NCBI GenBank assembly: GCA_963835065.1
Contig: CAWIEK010000049.1
Span: 448,001-512,000 of the forward strand
Direction: 5' to 3'
Origin: an uncultured Chthonomonadaceae bacterium
GTDB taxonomy: Bacteria > Armatimonadota > Chthonomonadetes > Chthonomonadales > Chthonomonadaceae
Length of the DNA stretch: 64,000 bases
Shown here: positions 1 to 64,000 of the stretch, piece after piece
How positions within the stretch are numbered: position 1 is the first letter of the stretch
Layout of the letters: every line of letters begins with the position of its first letter
Notes under the pieces: generated by a model
The model's database searches: none
Told to the model about the DNA's origin: nothing
Seen by the model: only the letters and a program-made list of their open reading frames with translations
Position numbers and translations under genes: made by a program

Positions 1-960
1 AAAGGCTGCCGTCCATCCGCCAAAAAGACCGCCCGCAAGCGCCAACACAAACGGCAGATTGGGCATACGGCGCGAGATGAGCCAACCGAAGACGCCTCCC
101 AATACCAGCCACCCCACGTAGCGCCCAAACTCTATGGAAACAAAGGGCACATACGCCGACAGCAGGCTGAAAAGCAACTGGCCGCTCATGCCCGCCAGCA
201 AGCCGAATAACGCGCCCCATCCGAGTAATCGCCAGAGCGCGGCAGGTGTCAGCAAACGCTTTTTATAGTAGCGGCGGAAGAACAGGAATTGTCCCATCCC
301 CACCGCGCCTGTAAACAGCAAGGCCAGCAGCGCCATCCAGATTCCGGTAATCAAGGCCGCGCGCAATAGTGCCGGCAGTAAACTAGTAAGGCCATAATTG
401 TCACCGGATGTGTTGAATTCGTAGACCTTCAGAAACGACTGACCGTGCAGAGTATAGACCAGAGAACCGCGTACTTCGTGCTGTCGGCCTTTTTCCAGAA
501 TGTTTACGGTAAAAGGCGTCGGGTCGGGGTCGTTGTTGTTGCGGAAGTGATCCACATACACCTGATACTTGCCGGGCGGGGCGCTCCCATAAGGCCACCG
601 GATATTCTCCACGGGCTGCGTCGTCAACTTGGTGGGGTCGGAATTGCTGTCCACGTCCAGAGTGCCGCCCGAGCGCGATCTCTTGTTCTTAAAGGAAATA
701 TGTTCGCCATACGGATCCACGCAAGACAAATCCAAATCGTTGCGGTTGTTCCACGACAGGGATATTTGCACATCGCCCGACTGCCCGCCCGCCCGTTCCA
801 AACGCTCCGATAGTTCGCTGCGCATGATTAACACGGGCGAGGCGCGGTCATCCAGATTGGAAGCCAGATGAATGTACCGGAAAAACCATTCCAGACCGCC
901 CGCCATCGTCAGGCAGGCCAGCGCGCCGATCAGGGCAAACAGCAGGCGAAATCGAAACAT
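1..960 (-). CDS. Membrane protein with DUF2135/YfaP-like domain and Gly-rich TM helices (runs off left edge)
   Basis: Hand translation (not in the ORF track because no stop lies in the window): MFRFRLLFALIG...VQISLSWNNRNDLDLSCVDPYGEHISF...GGTLDVDSN...VENIRWPYGSAPPGKYQVYVDHF, then several hydrophobic helices. ATG overlaps the upstream TGA (TGATG). Confidence 0.7.
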   Translation of the reverse strand, partial: MFRFRLLFALIGALACLTMAGGLEWFFRYIHLASNLDDRASPVLIMRSELSERLERAGGQSGDVQISLSWNNRNDLDLSCVDPYGEHISFKNKRSRSGGTLDVDSNSDPTKLTTQPVENIRWPYGSAPPGKYQVYVDHFRNNNDPDPTPFTVNILEKGRQHEVRGSLVYTLHGQSFLKVYEFNTSGDNYGLTSLLPALLRAALITGIWMALLALLFTGAVGMGQFLFFRRYYKKRLLTPAALWRLLGWGALFGLLAGMSGQLLFSLLSAYVPFVSIEFGRYVGWLVLGGVFGWLISRRMPNLPFVLALAGGLFGGWTAAF

Positions 961-2894
961 CAGTGTTGTGTCCGGGGATCGCGGCGGCTCCCCCCATCCC
1001 GCGGGCTGGAAGGCTGTCCAAAATCAGGAAGCGAGGAGGGATGCAGCGTGGAGCCGTTGCCGAAGGTCCAGCGATTGGAAGCCGCTTCCGCGCTTTGCGT
1101 CGGCTGCGGACGGCGCGGCAGCGGCTCGTGAACGTCAATCAATTCCTCAATGGACTGCTGCAAGCGCGCGGCCTCGCCCACCGCCGCCGCCCGCGCTTCG
1201 CGTCTTCGCGTTTGCATTCCTGCGGGGAGTTCCACATTCAGGGCGCGCGTTCGTTGCTCTTCCAGATTGTGCAGATGCAGGCGCGTTCGCGTCAGGTTTG
1301 ATTCTATTTGCTCGACGGTGTACGCATGGTGAAACGCCGTTTGCACGTCTGGCTGCGCCCGCCGCTCGTCCAGCCAGGCGCGCTGCCGATGCGTCAGCCA
1401 CGCTTCGCGCAAATGCGTTTCGTTCTCGCTCCACCCTTTCGCCGTTTTATAGCCGAGATACGGGCCGCTGATCAGCGTACCAATGACAAGATAGACGATA
1501 AGCGGCAGTTCTTCCGAAGTGGGAATAGGAGCGGCAACGGCAGGCTGCGCGTTCGCAGAGGATGTGCGCCCATTTCCTGTAGAAGTATTCGCGGCAGAAC
1601 TGGAAGAAGAACTTGCGGGAGTAGTTACGGGCGTACCTTTGAAGCGATTTTGCCGAGCGATTTGCTGCTGATGCAGTTGACGGATGCCCAATCCCTCCGC
1701 CGTCACTTCCGCCACGCCCAGGCCGAGCGCAATTACGAGCAGCACAATCGCAATGCCCATGTTGCTTTGAAAGCGGGGCACATTGGGCTTATGCGCCAAA
1801 TCCGGGTCGCGGGTTTCCAAACTGCGCGCCAATGTCGCAACAGCCGTATGGAATAATTCACCCATCAGGTACACGATTACGAAGCCAAGCGCGCCGGACA
1901 GCGCCAATTGCGGCGCGCTGTCGGAACGCTGCAAGGTATCAATGTCCAGAATACCGACGAGCGTACCCAAACACAGCGCCAGCATCATGCCCGCTACCAG
2001 CGGAGCCAGAAACTGCATGAAGAACGACAAAATTTTTGCCAGCGTATCGTTATGCCCGACCGGGCCGACGCCATACTCGCCCGCCATTTCCTGCAAGGTG
2101 GGAACCGCATCGTTGAGCGCGTCTTCCACTACCTGCGGATTGATGCGGCCAATCGGCGCGTCATTAAGCGCGTTTTCGTCCGGCTCCGGCTCGTCATTGC
2201 GGCGACGGCGCGAACGGGAAGGCGTGACGAGGGGCGCGGGCGCGGCCACTTCGCAATGCAGGCCGGCGCGGGCGGCGGACTCGGCAAAAGCGTTTTGCGC
2301 CGTCAGCAGGTTCAATTCCAGTTCCTGCCCCTGCGCATTCAGGCGAACCACGTCCGCGTCAATACGCTGGATTTCGCGCTCGGCCTGTTCCCGTATGCGG
2401 GCAAACTGTGCCTGCGCTTCCTGCTCGACGTGCGCCTGTTCTTCGGCGGTCGCTGCGGCGCGAGTCCGGTAATTCCAGCGCAGCATCCACGCGCGCTTGG
2501 GCTGCTGCGGCAGCATCTCCCCGAACTCCGCCAGCATTTCCGACGCCTGATTGTCCGCCTCGGAACTGTGCGGAAGCGGCGGCACAAACCAGTTCAACTC
2601 GTCCTGTTCCGACAGCGAACTGTTCCAGAACAGGGATGGCGACCGGACGGCTTGTGGCTCTGCATTGTTTGAATTGGTGGAAGTTGCCATGCCCCGCTCC
2701 TCCGGCAATCGCCGCGTCGGCCCATACGCGGACGCTCCCGCGCTCCCCGTTCCCGGAGACATGCGCGCGGCTTCTTCCGCGCCCACCGGCGTCAGAACCC
2801 GCGCCGCCTCTGCCCCCACGTCTAAGGGATGATGCCCATTCCCGGCCACAACCGCCATTTCCGGCAATTCGGCGTCGCGCATATTGTCATCCAT
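960..2894 (-). CDS. Hypothetical membrane protein, about 4 TM helices flanked by coiled-coil regions
   Basis: 644-aa ORF with hydrophobic segments (FLAPLVAGMMLALCLG, ALGFVIVYLMG, IAIVLLVIALGLG, LIVYLVIGTLISG), E/Q/R-rich heptad regions and a GAGG RBS. Confidence 0.7.
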   Translation of the reverse strand: MDDNMRDAELPEMAVVAGNGHHPLDVGAEAARVLTPVGAEEAARMSPGTGSAGASAYGPTRRLPEERGMATSTNSNNAEPQAVRSPSLFWNSSLSEQDELNWFVPPLPHSSEADNQASEMLAEFGEMLPQQPKRAWMLRWNYRTRAAATAEEQAHVEQEAQAQFARIREQAEREIQRIDADVVRLNAQGQELELNLLTAQNAFAESAARAGLHCEVAAPAPLVTPSRSRRRRNDEPEPDENALNDAPIGRINPQVVEDALNDAVPTLQEMAGEYGVGPVGHNDTLAKILSFFMQFLAPLVAGMMLALCLGTLVGILDIDTLQRSDSAPQLALSGALGFVIVYLMGELFHTAVATLARSLETRDPDLAHKPNVPRFQSNMGIAIVLLVIALGLGVAEVTAEGLGIRQLHQQQIARQNRFKGTPVTTPASSSSSSAANTSTGNGRTSSANAQPAVAAPIPTSEELPLIVYLVIGTLISGPYLGYKTAKGWSENETHLREAWLTHRQRAWLDERRAQPDVQTAFHHAYTVEQIESNLTRTRLHLHNLEEQRTRALNVELPAGMQTRRREARAAAVGEAARLQQSIEELIDVHEPLPRRPQPTQSAEAASNRWTFGNGSTLHPSSLPDFGQPSSPRDGGSRRDPRTQH

Positions 2895-2908
2895 GGCGTA
2901 AATCCTCG

Positions 2909-3021
2909 GGAGGCATCAGGCATTAGGCATTAGGCATTAGGAAAAAGTCGTGTCCGCTACTTGTACTCCATCTGACACAACCTGCTATACTAATGCCTAA
3001 TGCCTAATGCCTAATGCCTCC
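2909..3021. repeat. Inverted heptamer-array element (AGGCATT)4 ... (AATGCCT)4
   Basis: Tandem arrays at 2911-2941 and 2990-3021 are reverse complements around a ~48-nt spacer. Confidence 0.9.
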
Positions 3022-3023
3022 TC

Positions 3024-3752
3024 CTACTTCTTCTCAATCAGCGCCCGAAACTTGTTCAGGCCGTCCAGCGCGTCGCCGTTGCTGGAAATCACCAGGCGGC
3101 TGCCTAAAATGGAACCCAAGCGGCGTTCCAGCGTGGAGCGGAAGCCGTTTTCTGTGGACGCGCCCGCGAACCAGACGGCTTTCACGTTGCTGTGGTCGGC
3201 GATCTTCTGCGCGGCCTGTTCTTCGGCCTTTTTGTTGGTGTCCGTGTCTTCGCCATCCGTGAGCAGCAGGCAGGCGACGTTTTCGCCTTTGGCTTGCGCG
3301 GCCTGAATTGCCGTTTCCATTTCGTTCAGCGCTTTGGCGGGCAGGGTTCCCTGCGCGTCCTGATGATGGGCGATGCACTGATCTTCGTCCGGCCACATAT
3401 CCTCGGATTTGCGCGGCGTTTTGTCGCTGATCTCGTGCGCGTTCACATCGAATGCCCACAACTGTATTTCCGTGCCTTTGGGCAAGGCTCCGTCAATGGT
3501 GTTGTCCAGTACGCCGAACAGTTTTTGCCGGTCGCCTTTGCCGACGCTGTTGGTCACGTCCGCCGCGACGAGCAGATGCAGTTTCGTGCCGGGGGAGCGG
3601 TTGCCAAGCAGAAAGAAAGCGGCCAGTCCTAGGACGGCGATCAGGCCGACGGCGGAAAGCGCGGCAAGGGTATCATTGGATTTGTTGCCCGATGGGTGGC
3701 GGTTATCGCGGCGAGCGTAGGGGCGACCGTTGGCATTCCGGCTGGGTGGCAT
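3024..3752 (-). CDS. Membrane-anchored vWA-like domain protein
   Basis: N-terminal TM helix; LLVAADVTNS (MIDAS-like DxT/SxS), QGT and LLLTDGED motifs of the vWA fold. Confidence 0.65.
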   Translation of the reverse strand: MPPSRNANGRPYARRDNRHPSGNKSNDTLAALSAVGLIAVLGLAAFFLLGNRSPGTKLHLLVAADVTNSVGKGDRQKLFGVLDNTIDGALPKGTEIQLWAFDVNAHEISDKTPRKSEDMWPDEDQCIAHHQDAQGTLPAKALNEMETAIQAAQAKGENVACLLLTDGEDTDTNKKAEEQAAQKIADHSNVKAVWFAGASTENGFRSTLERRLGSILGSRLVISSNGDALDGLNKFRALIEKK

Positions 3753-4187
3753 GAAAAATCTCCCAAAGTCAAATTTAGCGCCCAAAACAGGGGCGGCAAA
3801 AGGTGAAATCTAACAGGCGGCAACGGCAAAATCAGATTGGAAAGCCAACACAGGATGAATATCAGCCGTCAGCAGCGACAAGCGTGTTGTAATTGCCACA
3901 GTATAACACGTTAAGGCCATATCCGCAAGTTCAGGCCGTGTCGGACACGGTACAGACGCGCCTTGCCTTTCATTATGCAGCCTCTATTTGCCTAATACGC
4001 GCCAAAGGCAAGGCAGGGTTCTCCATTTTGTAATTTCTGCGATACCTGTTTGTTCTTATCGGAGATTTGCCGGGTATTTTGCACTTTGCAGGGAAGTTCG
4101 CGCCCGATGGCGAAACCAACATTATAATGGCGGACGTCTAAACTTGCGATTGACGGACGGCTAAACCTGTGAACAAAGGGGAACATC

Positions 4188-6014
4188 GTGGCGGAACCGG
4201 AACCGAATTGGCGCAGCAAATGGGACGAAGACTGTCCTCTCACCATCGGCGTAGCCTTGCAGAATTGGGAACAGTGGTCGGATACTGCCCTGCGCGACGA
4301 ACTGAAGCGCATCCGCGATACCGGCTTTACGGCAGTGCGCGTACACTTTGACCGCGACAACGACATTGAAAAAATGGCGGGCATGTTGAACTGGCGTAAT
4401 CCCGACCGCTTTTTTGATGCCGCAGAACAAGCCGGATTAAAAGTCTGGTGCGCGCCGGGCAATCTGCCGCATCGAAGTTTAGATCCGCGCCAAAGTTTAG
4501 ACATATCTTCTGATATTGAAAATTGGGAAGACAGCGCGTTGGCGGATACTGTTCGATGGATACAGCGTTTTTGTCGCCAGTATCGCAGCCATCCGGCACT
4601 GTTGGCATGGCTAATGCAATTGGACTCGTACTTCTGGTACGATGTCGGCAATGAGGAGATTAGCAAAGAGATACTGGATCAATGGCGGCTGTTACTGCGC
4701 GCCTTTCAGGACGCAACTCCTGAACATCCCGTTCTCACATTGCATCCCTATTTTCCAGATGAACCCCGTCTATTTGTGACAGAGGGTATCGGCATGGCCG
4801 ATTCCTCTGCGCTTTTCGGCATCCCCAGCCTCTTTCCTGAAAGAGGCACTCCGTTCTACATAGAATGGGACCGTTCCTTCTATGCTACTTCCCAACAGTC
4901 TACCGATATTGCCGCTTCAACCTTTTCCGTTCTCTATAACATCGAGGGCGGCTCCACAAATGACCTGATGCAGCCATTTACCATGACAAGCGGTAAAATG
5001 CAGCGCATTTTGCTGATTGCGCTGGCAGCAGGCTTCAAATCGGTTGTGTTCGACAAGTGGAAGCCGAATACAAACACAAATCATGTGGGCCAGAGCGGGT
5101 TCGTGGACTGGCTGGATCGCGTCACCCCTGCGGCACAAGCCGCAGGCCATATCGCGCTTCTGGCAGAGCATTACCATCAGGAGCTATGGCATTTACGCGC
5201 CGCGTCCCATGTGCATATTCTTCTCACGCCAGGTTCAGAATATGAACTTCGGATTGGCGCAACGCAGGCATTGCTTAATGCCAATGTGCCCTTTGCCTTC
5301 GTTACGGAGTCGTCACTGATGAACGACACGTCGCCTCTGGCTCCCGTTTTGTTTCTGCCCGGTTCCGAAAGTATTTCCGAAACGCTGTTGGCAAAGTTAA
5401 AGACTCTCGTTGAAAACGGAACGCGCCTTGTCACCGAAGTTCCCACAGGCTATTTCAATGACCGGGAAGAATTGCTCAACACACGCCCCGGCTCGCCCTT
5501 CGAGCAACTATTCGGGGTAGGTATTGCAGGTATGTTTTATGGGGAACCACCCAATCCCAAAGACACTCGCGTTTCAAGTCAGTTACGCGCTCAGATTGTC
5601 ACGACAACAGCAAGGGCAGGCGGAGGAAGCGGCGAAGTTCCCGCCTTCACCGAAAACCGCGTCGGTAAGGGGCGCGCGCTCCTGATAAACCTTCCGCTTT
5701 CTCGAATAATCTACTACGATAACCTGCCCAACGCGCAATTAAGCCTGCTATCCTACATTTTGGGCAGCAGGCAAACCGAGCTGCCGGGACTGACCGGCTG
5801 TTTGCAGTTCCGCCGCCAAAGCCAGAACGCCGAACACATATTCCTCCTCAACGACAGCGCTCAGGAGCGTACCGTTTCCGTTTCTGTCGCCCCGTCGTTC
5901 CCAAACGTCACGGATGTTCTTGCCGACACAACGTTAGCCGTTACCGAAGGAAACGTTAGCGTCACCGTTCCCGCCGGTTCAGGCGTCTGGCTTCGCCTGT
6001 CTGCATCCGGCTAA
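4188..6014 (+). CDS. GH42/GH5-like glycoside hydrolase with trimerization-type domain
   Basis: W...LRDELKRIRDTGFTAVRV, DRFFDAAEQAGLKV and YRSHPALLAW TIM-barrel motifs; C-terminal GATase-like region (VLFLPG...LVENGTRLV, ENRVGKGRALLI). Confidence 0.65.
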   Translation: MAEPEPNWRSKWDEDCPLTIGVALQNWEQWSDTALRDELKRIRDTGFTAVRVHFDRDNDIEKMAGMLNWRNPDRFFDAAEQAGLKVWCAPGNLPHRSLDPRQSLDISSDIENWEDSALADTVRWIQRFCRQYRSHPALLAWLMQLDSYFWYDVGNEEISKEILDQWRLLLRAFQDATPEHPVLTLHPYFPDEPRLFVTEGIGMADSSALFGIPSLFPERGTPFYIEWDRSFYATSQQSTDIAASTFSVLYNIEGGSTNDLMQPFTMTSGKMQRILLIALAAGFKSVVFDKWKPNTNTNHVGQSGFVDWLDRVTPAAQAAGHIALLAEHYHQELWHLRAASHVHILLTPGSEYELRIGATQALLNANVPFAFVTESSLMNDTSPLAPVLFLPGSESISETLLAKLKTLVENGTRLVTEVPTGYFNDREELLNTRPGSPFEQLFGVGIAGMFYGEPPNPKDTRVSSQLRAQIVTTTARAGGGSGEVPAFTENRVGKGRALLINLPLSRIIYYDNLPNAQLSLLSYILGSRQTELPGLTGCLQFRRQSQNAEHIFLLNDSAQERTVSVSVAPSFPNVTDVLADTTLAVTEGNVSVTVPAGSGVWLRLSASG

Positions 6015-6039
6015 TACTCCGTCAAGAATGAACGATCCG

Positions 6040-6137
6040 GTAGGGGCGCTGCTAGCTGCGCCTTCGTTTGAGGAGTTGCGTCCTCGTTTGAACGAGGCGG
6101 CAGGATATGAGGAGGGTTCAGCAAGCAGAACACCTAC
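6040..6137. repeat. GTAG-family REP doublet (inverted pair)
   Basis: GTAGGGGCGCTGCTAGCTGCGCCTTC at left; the reverse complement of the right end is GTAGGTGTTCTGCTTGCTGAACCCTC. Confidence 0.75.
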
Positions 6138-6181
6138 AAAGCACTCTGTTTCGCGTTACTTCCAAGTTCGAGGAGAAGATC

Positions 6182-6949
6182 ATGTTTGGGTTACGCTATA
6201 TTCCTCTGATGCTTGTTATTGCCCTGTGCAGCGCGTGTGCGCCCGTGCTTGCGCAAGGCGACATGCCGGTCACTTCGGCTACGCCTGCGCCCAAAACCGC
6301 GCCGCAGAACGACGAGTACGCGGTCCGCCACCGGTCTCTTCCCACCCTATATATGCAGGAAGCGTTTTCCAAAAACAACGCCGCCCTGCTGCTGCATCGA
6401 GCGGATGTGCGGCGTGAACTGCGCATCACAGACAAGCAGAACACGGCGATAAGTCCGCTATTGGACAATGCTTTTCAGGGAGCGCTCAATCAGGACGGGC
6501 TGGATCAGCTAATGAAAATCCTGTCGCCCAAACAGATGCAGCGGCTTCAGGAGTTGGATTCACAATGGCGCGGCCTGTTCCTCCTGTACAACCCCGATGT
6601 CGCAAAACAGTTTGCAATTACCGACGCCCAAAACATGGAATTTGCGCGTATCTATACCCAACTGACAACGAGCATTCGGGAGGAGATCGGAGGGCTTCGC
6701 AAAATAGCCCAGGTCTACGACGAAAAATATCCGCGTCAACAAGGCCCCATTCCCTCCGACGCCAAAGCGCGGATGCAGCAGGAAATCGCGGCGGAGGAAG
6801 GGAAGGTGTCGCAGCAAATAACTTCCGACATCGTAAAGGCGGAAAACCAACTCCTGCCGCTTCTCACGGCACCACAGAAGAAACAATGGAAAAGCCTGCT
6901 CGGTAAACCGTTCGTGTTCAAGGTACGCGACACCAAGAGACTGTCTTAG
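6182..6949 (+). CDS. Exported helical protein with Spy/CpxP-like LTxxQ repeats
   Basis: AGGAG RBS, signal peptide, repeated ELRITDKQ / ILSPKQ / FAITDAQ / LLTAPQKKQW motifs. Confidence 0.65.
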   Translation: MFGLRYIPLMLVIALCSACAPVLAQGDMPVTSATPAPKTAPQNDEYAVRHRSLPTLYMQEAFSKNNAALLLHRADVRRELRITDKQNTAISPLLDNAFQGALNQDGLDQLMKILSPKQMQRLQELDSQWRGLFLLYNPDVAKQFAITDAQNMEFARIYTQLTTSIREEIGGLRKIAQVYDEKYPRQQGPIPSDAKARMQQEIAAEEGKVSQQITSDIVKAENQLLPLLTAPQKKQWKSLLGKPFVFKVRDTKRLS

Positions 6950-7074
6950 ATTTGAAATTTACCCCAAGTAAGGCAGGAGTTGCCGGTAATTATACCGAAT
7001 AAACGCTATAAGTCATCGTTCATCTACAGTGAGAACCGTTGAAGCCAATACGGATAAGTTAGAAAGCAACGCCC

Positions 7075-9777
7075 ATGCGAAGTCGAAGTCTTCAAATCGT
7101 TATCATCGTAATAGCCTGCTGTTTCACCATGCAGTCGCTTGTTGTTGGGCAGAATACCGCGCAGCAACCACACCAACAAGATGCAGCGAAACTACTAAAA
7201 GATATGAAGTCAAGAGACAATAACATTCGCAGCAATGCTGCTCTTGCATTGGAAGAACTGGATTTTCCTATTTCCTCTTCCATCCCGGCTCTTGTTGAAG
7301 CACTCAAGGATAAAGATACGGGAGTACGTCGAGTTACCGCTATCACTCTCGGCAAGATGGGAACATCCGCTGCTTCTGCTGCTCCTGCTCTGATTGAAGC
7401 ACTTAAGGATAAAGACACGAATGTTCGTTAGTTTTCTCCTCTGCCGCCTATGCCCTGAAGTCACATTAGGGCTCCGTTCGCATCTGTTATTCCTTGCATC
7501 ATAGAGTTCTCAAAGACAGCAACAGCAAAGTTCGTAAATTTCCGCAATACTGCTCTTGGATTTTACGGTACTCTTTCCGAACGTGTGGTTCCTATGCTTA
7601 TTAACTCCCTAAAGGACACGGATAATGAAGTTCGCGTTGCTTCTGTTTACGCACTGGCAAGAATTGGTAGCCGCGCTTCCTCAGCTATTCCTGCTCTAAT
7701 AGAGACGCTCAAGGACAGTGATATAAGCGTCCGCGATAGTGTCATCAACGCACTAGGAAATATAGGAAGTGACAATTTGATTGTCATCCCTCCGCTCCTT
7801 GAAGTGTTTACTGACAAGAATGGTGGTTTTCGTATTTCTTCCGCCGGAGTGTTAGCGCAGGTAGCGAATAGCATTGGAAACAAATCTAGCACCCTGTCTA
7901 TTACCAGCTTAGACGAAGCCATTAGGAGCCTACAATCGGTTCTAATTACACTAGAAGCATATCACGATACCACGTCAGAAAGTGCGTTAACTCTACAAGC
8001 AGACGTTGACACCATCAAGGGAGCCATTCATACTCTTCAAAGAGAGCAGCAATTCCGTACCCGCGAACGCATGGAAGACTGGGTATCACACAACAAGATT
8101 CTCGCTGGAATAGCAGCGTATCTCCTTCTTGTATTCAGTGTGAATGGGCTGCTACTGTGGGTACTGCCTATCTGGTTGCTGTATATCAACGAGCGGTGCA
8201 AGCCGGTGCCTGATGCCGGATTGCTCGCGCCTCTCAACGGGATTAAACTACCGGTAGGCTGGTTGCTTGGCTTCGGCTTGTTGCAGTCCAACAAGCGCGT
8301 ACTGGACGCATGGGTGAAGAAATACGCTGCGACGGCCTATGATCAACTGCGCAATCAAGAGACGTTCAAACAGCGTGAAGTATACGTGGAGTTACCTGCC
8401 CTGCTGAATGAAGCGAAGTCAAGTATAACGCCCATCACATTACAGCCACTATTCAAGGGCAATAGCGCGGCTTTGCTGCTTTGGGGCGAAGGCGGAAGCG
8501 GTAAGACTACGCTCACCTGTCAGATGGCACTGTGGGCATTGGCAGAAAATCCAAGTGGGCGATTGTGCGAAACGCATCGCATGTTGCCCGTCTTCATCGA
8601 GGCGAACTTGACAGCGGATAGTCTCAAAGGCGATGCGTTGCTGCTGAATGTCATTGGGAGGTACGTTCAGCAACTTAAGGGCGAGGCCAAGCCTCCCTCG
8701 GATGACCTGCTGCGGAACCTGCTGGAAAAGAAGCGTCTGCTACTTATTGTGGATGGCCTTTCCGAATTGGACAAGCCGACCCGCGACCTCTTTCTCTCTG
8801 ATGGCGTCGCGCTTCCCATCAACGCGCTCATCGTAACCTCCCGCGCTAAAGAGAAGGTTCCTACAACAAAATCGGCAATTCTCCAGACACGTTTAGTAGG
8901 CTTCGATCAAGTAGCAGGCTTCCTGCAAAAGTACCTTACACAGTGCGGCAAGCCCGATCTCTTCACGGACAGTCAACTTTCCGCTGATCTTGCGCAATTC
9001 TATCATCTGGTGGGGCAGCGCGAAATCACCGTTCTGCTGGCGCGTCTCTACGTGGATTATCTCATAGACGCAAAGGAAAACCCCCACAACCAACGCCTGC
9101 ACAACGTTCCCGAATTGATGGATGCTTACCTGAACGAATTGTGCCGCAAGGTGGACATCGCGCCGTACCAATTGCATGAGGTACACGAGATGGCGCGTCT
9201 TATCGCGTGGGAGTCCGTGCAAACGACCTTGACGCCTGCGGAAGCAAGGTACACCTATGTAGAGAAGGCGCTTGCCGCGCCGCGCCCGGATGGCGCGGCG
9301 ACTCTCTATCAGAGTGCCCCACGCGCCGCCATTGCCTTTTTTGTGGACACGCTGCACCTGCTACAAAAGCGGGGAATGAAGGAGGAGCGTACCGCATCCG
9401 CGCTCAATCTGACCGAGGATCGCCTCAAATTCGCCCTTGATCCGCCCTCCGAATACCTTGCGGCGCGGCATCTTGTCGTCAGCCTCTACCGCGAAGACCA
9501 ATCTTGTTGGGACGCTCGGCTCGATGACGCCGGAGCAAAGTGGAAGGCAGGACAGCCCGTTTCCGGCTTTGTCCTCGCCCTATACGATACTTGGAACGCT
9601 TTCGGCAAGGACGGCAACGTCAAGAAGTATGTACTGTCGGAGATGCAGAAGCGGTTCGATTTTATCAGTCCCGCCGCCTCAACGGCGTCGCCCCACAACC
9701 ACAAAATCCGCCCGATCTACCTGCTACCGCTGTGGTCAGTGCCGTTGCTCCGCAGAAGGTTTGATTCCGTGCAGTAA
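7075..9777 (+). CDS. Signal peptide - HEAT repeats - TM - NACHT/STAND NTPase (indels at ~7430-7585)
   Basis: PALxEALKDxDxxVR HEAT/PBS-lyase repeats in both ORF pieces and in the gap between them; TM helix; Walker A GEGGSGKT; Walker B LLLIVDGLSE; LIVTSR sensor motif. Confidence 0.75.
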
Positions 9778-9839
9778 GCGTACCGTCTCAATCGCTCTGA
9801 GGAACGGCAAAACTGATTTCTACTTCTGCGCCGGACAAA

Positions 9840-11039
9840 TCACTGCCGTTGCGCCATTGGATGCCGCCGCACAATGCGCCACTGAATGCCGCCGCACAGG
9901 TCATGCCGCGTCAGGGTTTCGATCAGCGTGGTTCCTAAATTGCCGTGCGTGGCAACGGCAAAATTCGGCGGCAGGCCGGGGCCGTCGTCACATACCTGCA
10001 ATACGCAGCGCTCGTCCTGAACCCGGAACGTCACCCGTATCTGTTTCGCGCCGTGTTTGCCCGCGTTCAGCACCAGTTCGTTGGTAATCAGCGCGATTGA
10101 AGTGGCTTCCTTCACCGGCAGGTCTATCGCGTCCGCAGCCACTTCCGCCTTCAACTCCTTGCCCGACGCCGCCAGCGTCACCAGTTTTTGCAGCATCGGC
10201 TGAATGGCGACCCGGTTGGCCTGATGCTCGTGGCTCAGAAAGTCATGCACGGCGGCAACCGTTCGCACCTGCTGATAAATATCGTCCAGCACCCGGCCCG
10301 GTATCTGTTCCCCATGTTCCTGCCGGTTCATATCAATCAACGCGCCGATGGTTTGCAGGTTGTTCTTGACGCGGTGGTTCGTCTCTTTCACGGCCACTTC
10401 CAGACGCTCCGCGTTGTGCGAGGCTTCTCCCAACGCCCGGTGCAGCGCGACCACGTTCCGCCACGCCATCAGACCCAACAACACGCACACCACGCCCAAA
10501 CCGCCCATCGTTTCCAGCGCCCCCTGCTCCCACTCGCGCACCTGCTTGCTCAACCCGCTCGTTTGCCGCTTGATGTCGGCGCTTGCCGCGTCCATTTCCG
10601 CCAATCCCTGCTCAAACAGGGCTTCGCCGGGCAAGCTGCTGTCCATCGCCGTGTCCTGAATCAGCTTGTCGCCATACACGGCAAGCCATTGCTGCATCTT
10701 GCCCACGCCCGTCTGCCAGTCGGCAACCGCCTGCCCCGTCAATGCCCGCCGCGAAACTCCCTGCGCCGCCGTCTGCCATTCCTGCTTATGGGTTTTATAC
10801 AACTCGGCTCTGGCTTTGTCCAGCGTAAAGGAATAGGTGTAGATGTCATTGCGCAGGCGATGCGTGGCGGCAATGGTTTCATCAATACGCTCGTGCGCGG
10901 GGATCAATTGGGTTTCGATGTGGGTGTGGATCGCTTCCATCTTCCACTGACTCCACACAGGAACCATCAGCAGCAGCAGCAATCCCAACAGCGTCGGCAT
11001 AACCGCGCCGACAATGGCGCGAGAAGAGGTTGGTTTCAT
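9840..11039 (-). CDS. Membrane sensor histidine kinase, HisKA_2/HWE type
   Basis: Two TM helices around a helical sensor domain; ETNHRVKNNLQ H-box, NELVLNAGKHG N-box, DDGPG and GNLGT G-boxes. The C-terminus may be frameshifted. Confidence 0.85.
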   Translation of the reverse strand: MKPTSSRAIVGAVMPTLLGLLLLLMVPVWSQWKMEAIHTHIETQLIPAHERIDETIAATHRLRNDIYTYSFTLDKARAELYKTHKQEWQTAAQGVSRRALTGQAVADWQTGVGKMQQWLAVYGDKLIQDTAMDSSLPGEALFEQGLAEMDAASADIKRQTSGLSKQVREWEQGALETMGGLGVVCVLLGLMAWRNVVALHRALGEASHNAERLEVAVKETNHRVKNNLQTIGALIDMNRQEHGEQIPGRVLDDIYQQVRTVAAVHDFLSHEHQANRVAIQPMLQKLVTLAASGKELKAEVAADAIDLPVKEATSIALITNELVLNAGKHGAKQIRVTFRVQDERCVLQVCDDGPGLPPNFAVATHGNLGTTLIETLTRHDLCGGIQWRIVRRHPMAQRQ

Positions 11040-11318
11040 CAAATTTACAGCCCCACTCTGCGCGTACTTTGCAGAAAGCTACACGTTCAAGGGAAGATAC
11101 ATCAAATTATTTTGAAAATAAGCGCGTTTGAGCCACTTTCCGACCTTTTAAGATGTAGACAAGTATGAATATAAAACGAAGGAGGAAATTTCCTACAGCC
11201 AAAAACTCGCTTGCTTCATTGACGACGCACAGCAACAATACGTTCGCAAGCAGGTAAATAATTTTCGCAGGCGGATGCGCGATTAAGCCGGACGCTGCTT
11301 AAAGAAAAGCGATTTCTA

Positions 11319-11347
11319 TTGACTTCAAACTTCGCGCAAGGTATACT
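11319..11347 (+). promoter_or_regulatory. Sigma70-type promoter of the rrf2-suf operon
   Basis: TTGACT-17 nt-TATACT, 47 nt upstream of the rrf2 ATG. Confidence 0.75.
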
Positions 11348-11355
11348 AAACTATA

Positions 11356-11374
11356 TCCGACTACTTTAGTCGGA
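11356..11374. promoter_or_regulatory. Rrf2/IscR type-1-like operator
   Basis: Perfect palindrome TCCGACTA-CTT-TAGTCGGA just downstream of the -10 box; resembles the IscR type-1 motif (YYGACT-N5-AGTCRR). Confidence 0.75.
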
Positions 11375-11393
11375 AACAGTTCTGCGGGAGCCA

Positions 11394-11873
11394 ATGTTCA
11401 GGATGTTAAGCATCAGCAAGAAAACCGATTACGCTTTGATGGCGCTTTCCCACCTGACGCGCATCGAACCCGGACGTTCCGCCAACACCAAAGAGATCGC
11501 GGAGCAGTACAACATTCCTGTCGAATTGCTTGCCAAAATCCTGCAAAAACTGGCGAAGGCGAAACTCGTCGTTTCCACTGCCGGCCCGACCGGGGGCTAC
11601 AAACTGGCGCGTCCCGCTGTGGAAATCAGCGTTGGCGCGATTATTGCCGTTGTAGATGGCCCTCCCGCAATCGTACAATGTATGAAAGCAACCGCCAACG
11701 GCTGCGAACAGCACACAAAATGCACCATCCGCAAGCCGCTGGAACGCATCAACGCCCGCATTTTGCAGATGCTCAGTCTGATTTCCCTCGCCGAAATCAG
11801 CAGCGACGACACAAGCGTAACCTCATTCCCACTGGTCGCCCAACTCGGCCCTGCCGAACGCCGCGCCCATTGA
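11394..11873 (+). CDS. Rrf2-family (IscR-like) Fe-S transcriptional regulator
   Basis: ISKKTDYALMAL...EIAE...LLAKILQKL...GPTGGYKLA winged HTH; three Cys (C-x7-C-x5-C); first gene of the suf operon. Confidence 0.9.
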   Translation: MFRMLSISKKTDYALMALSHLTRIEPGRSANTKEIAEQYNIPVELLAKILQKLAKAKLVVSTAGPTGGYKLARPAVEISVGAIIAVVDGPPAIVQCMKATANGCEQHTKCTIRKPLERINARILQMLSLISLAEISSDDTSVTSFPLVAQLGPAERRAH

Positions 11874-11875
11874 GA

Positions 11876-11990
11876 ATTTACGATTTTCGATTTTCGATTG
11901 TGGATTGCAGATTTAGATTTGACGCTTGTACAGGAACATGATGTGAAGAGGCGAATGACTTTTCCCTTTTCCCTTTTTCCTTTTCCCTTG
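11876..11990. repeat. Heptamer arrays (GATTTTC)n and (TTTTCCC)n
   Basis: Degenerate tandem heptamers between rrf2 and sufB. Confidence 0.7.
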
Positions 11991-12004
11991 CATGAGGATA
12001 CGCA

Positions 12005-13453
12005 ATGACGACCTTAGAAACCATGGACCCGATACAGGCTTCCATCAGCCAGGATTACAAATACGGGTTTAGCTCCGACATCGAATCCGAATCCATTCCC
12101 AAAGGACTGAGCGAAGACGTGATTCGGCTCATCTCTTCCAAAAAGAGCGAACCGGAATGGCTGCTGGAATGGCGGCTCAAAGCCTATCGCCACTGGCTGA
12201 CGATGGAAGACCCGCTCTGGCATAACGTCAAAATCGCGCCCGTAGACTATCAGGAAATCATCTACTACAGCGCTCCCAAGCCCAAAAAAGTCCTGAACAG
12301 TCTGGACGAGGTAGACCCGGAACTGCTGGAAACCTTTGAGAAATTGGGCATTTCGCTGACCGAACAAAAGCGGCTGACGGGCGTTGCCGTAGACGCCGTT
12401 TTCGACAGCGTTTCCGTAGCCACAACGTTCAAGGAAAAGCTGTACGACATGGGCATTATCTTCTGCTCATTCAGCGAGGCCGTCCAGAACCACCCGGAAC
12501 TGGTGCGCGAATACCTGGGTTCCGTCGTGCCCTATTCCGACAACTTTTTCGCGACCCTGAATTCCGCCGTGTTCAGCGACGGCTCGTTCTGCTACATTCC
12601 CAAAGGCGTTCGCTGCCCGATGGAATTGTCCACGTACTTCCGCATCAACGCCGCGAATACGGGACAGTTCGAGCGGACGCTGCTGATTGCGGATGAAGGC
12701 GCTTACGTGTCCTATCTGGAAGGCTGCACCGCGCCCATGCGCGACGAAAACCAACTCCACGCGGCTGTCGTGGAACTGGTTGCCCTCAAGGGAGCGACCA
12801 TCAAGTACAGCACCGTGCAGAACTGGTATCCCGGCGACAAAAACGGCAAGGGCGGCATCTACAACTTCGTCACCAAGCGCGGCAAAGCCTTCGAGAACGC
12901 CAAACTGACGTGGACGCAGGTGGAAACCGGCTCGGCAATCACGTGGAAATACCCAAGCTGCATCCTGCTTGGCGACAACGCGGTGGGCGAGTTCTACAGC
13001 GTCGCGCTGACCAACAACTATCAGCAGGCCGATACCGGCACAAAGATGATCCATATCGGCAAGAACACGCGCAGCACCATTGTCAGCAAGGGCATTTCGG
13101 CGGGCCGGGGCCAGAACACCTATCGCGGCCTTGTCAAAATCAATGCCGGCGCGGAAAACGCCCGCAACTACTCGCAATGCGACAGCCTGCTGATGGGCGA
13201 CCGGTGCGGGGCGCATACCTTCCCGTACATCGAAGTGAAGAACCCTACCGCGCAGGTGGAACACGAGGCGTCCACGTCCAAAATCGGCGAGGACCAGATT
13301 TTCTACTGCAACCAGCGCGGCATCTCGACGGAAGACGCGGTCAACATGATTGTCAACGGCTTCTGCAAGGAAGTGTTCCGCGAACTGCCGATGGAATTCG
13401 CCGTAGAAGCGCAAAAACTGTTAGGCATCAGTCTGGAAGGCAGCGTAGGATAG
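12005..13453 (+). CDS. sufB: Fe-S cluster assembly protein SufB
   Basis: YKYGF...[14 protein letters not shown]...GQFERTL...YLEGCTAP...NFVTKRG...EHEASTSKI...LEGSVG. Confidence 0.97.
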
Positions 13454-13562
13454 GTATTCAGGTGTTCAGGTGTTCAGGTGTTCGGAGGGGTGATATAGCA
13501 ACAATTTATACAAAAGCAGGAATCTTCCTGAACACCCGAATACCTGAATACCTGAACACCTG
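13452..13562. repeat. Inverted octamer-array element (AGGTRTTC)4 ... (CCYGAAYA)4
   Basis: Left arm overlaps the sufB stop codon; the right arm is its reverse complement. Confidence 0.9.
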
Positions 13563-13580
13563 CATTGTGTGGAGGGCGAC

Positions 13581-14300
13581 ATGACAACAACCGTTCCGGC
13601 GAAAACCGCTGCCGTTCCCAAAGAACCTTTCTACCCTGTCAGTGATGGAGAACCGATGGCTGAAACCAATTTACATTGGGATGTTACCGTCTATGCCACC
13701 GAAGCCTTACGAGAGCGTTACAAGGATCGTAATGACGTTTATGTCGCCAGTGACAACTTTCTCTATTATGAGAAGAACATTCCCAGTTCCGTTGTATCGC
13801 CGGACTGTTACGTCGTTTTCGGCGTTCCTTCCAGCCTGCGCGACTCGTACAAAACATGGGAAGAGGGTGGTCGCCTCCCTTCGGTGGTGATTGAAATCAC
13901 TTCCAAAAAAACACGCAAAGAAGATACCGGGCGCAAGCTGCAAACGTATCAAAACTTGCGCGTTGCCGAATACTTTTTGTTTGATCCCACTGCCGATTAT
14001 ATTAACGCGCGTCTGAGCGGTTACCGATTGGGAGCGCAGGGTTACGAACTGATGCAGCCGGATGATTGGGGCAGGCTGACAAGTCAGGAACTTGGCCTGC
14101 AATTGATGGCGGAAGGCAACCGTCTGCGTTACTATGACCCAATAACACGCGAAAAACTGCTTACAGATCAGGAAGTGCGGGAACTTGCCAGGCAGGAAGC
14201 GCAACGCGCCGAACAAGAAGCAAAACGCGCCGACACCGCCGAAGCCGAAATCGCGCGTCTTCGGGCGGAACTTGCCGCGCTGCAAACGAACAAAGCCTGA
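13581..14300 (+). CDS. Uma2-family (DUF820) PD-(D/E)XK endonuclease
   Basis: YPVSDGEPMAETNLH, SPDCYVV, VVIEITSKKTRKED, VAEYFLFDP; C-terminal coiled coil. Confidence 0.9.
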   Translation: MTTTVPAKTAAVPKEPFYPVSDGEPMAETNLHWDVTVYATEALRERYKDRNDVYVASDNFLYYEKNIPSSVVSPDCYVVFGVPSSLRDSYKTWEEGGRLPSVVIEITSKKTRKEDTGRKLQTYQNLRVAEYFLFDPTADYINARLSGYRLGAQGYELMQPDDWGRLTSQELGLQLMAEGNRLRYYDPITREKLLTDQEVRELARQEAQRAEQEAKRADTAEAEIARLRAELAALQTNKA

Positions 14301-14381
14301 TGGGGCAAAACTGAATTTTGTGTTCCATGTACTTTGACAACGGATATTGTAACGTACATTGGCAACTGAGGATGAGAACTT

Positions 14382-15168
14382 ATGACGATGCTGGAAATCC
14401 GCAACCTCAAGGCGAGGGCGGGCGACAAAGAAATTTTGAAGGGCATTGACCTGACCGTGAACGCGGGCGAGGTGCATGCCATCATGGGCCTGAACGGTTC
14501 GGGCAAAAGTACGCTGGCGAGTGTGCTTGCCGGCAAAAGCGCGTATACGGTTACGGATGGCGAAGCGCGGTTTGAAGGACAGGACTTGCTGGAAATGGAC
14601 CCGGAAGACCGGGCGCGGGCGGGCGTGTTTCTCGCCTTTCAGTATCCTGTGGAACTGCCGGGCGTCAACAACACCTATTTCCTCAAGGCCGCTTTGAACT
14701 CCATACGCAAGGAGCGCGGCGAGGAAGAACTCGACGCGATGGACTTCATGAAGCTGGTCAAGCAAAAACTGAAAGTGCTGGACATTGACCAGAGTTTGCT
14801 TCAGCGTCCCGGTTAATGAAGGTTTTTCGGGTGGCGAAAAGAAGCGCAACGAGATTTTCCAGATGGCGGTTCTCGATCCCAAACTGGCGATTCTGGACGA
14901 AACCGATTCCGGGCTGGACATTGACGCCCTGCGCGCGGTTGGCGAAGGCGTGACCAAATTGAAGTCGCCGGAACGCGCCGTTGTCGTGATTACGCACTAT
15001 CAGCGCCTGCTCAACTACATCGCGCCCGACTTCGTGCATGTCCTGATGGATGGCCGCATTGTCCGTTCGGGCGGGCCGGATTTGGCGCTGCGGCTGGAAC
15101 ACGAGGGCTACGCCTGGCTGGAAGACGAGATCAAGCGCGAGTCGCCCCTGGCCGGCGTGGGAGCGTAG
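14382..15168 (+). CDS. sufC: Fe-S assembly ATPase SufC (one extra base near 14810)
   Basis: [16 protein letters not shown], then [14 protein letters not shown] and [12 protein letters not shown] in the next frame. Confidence 0.93.
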
Positions 15169-15182
15169 GAGAAGAAAATATC

Positions 15183-16521
15183 ATGACCACGCTTGCACCC
15201 ACTAATAGCATTGACGCCTTTCGCGCCGATTTTGAACGCGCCTTGCAGGATGCAACCGGAAGTATTCCCGGCTGGCTGCGGCAGCATCGGCAGGCCGCGT
15301 TTAATCGCTTTGCCGACCTGGGCTTTCCCACGCGCCGCGATGAAGAATGGCGTTACACGGACATTCGCCCGATTGCCGACACTGCCTTTGCCGTGCCGGA
15401 ATACGCGCAGCAAAACGTGACTGCCGGGCAGATCGGCGACTTGTTCTTTCCCACGTTCAAGACAAATCGGCTCGTTTTCGTCAACGGGCGCTATTCTGCG
15501 GAATTGTCGCAAATTCAGGAACTGCCCGCAGGCGTTCGCATCGGCAGTCTGCGCGAGTTGGTACAAAACAACCCGGACGAGTACCAATCCGTTCTTGAAC
15601 ATCGGCAACACAACAGCAAAACGGCGTTTACCGCTCTGAATTTTGCCTTTTTTGAGGATGGCGCGTACATCCATATCCCGCGTAATGGCGTTGTCGCGGA
15701 CCCGATTATGCTGATTTATGTGTCCAACGCGGCTGCCACGCCAACGGCTTCGCATCCGCTCACGTTCATCAGCGCGGGAGAAAACAGTCAGGCGACTGTT
15801 ATTGAAACGTATCTCGGCGTTGGCGCGGATGTGTATCTTACCAACGCGGTCACGGAAATATCTGTCGGCGGAAAGCGCCGTTCTCGACCATATCAAGATC
15901 ACGCAGGAACTTGGGGGCGCGTACCACGTCGCCACAACCGACATCACCTTGGCGAGCAAAGCGAACTTCACGTCGCACAACATTACGCTTGGCGGGCAGA
16001 TCGTCCGCAATGATTTCAACGCCGATTTGCGCGGCGAAGGCATCGAATGTACGCTGAATGGCGTGTATCATGCCAAAGACAAGCAGTTGATAGATAACCA
16101 CACGTCTATTGACCATGCCCTGCCGCACTGCAACAGCCACGAACTGTACAAAGGCATTCTGGACGGCAAGGCGCGAGGCGTATTCAACGGCAAAATTTTC
16201 GTGCGCGAGGATGCGCAAAAAACCGACGCCAAGCAGACCAATCAGACGATGCTGCTGTCGCCTGACGCGACTATCAACACCAAGCCGCAATTGGAAATCT
16301 TTGCGGATGACGTGCGCTGTACGCACGGCGCAACCGTCGGGCAACTCAATCAGGAAGCGCTGTTTTATCTGCGGACGCGCGGCATCGGCAAAAACGAAGC
16401 CCGCGCCATGCTGACATTTGCCTTCGCCAACGACGTTGTAAGCCGTATCAAGGTCGGCCCGGTACGCCTGATGCTGGAACATCTGCTGCTGACCGCTCTG
16501 CGCAATTCCGGGGAAGTTTAG
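15183..16521 (+). CDS. sufD: Fe-S assembly protein SufD (indel near 15868)
   Basis: GFPTRRDEEWRYT; AQKTDAKQ, KPQLEIFADDVRCTHGATVG, LFYLRTRGI. Confidence 0.93.
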
Positions 16522-16528
16522 CCGCTAA

Positions 16529-16611
16529 ATAGTTGATAGTTGATAGTTGGTAGTCCGATAGAGACGCGGCATCTACGGAAACTCTCAACTATCAACTATC
16601 AACTATCAACT
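16529..16611. repeat. Inverted heptamer-array element (AGTTGAT)n ... (ATCAACT)n
   Basis: Arms between sufD and sufS. Confidence 0.9.
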
Positions 16612-16657
16612 GTGTGGTACACGCGAATGGATGCAGGAACGAGGAGAAGTTAAGGCT

Positions 16658-17929
16658 ATGACAATCACTTTGGAGCGGCCTGCGGCGACAGCGCCGGATA
16701 TAAATAGACTGCCGTATGATGTGCAGAAGGTACGCGCTGATTTTCCTATTCTGAACGAGCGCGTTCACGGCAAGCCGCTGGTCTATCTGGACAACGCCGC
16801 GACGACGCAAAAGCCGCAATCCGTGCTGGATACGCTGACGCATTACTATGAGCATGACAACGCCAACATTCATCGCGGCGTTCATCTTCTCAGCGAGCGG
16901 GCGACTCATGCTTATGAGCAGGCGCGGGTGAAGGTGCAGAAGTTTCTCAACGCCGCCAAATCGAACGAGATTATCTACGTCCGCAACGCGACTGAAGGCA
17001 TCAACCTTGTGGCGCAAACGTATGGGCGCAGGAACATCGGCGAAGGCGACGAGATCATTATTTCCGCGATGGAGCATCACTGCAACATCGTGCCCTGGCA
17101 AATGCTGTGCGAGGAAAAGGGCGCGAAGCTGCGCGTGATCCCGATGAACGACGCGGGCGAACTGCTGCTGGATGAGTACGAAAAACTGATTACGCCGCGC
17201 ACCAAGTTCGTGTCCATCGTTCACATGTCCAACGCGCTCGGCACGATCAATCCGGTCAAGCAGATGATTGACACGGCCCATGCCAACGGGATTCCGGTTT
17301 TGGTGGACGCGGCGCAATCCGCGTACCATATTCCGCTCGACGTGCAGGCGTTGGACTGCGATTTTCTCGTTTTTTCCGGGCATAAATTGTACGGCCCAAC
17401 CGGAATCGGCGTACTCTACGGCAAGGAAGAGTTCTTGAATGCCATGCCCCCCTGGATGGGCGGCGGCGACATGATCCGCTCCGTGACGTTCGAGAAAACC
17501 ACGTACAACGCCCTGCCCTACAAATTCGAGGCGGGAACGCCCCATATCGCAGGCGGCATCGGCCTGGGCGCGGCCATTGACTACCTGAACCAATTGGGCA
17601 TGGATCGCCTTGCCGGTCACGAGCATGAGCTGCTGGAATACGGCACGGACGCGCTGCAAACGGTTCCCGGCCTGACCCTGATTGGAACCGCAGCGGCAAA
17701 GGCAAGCGTATTTTCCTTTGTGCTGGAAGGCGTCCACCCGCACGATATTGGAACCATTCTGGATCAGGAAGGCATCGCCATACGGACGGGCCACCATTGC
17801 GCGCAGCCCGTGATGCAGCGGTATTCCATTCCCGCCACTGCCCGCGCGTCCCTGGCCTGCTACAATACCAAAGAGGAAATAGATGTGCTGGTACGCGGCC
17901 TGAATCGCGTTGCGGAGGTAATGGGCTGA
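16658..17929 (+). CDS. sufS: Cysteine desulfurase SufS
   Basis: YLDNAATTQKP, FSGHKLYGPTG (PLP lysine), RTGHHCAQP (catalytic Cys). Confidence 0.97.
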   Translation: MTITLERPAATAPDINRLPYDVQKVRADFPILNERVHGKPLVYLDNAATTQKPQSVLDTLTHYYEHDNANIHRGVHLLSERATHAYEQARVKVQKFLNAAKSNEIIYVRNATEGINLVAQTYGRRNIGEGDEIIISAMEHHCNIVPWQMLCEEKGAKLRVIPMNDAGELLLDEYEKLITPRTKFVSIVHMSNALGTINPVKQMIDTAHANGIPVLVDAAQSAYHIPLDVQALDCDFLVFSGHKLYGPTGIGVLYGKEEFLNAMPPWMGGGDMIRSVTFEKTTYNALPYKFEAGTPHIAGGIGLGAAIDYLNQLGMDRLAGHEHELLEYGTDALQTVPGLTLIGTAAAKASVFSFVLEGVHPHDIGTILDQEGIAIRTGHHCAQPVMQRYSIPATARASLACYNTKEEIDVLVRGLNRVAEVMG

Positions 17930-18383
17930 TGTCGGAACTGCGCGATCTGTATCAGGAAGTGATTTTAGATCACAACAAGCGGCCCCGCAACTTCGGCGCG
18001 CTGCCCGACGCCACGCGCCACGCGGACGGCCACAATCCCTTATGCGGCGACCAAATTTCCGTATCCGTAAAGCTGAACGGCGACCTTATCGAGGACATAC
18101 GCTTTGAGGGACAGGGCTGCGCTATTTCCAAAGCGTCGGCTCCATGATGACGGCGGAACTGAAAGGCAAAACGCTTGCGGAAGCGGAAAGCATCTTCGGC
18201 GTGTTTCACGAAATGGTCGCCGGCCCGCAGGAATTGGAAGAAGACGAAATCGAAGCGTTGGGCAAATTGGCGGTCTTTTCCGGCGTCCGCGAATACCCCG
18301 CCCGCGTGAAATGCGCCAGCCTCGCCTGGCACACCCTTCACGCCGCCCTGGAAAATCAAGAGATGCCGGTGACGACAGAGTAG
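17929..18383 (+). CDS. sufU: SufU/IscU-like sulfur-transfer protein (indel near 18140)
   Basis: LYQEVILDH, GHNPLCGD, GCAISKAS, then PARVKCASLAWH; TGATG coupling to sufS. Confidence 0.92.
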
Positions 18384-18471
18384 GGATTAGGGATTAGGGG
18401 TTCGGGATTAGGAACATGCCGCTGCTGCTTTCTGCCTTCACACCCCTATATTCCCTTAATCCCTAATCCCT
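18381..18471. repeat. Inverted heptamer-array element (TAGGGAT)n ... (ATCCCTA)n
   Basis: The first unit begins with the sufU stop codon TAG. Confidence 0.85.
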
Positions 18472-18481
18472 GGAGTTCTCT

Positions 18482-18808
18482 ATGGAACTATCCCCGATTG
18501 AAAAAACCGTATTGGAAGGCGAGATTATTGAGGCGATTCGGACGGTGTACGACCCCGAAATTCCCGTCAATGTCTACGACCTGGGCCTGATTTATAACAT
18601 TGACATCAGTTCGCAAGCCGATGTTCACATCCAAATGACGCTGACCTCGCCCGGCTGCCCGGTGGCGGGTACGCTGCCGCCGGAAGTGGAAGAAAAGGCG
18701 GAAAGCGTTCCCGGCGTCCGCGAAGCAAGCGTAGAAATCGTGTGGGAACCCCAGTGGAACATGGACATGATGACCGACGAGGCCAAACTGGATTTGGGAC
18801 TGTTTTAG
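18482..18808 (+). CDS. sufT: DUF59/SufT Fe-S maturation protein
   Basis: VYDPEIPVNVYDLGLIY, MTLTSPGCP, VWEPQW motifs. Confidence 0.9.
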   Translation: MELSPIEKTVLEGEIIEAIRTVYDPEIPVNVYDLGLIYNIDISSQADVHIQMTLTSPGCPVAGTLPPEVEEKAESVPGVREASVEIVWEPQWNMDMMTDEAKLDLGLF

Positions 18809-18832
18809 ACGCAACACGGTTCAAATAAGAAC

Positions 18833-18946
18833 CCGTAGGGACACAACATGTTGTGTCCTCCTCTGGTACATATTGTGTCCTTCTCCGGTAGAGGAAAGCG
18901 CGGACACGGTATAGAAGCGCGGACACAACATGTTGTGTCCCTACGG
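18833..18946. repeat. GTAG-family REP doublet
   Basis: CCGTAGGGACACAACATGTTGTGTCC ... GGACACAACATGTTGTGTCCCTACGG perfect inverted pair, each copy internally palindromic. Confidence 0.9.
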
Positions 18947-18972
18947 CATTTTATTGGGTTGAGGAGACGAAC

Positions 18973-19341
18973 ATGAGCGATACTTTAGAAGCGGTAAACG
19001 CAACCACGGCGGTGCTGACGCTGACGCCGAACGCGGTGCGGCAGGTAAAGTTTCTGATTAACAAGCAGGGCAATCCGAACCTCGGCCTGCGGGTCGGCGT
19101 CAAGGGCGGCGGCTGTTCCGGCCTATCCTATACCATGACGCTGGACGCAAACACAACCGAACGCGATCTGGTAACGGAAATTGACGGGATTAACGTAATC
19201 GTAGACCGCCGCGCCGTCAAGTTTTTGGAAGGCACAATGCTGGACTACTCCACCAAAAACCTGCTGGAAGGCGGCTGGCAGTGGAGCAACCCCAACGCGC
19301 AGCGCAGTTGCGGCTGCGGCACATCCTTCACGCCGAAATAG
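18973..19341 (+). CDS. sufA: A-type Fe-S carrier (SufA/IscA/HesB family)
   Basis: LRVGVKGGGCSGLSY and NPNA..SCGCGTSF. Confidence 0.93.
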   Translation: MSDTLEAVNATTAVLTLTPNAVRQVKFLINKQGNPNLGLRVGVKGGGCSGLSYTMTLDANTTERDLVTEIDGINVIVDRRAVKFLEGTMLDYSTKNLLEGGWQWSNPNAQRSCGCGTSFTPK

Positions 19342-19412
19342 TCTAATCCAACATTTGACGGGGCATGAAGGAATTTAGCTGCTCTTAGTTTTACTTTTAC
19401 TCTTCTTATCCT

Positions 19413-19619
19413 TCAACTTCCATGCAAAACAGACTTCAAGAAACCTAAAGTAAAGCCTATGAAGTAGCATCCAATCCGCATCGCCCAAAAAGTGAAACCA
19501 TGTACAGGAACAAAGGCTGTAACCAAACACTCCAGTAGCCAGCCTTGCAAAATTCCTAATCCTGCTATCGTTATATAGAGGACGAATACAAGCCCTTCGT
19601 TTGGCATCCAGCACCTCAT
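19413..19619 (-). CDS. Possible small AT-rich membrane protein
   Basis: 68-aa hydrophobic ORF in an AT-rich patch; no recognised motif. Confidence 0.3.
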   Translation of the reverse strand: MRCWMPNEGLVFVLYITIAGLGILQGWLLECLVTAFVPVHGFTFWAMRIGCYFIGFTLGFLKSVLHGS

Positions 19620-19648
19620 AGGTCTTCAGAACTGATTAGAATTAGGGG

Positions 19649-19685
19649 AACAGCCCTACGCGCTTGCGTAAGGCTGTTTTGTTTC
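19649..19685. terminator. Intrinsic terminator-like hairpin between convergent operons
   Basis: AACAGCCCTACGC-GCTT-GCGTAAGGCTGTT followed by a T-rich run. Confidence 0.55.
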
Positions 19686-19705
19686 AGTCAGCTTTGAGAT
19701 GAATT

Positions 19706-20372
19706 TTACAAAGTAAAGGAGCCGTAGAAGGCGGTATTCTGATCCTTCTTTTCCCATGCGGAGCCGAGCGTTTTGTCGGCGATGCCGCTGGTTCGGGTGA
19801 AGCCGACACGACGGTCTTTCAGTTCCACAAGGGGCTTGTACCAGACGAGATGCGGCAGGGTGCAGCACTCGCGGTTGGGCATGGCCTCCACATTCAGCGT
19901 CGTCACGCCTTTTGCTTCCACCGCAAACGCTTCGTTCTTGCGCGTGAACACAATCGAAACACGCTTCACGTCCACCACTTTGCCTAGCGATTGCGCGTAC
20001 TTTGTTTTCAGCGCGTCCGCCAATGCGAGTGCCTGCGCGGGAGTGGCGCTGGAATCAATGTACAAAATGGAGCGCCGCTCGGCCTGCTCGTCTATCAGGT
20101 TGGCCTCACTGACAACAGAAGCGACTGCCGACAGGCCGTTCAGCAAAGTTCCGTTCCACGCGCCTTCGCGGATGTGCCACACCATTTCCGCTTCGCGCCC
20201 GGTTGTGGTCAGTTCGCCGTTGTAGTGACACGCGCCCGCAAACACGCTGGCCGTCCGCGCTTCCACGTAATCGCCCGCAAGATGGTTTGCCGCGCTTGTT
20301 GCCCGTCGGGGCCGCAAGTGTTGCCGTGCCGGACGCGCACAACAGGGACAGAGCCAATAAAGATTGTCGCAT
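19706..20372 (-). CDS. Exported DUF1326-like protein (indel after the signal peptide)
   Basis: GAGGAG RBS and signal peptide MRQSLLALSLLC; GDYVEARTASVFAGACHYNGE, ILYIDSSATPAQ motifs. Confidence 0.7.
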
Positions 20373-20441
20373 ACGTTTGTTCTCCTCAACGCGAAAAGTC
20401 GCTGCACTTGTCCCTATTATATCACGTTTGCTTCCCGGCTG

Positions 20442-20537
20442 TTTGTCTTGAACCATGATTTATGTGATTTTGATGATTACCATGAGAAACGCGCCTTCTC
20501 AATCATGGTAATCCTGAAAATCATGGTTCAAGACAAA
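20442..20537. repeat. Inverted nonamer-type element
   Basis: TTTGTCTTGAACCATGATT ... AATCATGGTTCAAGACAAA outer inverted repeat with internal (ATGATT/AATCAT) units at about 9-nt period. Confidence 0.85.
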
Positions 20538-20549
20538 ACGCGCAAGCCG

Positions 20550-20759
20550 TCACTCCGCAAACAGCGACTTATAACAGGGTCTGTCCGGCTTGCAGTCGCC
20601 GGCATGGGCGCGTTCGCCGTCCGGCCCAATGGCCTGCATAGTAAGGCTGCACCAGCAATGGTTGGTCACATCCAGCAGGTGATCCTCTTCAGTAGGCATT
20701 TCCTGCAAAAAGTAATATTTCTTGCTGCGCAGTTCCCGGCAGAAGGGACTCGTCACCAC
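20550..20759 (-). CDS. Small Cys-rich protein
   Basis: 69 aa with C..LRSK, HCWC..T...GPDG, C...RPC; GGAG RBS; same strand as the molybdoenzyme operon. Confidence 0.65.
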   Translation of the reverse strand: MVTSPFCRELRSKKYYFLQEMPTEEDHLLDVTNHCWCSLTMQAIGPDGERAHAGDCKPDRPCYKSLFAE

Positions 20760-20867
20760 TTCTTCGTGTCCACTCCCCTGTGCCGCTTGCCGTCCGTGCC
20801 TGTAGGCCGGATTCTACTGTCCGCTCATCCGTTTCCATCAAGTTTGCCATGTGCTTGCTGCTTTCCA

Positions 20868-20945
20868 CATTCGCGTTTATTCGCGTTCATTCGCGGCTAA
20901 AGTTCTTCCCGTATTTTTAGTTTGTTCCGCGTATTTCGCGGTTCT
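20868..20945. repeat. Tandem 9/10-mer arrays (ATTCGCGTTY)n and (TTCGCGTAT)-type
   Basis: Seen directly downstream of the FAD-subunit stop codon. Confidence 0.7.
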
Positions 20946-20951
20946 CTAATC

Positions 20952-21947
20952 CTAGGCAATCGCCTGCTGTATGGCGCGGCGTACCAGCGTTTTGGTCAGG
21001 GGCACTTTGTAGCCGTTTTGCGCGAGGGGTATCGCACCGGCAAGGGCGGCTTCGGCTACCGCGTGAAGCGTGTCCGCGTTGACGGCTTTGCCTTTGAGCG
21101 CGGCTTCGGCTTTGGGCGCGCGCCACGGAATGGGAGCCACGCCGCCAAGCACGATCCGCGAATCCGTCACTTTGCCCCCACTGACCGTGAGCGCAACCGC
21201 GCAGGCCGACATCGCCCAATCCATAGACATCTTTTCGCGGAACTTCAGGTACGCGCTATGCGCGGCAAGCGGCGAGGCGGGAACCAGTATCGCCGTGACG
21301 ATCTCATTAGGCTTGAGAATGTTTTCCCGCAGGACGTTTTTGGTCGGCAGAATAAAGAACTGCTCCAACAGCACGTTGCGCGTTCCCGTTGGCCCGGCAA
21401 TCGTTACGCTTGCGCCGAGCGCCACAAGCGCCGTTGCCGTGTCGGACGGATGCACGATAAACGACGGTCCACCGCCCAAGATGGCGTTGTACTTGTTCTC
21501 GCCCGCCGCCGCATAGCACCGGTCGCCGCCTTTTTTCAGGCACACGATATGCTCGTTACGGTAATACCAGCAGCGCGGGCGCTGGCATAAATTCCCGCCC
21601 ATCGTACCCGCATGGCGTATCTGCGGCGAACCGATCACTTCCGCCGCCTGCGCCAGCGCGGGGAAATACTGACGCGCGGGCTGAAATTCGGCCACTTCCG
21701 CCACTTTGACGAGCGCCCCGATATGCAGCCCCGTTTTACCGTCGTAGTGTATGGTGTCTAAGCCGGGGATATGTTTCAGGTTGACAACGGCCTCCGGCTC
21801 AACCAGATGGTCTTTCATTTCCGTCAGCAAGTCCTGCCCGCCCGCCATCACGCGGATGCGGCGATTGCCGACGTCTTGCGCATCCAAAAGGCTGATCGCC
21901 TCCTTGACGCTGCCGGGATTATGCAAATCAAACGAGTTCATGCTCAT
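20952..21947 (-). CDS. Xanthine dehydrogenase-family FAD subunit, PaoB/YagS-like with 4Fe-4S insert
   Basis: AGGQDL, SPQIRHAGTMGGN, CQRPRCWYYR...CLKKGGDRC, LGGVAPIPWR, NGYKV. Confidence 0.92.
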   Translation of the reverse strand: MSMNSFDLHNPGSVKEAISLLDAQDVGNRRIRVMAGGQDLLTEMKDHLVEPEAVVNLKHIPGLDTIHYDGKTGLHIGALVKVAEVAEFQPARQYFPALAQAAEVIGSPQIRHAGTMGGNLCQRPRCWYYRNEHIVCLKKGGDRCYAAAGENKYNAILGGGPSFIVHPSDTATALVALGASVTIAGPTGTRNVLLEQFFILPTKNVLRENILKPNEIVTAILVPASPLAAHSAYLKFREKMSMDWAMSACAVALTVSGGKVTDSRIVLGGVAPIPWRAPKAEAALKGKAVNADTLHAVAEAALAGAIPLAQNGYKVPLTKTLVRRAIQQAIA

Positions 21948-22017
21948 ATTTTATCTCACTGCCATGCCGCGCCCGATGGCTGTACGGCAAAAATCCTTGT
22001 GCGCGACATGGGACACG

Positions 22018-22650
22018 TCAGCGCATTGCCCACCGCCGCAGATAAAACAACACCTGCCCGACAGCCAGCAGCAGCCCGCCGAGTATCATGGCAATCCCCA
22101 GGCCAAGCGACGGATGTTTGCCTTCCTGAAGGAGGACATAATTGGGCGCAAGCGAGTTGTCCAGTTTCGCCAGTTCCGCGCGGGTTGTCGTGTCTTCGTT
22201 CAAGCCGGTTTTCAGCATACCTTCGACGTCTCGCTTCGGGAATACGCGCTCCTTGTTGTCGGTGAGGTATTTCAGAGCCGCCTTGTCGTCCGTGATGCCC
22301 CGCGTGTCCCGAACCGTGTCCAGAATCGCCGGGTCAGTTGTTTCTACGAGCAGCAAGGTTTTCACGTCCTTGTCACTCAGCAGGTCATCTTCAGAAATAA
22401 TCGGCACGAACGCTTTCTTGAGGGTGTGGGTGGTTTTGTCTTCCTCGAACGCGGCGTCCGTCACGTTAAGCTGCGCGTTCTTGATGTGGAACCAGCCCTC
22501 TTTCGGCATCTCTTTCTTGAACTGCTCGAAGGTGAGTTCGCGCGCAGAGCGGAAGCGCAGGCTTTCCGTAGTCTCGATATAGCCAAACAGCAGCAGACAC
22601 CCCGTAGCGATAATTGCTCCAAGCGCAAGACGAATAGAAATTCCTCGCAT
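22018..22650 (-). CDS. Hypothetical protein with N- and C-terminal TM helices
   Basis: 210-aa ORF with AAGGAG RBS, lying inside the molybdoenzyme operon. Confidence 0.65.
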   Translation of the reverse strand: MRGISIRLALGAIIATGCLLLFGYIETTESLRFRSARELTFEQFKKEMPKEGWFHIKNAQLNVTDAAFEEDKTTHTLKKAFVPIISEDDLLSDKDVKTLLLVETTDPAILDTVRDTRGITDDKAALKYLTDNKERVFPKRDVEGMLKTGLNEDTTTRAELAKLDNSLAPNYVLLQEGKHPSLGLGIAMILGGLLLAVGQVLFYLRRWAMR

Positions 22651-22703
22651 GTCAGTCTCCTTACCGGCAGCGTGATGCCAGCCACAAGCCTTCTTCAGAA
22701 TAG

Positions 22704-22788
22704 ACAGGATTAAGTAAGATTCAAAGATCAGTTTTTCCCTATCTCCCCCTTCTCCTCTCCCCGTGTCCCCCGTGTTCCCCGTGGTTTA
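22704..22788. repeat. Nonamer arrays (CCCCGTGTY)n plus degenerate AGGATT units
   Basis: CTCCCCGTGTCCCCCGTGTTCCCCGTGG next to the Mo-subunit stop codon. Confidence 0.6.
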
Positions 22789-25029
22789 TGATTTCTTCCG
22801 GCGCATTGCTTCCAGCCCGTCCAGAATTTTGTCGGGCGTGATGGGCAGGCTGTTGACGCGGATGCCGCAGGCATTGTAAACCGCGTTGGCAATCGCGCTT
22901 GCGCCCGGAATAGCGGCAGGTTCGGCCATGCCGATGACCACGTCGCGGGTGTCGCCGTCGTCAATCAGCGGGATCATTTCGGGCATTTCCAGACAGCCGG
23001 GCAGTTTGTACTCGTCCATTGTAAGGTTGAGCATGTTGCCCGTATACTCGTCTACGACGTGCTTTTCCAGTAGCGCATAACCCAACGCCTGTATCATGCC
23101 GCCGTTAAGTTGGCTTTGCACGGCGCGGCGGTTGAGCGGCAGGCCGCAGTCCTGTACTCCGACCATTTTCAACACGCGGACTTGCCCCGTATCCAGATCA
23201 ACTTCCACTTCGGCAAACTGCGCCCCATGTATGCCGCCGCCCGACAGTCCCGGCTTCCATTCGCCATGCGCGGCAAGCCCGCTCGCGCCCAATGTCGCGC
23301 AGGCTTGTTTCCACGTCAAGGCTTTGTTCGGGTTTTGTTTGGCGTAGATTTTGCCGCCTTCGGCAACCAAATCTTCCGGTTTGGCGTTCAGGGCGGGAGC
23401 CACTTTTGCGAACATCAGCAGGCGGGCGTTGTATGCGGCATCTTTTACGGCAGGCGCGAGGGAAGCCGTTGTCGTGCTGCCGCCGGATGGATTGGACATG
23501 CCATACGTGCTGCGCCCGATCCGCGCTTCGACAGATTTCAGCGGCAGCCCGAACTCTTCAGCGACAATCGCCGAGATATATGTGCGTGTTCCCGTGCCTA
23601 AATCCTGCGAGCCGACCTGCGCCACAATGGTTCCGTCCGACTTGATGAACACGTCTACCTGATTGGATGGCCCGCCGCCGCCGCCCCATGTCGCCATGCC
23701 GCAGCCCATGCCGCGCTTGCACGACTTGTATTTTCCAGACAGTTCACCGCCACCGGGTGTCTTGGGGCGCTTTTCCCATCCAATCTCTTTCGCGCCCATG
23801 TCCAATTGCCGATGAAACGCCATATCCTGCGTGTTCTTTTTGCGGAACTCAATCGGGTCCATGTTGATTTTGGCGGCAAGGTCGTCTACGAGCGATTCCA
23901 TCGCAAACGACACCTGCGGATGCCCCGGCCCGCGCATGGACAATGACGAATCCTGATGCGTGTTGACGTGCGACTTGTCCCGGTAGACGTTTTCCACGCG
24001 ATAAATGTACGGCAGCCCCGCCAATCCGCCCTGCCCTAAGCCGCCCAATTCGTACTGCTCGGTGCGCAGGGCGATCAATCTGCCGTCTTTGCTTGCGCCC
24101 GCTTTTACCTTTTGCACGGCTCCGTTGCGGTTGCCGCCCATGAGAAACTCTTCGGGCCGGTTCAGCATTAACTTCACGGGCGCTTTGGCCTGCTTGCTCA
24201 GTTGGCAGGCGACACCGCCGGGTAGCATCAGGCCGAACTTGCTGCCGAACCCGCCGCCCATATGTTCCACAACGGAAACCACATTGGGCGCTTTCAGTCC
24301 CAACGCGCTCGCCGCTTCGCCCGGTATGGAAAACGTCCACTGCGTACTGGCGTAAACCGTTGCCGTATCGCCGCCCCGGTAATCCACGACAACGCCATGC
24401 GTTTCCAGACACACGTGATGCTGCATCGTGATTTCGTATTCGGCTTCCACAATCGCGTCGCAATGCTCGAACGCCTTGTCCACGTCCTTCAAGTCGCCGC
24501 GCTTTTCGTCGTTTTGGACGTTGCCTTTTTGCCCGCGCTTGTACACTTCCGGCGCATCGGGTCGAATGGCCTGCGCATACGTAACCGCGTGAGGCCGCTT
24601 CTTGTACTCGACTTTAATAGCGCGTATGGCATCTTCGGCGATTTCGGGCGTAATGGCGGCAACGGCGGCAATCGGGTCGCCCTCGTACTTGGCTTCCTTC
24701 TTGCCCATGTTGATAACGGCCTTGACGCCGCTCATCTTCTCCGCCGCGCTCGTATCCACGCTGACGACTTCGGCGCTGGCATGGGGCGAATGGAGGATGC
24801 GCCCGTACAACATGCCCGGAACCCGCACGTCATACGTATACTTCGCCATGCCGCTTGCTTTGGCCGGCCCGTCCAATCGCTCCAGATCGGTGTTGAGCAG
24901 TTTGTGGCTGCCCCGCGCCCCCCAGGTCAGCCCGCCCACATCGTCAACTTCGATCTCCACGAGCGTATCCTGCCCGTTGACGACGCGCGGCACTTTTATC
25001 TTTTTCTTTTTCGGCGGTGTTGTTTGCAT
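22786..25029 (-). CDS. Xanthine dehydrogenase-family molybdopterin-binding subunit (PaoC/YagR-like)
   Basis: RLDGPAKASG, GGGFGSK, SMRGPGHPQ, QDLGTG, GGSTT, QLNGGMIQALG, GMAEP. Confidence 0.93.
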   Translation of the reverse strand: MQTTPPKKKKIKVPRVVNGQDTLVEIEVDDVGGLTWGARGSHKLLNTDLERLDGPAKASGMAKYTYDVRVPGMLYGRILHSPHASAEVVSVDTSAAEKMSGVKAVINMGKKEAKYEGDPIAAVAAITPEIAEDAIRAIKVEYKKRPHAVTYAQAIRPDAPEVYKRGQKGNVQNDEKRGDLKDVDKAFEHCDAIVEAEYEITMQHHVCLETHGVVVDYRGGDTATVYASTQWTFSIPGEAASALGLKAPNVVSVVEHMGGGFGSKFGLMLPGGVACQLSKQAKAPVKLMLNRPEEFLMGGNRNGAVQKVKAGASKDGRLIALRTEQYELGGLGQGGLAGLPYIYRVENVYRDKSHVNTHQDSSLSMRGPGHPQVSFAMESLVDDLAAKINMDPIEFRKKNTQDMAFHRQLDMGAKEIGWEKRPKTPGGGELSGKYKSCKRGMGCGMATWGGGGGPSNQVDVFIKSDGTIVAQVGSQDLGTGTRTYISAIVAEEFGLPLKSVEARIGRSTYGMSNPSGGSTTTASLAPAVKDAAYNARLLMFAKVAPALNAKPEDLVAEGGKIYAKQNPNKALTWKQACATLGASGLAAHGEWKPGLSGGGIHGAQFAEVEVDLDTGQVRVLKMVGVQDCGLPLNRRAVQSQLNGGMIQALGYALLEKHVVDEYTGNMLNLTMDEYKLPGCLEMPEMIPLIDDGDTRDVVIGMAEPAAIPGASAIANAVYNACGIRVNSLPITPDKILDGLEAMRRKKS

Positions 25030-25041
25030 GGTAAACCTCAG

Positions 25042-25143
25042 AGGTTTCAGGTTTCAGGTGTCAGGTGTCAGGGAAATGCTTTCTCCATATAAACTTTGAC
25101 AAGAGCAAAGACGTTCTTCCCTGACACCTGAAACCTGAAACCT
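25042..25143. repeat. Inverted heptamer-array element (AGGTKTC)4 ... (GAMACCT)3
   Basis: Arms between the 2Fe-2S and Mo subunit genes. Confidence 0.9.
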
Positions 25144-25144
25144 T

Positions 25145-25800
25145 CTACCCTTTCTTCGCCGCAGCCAGGGCCGCTTCAAAAATATGCGGATACGTTCCGC
25201 AGCGACAGACGTTGCCCGCGCAGGCTTTTTGCACGTCCTCGCGGGTCGGGTTCGGGTTGTGCTGCAAAAGCGCGTGGATGGACGTGATAAACCGGGCGTA
25301 CAAAAGCCGCACATCAGGGCGTCATGCTCCACGAACGCCTGCTGTACGGGGCTGAGTTGGCCGCTTGGCGTCAGCATCCCCTCTACAGTGGTGATCTGTT
25401 TTCCGGCCACGTCTACCGCTAATAACATGCAGGCATACATGGTTTTGCCGTCCACCAGCACGGTACACGCGCCACACGCGCCCTGATCGCATACCAGTTT
25501 GGGGCCGGTCACGGGCGGCTCGGCATGGTTGCGCAGGGCGTTGACAAGGGTAGTGCGCGGCTCAACCTGCATCGTCATAGCCTTGCCGTTGACATTGAGC
25601 GTGACGTTCTGAAAGCCTTTTTTCAGCGTTGCGGTTTCCGCCGCTTTGCCGAGGGGCGCGGCGTCCGCTTCTTTGGGCAGCAGAAGTTCCGCGCCCAGCG
25701 TGGTTCCGGCTCCGGCCACGCCCAGCCCGCGTAAAAATTGGCGGCGATTGACGCCGTTGGTTGGTTTATCGTTGGGTTCGTTTGGTTCGTTATCCGGCAT
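25145..25800 (-). CDS. Tat-exported 2Fe-2S subunit (PaoA/YagT-like; indel near 25288)
   Basis: VNRRQFLRGLG twin-arginine signal; CDQGACGACTV, MCGFCTPG, then GNVCRCGTY in the shifted frame. Confidence 0.9.
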
Positions 25801-25834
25801 AAACGTGTCTTTCGCTGCGGTCATAGAATGGAAA

Positions 25835-25940
25835 GTGTTCAAGCGCCTTTCCCAAAAGGGCGGCATTGGCGTCTGTAGGACGCTTGACCTTTCCTGCCGG
25901 GTACTTTCAGTACCCGGCCAACGGGGAGAGGCTCTCAGAT
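25835..25940 (-). ncRNA. Candidate Moco RNA motif (riboswitch-like leader)
   Basis: Minus strand has the hairpin GCCGGGTAC-TGAAA-GTACCCGGC and the bulged hairpin GCCGCCC-TTTT-GGGAAAGGC, like the CCUCCC/GGAAAGG terminal stem of the Moco motif; lies directly upstream of a molybdoenzyme operon. Confidence 0.45.
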
Positions 25941-26084
25941 GCAAAACAGACAAAACGCATCAAGGAAATATGTAGATGCCATTCTCCTGCGTAGATACGC
26001 TGTGGAACAGGCAAATTCCTTCACTTACGGGAAAAAGAAGTATTTTTTTCTACGCGCCCTGCCGTTCTATTCAGGTCACAAGGA

Positions 26085-26714
26085 TCAACTTAAAACGTCG
26101 TCGGGCAGGCGGAGCAGTTCGCGCCTTGCGTCCGCGCCTATTTTGGCGTCGAGCCATTCCGCGAAGGCTACCTGCGACGCGAGTTGTTCGGTCAAAGAGG
26201 GTTCGACAATCGTAACGTCCACGCTCTCCGGCCACTCGAAATAGCCGAAGAGAGTTATGCGCTCACCGTCCGGCGCGTACAGGGCGCGCAGCCACGACTT
26301 TCGCGTACGCCGCAGATCGCGCAACCACTCCGTTCCCGTAAACTGATTATGCTGGAGGATAATCGCGCAACCTTGCCGCAAATACTGTTTCTCGCCGCGC
26401 GTAAGCAGATGCTGAAAATCTCCGCTGAAGGTGATATGCCCGCTGCTCTGTCCGTCACTCGCATAATAGTGGACAATGACACATTCCTGCATAAACAGCG
26501 AAGGGGTAGCCTGACACATCCAGCGCGTGACGCGCCGGAGTTCTTCTTTGGAACCGCAAAGAAACGTGAGCGGTTTTCCGGGTCCGGGGTTGAGCCGAAA
26601 CCAGTTTTGGAATTTGTACCAGAAGCGGGCAAAGCGGTCCTTCATCTGCCTGCATCCCTTTAATAGACCTCTTTTATAAGTCGTTGCAAGTACGGCAAGC
26701 CTTATTTCATCCAA
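26085..26714 (-). CDS. Hypothetical protein
   Basis: 209-aa ORF, co-oriented with its neighbours; no motif recognised. Confidence 0.55.
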   Translation of the reverse strand: MDEIRLAVLATTYKRGLLKGCRQMKDRFARFWYKFQNWFRLNPGPGKPLTFLCGSKEELRRVTRWMCQATPSLFMQECVIVHYYASDGQSSGHITFSGDFQHLLTRGEKQYLRQGCAIILQHNQFTGTEWLRDLRRTRKSWLRALYAPDGERITLFGYFEWPESVDVTIVEPSLTEQLASQVAFAEWLDAKIGADARRELLRLPDDVLS

Positions 26715-26733
26715 CAGACTTTATGAAAGAGGG

Positions 26734-27381
26734 CTAATGTTTTGCTGTCGGGGCGGAGGATTTTTCCAATGGGCGGTAGACGCGCAGCCAACCGGCGGAA
26801 AGGTCCGGCAGGGTGTACACGTTTTCGGTCACATACAGTTTATCACCCCAATTTTGCTCCAAAACCTTGCAGGTCGCGCCATCTTCGCTCACTTGTTGGA
26901 TGACGGCGGTATGGTGATGCGTTGTGATGTGATAAATGCTTTGCCCGCGCCTGCCGTGAAATTCCGCATCCCGGAACTGAATGATGTCCCCGGCTTTCAC
27001 ATTGGTGCGGCGATGCTTGTCCAGGCTTTTCCCTGCCTCGCTCACTTCCAGACTCTGCTTGCCGTCTTTAACTTCGAGTTTGCAGAGGAGTGTGCCCCAA
27101 ACGTAATCGCCGCTTGCCGGAGCGTCTTTGAAATGCGTTTCCGCTCCGGCAGCCGCCAGCGCATCAGCGGCAAGCGCGGTACACTGCCCATCCCCTACCC
27201 TCTTTCCCAGCCGTTCACGGCAAAAGCGAACCATGCGCTCATTCAAATCTGCCGGTTGCGTCAGCTTCTGTTTGGAGGAGGCCGCAGACGAATTGCCGGC
27301 TTGCGCGACGGCAACAACAGTGCCAGCCATCAACAGCCCGGCTATAGCGGCACATCGCAGCATCCAACGTTGATATTTCAA
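26734..27381 (-). CDS. Exported papain-fold (CHAP/NlpC-P60-like) cysteine hydrolase
   Basis: GAGGAGGAG RBS, signal peptide, VGDGQCTALA, YVWG, GDIIQF, HHTAVI, VLEQN. Confidence 0.7.
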   Translation of the reverse strand: MKYQRWMLRCAAIAGLLMAGTVVAVAQAGNSSAASSKQKLTQPADLNERMVRFCRERLGKRVGDGQCTALAADALAAAGAETHFKDAPASGDYVWGTLLCKLEVKDGKQSLEVSEAGKSLDKHRRTNVKAGDIIQFRDAEFHGRRGQSIYHITTHHHTAVIQQVSEDGATCKVLEQNWGDKLYVTENVYTLPDLSAGWLRVYRPLEKSSAPTAKH

Positions 27382-27811
27382 AACTCCTCCTCATGCTAAG
27401 GGTTCGTATTTTTAACTTCAGAAAAAACACAGAAAAAAGAGCAAAATAACGCAAAACAAACGAACCCTTTGCCCCATTCAGCCGTCTAAACAGTAGAACA
27501 ACGTCTACTACACAGATGTTATACCCACAGGAAGGCTTAGCGTTCGCAGTTCCTATCAACTATCACACTATCAACTAAGAAGGGAGGTGCAAGTCCTATG
27601 TTTCACCCCTCCCGTTCGCCCTGACGCTGCGAGGTCACGACGCCTCTCTCCTACAATTTGACACAATGAGACATCGGGCTGGAAGCGCTGTATTGCCAAG
27701 ATTTCGACGATGACTCTACATACCCTTTTTTCTAATCGTTTTTCTTCTTTTCAACATTTGTCTACTTGCAGCAATCCTGCCTTAACAGCCTCAACTTTGC
27801 TTGGAACGCGC

Positions 27812-27845
27812 AAGGACAGCGCAATCTTTTGCGCTGTCCTTTATT
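27812..27845. terminator. Intrinsic terminator-like hairpin
   Basis: AAGGACAGCGCAA-TCTT-TTGCGCTGTCCTT perfect stem followed by TATT. Confidence 0.65.
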
Positions 27846-27982
27846 ATACGCGAGGAATGGCTGCGAATAGCAAGCGCCTCACGACAACTTGTCGCATACC
27901 CGATCAAGCAGATGCTCGGTTAACACGCTTATCGCGTATCCGATCAAGCAGTATCAGACTTTCGCGTCTGCAACAGGCGCGT

Positions 27983-29572
27983 TTACTGCACCGTGAACGC
28001 TTGAATCGGGCTGACGGAGATGGAGGAGCCGACGGACGGGTCGTTGTTGGCGGGGGCGTACTGCGCCAGTACCACCACATAATAGGTATGGCCGGATTGC
28101 AGGGCCGGGCCGTTGTAGGTGGTCTGCGTGGTCGGCGCGGACACCAGGCTGCTGCCGGGCGTGTCGCTAAACTGCGGCCAGATGGGAACTACGCCGCCGT
28201 TGTTTGACTGCAAATCCGGGAAACGGTCATAGACGAGTACCTGATAATCGCCCGCGTTGTTGACCCCATTCCAGGTAAAGGTGGGCGTGGCGTTCGTGTT
28301 GGCGTTGGGCGAAGGTGACTGCACCTGAATGGCGTTGAGCGGCGAAACTTGAATGGTCACGTCGGCGGGGTTGCTGTTGCTGGTCTGGCTGTTGTTCGGG
28401 AAGTTGATGGTGTCGAGCCGCCCGACATTGTAGAAGTAACTGGTTCCGGGCGTCAACACCGGGTCCAGATCGTCGTAACGGTCGGCAAGCGGGTCGCGCA
28501 GGGTGGCAATGTCCTGAAAATTAGAATTGCCGCCGATGGCGCGGACGATGCTGTACCCGAACAGGTTGTTCAAGTCCTCAAAATCCCAGACGAGATCGGT
28601 TTCAATCAGCGAACCGGCAGGCGTCGTTCGCGTGGTCGTATTGCGCTTCCACGTTTTGTTGGCGCTCGCAAAACGGTTCTGCTTGAAGCCGCGCTTGTTT
28701 AACACGTAGGCTTTGATGGCATCCATCACGCTGTTGCCCGATTTGCCGGATATGCTGCGCGTGGGCGAGGCGGGAAACGTGAAACTGAACGCGCCGAAGT
28801 TTGCGACGGCAGGCAGTTGCGGGCTGGTCGTGGACGCGCTCAGGTTGAAATTGACATTACTGAGACTGGTATTGGTCAGGGTAAGATTGGCAGCGCTCTG
28901 GTTCAGATGGCCGGGATAGGAGGCGACGGCGGTATACGTGACTCCTCTGGGCAGATTGGGAACGGAGTAATTGCCGCCTGTGTCCGCATACACGGCAAAC
29001 GAGCTGAAGTTGGTAAAAGCCAGTCCGCCATTGCTCTGCTGCGCCGGGCCGGGCGCGATAAACACGCGGGCGTTCGGAAGCGCCTGATTGCCCGCATCCC
29101 GCACGGTTCCGCTGATGGTTCCCTGATTGGCGCTGTCGGAAACGACAAGGTTAATGTTGGCGGTGTTGGCCTCGCCGGTAAGAACTTCGACGGTATTCTG
29201 CCCGGAAAACGCGCGTCCGCTAATGGTCGCGGTGGCGGATACGGTTGTCACCAGGGAGGCTTGATTGGCGGGAACGGTGATGTTGGCGATGGAATATACG
29301 CCGCCCTGAGACGTGGTTGCGGTCTTGCCGGCAATGGTGACTTTCGCGCCGATAACGGGAGCGCCGTCAATATCCGTGACCGCGCCGGAAACAAGGCTGG
29401 TCGTGGCGGGCGTTCCGGGCGAGGGATTGTTGACTTTGTTTCCGCCCCCGCCGCAGCCCGTCAGCGCGCCAAAGCCAATCAACAGGGCAGTGGGAACAAG
29501 GACGCAAATCGAGTAAGCAGGCCGCTTCAAGGCTGTCGTGCGCGCGGCCAGGCGCGTTCGTGATGATTGCAT
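27983..29572 (-). CDS. Lipoprotein with carboxypeptidase-regulatory-like and FN3/Ig-like domains
   Basis: Lipobox ALTG-C followed by GGGG; VSGAVTD...GAKVTI and ISGTVRD...PNARVFI repeats; beta-rich C-terminus. Confidence 0.8.
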   Translation of the reverse strand: MQSSRTRLAARTTALKRPAYSICVLVPTALLIGFGALTGCGGGGNKVNNPSPGTPATTSLVSGAVTDIDGAPVIGAKVTIAGKTATTSQGGVYSIANITVPANQASLVTTVSATATISGRAFSGQNTVEVLTGEANTANINLVVSDSANQGTISGTVRDAGNQALPNARVFIAPGPAQQSNGGLAFTNFSSFAVYADTGGNYSVPNLPRGVTYTAVASYPGHLNQSAANLTLTNTSLSNVNFNLSASTTSPQLPAVANFGAFSFTFPASPTRSISGKSGNSVMDAIKAYVLNKRGFKQNRFASANKTWKRNTTTRTTPAGSLIETDLVWDFEDLNNLFGYSIVRAIGGNSNFQDIATLRDPLADRYDDLDPVLTPGTSYFYNVGRLDTINFPNNSQTSNSNPADVTIQVSPLNAIQVQSPSPNANTNATPTFTWNGVNNAGDYQVLVYDRFPDLQSNNGGVVPIWPQFSDTPGSSLVSAPTTQTTYNGPALQSGHTYYVVVLAQYAPANNDPSVGSSISVSPIQAFTVQ

Positions 29573-29751
29573 AATACAGAAGTTCTCCTTTGGGGGAAAT
29601 AGGGGTTTGACAAATACAGGCTGTGCTGTCTTGTATTACGCAGGCGAGAAGGGTTTTGTGACACGGGCACAGTCGCGCAGAATTCAAATCAAACGCGGTA
29701 TTCCCTACCCAACGCCTTTAGCCAGCGCAAGACAGGCGTTTTCAACACCTA

Positions 29752-31140
29752 TCATCCATCTAACCTGACCCCTGAATCCTGACCCCTGGCCCCTATTCTC
29801 ATCTTCACTCCCTCCCGCGGGCGCAGCGTAACGGCAGGCTGCAGCACAATGTTCTGACCGGACACGAGTTCAAAGCGGCAGGATTGCAGCAGGGTTGCCA
29901 GCACCAGAACGGACTCCATCAGGGCGAAGGTGTTGCCGATGCACACGCGCGGCCCGCCGCCGAACGGAAAATAAGCGTATTTGGGCAGGGTTCGGGCGAA
30001 ATCTCCCTCCCAGCGTTCGGGGCGGAACGTTTCGGGGTCAGGGAAAAAGCGGGCGTTACGATGAACGGCCCACTGGCTGATGATGATGGTGCTGCCTTTG
30101 GCAACGGCGTGACCGCCAATCGTACAATCGGCAAGGGCGCTGCGGCCAAGCACCCACGCGGGCGGATACAGGCGCAGGGATTCCTGTATCACCTGCTCCG
30201 TATACTTCAAGTTGGGCTTGTCGGCGGCGGTTGCGGGACGATTGCCCAAAACGGTTTCCACTTCCGCGCGCAGTTTCGCTTCCACGTCGGGATACTGCGC
30301 TAAGAGGTACAGCGTCCATGTCAGCGTCAGCGCGGTGGTTTCATGCCCGGCCAGAAACAGCGTCAGCACTTCATCCCGAATTTGCCTGTCCGTCATGGCC
30401 GCGCCGCTTTCGCTCCCCTCTCCTTCTTGCGCTTCCTCATCCTGCGCGCGCAGCAGCATGGACAGCAGATCGCCCTTGTCTTCCCCACTCGCGCGGCGAT
30501 CCGCAATCAGCTTGTACACAATCGCGTCGAGTTCGGCAACGGCGCGGGTCATTCCGGGCAAGCGCGGCGTGGGAACCCAGCCGGGCAGCATGGAAAGAAT
30601 GTGTATCCACTTTTGAAAATGGCTTTGCGTCAGTTCCAGCGCTTCCGACACGACACCCATGTTTTGCAGTTCCGAGCCGAACAGGGTTTTGAGCGCAATC
30701 GGCATCGTCAGCTGCGTCATTTCCTGATGAATGTCGCGCGTTTCGCCGTTGTTCCAGGTGGAGATATAGGAGCGCGTTTCGTCCACCATGATCTGCGCAT
30801 ACGCGGCAATGCGTTCGCGGTGAAACGCGGGCTGCGCCAATTTGCGCTGCCGCCGCCAGAAGTCGCCCTCACTCGTCAGCAGGCCGTTGCCGAACAGCAG
30901 CCTGCTGCGGCGCAGGCCGGGTCCCTTGCTGAAATTGCGGTACTGCGCCACCAGCACCTCTTCGATGTCGTCTGGATCGCCAAGCAGAAAGGCGCGGCGC
31001 GGCCCCAAACGCAGGGGAACCCAGTCGCCGTACTCGCGGGCGCAATACAGCAAAAAGTTGAGCGGGTCGCTGCGAAAAGCGGGCATGTGGCCCAACACAA
31101 CATTCCCCTTTGGGCTGTCAGCAAGCGCAGCAACAGACAT
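29752..31140 (-). CDS. Cytochrome P450
   Basis: AGHETTA I-helix, ESLR, PERW and FGGGPRVCIG heme-binding motif. Confidence 0.96.
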   Translation of the reverse strand: MSVAALADSPKGNVVLGHMPAFRSDPLNFLLYCAREYGDWVPLRLGPRRAFLLGDPDDIEEVLVAQYRNFSKGPGLRRSRLLFGNGLLTSEGDFWRRQRKLAQPAFHRERIAAYAQIMVDETRSYISTWNNGETRDIHQEMTQLTMPIALKTLFGSELQNMGVVSEALELTQSHFQKWIHILSMLPGWVPTPRLPGMTRAVAELDAIVYKLIADRRASGEDKGDLLSMLLRAQDEEAQEGEGSESGAAMTDRQIRDEVLTLFLAGHETTALTLTWTLYLLAQYPDVEAKLRAEVETVLGNRPATAADKPNLKYTEQVIQESLRLYPPAWVLGRSALADCTIGGHAVAKGSTIIISQWAVHRNARFFPDPETFRPERWEGDFARTLPKYAYFPFGGGPRVCIGNTFALMESVLVLATLLQSCRFELVSGQNIVLQPAVTLRPREGVKMRIGARGQDSGVRLDG

Positions 31141-31231
31141 AGACAAATTCTCCAATATTCATAGGAAACAGAATGATCGTTACTTCATGTACGTTCCGGC
31201 TTCCGTTCAAATTCGACACTTTTTCGTGTCC

Positions 31232-32894
31232 TCATGGCTGGGACTGCTGCATAAGCGCCCGTATCTGCTGCTGAAGAGTACGCGCCGATGGCGCATTGGG
31301 ATTTGCCTGCTTCAACTTTTGTAATTCTCTTTCGGCCTCGGCGGGCATGCCTGCTTTCACATACAGCAGGCCGCGCAGGTACAGAAAATCGCCCACGCTG
31401 TCTATTTGGCGGGCTGTCTGCGCATCCAGAACCTTGAACTGTTGGCTGTTGGAGAGAATATCCTCGCCGCTGCTGTTGGTGACGACAACCTGCCACGAAT
31501 ACAGGACGCCGGGACGCAAGGGTTTGCGCGGAGTCCATGTGGCAGTGGTCAGTTTCCCGCTGCCCGGAAGTTCAGCCGTGCTGTTTGCTTCCCGTATCTT
31601 GACTTCGTAATGCCAATTGCCGGCGAGCGCCTTCCATTGGAATTGCGGCGTTGGGGAAGCAACAATGGGGGCGACGGGCGCGAGCAAGGTAATGGCTCCT
31701 GCCCGCTCCTGCCCGCTGCCCATCGTCACCCCTGCTTGGGAGGCAACGCTTTTCATCTGCGCGCGGCCTGCCGCAAGGGCGGTTTCAGGATGGTCAAGCA
31801 GATGCGCCAGGCCAGCGTCCTGCTTTTGCAAGCGCGCTAAATTACCTTGCTTATCACGGAACCATTGTCCGCCCGCCGCCATTTCCGGCAGAGGAACAGC
31901 CCCGGCAAGCGGATTTTGCTTCAGCTGATTCTGCGCCGTTTGTAAGTCCTGCCGCGCTTGCAGAAACTTTTTTCTGAAGCTGCGCCACTTGCGTTTGGCT
32001 TTGCTGCGTTAATTGTGCTTCGCGCTGCCGGGCTTGTTCCAGGTCAGACTGGAGAAGCGCGGCTTTCGCATCATTTTCTGTTGCCTGCCTGACGCGCGCC
32101 TCATCCCGCGCCTCCATCTGCCTGCGCAGGGGCAACAAAAACCCGATTATCAGTACGCCTGCCGCAAACGCCGCCCCCACTCCGAAGGAGACGAGGGAAT
32201 TCGGCGCGAGAGTAAAGTTCGGCAGCCATTTCGCGCGCCGGCGCTGCCAACCTGTTTCTGCTATGGGTTCTTTGCCGGAAAGTGGCGCGTCATTGTTCGG
32301 CGGCGCGTCCGCTTTTGGAAGCGCGGCAGGCGCGGCGTCCGGGACAGGCAGCGGGGGAGCGGGCGCAGTAACAGGCGGCGCAAGCGGCGGCGCGAAGGCA
32401 GTTGAACCGGCCAGGGATTGAAACACCTTCTCGGCATCCGTGTGGAGTTCCCGCAATTCCCGCGCGTCCCGGCGGCACAAATGGCACTCCTGTAGATGGG
32501 TCTCGACTCGCGTTTTATCGGGCGCGCTGAGTTCATCGGCAGCGTAGCGAGAAAGGTCTTCCTGCGCGATACACCCCCAATCCTCTTCCTGCCAACTGTC
32601 TTCCGCTCCCTGCGCTTGCCTCCATTCCTCTGCCGCCCGCTCCGTCTCCTCCCACTCGCTTTCCGGCTTCGCGCTGTCCTTCCATTTCGCTTCCTGCACT
32701 TCGCTTTCCGTTCGGGCAAACAACTGCAGGAGTTGCGCTTCGACGGCAGGCGCTTGAGAATGCAGAGCGCGGCGGCATTGCTCACATTCGCTCAGGTGCG
32801 CGTTTGCGGCTTCGGCAAAGGGAGCAGGATGCCGCGCATGGCCGAGGATACGGTCAATTTCTGCGGGTGTCAGATGTGGATTGGTTTCATTCAT
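31232..32894 (-). CDS. Anti-sigma-like protein: two zf-HC2 motifs, TM, coiled coil, DUF928-like C-domain (indel near 31900)
   Basis: HLSECEQC and HLQECHLC; TM FGVGAAFAAGVLIIGFLL; C-terminal PTPQFQW...LRPGVLYSWQV...GLLYVKAG..AEAERELQKL. Confidence 0.75.
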
Positions 32895-33021
32895 CGGAGG
32901 TGATTCATCCAATTTCAAGGCAATTTCAAACTTCATGTCGCAGCAAAGTTGGGCGCTGCCATACATAACCGTTGGTGAGTTTCTATAATTCTTACATCAG
33001 AATGCCTGACAGCATGCGAAC

Positions 33022-34053
33022 TTACAACAGGGGTGGCTCACCAAGCCGCTTCCTTATCTGTTCCAGATAGTAGCAGCGCATGCGATGCACTGCGCCGGCC
33101 GTTTTCCCATAGCGAAGGGCCATTTCTTTATCCGGCAGCGGAAGGCGGTTCCAAATTGCCTGCATTGCATCAGGATCAATTTCCAATGCGGCGGCAACGG
33201 AGTCGCAGGGATTCTTTGAGGTTACAAAAGATTTGAGTTCCTCGCGGTCCCGCGCCAGCAGAATATAGGCGCGGAACGGCATAGGTACGCTGCAAATTGC
33301 CTGCCAGCAGGGTTCCCAATTCCATATAGTCTTCGGCTCTTCCGGCGCGGTAAGCCATTTCTCCGTATCCCTGTTCTCATTCTCGCCCGGTTCCGGTAAT
33401 GCAACGGTGACAAGCGGCAATTCCGCGCGCAGTTTCACCAGATGCGCAGCTAATGTATCTTCCTCCAGCGGCGTTTGTACCCATTCTAAAAGTTTTACCA
33501 ACAGTTCCGATAAGCTGACCTGCTTATAATTTGCCGGATGGCGTCCCTGTAAGGCTTCCTGTACAAATGTCGTATCGTCGTCGCGAAACGCGCTATATCG
33601 CCGCGTTTCCCGAAAATCCTCATGTTGCCAGTTGGCGAAGCCGACCAGCCATTTTTTCTTGATCTGCCAGCGCGCCAGAAGGGTGTTCAGCGGCGGCTGC
33701 CGTAATCTGTCGCGCACATCGCGTTCCATGCGGCCTTCCGGGGAATTCCGTCGAAATTCTTCATCAAGGAGACGGTCTACAATTGTTGCCGCCAATCCCA
33801 AAACGTTCGTAACCGGAGTCTTATTGTCGCGGTATCTTCTCAATTGGTTAAGGATTCTAAAACGCGCTGTCTGACACATATCTTCGGCATCGGTACGCGA
33901 AAACCCCTCCGCCGCTATACTTCGACGGATGAGTGGAGCAAGGTCGCCAAGAAGCGTTTCTTCCAGACGCTTAGACGCCTGCAAATCTATGGCAGCCGTC
34001 GCATAGTATTCCTCAAGCAGACCTGCCAATCGTTGGAGTTTCTCTGAATCCAT
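33022..34053 (-). CDS. Atypical ECF-type sigma factor with a long insert between regions 2 and 4
   Basis: GGAG RBS; region-2-like APLIRRSI...DAEDMCQ...LAATIVDRLLDEEFRR; C-terminal HTH LPDKEMALRYGKTAGAVHRMR. Confidence 0.7.
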   Translation of the reverse strand: MDSEKLQRLAGLLEEYYATAAIDLQASKRLEETLLGDLAPLIRRSIAAEGFSRTDAEDMCQTARFRILNQLRRYRDNKTPVTNVLGLAATIVDRLLDEEFRRNSPEGRMERDVRDRLRQPPLNTLLARWQIKKKWLVGFANWQHEDFRETRRYSAFRDDDTTFVQEALQGRHPANYKQVSLSELLVKLLEWVQTPLEEDTLAAHLVKLRAELPLVTVALPEPGENENRDTEKWLTAPEEPKTIWNWEPCWQAICSVPMPFRAYILLARDREELKSFVTSKNPCDSVAAALEIDPDAMQAIWNRLPLPDKEMALRYGKTAGAVHRMRCYYLEQIRKRLGEPPLL

Positions 34054-34080
34054 GCCTTCTCCGCGCCATCGCCACATTTT

Positions 34081-34283
34081 GCCGGGTATTTTCAACGCTT
34101 GCTGTGAACTACTGGCCGTGTGGTTTACCGGGGGTTGAAAACCCCTGTCTGGACAAAGCAAGCGTCTTTCAGACGCGCCCAGGCTTTCGGGAAGTTGCGT
34201 CTGGAAGACGCTTGCACTTTCCTGCCGGGGATTTTCAATCCCCGGCCAGTATTTCACAGCAAGCGTTGAAAATACCCGGCTAC
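34081..34283. repeat. Nested palindromic (BIME/REP-like) element of about 200 bp
   Basis: 38-bp near-perfect terminal inverted repeat GCCGGGTATTTTCAACGCTTGCTGTGAAMTACTGGCCG, plus inner inverted pairs GGGGTTGAAAACCCC / GGGGATTTTCAATCCCC and GCAAGCGTCTTTCAGACGC / GCGTCTGGAAGACGCTTGC. Confidence 0.9.
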
Positions 34284-34285
34284 AC

Positions 34286-37200
34286 TCATTTCCAATCGCC
34301 AACCATCTGGAACGCCGCCCAATAGTAGGGATGCTGCCAAAAATGTTTTTGGTCATGCATTACCGCGATTTGCGCCCGCTGCAGCGCGACATCTTTGCTT
34401 GCTCCCGCTTTGTACTCGGTGTAGAAGCGTTTCATCAAGGCGTTGGCGCTGTTGGCGTCCACCTGCCATAAACTCACGCCCACGCTGCGCGCGCCCGCAT
34501 ACTGGAAGGCCCGCGTCAGTCCTACGACGCCCTCAAATTGCGTTTGTTTCCCCAACCCCGTTTCGCAGGCGGAAAGCATGACCAGATCGGCGGGCAAATG
34601 CAGGCGCAGAATATCCGCAGCGGTCAGCAGGCCCTTATCCGCGCCGTCCGAACGGAGTACGAGGGCGGAAGAAAGCGGGTCGCCATTTACCAGCAGGCCG
34701 TGACAGGCCAGATGCACAATAGTGGCCTGCCTCCCCTGCTGTCGCAGCGGCACACTGGTGGCCTGCTTGCCGGTATACGCTTCCACGCGATTGCCGTACA
34801 GGTTTTTCAAATCCGTAATCTGCTGCGTGATTTGCGGGACGAACGGCAGATGCAGGTTGTTTTGCTCCGAAGCCGGGACGGCCAGCGCGAGGATTTTCCC
34901 GGAGTGGGAAACCTGTATCTGACGCAGTTCGCGGTACAGGCTCAGGGAGGCAATCACGTGCAGGGGTTTGGCCTCTATCAAATGCGTGACCGGTTTGGGC
35001 TTTGCCGAATGTCCGACCGGCTTGTCCGGTGGAGAGGTGACCAGAGCGGCAAAGGGAAGCATATTCAGAACGCCGTCGGGACACAGCAGCAGGCGGTCAG
35101 AAGCGGCAATCTCCTTCTGCGCGGGCGCGACCAGTTGCTGATAAAGCAGGCGGGCGATAGGTTGGTAACTGCCGTTCGTTAGCAGCGCCCCGCGCAAATT
35201 CCGAACTTCCCGGCCAAGCGTTTCCTCGCCGATAGCAAGCGGAATGACGCGAACCTCGGTTTTGTTGGTCACGACAAACAGGTAGCTTTGTTTCTCGCCA
35301 AGCGCATACGCCAGCAGCAGGGTTCCCTCGTTCAGTGTCTGCTGCGCTTCCGCAAACGTCAGCGGTTTGGGATAGTGCAAGCCCGCGTAATGCGGCGAGG
35401 TCTGGCGAACGGTTGTTTCCAATTCGCGCTGCTTCGCATCCAGCGCTTGAATCTTGTCGCGCAGTTCATTGGCTTCAGCCTGTTGCGAATTGGCAGCCGC
35501 CGCAAGTAATTTTCGCGCTAACTCGCTGCGTTGCTGGGTGATTTGCCGCTGTTCCGCCAACTCCGGGGGCGCATCCGGCAGGGGAAGCGTGGAGGCCGAT
35601 GGTTCCCGTTCGCTGATCAGGTCTACAAGGCTGCGGGCGCGGGCGCGTTCCAGCGTTTCAAACGCGCCTTCCTTCTGGTTCAGGGCGATTTGCGCCTGCA
35701 TCATTCCCAAAAAAGGAACGGAATAATGTTCCAGCAGAAACGCGCGGTTTTCGGGGTTGGCAAGCTGCCCGCGCCGCGCTTCCACAATGTTCACGGCGTG
35801 GTCAAATTGCTTCAAGGCGTCTTCATTCTTGTGCTGTTCCAGCAACGTATAGCCCAAACAACCCCGTGAGTAAGCTTCCTCCAGAGAGTCAGGAGCGAAT
35901 TTCAGCGTCAGGTCGAGCATCTGCTGAAAGTGGCTTTGCGCGTTGTTGAAGTCTTCCTGCCGCGCCTCAACATACCCAAGCAGGGCATAGCTTTCTATCA
36001 GACTCGCAGAAGCGGGGGAGGAGCGTTGTCGAATTGTCAGCAACTCCTGCGCGTACTGCCGCGCCGGTTTCCAGTGCCCTTGTTGGACGGCTGCCAGGCT
36101 CAGACCTTCCAGCAAGACAGCCCTTTCCGCCGGGTTGGAAGTATTTTTCAGTAAAACAGCCGCTTTCTGAGCGTATCCTTGCGCGTCCGACAAAGCGCTC
36201 TGTAGAATTGCGACCCCATCCAGAAGGCGCAAAACCGTCGCTGTTTCAGAAAGCGGCGAACCACAATTCTTACAAATGGCGAGAGCGCGTTTATAGTAAC
36301 CTTTCGCCTGTGGTAAATCTCCTTCATTAAGCGCGACGATTCCCAGTGTATCCAGGGAAGCACACATATCAAGGGGATAAGGCTTTTGCTTCTCATAAAT
36401 ATCAAGCGCCATCTGCGCGTACTTCCGCGCGTCGTCTAATTTATACTGTGGCAAGGCAAGAATTCCAAGTTGTGCGTAACAAGTCGCTTCCTCTTGTGTG
36501 CCGGGAAGAATTTTGTGGCGGATAGCCAGCGCTTCCCACATATATTCTTCCGCCTTCAGAAAATTTCCTGAACCACTCTCAACTAAGCCCAGGTGTACAA
36601 GAATATCCGCATGAACAGGAGAGCCGGGCATCTTCTTGCGGGCCAGGGAAAGCGCTTCTTCAAGATAGGGGCGCGCATGGCTGAAGTCTTCCTGCATCAG
36701 TGCGACGTGTCCCATGTTGTCAAGTATCACCAGCATTGTTTCGGGTCGAAGTTTTCTCGACGATAAATAACCAGCGCCTGACGCGAATACTCCATTCCCT
36801 GTGGTAAGCGGTTCTGGTTGAAAGCTGCAACTGCCAAATCAGCATAAAAACGATGGCAATATCCAACGAATCGGGCGCATGTTTTTGTAAAATGGCAAGC
36901 GCCGCCTCATAGTTTTTTTGCGCCTGCTGTATAATTGCCCTGCCCATCGTCGGCTCTGCCCAAGCCGTCAGAGCGCGTCTGCGGTCTGCCACGAAACAGC
37001 AGCCTGCGTCCGGCAGCGGGCAAGCGCCTGTTCATAAAGTTTACGCGCTTCCTTCCAATCCTGACGCACAATGGCAATGTGTGCTTGTTGCTCATGTCTT
37101 CGGCTTCCCAAAAAACGTTCCGGTTGGCGGCGTCCAAGTTGCCGCGCCTGCTCATACCATGTCAAAGGCTCCCGGTAGATCGTTTTGATATTCCCGCGCC

Positions 37201-37862
37201 TCGCCCAATGCAAACAGAATGCTTCTTTGTGCGGCGGCATCATCTCCCGTTTTCTCCACATTCTTCCAGGCGCGTTCCTGCCATGTCTGCACCTGTTTCC
37301 AGTCACTCCGAAGACGGTACATTTCGCCTGTTCGCCAGCACAGCCAGCCAGCCCCAGCAATATTGCCCGCCTTTTCCAGCGCTTCAATGGCGCTCTGCCA
37401 GGAAACCACGCCCTCTTCCATATGCCCGTTTGCAATATTTGTCAGTCCGGCGTCATACAAAGCTTGCAACGGAGCCGGCCATTGCGGACGAACGCGCACG
37501 TCCGACGCTTTGTCCGGCGAAAGTATTCCCGGCAATGGTACCGGCAAATGACCATCAGGGGCTGATTTGCCCGCAAGCCTTTAAGCGTGATGGCGGACCC
37601 GGACGCATTTTCCCGCGCCGCTACAAAATCAAACGCGGAGCGCAAAGGACGCGCGCCGCACCACTGCAACACATCGCCGACATGCAAACCGGCTTTTTCC
37701 GCAGAGGAACCCGGCGCAACCGCTTCCACACACCCCGGACGGCTGCGCATCATTCGGCGTTTGCGCCTGCCTGTAATTTGCAGACGCGGACTTGAACATC
37801 AGGCGGGAACCACCGACACACAGGACTACAACGACAACAAGGATACGTGAGGAAAACCGCAT
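34286..37862 (-). CDS. Signal/TM - PDZ - TPR - CHAT (caspase-like) protease (several indels between 36700 and 37560)
   Basis: N-terminal hydrophobic helix; VEAVAPGSSAEKAGLHVGDVL (PDZ); many TPRs; ERARARSL; VHLACHG and VMLSACETGLG catalytic dyad; HPYYWAAF end. Confidence 0.88.
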
Positions 37863-38190
37863 GAGAAACCTTCCTTCGATATTCTTCCCTGCGAACGTGA
37901 AAAAGCGCGTGGATATGCGAGCATTGAATAGACCTCTATATTCAATGCCCCTTACCTGTCTGTAAATTTTGCTTCGATAGTACAAATACCTGCTTCCTGA
38001 AAAACAAAAGATGAGGGAAAAAATTATTGAAAAATTTCTGGTAGTGTTGTAAGCCAGGCAAATTTTACACCAACTATGGAGACAAGAGCGGCGCAGGGTT
38101 TCGACAAGCCCAAGTTTTGGCCTCTTATGCCACTTTCAAGCCTGTATGGGTTGTGACGCTGGTACTTTCACTTCAGAAAGAGAATTTCTT

Positions 38191-39116
38191 ATGTACAAAA
38201 ACACGTTTAAGTCTCTGCGGCCTTTGTTTCCGGCAACGTTACTCGCTTGTTTATCTCTATGTGCCTCTACGGCACACGCGCAATTCTTAATTCGTATCGG
38301 TGACGCCGATGGCTTCGGCTACCAATCGGCTCCCGGATTCAGGGCGGCAAACGGTGGGCCGGCCAACCGTGACGGCTTGGGCATCCTTGGCAACAGGGAT
38401 TTCCTTCCCGACATCAATCGAGACGGCCAGACCGCGAGCGGCAGGGGAGATGATTTTGACCTGCGTACCGCCAACGAGATTGCTAACACCGCACTCACTG
38501 GCGGCTTTGGCGTGACCAATACCACGGGTACGCTTGGCTCGAAATTCACCGATATTTCTCTTTCGACAAGCTATGACACCAGCAGCGCAGCCAAAAGTGT
38601 CCTGATTGGCGGCAACCCGAACACAGGCTTAATTCGGGGCGCAGGCGGCGCTTTTCCGTCGCCTCCAGCGTCTTCCCTGCCTAATCAGCCGGGTTTCGTG
38701 TTCCACTTCAATGTGGATAAAACGGCTTTAAGTTCTTCGAGTTCGATTTTCTTCAATCTCGTCTTCGGCGACTATGATGTGACACGGCGGATATTCAGCT
38801 TACGGAGGCAGACAACACAACGCGCATCCTCAGTTTGGTGCAGCAGGACACAACCTCTGATGGCTTGATTCAAGCAGCCACCGCGAACCTCACCTTCGGA
38901 GACGTATTTACCGACGGCGGCTCAGTATGGATCGGGTCTCTAAAAGTGGACTTCATTGCCCCGAATGAACCCTACACTGCGTTTGACTACGTGGAGTTAA
39001 GTACCACTCCACTGGTTGCCGTACCCGAACCCGGCACAATCGCCCTGCTTCTGGCAGGTGGATTGAGTGGCACGGGATGGCTGATGCGCCGCAGACGGGC
39101 TAAACAAGTCGGGTAA
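38191..39116 (+). CDS. PEP-CTERM sorting-domain exported protein (indels near 38790-38835)
   Basis: Signal peptide ending AHA; C-terminal VPEPGTIALLLAGGLSGTGWLMRRRR. Confidence 0.85.
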
Positions 39117-39162
39117 GATAAAGAAGCCATTCCGATAGCTTTGTGCCACGCCGGGGGCTTTG

Positions 39163-39359
39163 ACCCTCAACCCCGGCCCTTCTCCCTGATTCCCGAACTG
39201 CGTTCGGAGGGAGAAGGGAGCGAGTGTCATACCTTTACCTGACCAGTGGAAGATGGACGTGTTGTAAAGATTATAATCAACGGACACAGGCTGTGCCTTC
39301 GCTCCCTTCTCCCTGCGACGAAGGAGCGAATCAGGGAGAAGGGCCGGGGTTGAGGGTAC
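39163..39359. repeat. Left REP-like doublet (copies A and B', inverted)
   Basis: ACCCTCAACCCCGGCCCTTCTCCCTGATTC-loop-GGGAGAAGGGAGCGA at 39163-39223; inverted copy at 39299-39357. Confidence 0.9.
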
Positions 39360-39735
39360 CATCTTCCGGTTGCAAACGCGCACAGGTCTGCGCAATCACA
39401 ATCAGGACACCTTCCAGATTGTCGCGCACATCGGCGTTGGTAACGCGCAGAGTATGGTAGCCGTGCAAATGCAGCCAGTCGTCGCGGGCGGCGTCACGCT
39501 CGACGGTTCCGTTGTGCGAACTGCCGTCCACTTCCACGAGCAGGCGTAACTCCGCGCAGTAGAAGTCGGCAATATACCTGTCCAGAACCACCTGACGGCG
39601 AAACTTGTGCCCGTCGCACTTCCGGTCACGCAAATACGCCCACAACCGCGCTTCCATAGGAGTCATTTCGCGGCGAAATTGGCGGGCGCGTTCCGTCAGT
39701 TGCGGACGGATACGCAGGCGTTTCTCTTGGGGCAT
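39331..39735 (-). CDS. DUF559 (Vsr-like) endonuclease
   Basis: RARQFRREMTPMEARLWAYLR, KFRRQ, YIADFYC, LLVEVDGSSH, DAARDDWL, LRVTN. Confidence 0.93.
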   Translation of the reverse strand: MPQEKRLRIRPQLTERARQFRREMTPMEARLWAYLRDRKCDGHKFRRQVVLDRYIADFYCAELRLLVEVDGSSHNGTVERDAARDDWLHLHGYHTLRVTNADVRDNLEGVLIVIAQTCARLQPEDGTLNPGPSP

Positions 39736-39810
39736 ACGTTCGTTTCCTTTCCGGGGCGGGATTGCAATGGCGATTGCTTCGACAGCGGCGTGGATGGTTC
39801 CTGCCAGGTT

Positions 39811-40010
39811 GTACCCTCAACCCCGGCCCTTCTCCCTGATTCGCTCCTTCGTCGCAGGGAGAAGGGAGCGAGTGTGGTAGCTTTACCTGTTGAACGTGAA
39901 GTGGGCGCATTCGTAAATCTTGTAGCTCACGCACTCACCTTCCGCCTTCGCTCCCTTCTCCCTCCGAACGCAGTTCGGGAATCAGGGAGAAGGGCCGGGG
40001 TTGAGGGTAC
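39811..40010. repeat. Right REP-like doublet (copies B and A', inverted)
   Basis: Same repeat at 39813-39871 and inverted at 39948-40008. Confidence 0.9.
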
Positions 40011-40070
40011 AACCTCCCGTTTTGCAGCAGCCTGAATAGCCAGAATCAGATTTCGCTATAGCGCGTATTG

Positions 40071-40808
40071 CTACGCGCTTTCGAGCGTAAAGAACGCGAC
40101 TTCGGGCGGGCAGAGGAAGCGGAACGGCACATCCGCGTTGCCGATGCCGCGATTGACGTACAGTTGCGCTTTGCCCGTTGTGTACCAGCCTGCGCGGTAG
40201 TGTTTGGCTTTGATCCACTTCAGGGCGCGGGCGGTGAGGATGGGAACGCGCACCTGCCCGCCGTGCGTGTGGCCGGAAAACACGATGCACTCGCGGTCTG
40301 CCACAAGGTCGGCCTCGCCGGGGTTATGGGCAAGAACCAGAACCGGCGCATCGGGAGGCACGTCGGCAAACGCGGCGTTGACATCCGGCGTTCCGTACCA
40401 GTCTTCATCCAGTCCGACAAGCCACAGGCCGTTGGCAAGGCGGTGATTGCGGTTGCACAGGTATACGATGCCGAGGGCTTCCAATGCCTGCCGTATCCGC
40501 TCCAACCCGGCTTTTACATCATGGTTGCCCGGCACGGCATACACGCCCAGGGGCGCGATACCGGGCTGCATCAGGGGCGCAAGCATTTCCATGCAGGGCG
40601 CAATGTCGGCGGGATCGTCGTTGACAAAATCGCCCGTCAGCACAATCAAGTCAGGCCTCTCGCGGCGCGCGCAGGCAACGGCCTCGCGTATCACGGCGTC
40701 GGAAGTCAGGCGGCTGCGGTGAAAGTCCGACAATTGCGCCACGCGCAGGCCGTTCAATGCGGGTGGCAGATGCGGCATAACAACCCGATGGCGCGTCGTC
40801 TGCATCAC
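40071..40808 (-). CDS. Metallophosphoesterase (YkuE/YaeI-like)
   Basis: LSDFH, TGDFV, GNHD, AHNP, SGHTHGGQ motifs. Confidence 0.92.
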   Translation of the reverse strand: MMQTTRHRVVMPHLPPALNGLRVAQLSDFHRSRLTSDAVIREAVACARRERPDLIVLTGDFVNDDPADIAPCMEMLAPLMQPGIAPLGVYAVPGNHDVKAGLERIRQALEALGIVYLCNRNHRLANGLWLVGLDEDWYGTPDVNAAFADVPPDAPVLVLAHNPGEADLVADRECIVFSGHTHGGQVRVPILTARALKWIKAKHYRAGWYTTGKAQLYVNRGIGNADVPFRFLCPPEVAFFTLESA

Positions 40809-43537
40809 GGCGTAGGGCGGCCCTGTGTTGAAGTTCCCGAGTGGCGCATTCTTTGCGGCGGGTTCATTTGCGTTGGGCTGCTTTGCATTAGAGTTTTCCG
40901 GCGCCGCATTGTCCTGCCCTGCCGCTTTTTGCGCCGCTTCCGCGTCCGCTTGCTGCTCCTGATGGAAGGTCGTCTGCTCTGCCTGCCACCTGCGCGCGGG
41001 CTGCGTTTTCGGTCCCGCCCTGCTGCTGTAAAGCCTTTTGCCATTCCGTTAGAACCTGATCGTACAGCGTGGTCAACCCGGCTGCTTTTTCGGGATTTTG
41101 CGCGCGCTGTAATTGGTAAATCTCGTAGCCGCGATGCTGCCAGTAAGCGCGAAGCAATCCGGCGGCTTTCTCGAACTGCGCCGCCGCTTCCTTTGCCTGC
41201 TGCCGCTCCAACAGCCATTTGCCAAGCCGCGCATGGGCAAAAGCGAACTCGGTTTCCGTCGCTTCCGGCATTGCGCGTACCGTACCGACAGGTGTTGCTT
41301 CCAGGCCGGCCATCTCCTGATAGGTTTGCGCAGACTGCGCCGCATTTCCCGATAAAGCCTGCGTTTCAGCCAGCGCGCGCAGGGTTTGCAGGTTATGCGG
41401 ATCATATATCGCGGGCGTTTTGCAGGGCGTCCAGAGCCGGCTTGTACGCAGTCGCGGCTCCTCCCTGCAAAACGCCGCTCAGGGCAAGCGGAGCATCGTT
41501 ACCGGAACTGTTTGCGCCTCCCAAAGCCTGCCGAATAGCCTGTCGCTTGTAAAACTGCCCTAACTGGTAGTACGCTTTGCCGGAGGGCGCAATTCGCGTT
41601 GCCTGCTCCAGCGCCATTCTCGCTTTATCCGGTTCTCCCATCATCTGGTATAGGCTGCTTGCTTTCGCCAGCGGTTCCGACGTAAACGGGTCTATATTCG
41701 CCGCAGACTGATAACTGTGCAGGGCGTTTTGCAGGCTGTCCCGCGCTCCCGCCGCGCCCTGCGCCTGCTGCTCCTGAAACTCGGCTACCGACAGCATGGC
41801 CTGCGCCGCCTGCAACCGCGATAGATAGGTCACGCCCCCGCGCCATGCCAGCAGCAGCGCGACAACGCCACACGCCGCCAACATTCCCTTCGACAAGGGA
41901 CGGGGCTTTTGCGTTGCAAGCGGGGCAATGTCCCGCGCCTGCGCCGTCAGAAGCCCGACAACCGCGCTCAGGGTCAGGGCGGTTGCCAGAATGTACCAGT
42001 CCGAATCGAACAGACTGTGCAGGATGGAACACACTATCGCCGCCAGCAATCCGGCTAATAGCAGGCGAGGCTCTTCAAACAATTGCCGATTGCCGATTGC
42101 CGATTTTCGATTTTCGATTTTCGATTTTCGATTTTCGATTTGGGCAGATGGCGTTGTGTTTTCCGGTAATTCTATATCGTTGATGTAGAGGTCGTTGGTG
42201 GCGGGATGCGCTTGTGACGTTGGGGCGTTTTTGGCGTTTGCGCGTGATTTGCCGGGAGTGTTTAGAAACAGGACGTAGACGGCGAAGGCGGACGAGGCGG
42301 CGAAAACAACGAGCAGGCACAGCGCGCCGGGTACGCCGGTTTCCGCCGTCCATTGCAAAAAGCTGTTGTGGGCATGGGCGGTGGGGGCGGCAACAGCGTA
42401 GCGCGGGTAGGCGGTTTCGTAGCTGCCGATGCCGGTTCCCGTCAGCGGGTTGGCGCGCGCCATGCCCAATGTCGCCGTCCATGTCACCTGCCGGAACTTG
42501 CCGGAATGGGCCTGCGTGTCCGCCGCTTCTCCGACACTGGCAACAGCAGCCGTCGCGCTGCCCGTCGCCTGCTTGCCCGTATTCGTCAGGCGAATCAGCA
42601 GGGGCGTAGACGCCAGCAGCGCGGACAGCAGCATCACGCCCAATCCGGCAAGCAACTGTCGGCCTCGCCCTCGCACAACGCCCACGCGCAGCAGCAACAG
42701 CAGCCATCCCACTACAACCACAAACAGCATTGCCACGCCCGCCCGCGAACCCGTCAGCAACAGGCACGCGGTTTGCAGCACAAGCCCCAAACCAACTAGC
42801 AGCTTGGCTTTACTTTCGCGGGCGGACACGAAGCACGACAGCGTTAAAGGCAAGGTCAGCAGCAGATACCCGGCAAGAAAGTCGGGGTTGAGAAACGTGC
42901 CGAACACGCGATGCGCGGAATTGCCCTGCTTCCACTGATCCAGATACTCGTGAATGCCCCACGCGCCCGCCAGACTTCCCGCCGCTATAATCACGAGAAG
43001 CAATGTAATTAGCGCGTTATGGTCACGGCCCAACCGTGACGCCAGCCCGCCGACTGTCAGCGCGGCCAGCAGCATGGCCCACGTATCCAGACGCGCCGCA
43101 TTGAGGGGCGGATGCGCGAACATGGAAACTGCTGCCCAAATTGTCAGCACACATGCGCCTCCCGCCAAGCCTCCTACCGCGCCAATCGCAACCGGGCGGT
43201 GCCACTCGCGGGCTATCGTCACGCCCAACGCCAGCGCGGCCACAACGCTGAGTATGGGTACGCTCATTATTTGCAGCCAACTAATCACATCTGCGGGCGG
43301 AACGGAGTTCAACGACGTAGACGCAAACACGCCCGCCATCAAGGGAGCCAGCAACAGCGCAAAGGCGACCAGGTACAACGCGATTTTATCCAGCGACGAC
43401 AGAGCGCGCGCATCTCGTTCCTGCGCCGTTTCAGACACGGATTCAGGCGCAGGCTTCACATTCCCTACAGGGCTATCCTCAAGGCCATCTTCATCAGCAG
43501 AAATATCAACAAGTCGCAAAGGCGGTGGTTCGGTCAC
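40805..43537 (-). CDS. O-antigen ligase (Wzy_C)-family membrane protein with TPR C-terminus (indels near 41000 and 41400)
   Basis: RVFGTFLNPDFLAGYL, TGSRAG, NPLTGTGIGSY, HAHNSFLQWTAETG; TPR-like helices; GTGA overlaps at both ends. Confidence 0.85.
42081..42143. repeat. In-frame heptamer array (RATTGCC)3(GATTTTC)5GATTTGG
   Basis: 9 x 7 = 63 bp; translated as QIENRKSKIENRKSAIGNRQL. Confidence 0.9.
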
Positions 43538-44820
43538 GAAGCGTCTCCGGGGCGGCGCAAACCGGAAGCCTCCGGGGGCGCAGTCGCCGCGTTGGTTATA
43601 GTTGAGTCAGGTACAGGCGAGCCGGTTATGGCTGCGTTGGTCAGGGCTGCATTAGTTAGGGCTGCATTAGTTAGGGTTGCATTAGTTACGGATGCATTAG
43701 TTAAGGTTGGAATGTGTGGCACGGCTGATAAATTCGGCAGCGCGGAAACTTTTGGCTCAACGGGCGCAGATCTTTTTTTACGCCACGCCGCCAGTTTGCG
43801 CTGCCAGTAACGGACGCGCCAGCGCAATATCTGCCCGACTGCCCGCAGCGCGATACCCGGCAAAATCAAAGGCCGCAGCAAAAAGGACGTTTGCGCCCGA
43901 TAGTGCTTTTTATAAAACAAATACTGGCTGCGATGAAATTCATACGTCATGCGCGTCGGAGCCTGATCGCTGCTTTTGCCGATGTAATGGTAGATGATGG
44001 CGTCGGGCAGGTAGGTAACGCGCCAGGTAAGGGAACAGGGAACAGGGAACAGGGAACAGGAGTCTTTAGTTGATAGTTGATAGTTGATAGTTGATAGGAC
44101 ATCCGCTCCTTCTGTCTTCTCTTCTGTTCCCTGTTCCCTGTTCCCTGTAACCTGTAACCTGTAACCTGTTCCCTTTTCCCTCACCGAAACGTGATTGGCC
44201 CGCCAGCACAAATCTACATCCTCGCAGTACATATAATAATCTTCATCGAAGCCGCCGATCTGGTCGAGGCAGGCGCGGCGGATCATCAGGGCGGCCCCGG
44301 ATACCCAATCCACATCACGGGGCGTGGCGTGGTCCCAGTTTTTCATCAGGTAGTCGGCGGCATGGCGGTTTTTGGGCAATAGTCGTCCGAGCGGCGTGTT
44401 GTGCAGAAAGCCGGTGGCAAGATTGGGATACTGACGGCACGAGTATTGCAGGCTGCCATCCGCATTGAGCAGTTTGGGGCCGAGAATACCCACATCGGGG
44501 TTGGCGTCGGCGTAATCCACGAGGCTTTTTAACGCGCCCTCCGTCACCTGCGTATCCGAGTTCAGGAACAAAACGTAACGCCCCGCAGAAGTGGGAATGC
44601 CGACATTGTTGCCCGCGCCGAAGCCCAGGTTCATCGGGTTGGCAATCAATTTTACCTGTGGAAACTCGCGCCGTACCATATCGCGGCTGTCGTCACTGCT
44701 GGCGTTGTCCACGACAATCACTTCCACATCCAGGCCGTTGTGCGGACGTGTCAGGGTTTGCAGGCACTCCTGCAGCAGTTTGCGGGTATTCCAGTTTAGA
44801 ATGATAACGGATAAATCCAC
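43534..44820 (-). CDS. GT2 glycosyltransferase (WbbL/RfbF-like) with a repeat-derived insert and pentapeptide tail
   Basis: SVIILNWN, VVDNASSD, FLNSD, DWVSGAALM, GGFDEDYYMYCEDVDLC. Confidence 0.92.
   Translation of the reverse strand: MDLSVIILNWNTRKLLQECLQTLTRPHNGLDVEVIVVDNASSDDSRDMVRREFPQVKLIANPMNLGFGAGNNVGIPTSAGRYVLFLNSDTQVTEGALKSLVDYADANPDVGILGPKLLNADGSLQYSCRQYPNLATGFLHNTPLGRLLPKNRHAADYLMKNWDHATPRDVDWVSGAALMIRRACLDQIGGFDEDYYMYCEDVDLCWRANHVSVREKGTGYRLQVTGNREQGTEEKTEGADVLSTINYQLSTKDSCSLFPVPCSLTWRVTYLPDAIIYHYIGKSSDQAPTRMTYEFHRSQYLFYKKHYRAQTSFLLRPLILPGIALRAVGQILRWRVRYWQRKLAAWRKKRSAPVEPKVSALPNLSAVPHIPTLTNASVTNATLTNAALTNAALTNAAITGSPVPDSTITNAATAPPEASGLRRPGDAS
44030..44181. repeat. Nested in-frame heptamer element (AGGGAAC)4-(AGTTGAT)4-(CTGTTCC/CTGTAAC)7
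   Basis: Inverted arms with a second array type inside; lies within the GT2 reading frame. Confidence 0.92.
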
Positions 44821-44854
44821 GTTGTTACGCTTTCTGCGCTTCCAAAACGATTTC

Positions 44855-45493
44855 CTACCGAACTTCCGGCGTCACCACAACCTTGTTGTTATCAATTGCG
44901 TCCAAAATTTGCTCCAGCGCATGACACAGCCGCCGAAATGAGCGGGAATTCGCGCGGGCTTCTGTCGTGTTTATCAGCCGCGTCAAATGGGCTTGATCTA
45001 TCGTCGGCGAGTAGTCGAATACCGGCCGGAGGCTGTTGATCAAGCCATGCTTTTACGCCGCGTCTGCTTTCCACATTGCCTGAGTACGCAAGATTGGCAG
45101 GCATCGTGTAACGCCCGCCTACATCTTGTCCCTGCAAGGCTGTCATGCTTGCGAGAAACCACGCCTCATACTCGCAAGCCGCAATGACTACAGCCACCGG
45201 CTGCCGCAAGCCATGCGCTTGAACGCGGCTGCAAAGGTCTTTGCGCCAACGTCATCGCGCACGCATCATCGGCATCCAGCAGTATCAAACGGCGGCACAA
45301 TCCGGTTCTCGGTATGCTGCGTTCAGGAACTTCTCCACGCCGCTGGCGGCTAACAAATTACTACTCCCTTCGCTACAAGAGGAGTAGCAACAAAGAGGTC
45401 GTAGCTGCCTAATTCGCGCAGTATCTTATAGCAAAGCGCAGGCACAGCCTTCTTTTCGCCTTCCCCTTCCACAACAGGCACGATTTTAGGCAT
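44855..45493 (-). CDS. DUF4276-family (TOPRIM/RloB-like) protein, multiple indels
   Basis: MPKIVPVVEGEGEKKAVP, VVIAACEYEAWFLAS and YSPTIDQ...SRSFRRL in different frames. Confidence 0.75.
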
Positions 45494-46711
45494 TGCTTGC
45501 GCTCACCGGTTCAGCAGGGCAGGCTGCGCAACCCTTCAATTCGCAGCAAATCCCCTGTTGTAAACAGGTGATCGTTGATAATCCTTCGCTGCACCTCATC
45601 TACGGCCCGATCAGTGCGTTAAGCCATCCTCGCATTTCCACAACCCGCAAAGTGCTCTACATCGAACTCAGAAATGAAATCCGGGCTTTGCGTGGTAACA
45701 ATGATTTGAGATTCTGCCGGCGGCTTCTTTGACAACATCTGCCACAATGGCATTGAGTTGGGGCCGGATGCAAACCTATTTCAGGTTCTTCAACGGCAAT
45801 CAAGGAGAACGTTGCGGGGAGCAAGTAAGCTCTGGTAAAGAGCGGTTAATACGGCTAACAACCGAATGGTTCCAGTCTGATTCCTGAGCCAGTTCAAACA
45901 CGAGGGGCCATCTTCCAGTAATGCACGCGACATATGCTGCAATTGTATTGTACAGATAGCTTCCAATCGAATTCGTATACGAATCTTCTCTACATCGTCT
46001 AATGCTGACTTTCAAAGCGCGCGTGTCACTATCAGGTAACGATCCTGTTCACCGACATTTGCTGCAATGTAGAAGCGAGATTGGTTCCGTCTTCAAACAG
46101 TAGGAAAAAAGTGCAATTTCTTCTGCGGACGCGGGAAAACATCCAGGGATGAACGCTGTAAAAATAGTAGGCTTTCAAGAAATGTTGTCACATAAATAGC
46201 AACATCCATTATCGGCACAAGCAGGTGGCAACAGCAATTGACTGACATCGAAATTGATACGTCGGAAGACGAAATGAGCGGCCAATGGAAAGTAGCGGCT
46301 GGAAGGCGAACTTTCCATTTTTCGCCTTCGATTTCAAAACAGTGTTTGGCAGAGGCTTCGCTTGATCCCTGCCGCAAGAATTCATTTGTACACGGCATAA
46401 GTACTGTCATCGGTTCAGAAGAAATTGCAAAGCCGTATTCTGCGCAAAGTGCTTCCGCTTCGATATGGAGAACTAGAAGGATCATGCGCACAAGACCATC
46501 AGGCTTTCCAACGCACGAATTCTCCCAAGCCCCTCGCTTGACGTACCGCTTCCTCAACATTGCTTCGCAAAGCATCCCGCACAAAACGCAAAGCGTCTAT
46601 GAACGCGCTTTTACCCGCGCCATTGCGCCCGACCAAGACCGTCAGCGGGCCAAGCGTGACATCCACATCGGCCAGACTGCGAAAATTTTTCACACGAACG
46701 CGCGTAATCAC
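45486..46711 (-). CDS. AAA_15/AAA_21 (OLD/AbiEii-like) ABC ATPase, multiple indels
   Basis: ITRVRVKNFRSL...LTVLVGRNGAGKS Walker A; later fragments ESDG, AVEEPEIGLHP and IIVTTQSP; 8-nt overlap with the DUF4276 start. Confidence 0.78.
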
Positions 46712-46728
46712 GAAACACCTTCCTTTAG

Positions 46729-46823
46729 AAGTGATGAACAATGAGTGATGAATAGAATTCTGCTTCATCATTCGTCATACGCCGCTTGCTTATTCATCAT
46801 TCATCACTCATTGTTCATCACTT
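46729..46823. repeat. Inverted heptamer-type element (GATGAAY/ATTCATC)
   Basis: 25-bp perfect inverted repeat AAGTGATGAACAATGAGTGATGAAT; the right arm encodes the GT2 C-terminus and stop codon. Confidence 0.88.
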
Positions 46824-47727
46824 GCTTGTGTCTTTTCCGCGCTTGCAGCCAGGCGTGGGGCCAGGATGCGGCGGCGATGAGCAGGCGCAGGGGCCAGAAC
46901 CAGACAGCGCGGTAGTGCTTGGCGTAGAAGCGCAAAAGCCCACGCCGCGACTCCCAGGCCATTGCGCTGCCGACTTGGACGGTACTCGCGCCGCCATAGT
47001 GGATAATCTCGACTTCGGGCGTGAACCAGATTTTCCAGCCCGCCCGCTTGCAGCGCAGGCACCAGTCCACTTCGTTGAAGAAAATCGGGAAGGCCAAATC
47101 CATCAGGCCGACTTCTTCTATGGTTTGACGGCGCAGCAGCAGAAAAGTGCCCATCGGCTGATCCACTTCCGCTGTATGCGCGTAATCGAACCACGTCATA
47201 CGGTACGCGCCGAACACGCGGCTGCCTGGCAGCAGGCGGCTCAGGCCAAGCAGTTCCCATAGTACCGCCATAGGAGTCGGAAACCCGCGCACCGATTTTT
47301 GCAGGCTGCCGTCCGGGTGTACTTGCCGAACGCCCAACGCGCCCGCGTCAGGATGTTGTTCCATAAACGCGACGGCTTTTTCCAGCCCGCCGGGCGGCAA
47401 AATCACGTCTGGGTTCAATAACAGATTATACGCAGAACGCGCGCGTTGCAACGCCTGATTATTGCCTTCCGCGTAACCGGTATTGTCCTCATTGGCGATA
47501 AGCCGCGCCTGTGGAAACCGTTCCCGAACCGCCGCCGCGCTGCCATCATGCGAATTATTGTCAACGACAATCACTTCAAACCCAAAATTAGGCGGCGTGT
47601 CGTAAATACTGGCAAGCGCGCCGAGCAGCAAATCCCGCGTGTTCCAGTTGACGATGCAAATGGAGAGGAGGGTGTTCGGGTATTCGGTATTCAGGTGTTC
47701 AGGTATTCGGGTATTCAGGTTATCCAT
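46804..47727 (-). CDS. GT2 glycosyltransferase (WbbL/RfbF-like)
   Basis: SICIVNWN, VVDNNSHDGS, LLNPD, VDQPMGTFLL, FPIFFNEVDWC. Confidence 0.92.
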   Translation of the reverse strand: MDNLNTRIPEHLNTEYPNTLLSICIVNWNTRDLLLGALASIYDTPPNFGFEVIVVDNNSHDGSAAAVRERFPQARLIANEDNTGYAEGNNQALQRARSAYNLLLNPDVILPPGGLEKAVAFMEQHPDAGALGVRQVHPDGSLQKSVRGFPTPMAVLWELLGLSRLLPGSRVFGAYRMTWFDYAHTAEVDQPMGTFLLLRRQTIEEVGLMDLAFPIFFNEVDWCLRCKRAGWKIWFTPEVEIIHYGGASTVQVGSAMAWESRRGLLRFYAKHYRAVWFWPLRLLIAAASWPHAWLQARKRHKQVMNNE

Positions 47728-47820
47728 ATGCCTATTCCGCGTTCGCTGCCCAACGGTAAAACGTCATGCAAGTTACGCCTCTGCCTGAACACCTGAATAC
47801 CCGAATACCTGAACACCTGA
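47670..47820. repeat. Inverted octamer element straddling the HAD/GT2 junction
   Basis: (RGGTRTTC)6 at 47670-47720 and (CCYGAAYA)4 at 47784-47820. Confidence 0.9.
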
Positions 47821-48516
47821 CCACAGTTCGCCCACATCTTTGAGCAGAACATCGGGTGGGCAGGCGGCAAAGGCTTCGGGCTGCTGCTTGCGCAAGAAGC
47901 CCATTGTATGCATTTTAGCCGCGCGTCCGGCCTGTATATCCATAACGTGATCGCCCGCCATCAGGCAGTTTTGCGCCTGCAGGCGGCGTTCGGGAAACTT
48001 GGTTTGCAGGACGCGCAGGGCATCCATCAGATGGCCGGGGTGCGGCTTCACCTGTTCCACGTCCTCGCGGGACAGCAAAACGTCGCACTGCAAATCGCCT
48101 TCCACGAGCAGGCGGTCTGAAACCATGCGGCAATTGCGGGTAACGATGCCAATGGGAACACTCCGCCGGTTCAGGTAAGAAAGCAATTTGGATGCGCCGG
48201 ACAGTAAAACAGGATCGGCGCACTGCGCGGCCTCCTGCGCGGCCAGCATCGCAAACGCCGCGTCATGAAAGTTTTTGTGCGCCCCGCTCATCGTGATGCT
48301 TTGCAAAATCGCCGTGACGCGCTCCACAATCGAAAGAATGTCCATATCGCGCATATAATCTGTTTCTACGCCCCACTCCACGCCCAATGCCAGAGTCTTC
48401 TGCTTCATCTCAACAAAGTCAATATGCGTTTCAATCAGCGTGTTATCCAGATCAAACAAAACCGCGTCGCTTTGCAGCAGCAGGCGAACCGCCTTTTCAA
48501 TCATTTCGATGTGCAT
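47773..48516 (-). CDS. HAD-family hydrolase (phosphoglycolate phosphatase-like)
   Basis: VLFDLDNTL, GIVTRN, KPHP, AGDHVMDIQAG. Confidence 0.88.
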   Translation of the reverse strand: MHIEMIEKAVRLLLQSDAVLFDLDNTLIETHIDFVEMKQKTLALGVEWGVETDYMRDMDILSIVERVTAILQSITMSGAHKNFHDAAFAMLAAQEAAQCADPVLLSGASKLLSYLNRRSVPIGIVTRNCRMVSDRLLVEGDLQCDVLLSREDVEQVKPHPGHLMDALRVLQTKFPERRLQAQNCLMAGDHVMDIQAGRAAKMHTMGFLRKQQPEAFAACPPDVLLKDVGELWSGVQVFGYSGVQAEA

Positions 48517-48544
48517 TACTCCTTAATATTTTGCCTTCCGGTTT

Positions 48545-48645
48545 TTCGTTTTGGTTCGCGTATTTCGCGGTTCCTCTCTCCTTTTCTCCTTCTCTTCTTT
48601 TCTTTTCCTCTGTGCCCCCTCTGTGTCTCTGTGCCTCTGTGGTGA
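48545..48645. repeat. Tandem arrays TTCGCGTAT-type and (CTCTGTGY)n
   Basis: TTCGCGTATTTCGCGGTTC (also at ~20930) and CTCTGTGTCTCTGTGCCTCTGTGGTG. Confidence 0.7.
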
Positions 48646-48651
48646 AGGTTC

Positions 48652-50631
48652 CTATTTCCCCGCGATGGCAGGCAGGATGTACCCCAGTTGGCGCAAGCCC
48701 TTACGGAAGGCGGCTTCGTTTTCCGCGCTGACGACAATAAAGCGCTCCCCGGCGGGCTGGCAGTAACGCTTGGTGCGCGGGTCGTGGACAATCAGCAGGG
48801 CCGTGTCCTTGTCGGCGCACTCAATCAGCCGCGCCATGCCCCGATCTAAGACGCGGCGGCTGCGTTCCTCCACATCGTCCAGAAACCGCGCAATCACATC
48901 GGGCAGTTCGTTTTCACTGCGCGTTTGCAGCAGTTCGCGCAGTTCTTTCAGGTCGCGCCCGCTTTCCACCGCTCCCAGCATCTTCGCCTGATCCAATTTC
49001 CACACGCGCTCGGAACTCTTTTCCGCGTACAGGCTCAAAATCAATACTTCTCCCGCTGCCGCCTCCAAATCCGTAATCACCACATCCCGGTTGGGCAGGA
49101 CGCGCAGAGTCGGGCGGTGTTCCTGCGGGGCAAGCGCATAGGTTTCCGTCAGGCCCAGGCAGTACGCGCCCAGCGCATTCAGGCGCAGGTATAGCAGGCC
49201 GTCATAGCGGCTGAAAAAGTCCAGTTCGTCCGTTCCCCACAATTCGGAATAGTCCGAACGGACGCCTGCAGGCTGCGTATATGCCACATCAATCAAGCCA
49301 AGCGTGGCCGCGTACTCGAACAGGAAGCACAGCGTATAGCGTCCCTGCAAAACATTCCACGAACTCTCCCCGCCGGCATCTCCCAGGCTGCCATACTGCG
49401 CGGACTCAATATACAGGCTCCATTCATCACGGGTTACTTCAAAATCGTGTTCGGCATGAAGGTAGCGCAAAAAAGCGTCCACAGACACCCATTTCCCAAC
49501 CGGGCAGACCCGCAGCATTTGCCCAATAGCCTCGCGGCGGCCTTTGGGCGCGGTCAATCCTTTTTGGCCGTTGCCCGTCTGCCCACGTATGTTGTTGATA
49601 CGCCGCAGTTCATCATACAAAGACGACTTCAGCCAACTTTGCCACAGTCCGCGCAGGGTTTCCGAGGGAGCAGCCAGCAGAGTCTTTTGGCCGTTGGGCG
49701 TCAGGGCAAGTTTTTTACCGTTCAGCGCGGCCAGTCTTCCCGCCTGCACCAGAAGGGGCCAAGCAAACGCCTTGACCGGCCCGACGGCCTCCTCCTCTTC
49801 CTCACGCCAGGGAGAAGCGTTTGGATGCTGACCTTTGGGCCGGCTGCCGAACGCCGTCATTTCCAGGGGTGTGGGTTCGTCACCATCCGCGTCTTCGTCC
49901 TCATCTGTTTCCTCAGCCGCGCCGGGCATGTTGTCGTAGAAGTCGCCGCCGTGCAGCAACGCGCCCACTGCTTTGACCGCGCCCGCCGTTGCCAGATTCG
50001 TCTTCTCACTGACAGCGATTTTGCCCGCGCTGATGAGCCGCAGCACGACGGACGCATCCTGCAAAGCGTCCCGCTCTGTTTCCCGCCGGACAATCGGCAG
50101 CGGCGTGATGACATTGGAATACTTTTTGGTCCCGTAGTCATACCGCTTTTCCGCCAGCCCATACAGGGCGGGGATGTCGTCGAGCGTTTGCAGCGTCAGG
50201 GGCGGCGGGATTGGCACAAACGCCTTCAGGCGCGGCTTCAAGTCTGCGGGCAGCAGATCGCGGTGCAGGAACATACTCAGCAGCGCAGTTTCTTCCTTAT
50301 ACCCATTTTGCCAGCTTCCCCGTGTGCCGAAATAGGGAGTTTTGCCATACTTTGCGCGGAACCGGACGGCATCGTAGCGGCCATCTGAGGCGTATAAAGC
50401 CTCTGCCACTGCCGCCTGCTGCGTCGCGTCCAGGCGATCCCAGGCTTCGCGCAGTTTCGCCCCGTCCATCTGCGCCACCAGAAGGTCAATGATTGCGGAC
50501 TTGCGCGTTGGCCGTTCCGCCGTCTTGAACAGCGCAAGCAGTTGCTTCAAACTGTCTATGGTATAAATTTCCAGCGCGTCTTTCAGCGTGGCGTAGGCAA
50601 CCATTTCCTGATAGGAACTCATTCTGTGCAT
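48652..50631 (-). CDS. XPB/Ssl2 helicase-associated (Helicase_C_3-like) domain protein
   Basis: N-terminal LKQL...PTRKSAII..L; winged-helix-like LTPNG and LNALG segments; C-terminal LRVLPNRDVV...WKLDQ...LRELLQTRSENELPDVIARFLDD. No Walker motifs. Confidence 0.7.
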   Translation of the reverse strand: MHRMSSYQEMVAYATLKDALEIYTIDSLKQLLALFKTAERPTRKSAIIDLLVAQMDGAKLREAWDRLDATQQAAVAEALYASDGRYDAVRFRAKYGKTPYFGTRGSWQNGYKEETALLSMFLHRDLLPADLKPRLKAFVPIPPPLTLQTLDDIPALYGLAEKRYDYGTKKYSNVITPLPIVRRETERDALQDASVVLRLISAGKIAVSEKTNLATAGAVKAVGALLHGGDFYDNMPGAAEETDEDEDADGDEPTPLEMTAFGSRPKGQHPNASPWREEEEEAVGPVKAFAWPLLVQAGRLAALNGKKLALTPNGQKTLLAAPSETLRGLWQSWLKSSLYDELRRINNIRGQTGNGQKGLTAPKGRREAIGQMLRVCPVGKWVSVDAFLRYLHAEHDFEVTRDEWSLYIESAQYGSLGDAGGESSWNVLQGRYTLCFLFEYAATLGLIDVAYTQPAGVRSDYSELWGTDELDFFSRYDGLLYLRLNALGAYCLGLTETYALAPQEHRPTLRVLPNRDVVITDLEAAAGEVLILSLYAEKSSERVWKLDQAKMLGAVESGRDLKELRELLQTRSENELPDVIARFLDDVEERSRRVLDRGMARLIECADKDTALLIVHDPRTKRYCQPAGERFIVVSAENEAAFRKGLRQLGYILPAIAGK

Positions 50632-50866
50632 CCTTCGATGAGGGATATATGTCCATCAGTATACCGCTAAACTTCTGCCAACAGGTCTCCGGGATGGCCG
50701 AACAATCCGTAATGGCATCAACAAGACTTGACAAGTCTGCCAAATCCGTTCATACTAAACTCGCCTCGCACACATCTTCGCAGTTTATTCGATTTTGAGT
50801 CTGACGTTGCCGCTCACGGTTTCCTCCCCACCAACCGGAACCACGTTCCTCCCAGGAGATATTTTC

Positions 50867-52241
50867 ATGGTTTTTCATCGCTTCACACCGTCCTGTTTCT
50901 CACATTCTACGCGACGCGCCGCAAGCCTATTGCTTGTTTCCGCTTTCGCCGCCACCGCCACCACCCGCGCCCAAACACCTCCCTCCCCCAACCCCAACAC
51001 TCAACTCCCAACCTGCTTCCCCAATCGCAATCCAATCGGCAATCGGCAATGAAGAATTGCGCGGCATGTGGGTCATCTGCGACAGCCTGGAATCGCCCGC
51101 GTCCATTCATCAGGTAATCGTCACGGCGAAGAAATACGGATTGAACGCGCTGTTTGTGCAGGTGCGCTCTCGCGGGGATGCCTGGTACAATTCATCGTAT
51201 GAACCCCGCGCCGAAGGCTTGAGCGGGCAGCCGCGCAGTTTTGATCCTCTGACGCAGATGGTTGCGGAAGGACACGAGGCGGGGCTGGAAATCCATGCCT
51301 GGCTCAATACCTTCATTACCTGGAGCAAGCCGCGCCGTCCCCGCAGCCCGCAGCACGTTTGGAACGCGCACCCGGAGTGGTTTTCCCATGACTGGCACGG
51401 ACGGCTTTCCACCGCCAACACGGAAGACTGCGAGGGCGTGTTCCTGCAGCCCAGCAACCCGCAGGTGCAGCAGCATCTTTTCAACGTGTTTACCGATGTG
51501 GCCGCCCGCTACGACGTGGACGGCATCCACTTCGATTATGTGCGCTACCCTAACACCACGTATGATTTTTCCGGTTCTACGCTGGCCCGCTTCGCCGCTT
51601 ATATGCGAACGGACACGGACGCGGCGACCATTCAGAAACTCGACGCCCGACTGAAGCACGATCCGAAAGCCTATGTTCATGCGTTCGGCAGGCAATGGGA
51701 GGATTGGCGGCGGGCGCAGGTGACGGGACTGGTAACGCGCATTTCGCAGGCAGTGAAGGCCAACAAGCCCTGGATGCAGGTCTCGGCAGCCGTGTTTCCC
51801 GACGCCAAAGATGCGTCTACGGATCGGGGGCAGGACTGGATGGCCTGGCTGCACGAGGGCGTACTGGACTCGGTTTCGCTGATGGCCTACAATACCAGCA
51901 CGGCGCGGATCGTGGAGCAGACAAAGCGCGCGGTTGCCATAGCGGGCGAGCGCAAAGTGTATACGGGTATCGGCGCATGGCGCTTGTCCGCCCACGACGT
52001 AGCGGCGAAAATCGCCAAAGTGCGGCAGGCGGGCGCGTCGGGCGTCAACCTGTTCTCTTACGACGAAGTTCACAACCGCCGCCAATACCTGAGTACGCTA
52101 TCACGGGGCGTGTTTGCCAGTCGCTCGGCTCCCCCGCGTATGCGCTGGCTGCCCTCCCGGAGCGGAAGCGTCAACCGGAACGGCCAGAACCCGGAACAGT
52201 CCAAACCGGAACAAACCAAACCGGAACAAACCCAACCGTAG
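50867..52241 (+). CDS. Exported glycoside hydrolase-like family 10 (DUF187, YddW/DigH-like); indel near 51010
   Basis: AGGAG RBS, signal peptide; ELRGMWV, NALFVQVRSRGDAWY, FDPL, EIHAWLN, YDVDGIHFDYVRYP. Confidence 0.9.
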
Positions 52242-52317
52242 GTTACAACATTGGCGCAGAACAAACAGAGGCGCGACACCCGGCTTATAAGAATCCGGTT
52301 CCAACAAAGGAGACACG

Positions 52318-54690
52318 ATGCGGAAAGGAACTGTTGGTCTTCTGGCGCTGTTTTGCCTGTGGGCGGCGCAATGCCGCGCGGACATCCCTGCCGAAGTGAT
52401 TCGGCAGGGCAAGAAAGCGACGGCGTTTGTGTACACGAGTCGGGCGGAGGGAAGCGCCTTCTGCATTGACGCGAACGGGCTGTTTGTCACCAACGCGCAT
52501 GTGCTGGAAGGCGCGGCGGTCCACAGCCGCGTCATGCTGGCGCTCAATCCCGGCGAAAGCAACCAGCGTGTGCTGGAAGCCGAAGTTGTCCGGGAAGACA
52601 AGCAGGCCGATCTTGCATTGCTGCAAACCAAAGAAACCACCGGGCTGACGGAACTGGAACTTGGCAGCGTCGGGGCATTGTCGGAAACGCAATCGGTTGT
52701 CGCGTTTGGCTATCCATTCGGCTCCGAACTTGCTGTTGCGGGCGGCAAATACCCTGCCATATCCGTCAACGTCGGGCGCATTACCGCCCTGCGCCACAAG
52801 GGCGGCAGCCTGCACGAACTGCAATTGGAAGCGTCCCTGAACCCCGGAAACTCCGGCGGGCCGGTACTCAACACAAAGGGGCAGGTTGTCGGCGTGGTGC
52901 AGGCGGGCGTACCGGGAACCCGCATTGAGTTCGCCATTGCCGTCAATCGCCTGCGCGACTTTCTGCGCAGCGTACAAGTCGTGCCCCGTTTTCCACAGTT
53001 GACGACGCGGACGCAGCAATCACCGCAAACGTTTGCTGTAGACGTGCTAACCCCGGTCAGACCCGCTTCGACGCTTGCCGTCACGCTTGCGCTGACGATG
53101 CCGGGGCAGGAAACCCGCGAATTTACCCTCAAGCACCTGAGCGGCAATCGGTTCAGCGTACAGGCCGTACCCCTTCCGTTGAATGTGCAGACCGTGCATT
53201 TACTGGTGAAAGACGCTTCCGGTTCCGGTGACTACATCGTAAAAAACAAGTCCGTGTCCGTAGGCGGCCAAGCCTGCAAACTGAGCGACATCAAACAGGT
53301 GGTTTACGGCAGTTCCGCTTATGCCGTGATGACGGACGGGCAAAAGCGAACGGGCATTATTTACGGGCTGACGGGGCTGGAAACGATTGAGGGTGGCGGC
53401 GTTCGTTTGGACATAACCGGAGCCAGAGAGATTCAGATACAGCCGCAGACGCTGGCAGGCGAAGAACTGAAATATCGCATTGTGGTGCGCGCGGACGGGC
53501 AGACGGTTTGCGAAGCATCCGGCGGACTGAAAATTCAGGCCGCTCCCCTTGCGCCGCTTGCGCCTGCCGCCGATGTGGTGACAGGACCGGGGCATCCGGC
53601 AGGCGCGGGGGAACCGGGCAGTATTTCTTTCGCCCCCTCCCGCGTGTACCCCGTTCCCGCAGCGCTGGATGTTGTTACAGCGGCGGACCTGGATGGAGAT
53701 AAATGGCCGGATGTGGTTGTCGGCGGCGGGCAGGAACTCGGCGTCCTGTATAATCATCGCAACGGTACGCTGGAACCCTACACGCGCCTGCTGACCTGGC
53801 AGGCCGGTGTTATGAACCGCGCCATTGCCGATGTCAACGGCGACGGTCTCCCGGACATTATCTTCACCGATGGCGCGGAACGGCTCGTGATTCTAATCAA
53901 TCAAGGAAACCGTCACTTTGCGGAGCCGACTTTTCAGCAGATTGGCCGGATTTCAACCCTGACAGTGGCGGATGTGAACGGAGACGGGAACCTGGACATT
54001 ATCGCTGTCGGCGGCGACGGCGGGGGCCTGTCGCGGGTAGTGCAAATTCTGCTGAATGACGGCAGTGGCGTGTTCCATGAGAAGTCACGATTTACGCGCT
54101 TCGATTACGCCGAGGGCGCGGCGGTGGGGGACCTCAACGGGGATGGCAAGGTAGATTTGGCCGTCACTTTTGAAACGTCTACCGTAGACCGAAGCGGCGT
54201 ACAAATTTATTATGGCGACGGCACAGGCAACTTTCAGCCCGGCCCCACCTATTACATCGGTACGCAAAACATGTTCGGCCCGACTCTAACGGATTTTAAC
54301 GGTGACGGCAAACTCGACCTGGCCCTGTGCAACTACTGGTCCGGCACCATCGTCGTGATGTTCGGGAACGGCGACGGCACATTCAAGCCCTACACGCGCT
54401 ACCCTGCCGCCAGCTACCCGCTCCACACGGCGGTGGCAGACTTTAACGGCGATGGCTGGCCCGACATTGCCGTGCCGATTAACGGCAATGGAAGCGTATA
54501 TGTTTACCGCAATCGCGGCGGCGGAATCTTCGTAGATCCCCTCGTTGTGCCTTCCGGCGGCAAGGACACGCGCAGTTGCTGTGTCGCGGACTTCAACCGG
54601 GACGGCAAGCCCGACCTGGTGGTTCAAAACATGGAAACCAAAACCATCGGGGTACTCATCAATACCAGTCCTGATGCTGTGTCACGGTAG
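52318..54690 (+). CDS. Exported trypsin-like (S1C) serine protease with FG-GAP/VCBS repeats
   Basis: Signal peptide; TNAHV, ADLALL and NPGNSGGP triad; seven D(V/F/L)(N/D)GDGxxD-type repeats. Confidence 0.9.
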   Translation: MRKGTVGLLALFCLWAAQCRADIPAEVIRQGKKATAFVYTSRAEGSAFCIDANGLFVTNAHVLEGAAVHSRVMLALNPGESNQRVLEAEVVREDKQADLALLQTKETTGLTELELGSVGALSETQSVVAFGYPFGSELAVAGGKYPAISVNVGRITALRHKGGSLHELQLEASLNPGNSGGPVLNTKGQVVGVVQAGVPGTRIEFAIAVNRLRDFLRSVQVVPRFPQLTTRTQQSPQTFAVDVLTPVRPASTLAVTLALTMPGQETREFTLKHLSGNRFSVQAVPLPLNVQTVHLLVKDASGSGDYIVKNKSVSVGGQACKLSDIKQVVYGSSAYAVMTDGQKRTGIIYGLTGLETIEGGGVRLDITGAREIQIQPQTLAGEELKYRIVVRADGQTVCEASGGLKIQAAPLAPLAPAADVVTGPGHPAGAGEPGSISFAPSRVYPVPAALDVVTAADLDGDKWPDVVVGGGQELGVLYNHRNGTLEPYTRLLTWQAGVMNRAIADVNGDGLPDIIFTDGAERLVILINQGNRHFAEPTFQQIGRISTLTVADVNGDGNLDIIAVGGDGGGLSRVVQILLNDGSGVFHEKSRFTRFDYAEGAAVGDLNGDGKVDLAVTFETSTVDRSGVQIYYGDGTGNFQPGPTYYIGTQNMFGPTLTDFNGDGKLDLALCNYWSGTIVVMFGNGDGTFKPYTRYPAASYPLHTAVADFNGDGWPDIAVPINGNGSVYVYRNRGGGIFVDPLVVPSGGKDTRSCCVADFNRDGKPDLVVQNMETKTIGVLINTSPDAVSR

Positions 54691-54747
54691 AAGGCAGGGT
54701 ACGTTATGGCGTTTCTACTGCATACATTGTTACGACGGAGAATACAA

Positions 54748-55320
54748 ATGCGAAAATTAAGCGCGGGCTTTTTGGTGGCTTTAGGCTTGATTGGCCTGCC
54801 GACGCTTGCCGCTACGGAACCGCAGGCAGACTTGCCGCCGGATTTTCTTCCCACCTTTCAGATAATGGATGCGGCGTATGCGCGCCAGGACATCGAGGGA
54901 ATTGTGGCGCGCTACGCCCCGCATTGCGCGTTCACTGAGGTTAGTCTAATTACCAGCATGTCAACTCCCAATGCTGCCGGCAAGGACGTGGAAACCAAGC
55001 TCAAAACCCATTTCCGACATGATCTTGCGTGGCAGCGTCAGAACTTACAGCAGTTTTTCACGGTGACAGATGGGCCGCCAGACTCTCAATTTCCACCGGC
55101 GCGAAAGACAACCGTCACGTCCAGCGTACAACAATCCGTTCTGAACCGCAAAGCAACGGAATTGCGCCTGACTGTGGAGCGCAAGGTTCATTTTGATCGC
55201 GGGCAGGCACAGGAAATACGCAGCGAAGTGGATGAGGAGGTATGGAGCAAAAACGCGCAGGGCTGGAAGCTTAAACGCCTCACGATACATCCAAAAGGAG
55301 ATATGATCTTTATCGGTTAA
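54748..55320 (+). CDS. Exported NTF2/SnoaL-like hypothetical protein
   Basis: GGAG RBS, signal peptide, AAYARQDIEGIVARYAP and EVWSKNAQGWKL ends typical of the NTF2 fold. Confidence 0.6.
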   Translation: MRKLSAGFLVALGLIGLPTLAATEPQADLPPDFLPTFQIMDAAYARQDIEGIVARYAPHCAFTEVSLITSMSTPNAAGKDVETKLKTHFRHDLAWQRQNLQQFFTVTDGPPDSQFPPARKTTVTSSVQQSVLNRKATELRLTVERKVHFDRGQAQEIRSEVDEEVWSKNAQGWKLKRLTIHPKGDMIFIG

Positions 55321-55465
55321 TAGAAAAAACCAGTTAAGCATGGTACTGACGCTTGTGACCGGTATACGAAATACCGGCTGTCAGGCATGCGACCAATTGT
55401 CCTGCGGACACGAGATAGCGCCATGTTAAAGTGGTTTGTCTATAAGCGTTACTTTGAGTTGTGAT

Positions 55466-55500
55466 AAAACGGGCAGAGGTAATGTTCCTTTGCCCGTTTT
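55466..55500. terminator. Bidirectional intrinsic terminator
   Basis: AAAACGGGCAGAGG-loop-CCTTTGCCCGTTTT between convergent genes. Confidence 0.7.
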
Positions 55501-55532
55501 GCTTCGGATAGGCGCGTGGCGGGGTTATGCCG

Positions 55533-56132
55533 CTACTTCTTTTTATCGGCTTTCTTGGTGTCCTTGTCCGCGTCTTTGTCGCCGCTCAGCCGGACGGACG
55601 TAATCACATCGCCAACAGCCAGTTTGTCCACCAACTCCGCGCCTTTGGTCACTTTGCCGAACGCGCAGTAACCGCTGTCCAGGCTGTGGTTGGCTTTCAG
55701 GTTGATGAAAATCTGGCAGTCGCCGCTGTTGGGATTTTGGGAACGCGCCAGGCCGAGCGTGTACTTCTCGTGCAGCATCTTGGCCTCTAAGGGAACCGGG
55801 TGGCCGGAGTCGTGCGATCCAATCCCGTTCGCGTCGAACTGATCCGGGCTGAGATTCTTGCTTTTAGGGTCGCCCCATTGCACCACGAAGCCGGGTTCCA
55901 CGCGGTGAATTTTGATGCCGTCGTAGAACTTCTGCTTGACCAAATCCACGATGTGCGCGACGGTTTTGGGAGCCATGTTCGGGTACAACTCCATGACAAT
56001 CGTGCCTCGTTTGGCAACCACCATCGTAATCTTGGGGTTGTCGGCGGCATGAGCCGCTAATGTCGCCACCACAAACAACATCGCCAGCAGCGCCGACCAA
56101 AAGCCGCGCTCTCCAAATCTATTCGTGTTCAA
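55533..56132 (-). CDS. Exported cyclophilin-type peptidyl-prolyl isomerase
   Basis: APKTVAH, FYDGIKIHRVEPGFVVQWGDP, LARS..PNSGDCQIFI, YCAFGKV. Confidence 0.9.
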   Translation of the reverse strand: MNTNRFGERGFWSALLAMLFVVATLAAHAADNPKITMVVAKRGTIVMELYPNMAPKTVAHIVDLVKQKFYDGIKIHRVEPGFVVQWGDPKSKNLSPDQFDANGIGSHDSGHPVPLEAKMLHEKYTLGLARSQNPNSGDCQIFINLKANHSLDSGYCAFGKVTKGAELVDKLAVGDVITSVRLSGDKDADKDTKKADKKK

Positions 56133-56149
56133 ATGCTTCTCCTTGTAGG

Positions 56150-56264
56150 TAGGGGGTTATGGTTTTAGGGTTCTATGGTGTTAGGTATTGGGTATTAGGT
56201 GTTGGGCTTCTGTCTTCTGTCTTCTGTCTTCTGCCTAATATCTAATGCCTAATGCCTCATGCCT
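56150..56264. repeat. Composite heptamer element (TTRGGTR)n-(CTTCTGT)3-(CCTAATG)n
   Basis: Inverted arms with a third array inside, between the two cyclophilin genes. Confidence 0.85.
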
Positions 56265-56996
56265 CTACTGCGCCGTCAAACTTTTAATCACATCGCCCTT
56301 TTGGATTTTGTCTACCACGTCCTGCCCTTCCACAACCATGCCGAAGACGCAGTATTGATGGTCGAGGGCGGGGTTATCATTCAGGTTGAAGTAAAACTGG
56401 CAGTCGCCGCTGTTGGGCGATTGCGAGCGCGCCAGGCCGATGCTGTACTTCTTGTGCAGCAGATGCGCTTCCAGGGGCACAGTCTTGCCGGAGTCGTGGG
56501 AGCCGATGCTTTTGGCGTCGAACTCCTCCACGCTGGCGTCTTTGCTTTCCGGGTCGCCGCCCTGCACGACGAAACCGGGTTCAAGGCGGTGGAACTTGAT
56601 GCCTTCATAAAAATGCCGATGGCACAGATCGAGGAAATGCGCGACGGTTTGCGGAGCCGCTTTGGGGTACAACTCCATGACGATTTTACCCCGGCCTTCC
56701 ACTTCCAGAGTGGCTTTTTGCGCCCCGGCTTTCACCTGTTCAAAGGTCATGGGCGTGGTGTCCGCGGGGGGCGCGTCTGCCGCTGCCGGGGGCGTTGTTT
56801 TTCCATTGGCTGGCGTTGATTTGGCGGTGGCCTGCTGTTTGCGCGCTTCTTCCTGCTCTTTCTCCTCGTCAACGCGGGCCTGGTCAGCGGGCGGCAAAGC
56901 GCCGCGATTCGGATGCCTGGAGGAAACAACGGCAGTCAAGAGAATGGCGGCTAAAATTAACCCCACAATTCCCAACAAAGGGCTGATGGATCGCAT
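56265..56996 (-). CDS. Membrane-anchored cyclophilin-type peptidyl-prolyl isomerase
   Basis: N-terminal TM helix; APQTVAHF, FHRLEPGFVVQGGDP, NSGDCQFYF, YCVFGMV. Confidence 0.9.
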   Translation of the reverse strand: MRSISPLLGIVGLILAAILLTAVVSSRHPNRGALPPADQARVDEEKEQEEARKQQATAKSTPANGKTTPPAAADAPPADTTPMTFEQVKAGAQKATLEVEGRGKIVMELYPKAAPQTVAHFLDLCHRHFYEGIKFHRLEPGFVVQGGDPESKDASVEEFDAKSIGSHDSGKTVPLEAHLLHKKYSIGLARSQSPNSGDCQFYFNLNDNPALDHQYCVFGMVVEGQDVVDKIQKGDVIKSLTAQ

Positions 56997-57262
56997 AACA
57001 ATAGATTCTCCTATCGCAAAGATAAAAACGCAAGGGTAGAAAGCGCAAAGCATAAACGCGCATGGCAAAGGCAATTTGGCAGGGGCTATGCGCTTGTGTT
57101 ATAATGGTGTCTTACCGTGTTGGATGGCAAGTTTTGTTCCCGACAATGAGTGAAGCGCCGTTGCGTGGCGTTGCGCCGTTTTGAGGCTACAAACCGCGCT
57201 TTTTTGATGCAAACAGCCCGACTCAAAACGTAAACAGAGTTATTCTAAGGATATTCTACCCG

Positions 57263-58033
57263 ATGTTAGCTTCCCGCGTGATTCCCTGTCTGGATGTAAA
57301 AGCCGGGCGTGTCGTAAAAGGCGTGAATTTCGTCAATCTGCGCGACGCGGGCGACCCCGTGGAACTGGCCGCGCGCTACGACGCGATGGGCGCGGACGAA
57401 TTGGTTTTTCTGGATATTACGGCCAGCCATGAAGAGCGCGATGTGATTGTGGACGTAGCGCGCCGGGTGGCCGAACAGGTGTTTATTCCCTTTACGGTTG
57501 GCGGCGGCATCCGCACGGTGGACGATTTTCGCAAGATTTTACGGGCAGGAGCCGACAAAGTAGGTGTCAACAGCGCCGCTGTAAAAAACCCGGCCATTAT
57601 GACGCAGGCGGCGGAACAGTTCGGGCGGCAGTGCGTAGTAATCGCCATTGACCCCAAGCGCGTGGGAACCAAACCGGACGGCTCGCCGCATTGGGAAGTG
57701 TTCATCAACGGCGGCAGGACCCCAACGGGATTGGACGCGCTGGAATGGGCGCAGGAAGCCGAACAGCGCGGCGCGGGCGAAATCCTGCTCACAAGCATGG
57801 ACAGGGATGGTACGCAAGTCGGCTACGATCTGGAACTGACCCGCGCCGTCGCCAACAGCGTACAAATTCCCGTCATCGCCTCCGGGGGCGCGGGTACGCC
57901 GCAGCACTGCCTGGAAGCCATAACAAAGGGCCACGCCGACGCCGCTTTAATCGCCTCAATGGTGCATGACGGCCATTACACCATAGAAGACATTAAACAT
58001 TATATGCGCGAACACGGCGTTTGCGTCAGGTAA
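57263..58033 (+). CDS. hisF: Imidazole glycerol phosphate synthase cyclase subunit
   Basis: [47 protein letters not shown]. Confidence 0.97.
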
Positions 58034-58034
58034 G

Positions 58035-58156
58035 TAGTTGATAGTTGATGGTTGATAGTTGATAGTTCCTGTACCATAGTCTTTGCTGTGGGTTTGGCTG
58101 ATGATGAGGCTACTCTACATTCGGGCAGATGCCTATCAACTATCAACTATCAACTA
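58035..58156. repeat. Inverted heptamer element (AGTTGAT)4 ... (ATCAACT)3
   Basis: Same unit as at 16529; lies between hisF and hisI. Confidence 0.9.
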
Positions 58157-58171
58157 AAAAGGAGTGTTTTC

Positions 58172-58543
58172 GTGCAAATACCGGAGGGTTTGAAGTACGA
58201 CGGCAATGGATTGATTGCCGCAGTGGTGCAGGATGCGGCCAATGGCGACGTGCTGATGGTTGGTTACATGAACCGCGAGGCTGTGGAACGGACGCTGCAA
58301 ACAAAGCGCGTTACTTTTTGGAGTCGTTCGCGTCAACAATTTTGGGTGAAGGGTGAAACTTCCGGCAACGCGCAGCACGTTATAGAAGTCTATGTGGATT
58401 GCGATCAGGACTGCCTGCTCGTGAAAGTGGAACAAGTCGGCGCCGCCTGCCATGAAGGCTACCGCTCTTGTTTCTTCCGCCGCATTGCCCCCGACGGCAA
58501 CGAACTCGAAACCCTCGGCACACCGTTGATGAAAGCTTATTAA
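58172..58543 (+). CDS. hisI: Phosphoribosyl-AMP cyclohydrolase
   Basis: [44 protein letters not shown]. Confidence 0.96.
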
Positions 58544-58546
58544 TGC

Positions 58547-58667
58547 GGGTGTTCAGGTGTTCAGGTATTCGGGTTTCAGGAAATACAGAAGTACCGCAGT
58601 TTACTATGGCACAGCAAGTTGAATACCTGAACACCTGAACACCTGAACACCCGAATACCTGAACACC
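58547..58667. repeat. Inverted octamer element (RGGTRTTC)n ... (GAAYACCY)6
   Basis: Same unit as at 13452 and 47670. Confidence 0.9.
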
Positions 58668-58692
58668 GTTTTACGAAGGGAACTACCCATCC

Positions 58693-61600
58693 ATGTCTGC
58701 TTTGTCCGCTTTTCGCAGGAAGATTGGTTTGCGCCGCGTCCTTGCCGCTTCTGTAGGCGTTGGAGCGTTGTTGGGAGATCGGCAGTTTCGGGACAGCCCG
58801 CGCAGGCTGCCCCGCCGCACTATGCGGACATTATGCCTTTGAGTCAGGTAAAGCCGGGAATGACCGGGTACGGCCTGACTACGTTCAAGGGCACGACGGT
58901 TTCGCGCTTTGAAGTGACCATTATCGGTATCGAGCGCAAGGTGAACAACGGGCATGACCTGATTCTGATTCGCATGAAGGGCGGCCCGATCACCGAACGG
59001 GGCGCGAACCTGATTCACGGCATGAGCGGCAGCCCCATTTATATTAACGGCAAGTGCATCGGCGCGTTCTCGCAGGGCGAAGCCTGGCCCAAAGAACCCG
59101 TCGGCATGGTCACGCCCATCGAAGATATGCTGGAAGCGTGGGACCCGGATATTCCCCAACAGCCCCCCTATTTCCAGCCCGCCGACAAGCAGCCCACGCC
59201 GAACGCGCCTACTAACCCATCGCCGACAGACAAAGACAAGCCGGAAGCGAGTAAAGGAAAAAAGGAAAAGGGCAAAACCACCCGCGCGGGTATTTACCCT
59301 CAACCCTCAACTCTCAACCCTCAACCTGTGACAGTGCAGTTGTCCACGCCTGTAACGGTTGGCGCTCGGCGGATTAAAACCATTGTGCTGAATGCGGGGC
59401 CGAACAGCGCTTGGCAAGTCGGGACGATTGCGCCGTGCTGCACCGGGCGACCTCATTTGCAGTGGTCAGCGGCGTCAGCGACAAACAGCGCGAAGCGTTC
59501 CAAAAGGAACTGGACAAGCGCGGCTTTGCTATGACACTTATGCAGGGGCCGGCAATGGCGGCGGGCAAGGCCAACATTCCCGCGTCGTCCTTAAAGCCCG
59601 GTTCCGTGTTCGGCACGTTTTTGTCGTCCGGGGATGTAGAATTCGGCGCGTTCGGAACCGTGACGTACCGCAAGGGCAACCGCATTTTGGGCTTCGGGCA
59701 TCCGTTCTTCGGATTGGGGGCGCTCAATGCCGCCACGACAACCGCGTCCGTCGTAGACGTGTTTTCGGGCTTGCAGACTTCGCACCTGATTGCCGAAGCC
59801 GGCCCGGTTGTTGGCACGTTCACGCAGGATCGGAATTTTTCGGTGGGCGCGGAATTGGGCCGCAAACCCATACAAATTCCCTTTACCATCACGGTCAATG
59901 ACCAGACCATGCACCATAGCCAGACGTTCCACACGCAGATGTTCCAGCATCCCGACCTGACCGCCGCGCTGATGAGCATGATCGGGCAGGCGGCGGTATC
60001 GCGCATTCACAACATGCCCGGCGACATGATGGCGCGGGTGACGACAACGGTGGACGCGGGCGAAGTGGGCAAAACCACGCGCACCAACCTGCTGTTCGAC
60101 GCCGACGACATTTCGCAGGCCGTGACACATGACCTGACCGACATTACGGGCATTATCAGCGGCAACCCGTTTTATCCCCTGCCGATTAAAAGCGCGAGTA
60201 TGACCGTGAACCTGTACAGCGGGCACAACACGGCCACCATTGAGCGCATCTTTCTCAAGCAGGGACGCTACGAACCGGGTGACACGCTGGAAGTGGGCGT
60301 CGTGCTGAAACCGTATCGCCGCGACCCGATTTTCAAAAATTTAACGCTGAAAATTCCTTCCGACACACCGACCGGACGCTACGCGCTTGCGGTGCGCGGC
60401 GGTTCGCCGACCGTAACGCGCATCGGCCCGTTTGTTCTCAGCGGGGGCGGAGCGCCGGACACGCAGACTCCTCCCGTCAACGTCCGGCAGATGATCGCTC
60501 GCTTAAACGCGCGGGAAACCAATACCGACATGGTAGCGCGTCTGGTGCTGAACACCGCTGCCCCTGCTATCGAAGGGGAAAAACTGTCGCAACTGCCGCC
60601 CAATCTGGCCGTGCTGATGCGCAGTGACCGCAACTCCGGCGTCCGAATCGAGCGCGACGAATTGCGAGCGAGTGCGCCTACGGATTATGTTGTGAGCGGG
60701 ACGCAGCAGCTTGTCGTGACCATTGTGCGCAAGAACACGCAGGAAGTGCCCGGCGCGGTCACGTTCCCAAGTTCTTCGGGCAGTTCCTCAGCAGGCAGCA
60801 GTTCCTCCTCCTCGTCGCTGCAATCAGGAAGCAGCAGCGGCGCTTCCGCGCAGGACGATGACGCGAAAGCAGCGCCGGACAGCGTGAACATGGGACTTTT
60901 GCAGTTGGGCAGTGAAACGCAGCGCTGGTTTGATGAATTGACCGGCGCGAATAAAGCAAAGCCGCAGGAAACGGCTGCCGAGCAGGACCCTTCCGTGAAC
61001 CCGCTCAAGCCGACGGCTCCCGACGCCAAAACCAGGCAGGACAAGAACTCTAAAACCAAAAACACGAAGCAGGCGGTGGCGGCTCCGCCTGCCCCTGCTG
61101 CCACTCCCGCCGCTGCCGCCACAACCGGGGATACCAAGCCCGCAACCACGCCTAGCGACAACGAACCCGTGAAAATCGTCGCCCGCCAACTGCAAGTGTG
61201 GCGGCAGTCGGGCGCGAACGGCTTTGCGTCCGGCAAGTTCATGGGAACCAGCGTGACGGCAACGGGGGAACTGCGCCTTGCGCCCCGCCTGCGTCGACTG
61301 GCAACTACGAATGAAACCTATATCTGGTCCGTCGTAACCGACAATGACGGCAACGTGTACGCGGGAACCGGCACATCGGGCAAAATCCTGAAAGTGGATG
61401 CAAGCGGGGCGGTGAAAACATTCGCGCAGTTGCCTATCGTGTCCGTGCAAAGCCTGCTGATGGCGCGGGATGGAACCTTGTGGGCAGGCAGCAGCGTGAA
61501 GGGACAACTGTTTCACGTCAAGCAGGACGGCACATTCACGCTGACCGCCACCCTGCCGGAAAAATATATCCTTGCGCTTGCCGAAGACAGCGCGGGAAAT

Positions 61601-63355
61601 CTGTACGTCGGACCGGGCGGCGGCGGCAACATTTACAAAGTGCCTGCCGGCTTCAACGCGCCGGACGCCACGCGCCCGGACACCTTGAAGCCGTTCGTGA
61701 AAACGCCTGCCGATTACGTCACGTCCATGACGATTGACGGCAAAGACAATCTGTATGTCGGCACAGGCAACGAGGGTATCGTCTACCGCATCACGCCGGA
61801 CGGCAAAAGCAGCGTCCTGTACGACGCTAAAGAAAACAGCATCACCGCGCTGGCAATGATGCCGGACGGCAATCTGTACGCGGGAACGGGGCCGAAGGGA
61901 CTGCTGTACCGCATCACGCCCGATGGCCTCGCCAGCGTCGTTTATGACCGCGCCACCAGTTTCTATACGGGCTTGCGCGTGGCAAAAGACGGTTCGCTGT
62001 ACGCAACGACGGTCAATGCCGCGTACCATATCACGCCTTCCGGTTCCGATCCGGCGCGTCCCGTTGTGCAGCCGCTTGATAATCCCCGCGACGTGGACTT
62101 TCTGACGCTCGGCCTGCTGCCGGACGGTACGCCCATCATCGGCACGGGCAACATCGGCGAGTTGTACACGGCGGCAGGCGACAACAGCGGTTCCGGGGAA
62201 GGCCGTCAGCCGGGTTCGGGAACGTTTGAAAGCGTGATTCACGATTCCAAAGTGGTGAGTCAATGGGGCGCGCTGCGCGTCAACGCCCTGCTCAATGGCG
62301 GCGCGAAACTGGCAATCGCAACGCGAACCGGCAATGTGGCGGAACCGGATTCAACATGGAGCGACTGGAAAACGGCCACGCCCATCGGCAACAATGAAAA
62401 CCGCGTTACCAGCCCGCCCGCCCGCTTTATCCAATATCGCCTGATGCTGTCACCGTCTTCCGGGACATCGGGAACCACAAGCGGCATTGGCATGAACGCG
62501 CCTTCGGTGCGCGAAGTAAGCCTGTCCTACATGCCGCGCAACCAGGCTCCCCGCGTGGCGTTTGTGTTGCCGCAGGGTGGCGAACGCTGGGCCAAATCGC
62601 AAACCATTCGCTGGTCGGGCATAGACCCGGACGGCGACACGCTGAGTTACGAACTGTTCTATTCGACGGATGGCGCGAATTGGAAGCCCCTACCCACTGC
62701 GGCAACGGCTTCCACCAGCGCGTCCACAACTACAGCCGCCATCTCCACATCCGGCACGGGCAGGAATGTGGCAGCCGCTACGCCCGCGCTTTCGCTGGAC
62801 GAAGTTCAGAAACGCTTGGAAGCGCAGAACGCGCCCGAATCGGTACGCCGCATGGTGCTGGAATCCGCGCAGCGCCGCCTTGCGGCGGGCGGAGACGGGA
62901 GCGGAACAGGAGGGGCCGGCTCACGGGAAACCTCCAAAACGTGGGACACGAAAAGCCTGCCGGATGGAACCTACTGGCTGAAAATCGTGGCTTCCGATTA
63001 TCCGAGCAACCCCTCCGATGCGCAAACCGCGCAGGCGATTTCCGACCCATTCGTGATCTGTAACAGCCTGCCGCAGCTGACGATGAGCGGAACGCCGCTT
63101 GTTGGCGCGGACCGTCGCGTCACCCTGTCCGGCAGCGCGACACAGGGCCTGATCTCAATCACAGCCGTGCAGTATCGCGTAGACGGCGGCGACTGGCTGG
63201 CTGCCGCCGCCCGCGATGGCCTGTTCGACTCGACCAACGAAGGCTTCGCGCTGACCACGCTGCCCCTGACGCCCGGCAAGCACACGATTGAAGTCGCCGC
63301 CTTCAACGCCGCCAGCGGCAAAACCACGCAGCGCGTCGAAGTGACCGTGCCGTAG
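58693..63355 (+). CDS. SpoIVB/S55 peptidase fused to beta-propeller and Ig/FN3-like domains (indels near 58800 and 59410)
   Basis: MPLSQVKPGMTGYGLTTF, GMSGSPIY, GTVTY, FGHPF; repeated DGNLYAGTG-type blades; TRTGN..EPDSTWSDW, SPPARFIQYR, DPDGDTLSY. Confidence 0.85.
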
Positions 63356-63679
63356 CGCCTCACCGAGCGTACATTCGTAGATATGGCTCCTCGTCTGGCC
63401 GCGCAGCCAAATGAACACGTACAAGCGCTGAAACCGTGTTCGTTTGCGCGGTCAGGAGTGGGAGCCACTTTTTATGCGGGCTGTAGCAGTCCATTGAGGA
63501 ACGGCAGGAGAAAACTATGGCAATCGCGCAATCCGACCTGTTGCCACAACCGATGACGTATGAAAGTGCGCCTTACACATGGAAGCCTGGCATAAAATAC
63601 ATGACCCGGTAGCGAAAGTTCGCCGCCAGGTTGTTGGCTCTGGTATACTATACACAGACACAAGTATCTGGAGAAGCCC

Positions 63680-64000
63680 ATGATGCAAACAGAATTGTTG
63701 GAGCGGATACCTGCACAGGATTGGGAAGCGACCCCTGCTTCTGTGCGAACATTGTTGCTTTCTCTACTGCCGCTGGAAACGGAAGTTTCCGCCTTGCGCG
63801 CTCGATTGCTGACGTTCGACCAGAACAGGGAAACCGCAAGTAACCAAATACAACTAACCGGCAGTGACCGTTATCAGGATTTGGTGGAGAAGCTGCTGAT
63901 AAGCGGCTTGAGCGCAGAAGAAACACAAGAGATGGAACGCCTGGGAGCGCAGATGGATACGCAAAGCGCGCCTTTCTACAAAGCGGCATTGCTGCGCATG
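63680..64000 (+). CDS. Hypothetical protein (runs off right edge)
   Basis: Hand translation: GGAG RBS, MMQTELLERIPAQDWEATPASVRTLLLSL..., open for 107 codons. Confidence 0.6.
   Translation, partial: MMQTELLERIPAQDWEATPASVRTLLLSLLPLETEVSALRARLLTFDQNRETASNQIQLTGSDRYQDLVEKLLISGLSAEETQEMERLGAQMDTQSAPFYKAALLRM

Follow-up and report, generated by a model that had tools for sequence, protein, structure and literature searches.

Short repeat elements copied as units in a Chthonomonadaceae genome and their link to a four-helix-bundle gene

The genome of an uncultured Chthonomonadaceae bacterium (G000) carries about 1,700 short repeat elements (1705 loci in the whole genome). We consider, with somewhat more confidence than doubt, that they form a REPIN-like two-part mobile system, made of non-autonomous elements copied as units and likely dependent on a putative pentameric four-helix protein that likely binds five AG heads per arm. 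The elements are copied as units, their arms have a mode of five heads, the four-helix gene lies within the same kind of arms as a cassette that changes site, and dense element populations depend on this gene at the genome level. The window analysed in detail is a 64,000-nucleotide stretch of G000; G001 and G002 are congeners, and G005 and G013 are relatives included in the comparison.

Results

Arrays of period 7, 8, 9 and 10 numbered 2162, 324, 116 and 57 genome-wide, against 0, 0, 1 and 1 after local shuffling, so that the tandem and inverted repeat scan suggested in a preliminary description of the window gave counts far above the shuffled sequence. The elements occupy about one fifth of gene junctions. 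Where consecutive arrays were separated by less than 100 bp (930 cases), the order was G-then-C in 718 and C-then-G in 6, which extends to the whole genome the polarity first described in the window (G-rich arm 5', C-rich arm 3'). Since a G-first order reads alike on both strands, this polarity is a property of the element and is independent of transcription. When G-C pairs were 30-100 bp apart, their units matched in 383 of 475 cases (5.9% by chance), and the matched elements (n = 474) had a median length of 115 bp. About one third of adjacent G-C arm pairs (341 of 911) were not complementary. An Rfam search of the window gave no match.

The possibility of an assembly artefact, raised in the preliminary description, was ruled out by X2 record 10, a contig of about 94% similarity that comes from an independent run and spans the element at 16529, and by the congener G002, which has arrays of the same kind at the same junctions. 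A second comparison with independent-run contigs gave mostly cross-matches among repeats.

In the window, the arrays described earlier were all recovered in place, and 11 of the 12 named pairs had an ungapped inverted-arm score of 16-30, the pair at 56150 scoring 10 and folding with a z of -6.3. Elements with 7-mer units are the matched AGGCATT element between two minus-strand genes (2909-3019, RNA fold z -10.6), the matched AGTTGAT elements at the sufD/sufS (16529-16611) and hisF/hisI (58035-58156) junctions, the TAGGGAT element that begins within a TAG stop (18381-18471), and the matched AGGTKTC (25042-25143) and GATGAAY (46729-46823) elements. The matched 8-mer unit AGGTRTTC was found next to a Uma2 gene (13452-13562), where the first AG is that of the sufB TAG stop, at a HAD/GT2 junction (47671-47824) and 3' of hisI (58548-58667). 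A 9-mer-type inverted element (20442-20537), of the class tied to GxxExxY genes, and 9-mer-type arms at a gene junction (22704-22783) were also present, together with a 10-mer C-type arm (20868-20895) that is kept in G002.

Some of the loci first listed as single arms were reclassified. The one at 11876-11989, between the rrf2 stop and the sufB start, is a mismatched pair of a CGATTTT G-type and a CTTTTCC C-type arm (fold z -1.2), and the lone CTATCAA arm at 27553-27577 belongs to a different multi-copy repeat, whose G002 counterpart has no arm. Further loci are a lone C-type arm (29764-29794), stacked C-type arms of 10-mer-like and 8-mer units with no G arm called (48545-48641), stacked degenerate C-type arms ahead of a GHL10 gene (50983-51050) and an ACCCTCA C-type arm inside the ORF 58833-59534 (59296-59326). 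The element at 56150-56265 is stacked and lies between two cyclophilin genes, its right part being present on an independent contig (X2 record 15).

Comparison of orthologous junctions with relatives, as proposed earlier, showed that 33 of 46 slots also hold an array in G002, and that the same slots are reused by different elements. In G002, the 11876 junction has related arms with another spacer, the sufD/sufS junction has a 10-mer array, the 18381 junction has an 8-mer element (it is empty in G001), and the element corresponding to 25042 has the same unit family with a diverged spacer.

The elements had been described as always lying at operon junctions, but 270 of the 1705 loci are at least 150 nt inside gene models. 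In the window, an eight-unit CGATTKY arm (42082-42141) lies in frame in an O-antigen-ligase-like gene (41402-43438, minus strand). A stacked element of AGGGAAC and AGTTGAT followed by CTGTTCC/CTGTAAC arms (44030-44181) is read in frame within a GT2 glycosyltransferase gene (43534-44820, minus strand), to whose product it adds about 53 residues, matching a 53-residue gap relative to the paralogues. Repeat-coded segments have been added to about 230 gene models, and both rRNAs have been entered. The 16S and 23S genes of G000 contain five elements, all without an ORF, at least two of which stand where relatives have a short tip loop: a 23S GNRA loop of G002 and G005, and a 16S tip of G001, G005 and G013. 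As stem-loops that replace a small loop and are sporadic among relatives, these copies fit the structural definition of an rRNA intervening sequence.

Runs of 4, 5, 6 and 7 AG heads at period 7 numbered 611, 1204, 239 and 62, with the peak at five, and those at period 10 numbered 103, 5, 1 and 0. At period 8, runs of 4, 5 and 6 heads numbered 299, 146 and 42, with a background of about 100-160 at four heads and no peak at five in the raw count. Arm lengths had modes of 31 and 35 nt. Most units in the elements of G000 are incapable of quadruplex formation. In other genomes, among the matches listed, the inter-head letters vary and AG at period 7 is kept; around the helper gene in other phyla the distribution is broader (five heads in 27, six in 19 and four in 16 of 83 arms). 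What stays constant among the elements is the succession of AG heads at period 7, with a mode of five.

The spacers, initially regarded as unique and non-conserved, form homologous families, 159 of 325 distinct spacers having a partner above the null cut-off. Near-identical whole elements were found in unrelated flanks: spacers were identical at 53 of 54 and 55 of 57 positions, and 18 best-partner pairs had different flanks. All 63 members of one spacer family are two-armed and 62 are concordant, with several units represented. Units change stepwise, with mixed intermediates. The two arms of one element shared variant units in 81 of 135 cases (43% across elements), and sharing at mirrored arm positions reached 16% versus 7%. 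Unit drift is concerted on both arms, around an inherited spacer. In the stacks, blocks some 30 nt long are combined in many ways. Their origin by simple nesting of intact elements was rejected, none of 36 four-arm stacks being matched on the inside as well as the outside.

Among the cargo genes suggested earlier, the four-helix-bundle genes do go with 7/8-mer arms and the GxxExxY genes with 8-10-mer arms. Uma2 was discarded (45 of 50 genes without an arm), as was DUF559 as a 7-mer partner, which carries its own non-tandem palindromes. Y1_Tnp was also rejected as a 7-mer partner: none of four PF01797 matches had 7/8-mer arms and three have palindromes of their own. Host genes lie between arms in the layout C...G in 144 cases and G...C in 11. 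The PF05635 genes of G000 have the opposite arrangement, all three lying inside G...C arms (one arm of the C25 gene by eye only), and among the genes in G...C arms (these 11 plus the long pairs) the only identified families are four-helix and GxxExxY, the others being partly annotated.

The four-helix proteins score above the cut-off of the PF05635/TIGR02436 profile and have a 2GSC-like fold (model TM 0.91 versus 2GSC and 0.76 versus the DGR Avd structure 4DWL). 2GSC is described as a homopentameric toroid in the accessible text of PMC4990558, and both 2GSC (43% identity) and 2RLD (27% identity) comprise five chains, from which a homopentamer is predicted. Residues Q41, S48, N52, A54, E55 and E78 are invariant in the family. 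No recognised transposase, nuclease or polymerase motif was found in it, so another enzyme may do the chemistry.

Full flanks were available for 70 homologous loci, which come from many groups of bacteria and archaea. Of these loci, 55 had an array within 200 bp and 21 had matched inverted arms, compared with 0 of 492 control windows; the arms had period 7 in 74 of 80 cases. Co-evolution of protein and unit was not retained, the correlation being weak (Mantel rho -0.08, p 0.10); a unit was shared by 43% of 76 pairs at 65-75% protein identity and by 6% of 1160 pairs at 45-55%. None of the three four-helix genes of G000 occurs at the corresponding site in two congeners, and for five of five cassettes of G000 and G002 the corresponding site of the other genome lacks the cassette.

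A set of 201 genomes was divided by the presence (89) or absence (112) of TIGR02436, a genome being called dense with at least 20 five-AG runs per Mb. Dense genomes were 31 of 89 with the gene and 0 of 112 without it, counts in which kin are non-independent and the AG pattern overlooks GG- and CG-headed units. Median density was higher with the gene in 19 of the 21 families having both states. Within the genus, G001, which lacks the gene, has 3 period-7 arrays per 400 kb, and G002 has 101 per 800 kb. The gene is not sufficient, as 58 of the 89 carriers were under the cut-off.

Discussion

Taken together, these features suggest the following mechanism. On single-stranded nucleic acid, each subunit of the four-helix protein would read a single NG head, in most cases AG. 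With one head per subunit, the five inter-head letters would be free to drift, hence the interchangeable units. Two rings would join two inward-facing arms, complementary or not, and the four-helix gene itself would move between the same arms. Insertion would prefer exposed single-stranded sites, namely those just after stops, hairpin tips and existing elements; selection would then maintain arm complementarity in rRNA and keep arms within proteins free of stops. Cutting and joining could be supplied by another enzyme; the analysis found neither a nuclease nor a repeat-templating enzyme for the 7-mers.

A bolder version is possible, though we hold it only tentatively. It would be a transposase-free system of bacteria and archaea, in which the pentameric Avd-like ring counts five heads, synapses inward-facing arms and itself drives copying and exchange, with a three-copy parallel in GxxExxY. 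If true, the STRR heptamer excess, rRNA intervening sequences and repeat-encoded inserts in hundreds of proteins would have a single source, and the ancestral function of the DGR Avd fold would be revealed.

The four-helix gene could also be a passenger or accessory, as its family's lack of a catalytic motif would allow, with a GxxExxY nuclease, a reverse transcriptase or host repair as the mover and the five-head length set by an enzyme or a folding limit. The highest densities indeed need both genes, dense genomes being 25 of 50 TIGR02436 carriers with GxxExxY and 6 of 39 without, which may reflect a shared permissive host. GxxExxY alone had no effect, however (0 of 20 genomes dense), whereas six genomes that have the four-helix gene and lack GxxExxY are dense. 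GxxExxY genes, of the PD-(D/E)XK family, moreover go with a parallel 8-10-mer class of three-copy arms of their own (21 of 29 versus 0 of 54). Two of the three GxxExxY genes in G000 keep their site in G002. As for reverse transcription, the fold relative Avd is a reverse transcriptase accessory in the available part of PMC10053308 and G000 has two reverse transcriptase genes, but neither is at the three four-helix cassettes, and the spacers change by ordinary transitions that affect all four bases, without the adenine specificity of DGRs. We regard a passenger or accessory role as unlikely.

Less probable still is that the host selects the elements as RNA hairpins or RNA-binding sites (for RNase III processing, mRNA stabilisation or translational control after the stop), with the four-helix protein as a regulator. 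An RNA-hairpin function was already suggested in the preliminary description and is weakened by the non-complementary third of the pairs, two of which, when tested, folded no better than shuffles, although the matched elements tested fold well (z -6 to -11). Elements do adjoin the stop codon in 73 of 89 cases, even where at least 60 nt remain before the next start, and slots do stay filled across species; yet divergent junctions are occupied nearly as often as co-directional ones (17% and 24%) and spacer orientation relative to transcription is random (18 versus 21). Spacers alone have no excess structure (median z -0.24 as RNA and -0.10 as DNA, with no consensus fold in the largest family). 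An RNase III gene is encoded in the genome, and RNase III cuts intervening-sequence stems according to the accessible text of PMC4990558, but the many loci in coding models and the relocation of the helper cassette itself do not fit host-selected hairpins.

Little credence is given to de novo synthesis of arms at break ends, telomerase-like and with the G-rich strand toward the break, units being added independently and the arms then joined. Inherited spacers and short linkers, copying of whole elements, stepwise unit change with mixed intermediates, and a cassette in which neither a template RNA nor a polymerase gene was found all argue against it, in spite of the strict inward G polarity, the stacked 30-nt blocks (no double match in the 36 four-arm stacks) and the lack of target-site duplication (n = 396; 5-mer direct matches 8.1% versus 5.9%, 8-mers 0 versus 0, 2-3 bp being unresolvable). 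Finally, period-7 polymerase slippage with hairpin-templated repair and gene conversion but no dedicated protein, which was proposed for the heptamer excess (cited in PMC4692102, in the part available) and would suit the local sharing of variants between arms, is barely credible and largely refuted already, as it accounts neither for the five-head peak with its five-fold drop at six nor for the fixed polarity, unique-spacer copying and all-or-none tie to one small gene. Fixed polarity, five-head mode, unit copying and four-helix-gene dependence instead support the earlier suggestion of a shared generator rather than random slippage.

To our knowledge, no cause has been agreed on in decades for the excess of 7-base repeats seen in many bacteria, and PF05635 is a family with solved structures but no assigned function. 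Three findings (the five-head mode, the all-or-none association with the gene and the relocation of the cassette) lead to a joint testable prediction: five heads at a seven-base spacing should be bound by a pentamer. The heptamer excess and PF05635 function would thereby become one question. A literature search, with subscription journals mostly outside its scope, yielded no publication that connects the repeats with the four-helix gene.

Several known systems resemble the one described here. Bacterial MITEs and Rickettsia palindromic elements are short non-coding mobile units with inverted ends, the latter inserting in frame into proteins. The terminal inverted repeats and unit copying of MITEs were both found in G000, but target-site duplication was not, nor was a cognate IS transposase among the enclosed genes that were identified, and element ends are set by periodic heads rather than by fixed sequence.

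The DGR accessory protein Avd is a pentameric nucleic-acid-binding barrel. The four-helix models have the same predicted fold (TM 0.73-0.79 versus 4DWL and 8UB7-8UBE), but the proteins score 28-30 bits against an Avd model cut-off of 80. A diversity-generating retroelement was rejected as the identity of the system, since the cassettes have no reverse transcriptase or template repeat and changes have no adenine bias.

Classical intervening sequences of 23S rRNA occupy helices 9, 25 and 45. Their ORF family S23p is the same PF05635 (PMC4990558, accessible text), but nearly all copies in G000 are outside rRNA, and the rRNA copies have no ORF.

STRR heptamers include GGGAATC of Xanthomonas and Nostoc (PMC4692102) and TAACTGA of Beggiatoaceae (PMC4679880). 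In the available portions of these papers they share with the G000 elements a four-unit preference, convergent inverted pairs (70 in Xcc), the G-rich strand after stops and the C-rich strand before starts, and some copies in ORFs. Each paper deals with one unit, G-quadruplex or translational roles are proposed, and the same portions make no link to a four-helix-bundle gene, spacer families or unit copying.

A close parallel is the REPIN-RAYT system, as described in the accessible part of bioRxiv 10.1101/2021.07.10.451892. Both have extragenic elements of about 100 bp, hundreds per genome, with two inverted conserved ends that enclose a variable spacer. Both also have a helper gene in low copy number that these repeats flank, and populations that differ between lineages. 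REPIN arms are short palindromes (REP), RAYT is a Y1 tyrosine transposase that stays put and is inherited vertically, and REPINs are almost exclusively extragenic. In G000, in contrast, the arms are tandem 7/8-mers, one third of the pairs being non-complementary, many copies lie in coding sequence and five in rRNA, and the linked gene encodes a four-helix bundle whose cassette changes site between congeners and has homologues in archaeal records as well (L175 and L188).

Distribution and polarity of the repeat arrays

The window covers C49:448001-512000 of the source genome G000 (8.0 Mb, 71 contigs). The arrays first noticed there were found in place, and a genome-wide scan identified 2162, 324, 116 and 57 arrays at periods 7, 8, 9 and 10, respectively, against 0, 0, 1 and 1 in the locally shuffled genome. 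In total, 1705 array loci and 105 heptamer unit types were counted. The arrays are not an assembly artefact, as the element (G-type arm, spacer and C-type arm) at window position 16529 is spanned by a contig of an independent run. The polarity suggested earlier, with the G-rich arm 5' and the C-rich arm 3', held genome-wide: where consecutive arrays were separated by less than 100 bp (930 cases), 718 were ordered G-then-C and 6 the reverse. Using 7248 gene models from our own gene caller, arms after stop codons were of G type (744 vs 48) and those before starts of C type (474 vs 34).

Other repeats also occur in the window. Region 27480-27660 is a copy of a different high-copy repeat that bears a CTATCAA arm on many G000 copies; its counterpart in the congener G002 lacks this arm, which has thus hitch-hiked in another mobile repeat. 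The 15-bp coding tandem repeat at 43625-43703, in the tail of a GT2 gene, is not related to the arm family.

Conservation of head number

The conserved feature of the elements is the number of heads, the AG (more broadly NG) that recurs once per repeat unit. At period 7, G000 contains 611, 1204, 239 and 62 AG runs of 4, 5, 6 and 7 heads, compared with 103, 5, 1 and 0 at period 10. A matching five-head peak was present in G002 (43, 61 and 14 runs of 4, 5 and 6 heads), and the congener G001 was nearly devoid of runs (9, 5 and 0). For 7- and 8-mers the commonest arm lengths were 31 and 35 nt, whereas 9- and 10-mers gave peaks of 25 and 27 nt. Among the matches listed from other genomes, the letters between heads differ inside one arm while AG is kept. 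Arm complementarity is optional: 570 adjacent pairs were complementary and 341 were not, and none of 36 four-arm stacks matched both inside and outside.

Copying of elements and drift of their arms

Elements are copied as whole units. Near-identical arm-spacer-arm units lie in unrelated flanks, with 53/54 and 55/57 spacer bases identical and the likeness stopping at the outer ends of the arms; the remaining identical pairs in the same list are plain duplications sharing their flanks. Target-site duplications were looked for at the G000 elements and none was seen. The spacer had been described as non-conserved, but when 325 distinct simple spacers were compared, 159 matched another one at a score above the null cut-off. 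In the largest spacer family, all 63 profile hits carry two arms, 62 of them with concordant units, of which the sequence varies (46 AGTAGTC, the remainder across eight other calls) and passes through mixed intermediates; a member from G002 is built with 8-mer arms. Identity of the spacers to their majority line is 71%, and the arms differ by about 7%. Variant units are common to both arms of one element in 81/135 cases, versus 43% between elements, and variants are shared at mirrored arm positions in 87/529, versus 7%. The spacer is thus inherited, and its two arms drift together.

Insertion sites

Of 46 element sites matched in 800 kb of G002, 24 have a different unit, 9 a similar one and 13 no called array, although degenerate elements are visible by eye at several of the last. 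The 400 kb of G001 yielded 18 matched sites, 17 of them without a called array. The junction at window position 18381 holds a 7-mer element in G000, an 8-mer element in G002 and nothing in G001. The same slots are reused by different elements. One slot carries a 7-mer element in G000 and a REP-like element in G002. Elements adjoin the stop codon in 73/89 cases, even with at least 60 nt to the next start, and a TAG stop supplies the first AG in 100 cases.

Contrary to the preliminary description, elements are not confined to gene junctions: 232 gene models contain 270 loci at a depth of 150 nt or more, and five elements lie in rRNA genes. Non-complementary arm pairs are commoner inside genes (145/270) than elsewhere (199/1435), and intragenic G arms on the sense strand mostly have units that lack stop codons. 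The orthologous segment was in frame in 9/9 cases in G001 and 7/13 in G002, so some gene models with internal loci may be miscalled. At window position 44030, the element adds 53 residues that paralogous glycosyltransferases lack.

Three of the rRNA elements are in 23S and two in 16S genes. One stands in place of a GNRA tetraloop, which G002 and the relative G005 retain intact. One 16S tip with an element in G000 is empty in G001, G005 and another relative, G013, and has another unit in G002; at the second 16S site, the G002 element has identical boundaries and another unit. In G001, a genome without the four-helix gene, the rRNA operon (record L265) nevertheless contains long inserted hairpins at these 16S and 23S sites; AGGGAGT arms in degenerate form occur in one of them. 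A CGATTKY-type array lies among tRNA genes of a 16S-23S spacer (record L255:8082-8108).

A Uma2 (PF05685) gene, one of 55 matches in G000, lies at window 13581-14300 between sufB and sufC, a gap of only about 15-40 bp in several relatives. Three suf genes seem split into two ORFs each: sufC (14382-14816 and 14863-15168), sufD (15183-16013 and 15829-16521) and sufU (17929-18147 and 18144-18383). The operon is otherwise intact, and the splits represent either frameshifts or errors of sequencing.

Association with the four-helix-bundle gene

The elements are real, selfish-element-like entities that are probably tied to the four-helix-bundle family (PF05635/TIGR02436). All three PF05635 genes of G000 lie inside G...C arms, an enclosure opposite to the arm order around host genes, and their units are among the common ones of the genome. 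Among 79 homologous loci collected, 9 were left out for short flanks; among the 70 scored, an array lies no more than 200 bp from the gene in 55, and matched inverted arms occur in 21, versus 0/492 control windows. The three G000 cassettes (the gene between its arms) are missing from the same sites in G001 and G002, and the two G002 cassettes from those in G000; slots without a cassette are either vacant or occupied by other DNA, a 9-mer element or an empty 7-mer element.

Across 201 genomes of the phylum, in which kin are not independent, at least 20 five-AG runs (five heads at period 7) per Mb were found in 31/89 genomes with TIGR02436, leaving 58 carriers below this density, and in 0/112 without. 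The median density was higher with the gene in 19 of 21 families. Dense genomes made up 25/50 of those with both this gene and GxxExxY, 6/39 with the four-helix gene only and 0/20 with GxxExxY only. Head counts near helper genes in other genomes are broader than the five-head peak of G000. This breadth, the low-density carriers, the highest densities with both genes and the kinship among genomes all speak against the dependence on the four-helix gene. GxxExxY genes have their own 8-10-mer inverted arms in 21/29 cases, versus 0/54. The predicted four-helix structure (pLDDT 96) has a TM of 0.91 to the five-chain 2GSC and 0.76 to Avd, the accessory protein of DGRs.

Other genes also occur with repeats. 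A DUF559 gene (window 39331-39735) has its own non-tandem palindromic repeats on either side, a third gene-plus-repeat pairing, and Y1_Tnp (RAYT-like) genes at C42:76421-76894, C51:103020-103472 and C49:523718-524347 of G000 are each flanked by their own palindromes. Two reverse transcriptase genes are located at C49:681660-682277 and C50:52695-53327.

Proposed mechanism

We infer that each subunit of the predicted pentamer binds one NG head, so that five heads of a single strand are held together; ring proteins such as TRAP and Hfq recognise short, spaced motifs in much the same way. Such binding would account for the free drift of units, the five-head mode, the fixed inward polarity and the tolerance of mismatched arms, and loaded cassettes and empty elements would share the same ends. 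A partner enzyme may be needed for a putative cutting step. Selection would set the sites of survival, retaining arms that pair at rRNA tips, arms free of stops within proteins and, in operons, elements in the gap that separates the stop codon from the ribosome-binding site. That this is a categorically new, transposase-free mechanism is a tentative and rather doubtful proposal.

Comparison with known systems

Our literature search returned no paper linking heptamer repeats to the four-helix gene. In the available text on Xanthomonas, a single heptamer unit forms convergent pairs, prefers arrays of four units and shows the polarity seen here (Rehm 2015, PMC4692102), and heptamers ahead of starts and within ORFs are described in that of MacGregor (2015, PMC4679880); neither text, as far as available, ties the repeats to this gene. 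The four-helix gene was noted within cas loci (PMC3936711, in part), which fits insertion at operon junctions. In position, the rRNA copies correspond to intervening sequences as defined in PMC4990558. The elements work similarly to REPIN-RAYT systems, as partly presented in bioRxiv 10.1101/2021.07.10.451892, but depart from them in four defining features: palindromic arms, a RAYT cognate, a fixed helper site and an almost exclusively extragenic location. New from G000 are the head count, the genome-level dependence, the copying of whole units whose arms drift in concert, and the inserts in proteins and rRNAs.

Follow-up and report, generated by a model that had tools for sequence, protein, structure and literature searches.

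Three genes in the window, the 64,000 nucleotides of DNA analysed here, together probably form a proteolytic gene switch in which a CHAT protease, predicted to be exported, would cut the linker of a neighboring anti-sigma factor after Met (between VTM and GS), with subsequent degradation freeing a sigma-like factor. Cleavage at this position is supported by covariation, seen in sequence comparisons, between the linker residue and the alpha1 residue of the neighboring protease. Tandem zinc fingers would hold the sigma-like factor, DdvA and other ZAS anti-sigmas serving as the analogy, and the TPR arm of the protease would keep it at rest until an envelope signal arrives, with the PDZ domain perhaps serving as an extra input in the window's clade only. 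The linker residue would then enter the S1 pocket and be cut, releasing the FN3-TPR portion, after which trimming of the anti-sigma stub may be followed by an intramembrane cut, made by an RseP-like protease whose gene lies elsewhere.

A preliminary description of this DNA had proposed a self-contained cascade initiated by an exported site-1 protease. Conservation of the trio, an intact catalytic dyad, sigma folds, a shared compartment and the covariation all speak for the exported site-1 protease, whereas general gating by PDZ and a DUF928 domain did not hold up. "Self-contained" was an overstatement, in that a site-2 step would depend on a protease from elsewhere in the genome (which does contain an RseP-like M50 gene) and the predicted cut would leave approximately 135 extracytoplasmic residues on the anti-sigma, which under the size-filter rule is a lot for direct RseP action.

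Organization and conservation of the trio

The three co-oriented genes are real and lie where they had been placed, in the order protease, sigma-like factor and likely anti-sigma on the minus strand (Table 1). Only about 20 nt separate the protease and sigma genes in the orthologous locus of the same genus; in the window a palindromic repeat lies in this gap. The locus is also CRISPR-free as described, a regularly spaced array being absent among the 20 largest of the 39 repeat families in the window. None of the 11 locus proteins scanned matched a cas family, and cas1 is present elsewhere in the genome, the nearest copy lying approximately 200 kb from the locus. A scan of the locus proteins for links to defence matched nothing but a TPR model of a generic kind and, weakly, DpdF, and scans for sigma70 promoters and terminators gave chance-level results.

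Table 1. Coordinates of the trio locus and its features in the window
Feature	Position	Strand	Remarks
CHAT protease gene	34286..37862	-	signal-PDZ-TPR-CHAT; about six frameshifts in first 1.1 kb
Predicted signal peptide	37776..37862	-	basic start, hydrophobic core, A-x-A end; by eye
PDZ domain piece	37560..37741	-	PDZ_6 E 9e-5; clade-specific
Predicted S1 pocket residue, Gln at alpha1 position	34820..34822	-	Glu in 30/30 Arg/Lys-paired proteases
Catalytic His (HLACHG)	34700..34702	-	motif at 34714-34697
Catalytic Cys (LSACET)	34565..34567	-	motif at 34576-34559
Ala at W+4 of L5 loop (WQVDA)	34454..34456	-	Asp in 22/30 Arg/Lys-paired proteases
Dispersed palindromic repeat	34081..34285		separates protease gene from sigma gene; 259 genomic BLAST hits
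Sigma70-family gene	33022..34053	-	343 aa, intact; sigma2, insertion/linker, sigma4
Likely anti-sigma gene	31232..32894	-	two ZAS-type motifs, TM, FN3 and TPR-like helices; single frameshift at about 31970
First HxxxCxxC motif	32775..32798	-	
Second HxxxCxxC motif	32475..32498	-	zf-HC2 match
Predicted transmembrane helix	32136..32192	-	Kyte-Doolittle mean 2.23 over 19 residues
VTMGS linker motif	31715..31729	-	low-confidence loop; predicted cleavage site, P1 Met 31723-31721
Fibronectin type III (FN3) domain	31421..31702	-	distantly DUF928-like

Gene neighborhoods showed the trio to be conserved together in two phyla, with 22 trios among the 55 sigma loci examined in the phylum of the window and 56 among the 80 loci, mostly of Blastocatellia, that came from a genome scan. 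A ZAS-type partner follows the sigma gene in 121 of 135 loci. Full flanks were available for 40 loci of the window's phylum; of these, 17 of the 23 with an FN3-TPR domain had a CHAT or C14 protease, versus 3 of the 17 lacking that domain. C14, another caspase-fold family, replaces CHAT in four loci. CHAT was missing within 8 kb in 9 of 45 full-flank acidobacterial loci. The protease and the anti-sigma C-domain are predicted to share a compartment, both being exported in most loci and both lacking export or transmembrane segments in one clade (L025, L031 and L195), where cytoplasmic proteases may handle the anti-sigma stub instead.

The three proteins

The sigma-like protein is weakly recognizable in sequence (Sigma70_r2 E 0.022; TIGR02937 17.8 bits versus a cut-off of 42.9). 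In its AlphaFold model (pLDDT 82.7), residues 1-100 superpose on SigC region 2 (Z 11.2, rmsd 2.0, 86 aligned) and residues 240-339 on sigmaE region 4 (Z 7.7, rmsd 2.5, 66 aligned); the latter part also superposes on SigF (Z 7.6, rmsd 1.6, 57 aligned), the Z for sigma4 being middling on its own. The protein comprises sigma2 (residues 1-102), an insertion plus linker of approximately 135 residues that includes a folded alpha/beta domain, and sigma4 with an internal insert (residues 240-339). ECF factors usually have fewer than about 50 amino acids between sigma2 and sigma4. The earlier reading of an ECF-like sigma stands as to the sigma2 and sigma4 folds, but with its long spacer this is not a plain ECF factor. 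All of the best 50 Foldseek rows for the model were sigma or RNA polymerase (RNAP)-complex chains, none at E<=0.001. The insertion fell in one unnamed cluster of the Atlas, at 0.76. The Atlas lists the sigma family, which extends to 1,567 clusters at 50% identity (E<=1e-30), as hypothetical proteins.

The gene directly after encodes a protein with both of the HxxxCxxC zinc fingers previously reported (zf-HC2 26.9 bits versus a cut-off of 22.2) and a single transmembrane helix, which fits the layout of ZAS membrane anti-sigmas, and by this analogy it is likely the anti-sigma of the neighboring sigma-like factor. The two fingers and the helix are followed by a predicted coiled coil, a small domain, the linker, FN3 (best Z 11.1 in the model, rmsd 2.5, 91 aligned) and TPR-like helices. 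The C-domain had been called DUF928-like; PF06051 is unmatched in the window, whereas in the family it reached E<=0.01 in 12 of 68 members (best 4.4e-5), the two scores inspected, 21.5 and 22.6, lying under the cut-off of 26. A distant kinship of FN3 domain and DUF928 is likely.

The first gene encodes a clear CHAT domain (PF12770 E 4.6e-67, 226.9 bits versus a cut-off of 24) with both reported motifs of the His/Cys dyad intact. Its hydrophobic N-terminus, which we judged by eye to be a signal peptide, is shared by the same-genus orthologue L019. The PDZ piece in the window scores under the PDZ_6 cut-off, and that of L019 over it (29.5 bits versus 27). PDZ was found in only 1 of 24 sampled partner N-termini in addition to L019, L025 and L031 of the window's clade, so that gating by PDZ is not general. 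A metagenome scan returned no relatives of the window CHAT, and the CHAT domain on its own, compared by sequence with the PDB, gave nothing useful.

Linker motif, protease pocket and alternative readings

The linker motif [LTVMI][RML][GS] occurs in 55 of 68 linkers versus 1-9 of 68 in seven neighboring stretches, approximately 14 residues before FN3 in a loop of pLDDT ~56. Among 95 neighbor pairs, all 30 Arg/Lys linkers are paired with a protease retaining alpha1 Glu, and all 17 proteases without this Glu pair with Met/Leu linkers, as does the window protease, which combines Gln with Met. The implication runs one way, alpha1 Glu being kept in 48 of 65 Met/Leu pairs, mostly in one Blastocatellia cluster. 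After thinning to 44 rows, alpha1 was alone among 88 columns in having no deviant in the Arg class, a result equalled by 0 of ~35,400 simulated independent traits. This column, chosen after a scan of columns and scored against P1 calls of which seven were set by hand, changes 8-9 times on the tree. An independent-pairs sign test did not reach significance (4-5 starred pairs, with a median p of 0.25-0.5) and never pointed in the opposite direction. The window's clade has lost both acidic pocket residues and has a Met/Leu linker; in its sister rows both residues are retained and the linker has Arg (with branch support of 97-98).

S1 specificity in clan CD rests on alpha1/L1, L4 and L5 (PMC4357240), and the order of the motifs led us to place our two pocket columns in these regions. 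Asp at W+4 was rejected as the sole specificity residue, being near-perfect in the first 68 pairs but with only 3 independent contrasts. A blind test of the W+4 rule half held (Asp in 8 of 15 proteases with Arg linkers and 2 of 13 with Met/Leu). Separase also has Asp at W+4 (WDVTD); equating this position with separase D2151 was rejected, D2151 being W+8. A complex prediction with CHAT (500 aa) and the anti-sigma C-region (224 aa) scored 0.00, which is no answer and uninformative.

The covariation requires binding only, and would also fit an uncut pseudosubstrate or tether that occupies the S1 pocket, keeping the protease switched off or linking it to the membrane protein; a signal might then alter the complex, being relayed through the coiled coil, or free the protease for other targets. 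Secreted FN3-TPR proteins of this genome (L243 and L244) carry the motif beside CHATs without a zinc finger or sigma, one paired CHAT (L033) has Asp in place of His, DdvA dyad mutants are described as still able to repress normally (PMC11506125), and the long stub left by a cut is awkward for RseP. We regard this reading as unlikely, given that all but one of the 95 paired proteases retain both His and Cys and that the motif, with a small P1' residue like the Arg-Ser site of HetF, sits in a disordered loop. There is still less reason to take the protease for an output gene, turned on by a sigma pair that ordinary envelope proteases or zinc loss would run, and acting on other proteins. Such an arrangement would suit the members of the sigma family that have no nearby CHAT, their anti-sigma being fused to a dicarboxylate symporter or placed beside Ser/Thr kinases, as well as the CHAT gene on the opposite strand in Blastocatellia and the approximately ten CHAT genes in this genome, but proteases occur mainly where there is an FN3-TPR domain, lie in the same compartment as that domain and vary in step with the linker residue, making it quite improbable.

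The middle protein might keep sigma folds and yet act through its inserted domain as a DNA-binding activator or RNAP decoy. Its score below the sigma70-ECF cut-off, a best Foldseek E of 0.036, a weak resemblance of the insertion to the N-terminal domain of RNAP delta (E 0.02-0.04, a lead only) and the lack of a shared upstream motif in 7-mer counts before 79 sigma genes (top 7-mer in 17 of 79) are all compatible with this; it is nonetheless very unlikely, since superposition matches its two domains to ECF sigma2 and sigma4, 16 of 17 family members match TIGR02937 at E<=0.1, the ZAS-type partner is widespread, and the D-A-E-D-like region-2 motif, described as having a role in core binding (PMC7826278 supplement), is retained. 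Separate from the family mechanism is the state of the window copy, for which decay to a pseudogene, rather than sequencing indels, seems somewhat doubtful. The approximately six frameshifts between 37750 and 36740, 7 in 6.6 kb overall, compare with backgrounds of 12 in 54 kb against orthologues in one relative (G002), 5 in 83 kb against another (G001) and 0 in 14 genes, and the dispersed repeat has inserted between the protease and sigma genes. Against decay, the breaks are clustered, some in short runs or dinucleotide repeats, and the remaining 2.45 kb of the protease gene (its last 816 codons, 36736-34286) is open with the dyad intact; background indels affect 11 of 54 genes, the same-genus orthologue carries different breaks, and at one break a 151-nt relative contig (~90% alike, at depth 2) shows one additional base. 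Contigs from the sequencing runs span only one of the frameshifts.

Beyond the switch proposed for this locus, it is conceivable, although short of probable, that a large, unclassified family of lock-and-key caspase switches exists, in which each exported CHAT would cut its own anti-sigma only. Many shifts of the pocket/P1 code between Arg and Met/Leu would have insulated paralogous switches from one another. The output would be a new class of sigma factor, whose inserted domain may be a winged helix and which also plugs into other sensors such as transporter-fused anti-sigmas.

Relation to known systems

A full-text literature search, with most subscription papers outside its reach, returned no paper on this trio. 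In the Craspase system (type III-E) the TPR-CHAT protease Csx29 cuts a sigma inhibitor, Csx30 acting on CASP-sigma, but it is described as cytoplasmic and RNA-triggered through Cas7-11, and its substrate Csx30 is no membrane protein of the ZAS type (PMC10028731, PMC9729208). Csx29 cuts after Met or Leu, a non-Arg P1 (PMC11506125, PMC9729208), and the S. brodae enzyme has Ser at W+4. The window protease scores 24 against the Csx29 model NF041237 (cut-off 300), and, within the scans given above, the locus has no adjacent Cas7-11, CRISPR array or Csx30/Csx31. In Anabaena, the CRISPR-independent CHAT protease HetF cuts PatU3, a separately encoded inhibitor of the regulator HetZ, between R117 and S118, a small-P1' site like the linker motif; that pathway is the divisome-linked heterocyst pathway, and the available text describes no ZAS/FN3 architecture (PMC9457339). 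None of the trio proteins matched the HetZ or PatU3 families, and a kinship with HetZ was rejected.

Members of ECF54 also lie near TPR-CHAT proteins, for which a part in regulation has been suggested, and have subtilase and carboxypeptidase-regulatory proteins as neighbors; the group is given as 100% actinobacterial with no putative anti-sigma (PMC7826278 supplement), in contrast to the conserved tandem-ZAS partner found here. With RseA/DegS/RseP the trio would share a site-1 cut of an extracytoplasmic domain, a protease PDZ (in the window's clade) and an RseP-like gene (PMC10028731, PMC11506125), the difference being that its site-1 enzyme would be a dedicated clan CD cysteine protease encoded beside the anti-sigma.

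The closest resemblance is to DdvA/DdvS of Myxococcus xanthus, which, as described, combines an ECF-type sigma, a zinc-binding membrane anti-sigma and an extracytoplasmic TPR-CHAT with a His/Cys dyad (PMC11506125); the DdvA structure 8rot was also the best PDB match of our CHAT profile (E 5.7e-13). By this analogy the trio resembles a split DdvA/DdvS. DdvA, reported from Myxococcota and one Comamonas species, fuses TPR-CHAT to the anti-sigma (PMC11506125), whereas these are separate genes in all loci of the window family examined, which differs further in its two zinc fingers, FN3-TPR tail, large sigma insertion and lack of an adjacent CRISPR/CBASS island. The conserved motif before FN3 and its covariation with the alpha1 residue appear to be new. 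For DdvA, CHAT has been proposed as the site-1 protease acting before RseP, its autoproteolysis likewise being a proposal that awaits the signal (PMC11506125); the split trio, with a named candidate site and a covarying pocket residue, permits direct cleavage and swap experiments without knowledge of the signal. If the switch is real, caspase-like proteases take part in the ordinary envelope signaling of abundant soil bacteria, a large unannotated sigma family is defined, and a simple rule is suggested for reading CHAT specificity from sequence.

The trio and the state of the window's copy

The three minus-strand genes of the preliminary description are present as it described them (see table). 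The protease has a CHAT domain (profile search, E 4.6e-67) with both HLACHG and LSACET, and its basic-hydrophobic N-terminal leader was judged by eye to be a predicted signal peptide. The middle protein gives weak sequence-profile matches and lacks the short linker and the profile score by which ECF factors are recognized. In an AlphaFold model built from 17 sequences (pLDDT 82.7, pTM 0.51), residues 1-100 superpose on ECF region 2 (Z 11.2, rmsd 2.0), and residues 240-339 on its region 4 (Z 7.7, rmsd 2.5), so the sigma identity first proposed stands by fold; Foldseek rows for this model were sigma or RNAP-complex chains, none of them significant. Regions 2 and 4 are separated by approximately 110 folded residues plus a linker, and part of this insertion shows a weak resemblance to the N-terminal domain of RNAP delta (E 0.02-0.04), which we treat as a lead only. 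Judged from the model, the protein probably works like an ECF sigma. In the model of the third protein's C-terminal part, a flexible loop joins a small domain to FN3 (91 aligned, Z 11.1, rmsd 2.5), and TPR-like helices follow. The DUF928-like C-domain suggested earlier had no match in the window copy, and 12 of 68 family members match it at E<=0.01.

Approximately six frameshifts lie within the first 1.1 kb of the CHAT gene, the final 816 codons being open. The trio has about seven in 6.6 kb, above the background of this 8.0 Mb, 71-contig genome (0.22 per kb against orthologues of the same-genus genome G002, 0.06 per kb against G001); another sample of 14 genes had none. One break alone is bridged by public contigs, and a related strain carries an extra base there. 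It is possible, but doubtful, that the copy is decaying rather than hit by sequencing errors. The family argument is drawn from intact relatives. Intact orthologous pairs include L100 in the window's clade, L108 of Met type, and L068 and L025 of Arg type. The palindromic repeat has 259 BLAST matches in the genome and high depth in public soil contigs, and some of the tandem repeats form inverted pairs or lie within coding frames. The PEP-CTERM and P450 genes recur as neighbors of the trio solely in the same-genus genome, as far as examined.

Features of the window and of compared loci (L), with contigs (C) of the window's own genome (G000)
Feature	Location	Strand	Remarks
CHAT protease gene	window, ATG 37862 to 34286	minus	leader, PDZ piece, TPRs, CHAT, in that order
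Sigma-like gene	window 34053-33022	minus	intact
Likely anti-sigma gene	window 32894-31232	minus	two HxxxCxxC motifs, one TM, one frameshift near 31970
Divergent PEP-CTERM protein gene	window 38146-39116	plus	upstream of trio, frameshifted
Cytochrome P450 gene	window 29752-31155	minus	downstream of trio
Palindromic dispersed repeat	window 34081-34290; 25862-25920		first copy between protease and sigma genes
Imperfect 7- and 8-nt tandem repeats	window 13445-13571; 47678-47836; 58540-58678; 42078-42155; 44058-44106
CHAT with altered dyad	L033:3265-6183		catalytic His to Asp
Secreted FN3-TPR proteins	L243:7083-11915 (C63); L244:5836-10208 (C44)		adjoin TPR-CHAT genes; no zinc fingers, no sigma
Other sigma/partner/CHAT groups	L242 (C48:2801-11070); G000:C11:107383-113215		other sigma types
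Zinc finger-symporter fusion	L022:8147-10956 (C49:319146-321955)		paired with family sigma
Sigma, tandem zinc-finger, NACHT and HEAT-repeat genes	L020:8291-15147		in that order; weak Lon_C match in NACHT protein
Sigma with kinase or FHA-like genes	L029:6332-8545; L083:2234-9106; L081
Duplicated sigma4-like C-terminal segment	L031:7290-8753; L032:3613-5058		sigma-family members

Conservation and gene neighborhood

The sigma-like family comprises 1,567 representatives at E<=1e-30, mostly unnamed, and 50 of 301 genomes from the window's phylum contain a member. The trio is conserved. Among 56 own-phylum loci, 55 had a sigma match, accompanied by a zinc-finger protein in 43, an FN3-TPR domain in 34, CHAT in 26 and the full trio in 22. 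In the best 80 of 246 genome-scan loci, which are mostly Blastocatellia and hence closely related to one another, the zinc-finger protein occurs in 78 and the trio in 56, with CHAT in 36 of the 45 loci having full flanks. In the 40 own-phylum loci whose flanks are complete, a protease is present in 17/23 with FN3-TPR versus 3/17 without. Gene order varies, the window's order being repeated, for example, in L067, L073, L084, L088, L094, L096 and L098.

Most proteases have a hydrophobic leader and most anti-sigmas a TM. Both are absent in L025, L031 and L195, and in L032, whose CHAT is truncated by a contig end; these loci belong to one clade, so the joint loss counts as one event. A possible exception is L102 (TM present, leader unclear). 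PDZ did not hold as a general feature: 1 of 24 sampled protease N-termini has it, and beyond these it was seen in the window's clade alone. Of the 95 pairs, 94 keep both His and Cys of the dyad, as reported for the window; at L033 the pocket residues are still acidic and the linker still has Arg.

Genes of the peptidase C14 caspase family, whose products bear hydrophobic leaders, adjoin the sigma/anti-sigma pair in L028, L074, L077 and L089, and also in L185, L099 and L072, either instead of CHAT (four more own-phylum loci) or together with it. Zinc finger-symporter fusions also occur in L021, L023, L024 and L066, again paired with the family sigma and with no CHAT nearby; here a tandem zinc-finger domain is fused to a symporter of the sodium:dicarboxylate type (PF00375, E 1e-70 to 1e-94), possibly giving a transporter-sensor anti-sigma. 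In L029, L083 and L081 the place of the anti-sigma is taken by a Ser/Thr kinase directly after the sigma or by surrounding FHA-like genes, and one of these sigmas apparently bears an FHA-like N-terminal extension. In the window's own genome, the C48 group has an ECF-like sigma outside the A1 family, and the C11 group a short ECF-like gene, a putative anti-sigma, TPR-CHAT and a secreted protein.

Candidate cut site and covariation with a predicted pocket

An alignment of 106 C-regions revealed an [LTVMI][RML][GS] motif in 55 of 68 proteins, 8-18 residues ahead of the invariant Pro opening FN3; in seven other stretches of these proteins it occurs in 1-9 of the 68. The window's linker is VTMGS, in a loop with predicted pLDDT of about 56. 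The middle residue (P1) is not always Arg, which makes a covariation test possible. At first look, nearly all of the 68 pairs had Asp at W+4 (counted from a Trp in the CHAT L5 loop) if the linker had Arg and another residue if it had Met/Leu, which amounts to only 3 independent contrasts. A blind test on 60 new loci, with P1 called by a fixed rule before the proteases were read, was mixed (Asp beside 8/15 Arg linkers, non-Asp beside 11/13 Met/Leu linkers). Separase aligns over the W+4 region as WDVTD, and its published P1-binding residue is D2151 (PMC9729208); equating W+4 with D2151 was rejected because D2151 falls at W+8.

An unbiased column scan used 95 pairs (effective number about 33). 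In some partners no zinc finger was detected, and those of L243 and L244 are FN3-TPR proteins that are secreted; what the pairs test is therefore CHAT with an FN3-TPR neighbor. The top acidic-rule column was the Glu of an LPxAxxE helix following the first strand (alpha1). Glu occurs in 30/30 Arg/Lys pairs, 17/17 non-Glu proteases have Met/Leu linkers, and 48 Met/Leu pairs retain Glu. In a thinned set of 44 rows (24 Arg/Lys, 20 Met/Leu) this column alone of 88 has no Arg-class deviant, and its 12 Glu losses represent 8-9 changes on the tree. Simulated independent traits placed all losses in the Met/Leu class in 0/11,371, 0/12,589 and 0/11,459 cases. An independent-pairs test was not significant, with only 4-5 starred pairs and none in the opposite direction. 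Rows L099 and L207 (motif unclear), L190, L214 and L019 (CHAT broken), L203 (distant, partial), L205 (duplicate) and CHAT frames <690 aa were excluded; P1 was hand-set in L031, L082, L115, L143, L170, L212 and L242.

Clan CD S1 specificity is attributed to alpha1/L1, L4 and L5 in a review (PMC4357240). Our two columns, the predicted pocket positions, were placed in alpha1 and L5 from the order of the motifs rather than from a solved structure. At these positions Gln and Ala/Leu accompany Met/Leu linkers in the window and its clade (L019, L100, L101), and Glu and Asp accompany an Arg linker in the sister rows L025 and L223. L243 and L244 bear the Arg-form motif beside CHATs with Glu and Asp.

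Proposed mechanism and known systems

We favor, as reasonably probable, a pathway in which a signal activates the exported CHAT protease, which would cut the linker of the likely anti-sigma; the membrane stub would then be degraded with the help of an RseP-like enzyme, freeing the sigma that the zinc fingers presumably bind. An RseP-like gene is present elsewhere in the genome. The analysis establishes the domain content, the gene linkage and the covariation; binding, cutting and the steps after it are inferred. The weak point of the cleavage reading is a stub of roughly 135 residues, which would need trimming, and the linker might instead be an uncut pseudosubstrate, although we think this unlikely. 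It is more improbable that the protease is a mere output of the sigma, and we give least credence to the middle protein being a non-sigma regulator.

No description of the trio was found in the literature searched. ECF54 lies near CHATs, like the window's sigma, but is described as having no anti-sigma (PMC7826278). The closest system is DdvA/DdvS, the best PDB match of the CHAT profile. Its authors describe DdvA as the one anti-sigma bearing TPR-CHAT that has been characterized, and do not claim proof that its CHAT acts at site 1 (PMC11506125). A CHAT cutting the inhibitor of a regulator is likewise described for Craspase (PMC10028731, PMC9729208) and HetF/PatU3 (PMC9457339). The trio is real and conserved, and it probably represents a split form, new to the literature searched, of anti-sigma proteolysis gated by CHAT, with a predicted cut site.

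Follow-up and report, generated by a model that had tools for sequence, protein, structure and literature searches.

The window analysed here is the whole stretch of 64,000 nucleotides from an uncultured Chthonomonadaceae bacterium (GenBank assembly GCA_963835065.1, contig CAWIEK010000049.1, positions 448,001 to 512,000). On its minus strand, at 43534..44820, lies a gene for a family-2 glycosyltransferase (GT2) of 428 aa with an intact frame (Pfam PF00535, E 1.8e-22), which is 62-84% identical to its orthologues. An NCBIfam scan of P0001 gives glycosyltransferase families only. The gene contains an insert of 165 nt, i.e., 55 codons (44026..44190, minus strand, residues 211-265), flanked by H210 (44193-44191) and W266 (44025-44023). 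A paralogous GT2 on the same strand, 46804..47727, has a short loop with two residues where the insert sits. The net gain is 53 aa compared to this paralogue and 51 aa compared to P0004, the closest orthologue. None of the 55 codons is a stop, and only one of the six frames, the gene's own, is open. The two basic claims of a preliminary description of this DNA, an insert relative to the short-loop paralogue and a frame preserved without a stop, therefore stand. A six-frame check of the insert found no ORF of its own.

Read along the coding strand, the insert shows an AGGGAAC/AGGTTAC arm, a purine linker, four copies of CTATCAA and four copies of CTGTTCC, the last at 44060-44030. The array scan places the purine-rich left arm of AGGGAAC/AGGTTAC heptamers at 44124..44181 and the CTATCAA arm (AGTTGAT on the plus strand) at 44067..44097, and the short purine-rich linker between them, 44098..44123, recurs in other composite copies of the genome; all of these are on the minus strand. 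The pyrimidine-rich right arm (44030..44062, minus strand) is predicted from complementarity and folding to pair with 44121-44153. These outer arms of 33 nt are 91% complementary, with a longest uninterrupted helix of 25 bp, and the insert folds with z = -6.5 (0/200 shuffles are equally stable), which bears out the inverted AGGGAAC/CTGTTCC element described earlier. It is a long stem formed by terminal inverted repeats, of the type found in rRNA intervening sequences. An outer inverted repeat of 10 nt (44026..44035, partner 44176-44185, 1 mismatch) closes at the insert borders. Alignment to orthologues, the check proposed in the preliminary description, sets these borders at 44026/44190, and no direct repeat of at least 5 nt, i.e., no target duplication of that length, was found there.

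The insert had been called a nested element containing an AGTTGAT array of the same unit as at 16529 and 58035. The unit is indeed present at both places; however, the intergenic copies at 16529..16611 and 58035..58156 are complete two-armed AGTTGAT/CTATCAA elements in the array scan, while the inner array 44067-44097 is a lone arm without a pairing partner. The idea of a nested complete element was rejected, and the insert is better described, from its arm sequences, as a mosaic of arms. The same arm mosaic recurs elsewhere in the genome (G000), in a hydantoinase B-family gene (C37:219948, 82% over 157 nt) and in ligA (C5:28573, 76% over 158 nt). The linker-plus-arm pattern has seven matches in the genome, the GT2 insert included, and the mixed AGGGAAC/AGGTTAC arm also flanks a four-helix-bundle gene at C25:14084-14404. 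The CTATCAA arm is stop-free in one orientation only, and its coding-strand copies number 43 in that orientation and none in the opposite one.

Other repeats lie close by. The neighbouring gene at 41402-43537 carries a second in-frame array of the same family, of AAAATCG type (42082..42141, minus strand), and the first codons of the paralogue overlap an octamer array at 47686-47720. A five-copy tandem repeat of 15 nt (43610-43709) forms part of the C-terminal tail of the GT2, and its version in P0004 is shorter.

The loop site in homologous glycosyltransferases

A loop survey was made of 120 sequences, the query and 119 of the 120 listed homologues (the self-hit was dropped). Among the matches listed, the loop at the insert site is 5-79 aa long; it is at most 6 aa in 12 of the 120 sequences and at least 20 aa in 61. 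The DNA of 62 loci was examined and the loop obtained from 47, all of them in frame and stop-free. Strong tandem arrays are present at only 3 of these 47 loci, so most long loops in the orthologues are not repeat-derived. The preliminary description had named a non-repeat loop of similar length in orthologues as evidence against its reading, and this is partly what is seen. Related proteins, for example P0005 and P0010, have their own repeat-like loops at the site, repeat origin in homologous proteins being judged by eye.

In a quick tree (67 rows, loop removed) P0004, with a loop of 7 aa, is the sister of the query (SH-aLRT 97), and 316 of 343 aligned residues are identical between the two. 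A protein from the congener G002 with a 34-aa loop of a different unit is sister to a protein with a 5-aa loop. The label "long loop" has to change 17 times on this tree, and strong branches make 8 of these changes unavoidable.

An AlphaFold2 model built from a 23-row alignment has a confident core, with pLDDT below 50 at residues 218-261. This stretch sits between the helix 199-210 and the strand 267-278, which answers the earlier proposal to model the structure: the insert occupies a predicted disordered loop. Solved structures are distant GT-A folds only (sequence matches with E 1e-16 or weaker; Foldseek identity 13-22% in the listed rows) and thus give no template for the loop. The variable loop in relatives and the model together suggest that the element occupies an already permissive site and did not create it.

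From the sister protein P0004, which is without the insert, and from the full stem that is still present, we infer that the GT2 copy is a recent arrival. However, the last residues of the short loop in P0004 match the end of the insert, so this loop could be an excision scar, with loss in P0004 in place of gain. A search for the DNA of P0004 gave a best segment at 71%. Among contigs from five DNA runs, no independent contig bridges the exact insert allele, and the read depth over the arms in these runs derives from other repeat copies. In one contig about 94% identical to the GT2 gene, 164 letters are replaced by 89 different ones, which makes it 75 nt shorter here.

The window holds further palindromes. 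A cluster of long inverted repeats at 39152-40022 includes a palindrome of CCCTTCTCCC type, and in L015 the GT2 loop at this site (79 aa) is taken up by a palindrome similar to the CCCTTCTCCC type. Two more palindromic repeats, at 18824-18955 and 34081-34280, are unrelated to the heptamer arms; we take them to be REP-like.

A genome-wide family of heptamer arrays

Cyanobacterial STRRs are heptamer repeat arrays known in bacteria, and the arrays in this genome are STRR-like: they occur in genome-wide excess, with about four copies and often as inverted pairs. Perfect arrays of 7-mers number 1329, against 31 of 5-mers, 32 of 6-mers and 6 of 9-mers. Imperfect 7/8-mer arrays number 2234 in 1417 clusters, compared to none in 1 Mb of shuffled genome. 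Where arms are paired, each is about 31 nt long (median 31), and the element as a whole about 118 nt. There are about 25 recurring units of fixed polarity; in 686 multi-array clusters the G-rich arm comes first in 625 and last in 2. Spacers match elsewhere in the genome in 65 of 360 cases, leaving 295/360 without a match.

Among the 6498 genes called in this analysis, 234 (about 3.6%) carry together 266 clusters, a genic cluster being defined as at least 40 codons inside a gene; 961 clusters are intergenic. Twenty insert-bearing genes, a chosen and non-random set, were named with NCBIfam, and those above the cut-off include ligA, leuS, metG, dxs, miaB and glnE, of which all except miaB are noted as single-copy in the assembly. 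Of 371 intergenic copies, 311 begin at most 20 nt from the upstream stop, where 194 would be expected, and in roomy gaps 52 of 103 do so, compared to 14. The GT2 insert alone is ordinary for this genome, a real and probably neutral family member, and it is the family that carries the interest.

Translation or removal at the RNA level

The preliminary description left two possibilities, that such elements invade genes and create new peptide loops, or that the hairpin is skipped or removed at the RNA level. The frame test used 1.6 Mb of two congeners, in which 1409 proteins were called, 995 of them with an orthologous span in G000. All 36 orthologue-anchored elements are in an open frame (31 directly, 5 on inspection), which means RPE-like in-frame fusion inside conserved protein genes such as ligA, leuS, metG and dxs. 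None of the 133 frame breaks found in G000 over the 995 spans lies within 30 nt of an element. Where lengths at orthologous sites differ, the difference is divisible by 3 at 18 of 21 sites in genes, compared to 23 of 67 elsewhere (p 4e-5, array counts being non-independent, so that p-values overstate). The three genic exceptions are frame breaks in G002 elements. Frame breaks in the assemblies number 188 in 670 kb of G002 vs 1 in 193 kb of G001, and 2 of 24 genic elements of G002 are affected. The G000 and G002 assemblies both have a high background of frame breaks, probably indel errors; carB and mnmG, apparently cut short in G000 (L183, L193), are examples of it.

The residues also appear to be filtered. 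Within genes, 440 stop-free coding-strand units are hydrophilic and 58 hydrophobic, while the counts between co-directional genes are 260 and 238, with a Spearman rho of -0.61 over 28 units. Stop codons are found in 7 of 505 cases in genes vs 563 of 1061, a depletion that is partly circular, as genic copies are defined by open frames, and that is therefore not the main evidence. Complementary outer arms are present in 16 of 139 genic composites vs 378 of 486 other composites, and the median folding energy per base is -0.18 kcal/mol for genic vs -0.48 kcal/mol for other copies. The GT2 insert is among the few well-paired genic copies (rank 15/164 in folding energy per base), which fits a recent arrival.

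An element that was excised or skipped would depend on pairing and would escape residue filtering, and the data are the opposite: inserts stay in frame, prefer hydrophilic residues and are mostly without paired arms in genes. Translation of the insert is favoured over removal at the RNA level on these patterns, and of the two earlier possibilities it is the peptide loop that is likely, given 266 clusters in 234 genes, 36 of 36 open and a predicted disordered loop in the GT2. An Rfam search of the insert gave no family at the cut-off, only sub-threshold matches of miRNA-like hairpins. With no such match and a constrained frame, the insert does not behave as a self-splicing intron.

Turnover at fixed sites

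Of 76 orthologous sites compared in G002, 40 have a different unit, 14 have the same or nearly the same one, 11 lack it and are shorter, and in 11 none is detected; these classes are approximate. As a different unit is found at the same site in 40 of 76 cases, the elements appear to be rewritten in place. The duplicated locus C61:8581-8753 and C36:2009 (G000) reads as a clear in-place swap: the flanks are 99-100% identical, the arms differ, and short shared stretches of the spacer are kept. Copy numbers at duplicated loci differ by one unit, and at some sites the outer inverted repeats extend into the flanks.

Four-helix-bundle genes and rRNA inserts

All three TIGR02436 four-helix-bundle genes in the genome are bracketed by polar arms, one of them by the AGGGAAC/AGGTTAC arm of the GT2 insert. 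Across relatives, 20 of 27 four-helix-bundle loci (a count excluding five weak partial matches) are flanked by arrays on each side, compared to 0 of 260 control windows. No TIGR02436 match was found in G001 and G015, although AGGGAAC arrays are present there, which argues against a strict dependence on the four-helix-bundle gene. The GT2 insert does not encode such a protein.

Both assembled 23S rRNA genes (L117:4082-7304 and L118:3802-7025 of G000) contain three heptamer elements each, two with AGGGAAC-type arms, and the 16S rRNA gene (L118:8419-10000) contains two. The 23S arms fold into long hairpins (z -11.9). In G002 one element is missing from the rRNA sites (a 121-nt insert) and other units are found at the others. 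These elements predict a fragmented or extended rRNA, and a gene for RNase III is present in the genome. The GT2 insert itself lies outside 16S and 23S; copies with the same arm lie in both 23S genes.

Mobility of the elements is something that we infer, as neither a target duplication nor, among the arm pairs checked, a link to a transposase was found. The target-site duplication of a MITE is absent from the GT2 insert, and none is obvious by eye at 16 sites scored as empty, where the empty alleles are 80-99% identical and the power is limited. Among eight long arm pairs, two enclose four-helix-bundle genes and no transposase was identified, with a family scan limited to the four-helix-bundle ORFs. 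A parallel type of cassette is seen at the GxxExxY genes (TIGR04256): all three in G000 (C19:8329-8676, C39:76631-76978 and C3:174081-174428; L034-L036) are bracketed, judged by eye, by inverted degenerate 9-mer-like arms.

Relation to known repeats

In-frame hairpin repeats are already known from Rickettsia (PMC2229807), and heptamer arrays from other bacteria. The Rickettsia RPEs are described there as palindromes of 105-146 bp with terminal inverted repeats, with 19 reading frames reported and one RPE-bearing enzyme shown to be translated and active (PMC2229807). As far as this account goes, the likeness is that hairpin repeats of 100-170 nt are fused in frame in conserved protein genes and also occur in RNA genes. 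In contrast, genic copies here number about 266, compared to 19 reading frames, and mosaics of tandem heptamer arms, unique spacers and a unit changing at one site set this family apart from the RPEs as described. The RPE precedent offered earlier holds as an analogue in outcome only; the closer precedent is the heptamer-armed intervening sequence with a four-helix-bundle gene.

In the available part of one such account, Coxiella burnetii's 23S intervening sequence (IVS) encodes a protein of the S23p/TIGR02436 family, carries heptamer repeats in tandem at its 5' end and is cleaved by RNase III at the first of these repeats, with no ligation (PMC4990558). The elements described here are similarly hairpin-bounded with heptamer arms, and the arms bracket TIGR02436 genes and form 23S and 16S inserts. 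The differences from that description are that the GT2 copy is without its own ORF and in a protein gene, and that the family has about 1400 clusters and many units. The 23S inserts are placed here by the Rfam model (positions ~295, 1217 and 1892), not by the classical IVS helices 9/25/45.

Heptamer arrays, some inside ORFs, are reported from Xanthomonas and Nostoc (PMC4692102), from Beggiatoaceae with the unit TAACTGA (PMC4679880), and as a four-heptamer family from Geobacter metallireducens (PMC2700814). In what these accounts make available, they resemble the present arrays: around four heptamers stand in tandem, inverted pairs occur, copies lie close to stop and start codons, and some are found in ORFs, in the orientation free of stops. 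However, genic copies are few there and mostly at protein ends, while here there are hundreds within domains, also of essential genes, and the accessible parts make no link to four-helix-bundle cassettes, rRNA inserts or in-place unit replacement. A literature search, with most subscription journals and supplements outside its coverage, found no report joining heptamer arrays to four-helix-bundle cassettes outside rRNA and no description of repeat-unit swapping.

Origin of the insert and alternative explanations

We suggest that the insert is probably a gene-less copy of a genome-wide element whose inverted arms consist of 7-base repeats, lying in frame in a tolerant loop and likely translated as a disordered loop of 55 residues. 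The four-helix-bundle (S23p/IVS-type) cassettes would be the likely source of the arms, which could be copied between loci by recombination or template switching. Slippage by 7 nt would trim the arms and, with copying, produce mosaics and in-place unit replacement. Among copies landing in genes, selection would then retain those with an open frame and hydrophilic residues, which would mostly work against paired arms, and the GT2 copy would be recent.

Translation of the insert from an intact mRNA could also be combined with cutting by RNase III of the 25-33 bp stem, as in rRNA intervening sequences and with no re-ligation; paired genic copies would then lower expression and intergenic copies would be operon processing sites. 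The same arms do make long hairpins in 23S rRNA, the RNase III gene is present, the cut in Coxiella falls at the first heptamer repeat in the part of the account available (PMC4990558), paired arms are depleted in genes, with the GT2 copy a well-paired exception, and intergenic copies crowd behind upstream stops. Yet strongly paired copies lie in single-copy ligA and leuS, and filtering for hydrophilicity would be enough to make paired arms rare, since of two complementary arms one usually has stops or encodes hydrophobic residues; we regard such cutting as unlikely. Far more remote is removal of the hairpin from the mRNA with re-ligation, or ribosome bypass, giving a protein without the insert. 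The stable stem, the outer inverted repeat closing at the insert borders and the three frame breaks in G002 genic elements would fit it, but removal would free both frame and residue content, and instead the residues are filtered and all 36 elements are in frame where about 24 broken ones would be expected. In addition, the outer arms are non-complementary in 123 of 139 genic composites, the insert has no Rfam family at the cut-off, the known IVS excision proceeds, in the accessible account, without re-ligation (PMC4990558), and the G002 breaks are near the background.

A purely local origin of the arrays, through slippage of the polymerase and fold-back synthesis, with no copying between loci and an incidental link to the four-helix bundle, seems distinctly improbable. 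Such an origin agrees with the one-unit differences in copy number between duplicated loci, with the mostly unmatched spacers and with outer inverted repeats that sometimes reach into the flanks. It is difficult to reconcile with about 25 recurring units of fixed polarity (the G-rich arm leads in 625/686 and the order is reversed in 2), a stereotyped size near 118 nt and an arm order and linker repeated at unrelated loci, and an association with one gene family at 20 of 27 loci is not what local slippage by itself would predict. It is hardly credible that the GT2 gene is decaying or that the insert is an assembly artefact: the 133 frame breaks in the assembly and the lack of an independent record bridging the insert allele are in its favour, but frame and conserved residues are intact, the match to P0004 is close (316/343), and related proteins such as P0005 and P0010 have their own repeat-like loops at the site.

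Beyond our preferred reading of a translated gene-less copy, it can be speculated, though we find it doubtful, that an undescribed mobile system with no known transposase exists, with the four-helix-bundle (S23p/Avd-like) cassettes as its autonomous members; it would insert hairpin modules and rewrite them in place, exchanging unit and spacer while the site stays fixed, and would do so in rRNA, at stop codons and within hundreds of genes. If this were true, the system would generate surface loops of proteins and RNase III sites throughout the genome.

One genome here unites heptamer arrays, rRNA intervening sequences with a four-helix-bundle protein of unknown function and RPE-like coding repeats, which the accounts, as far as available, describe separately. 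About 3.6% of its genes, essential ones included, carry repeat-derived loops with signs of selection at the amino-acid level. The replacement of units at fixed sites gives a testable handle on the spread of heptamer arrays and on the role of the four-helix-bundle protein. The genome also contains two reverse transcriptase genes (PF00078), at C49:681660-682277 and C50:52695-53327 of G000.
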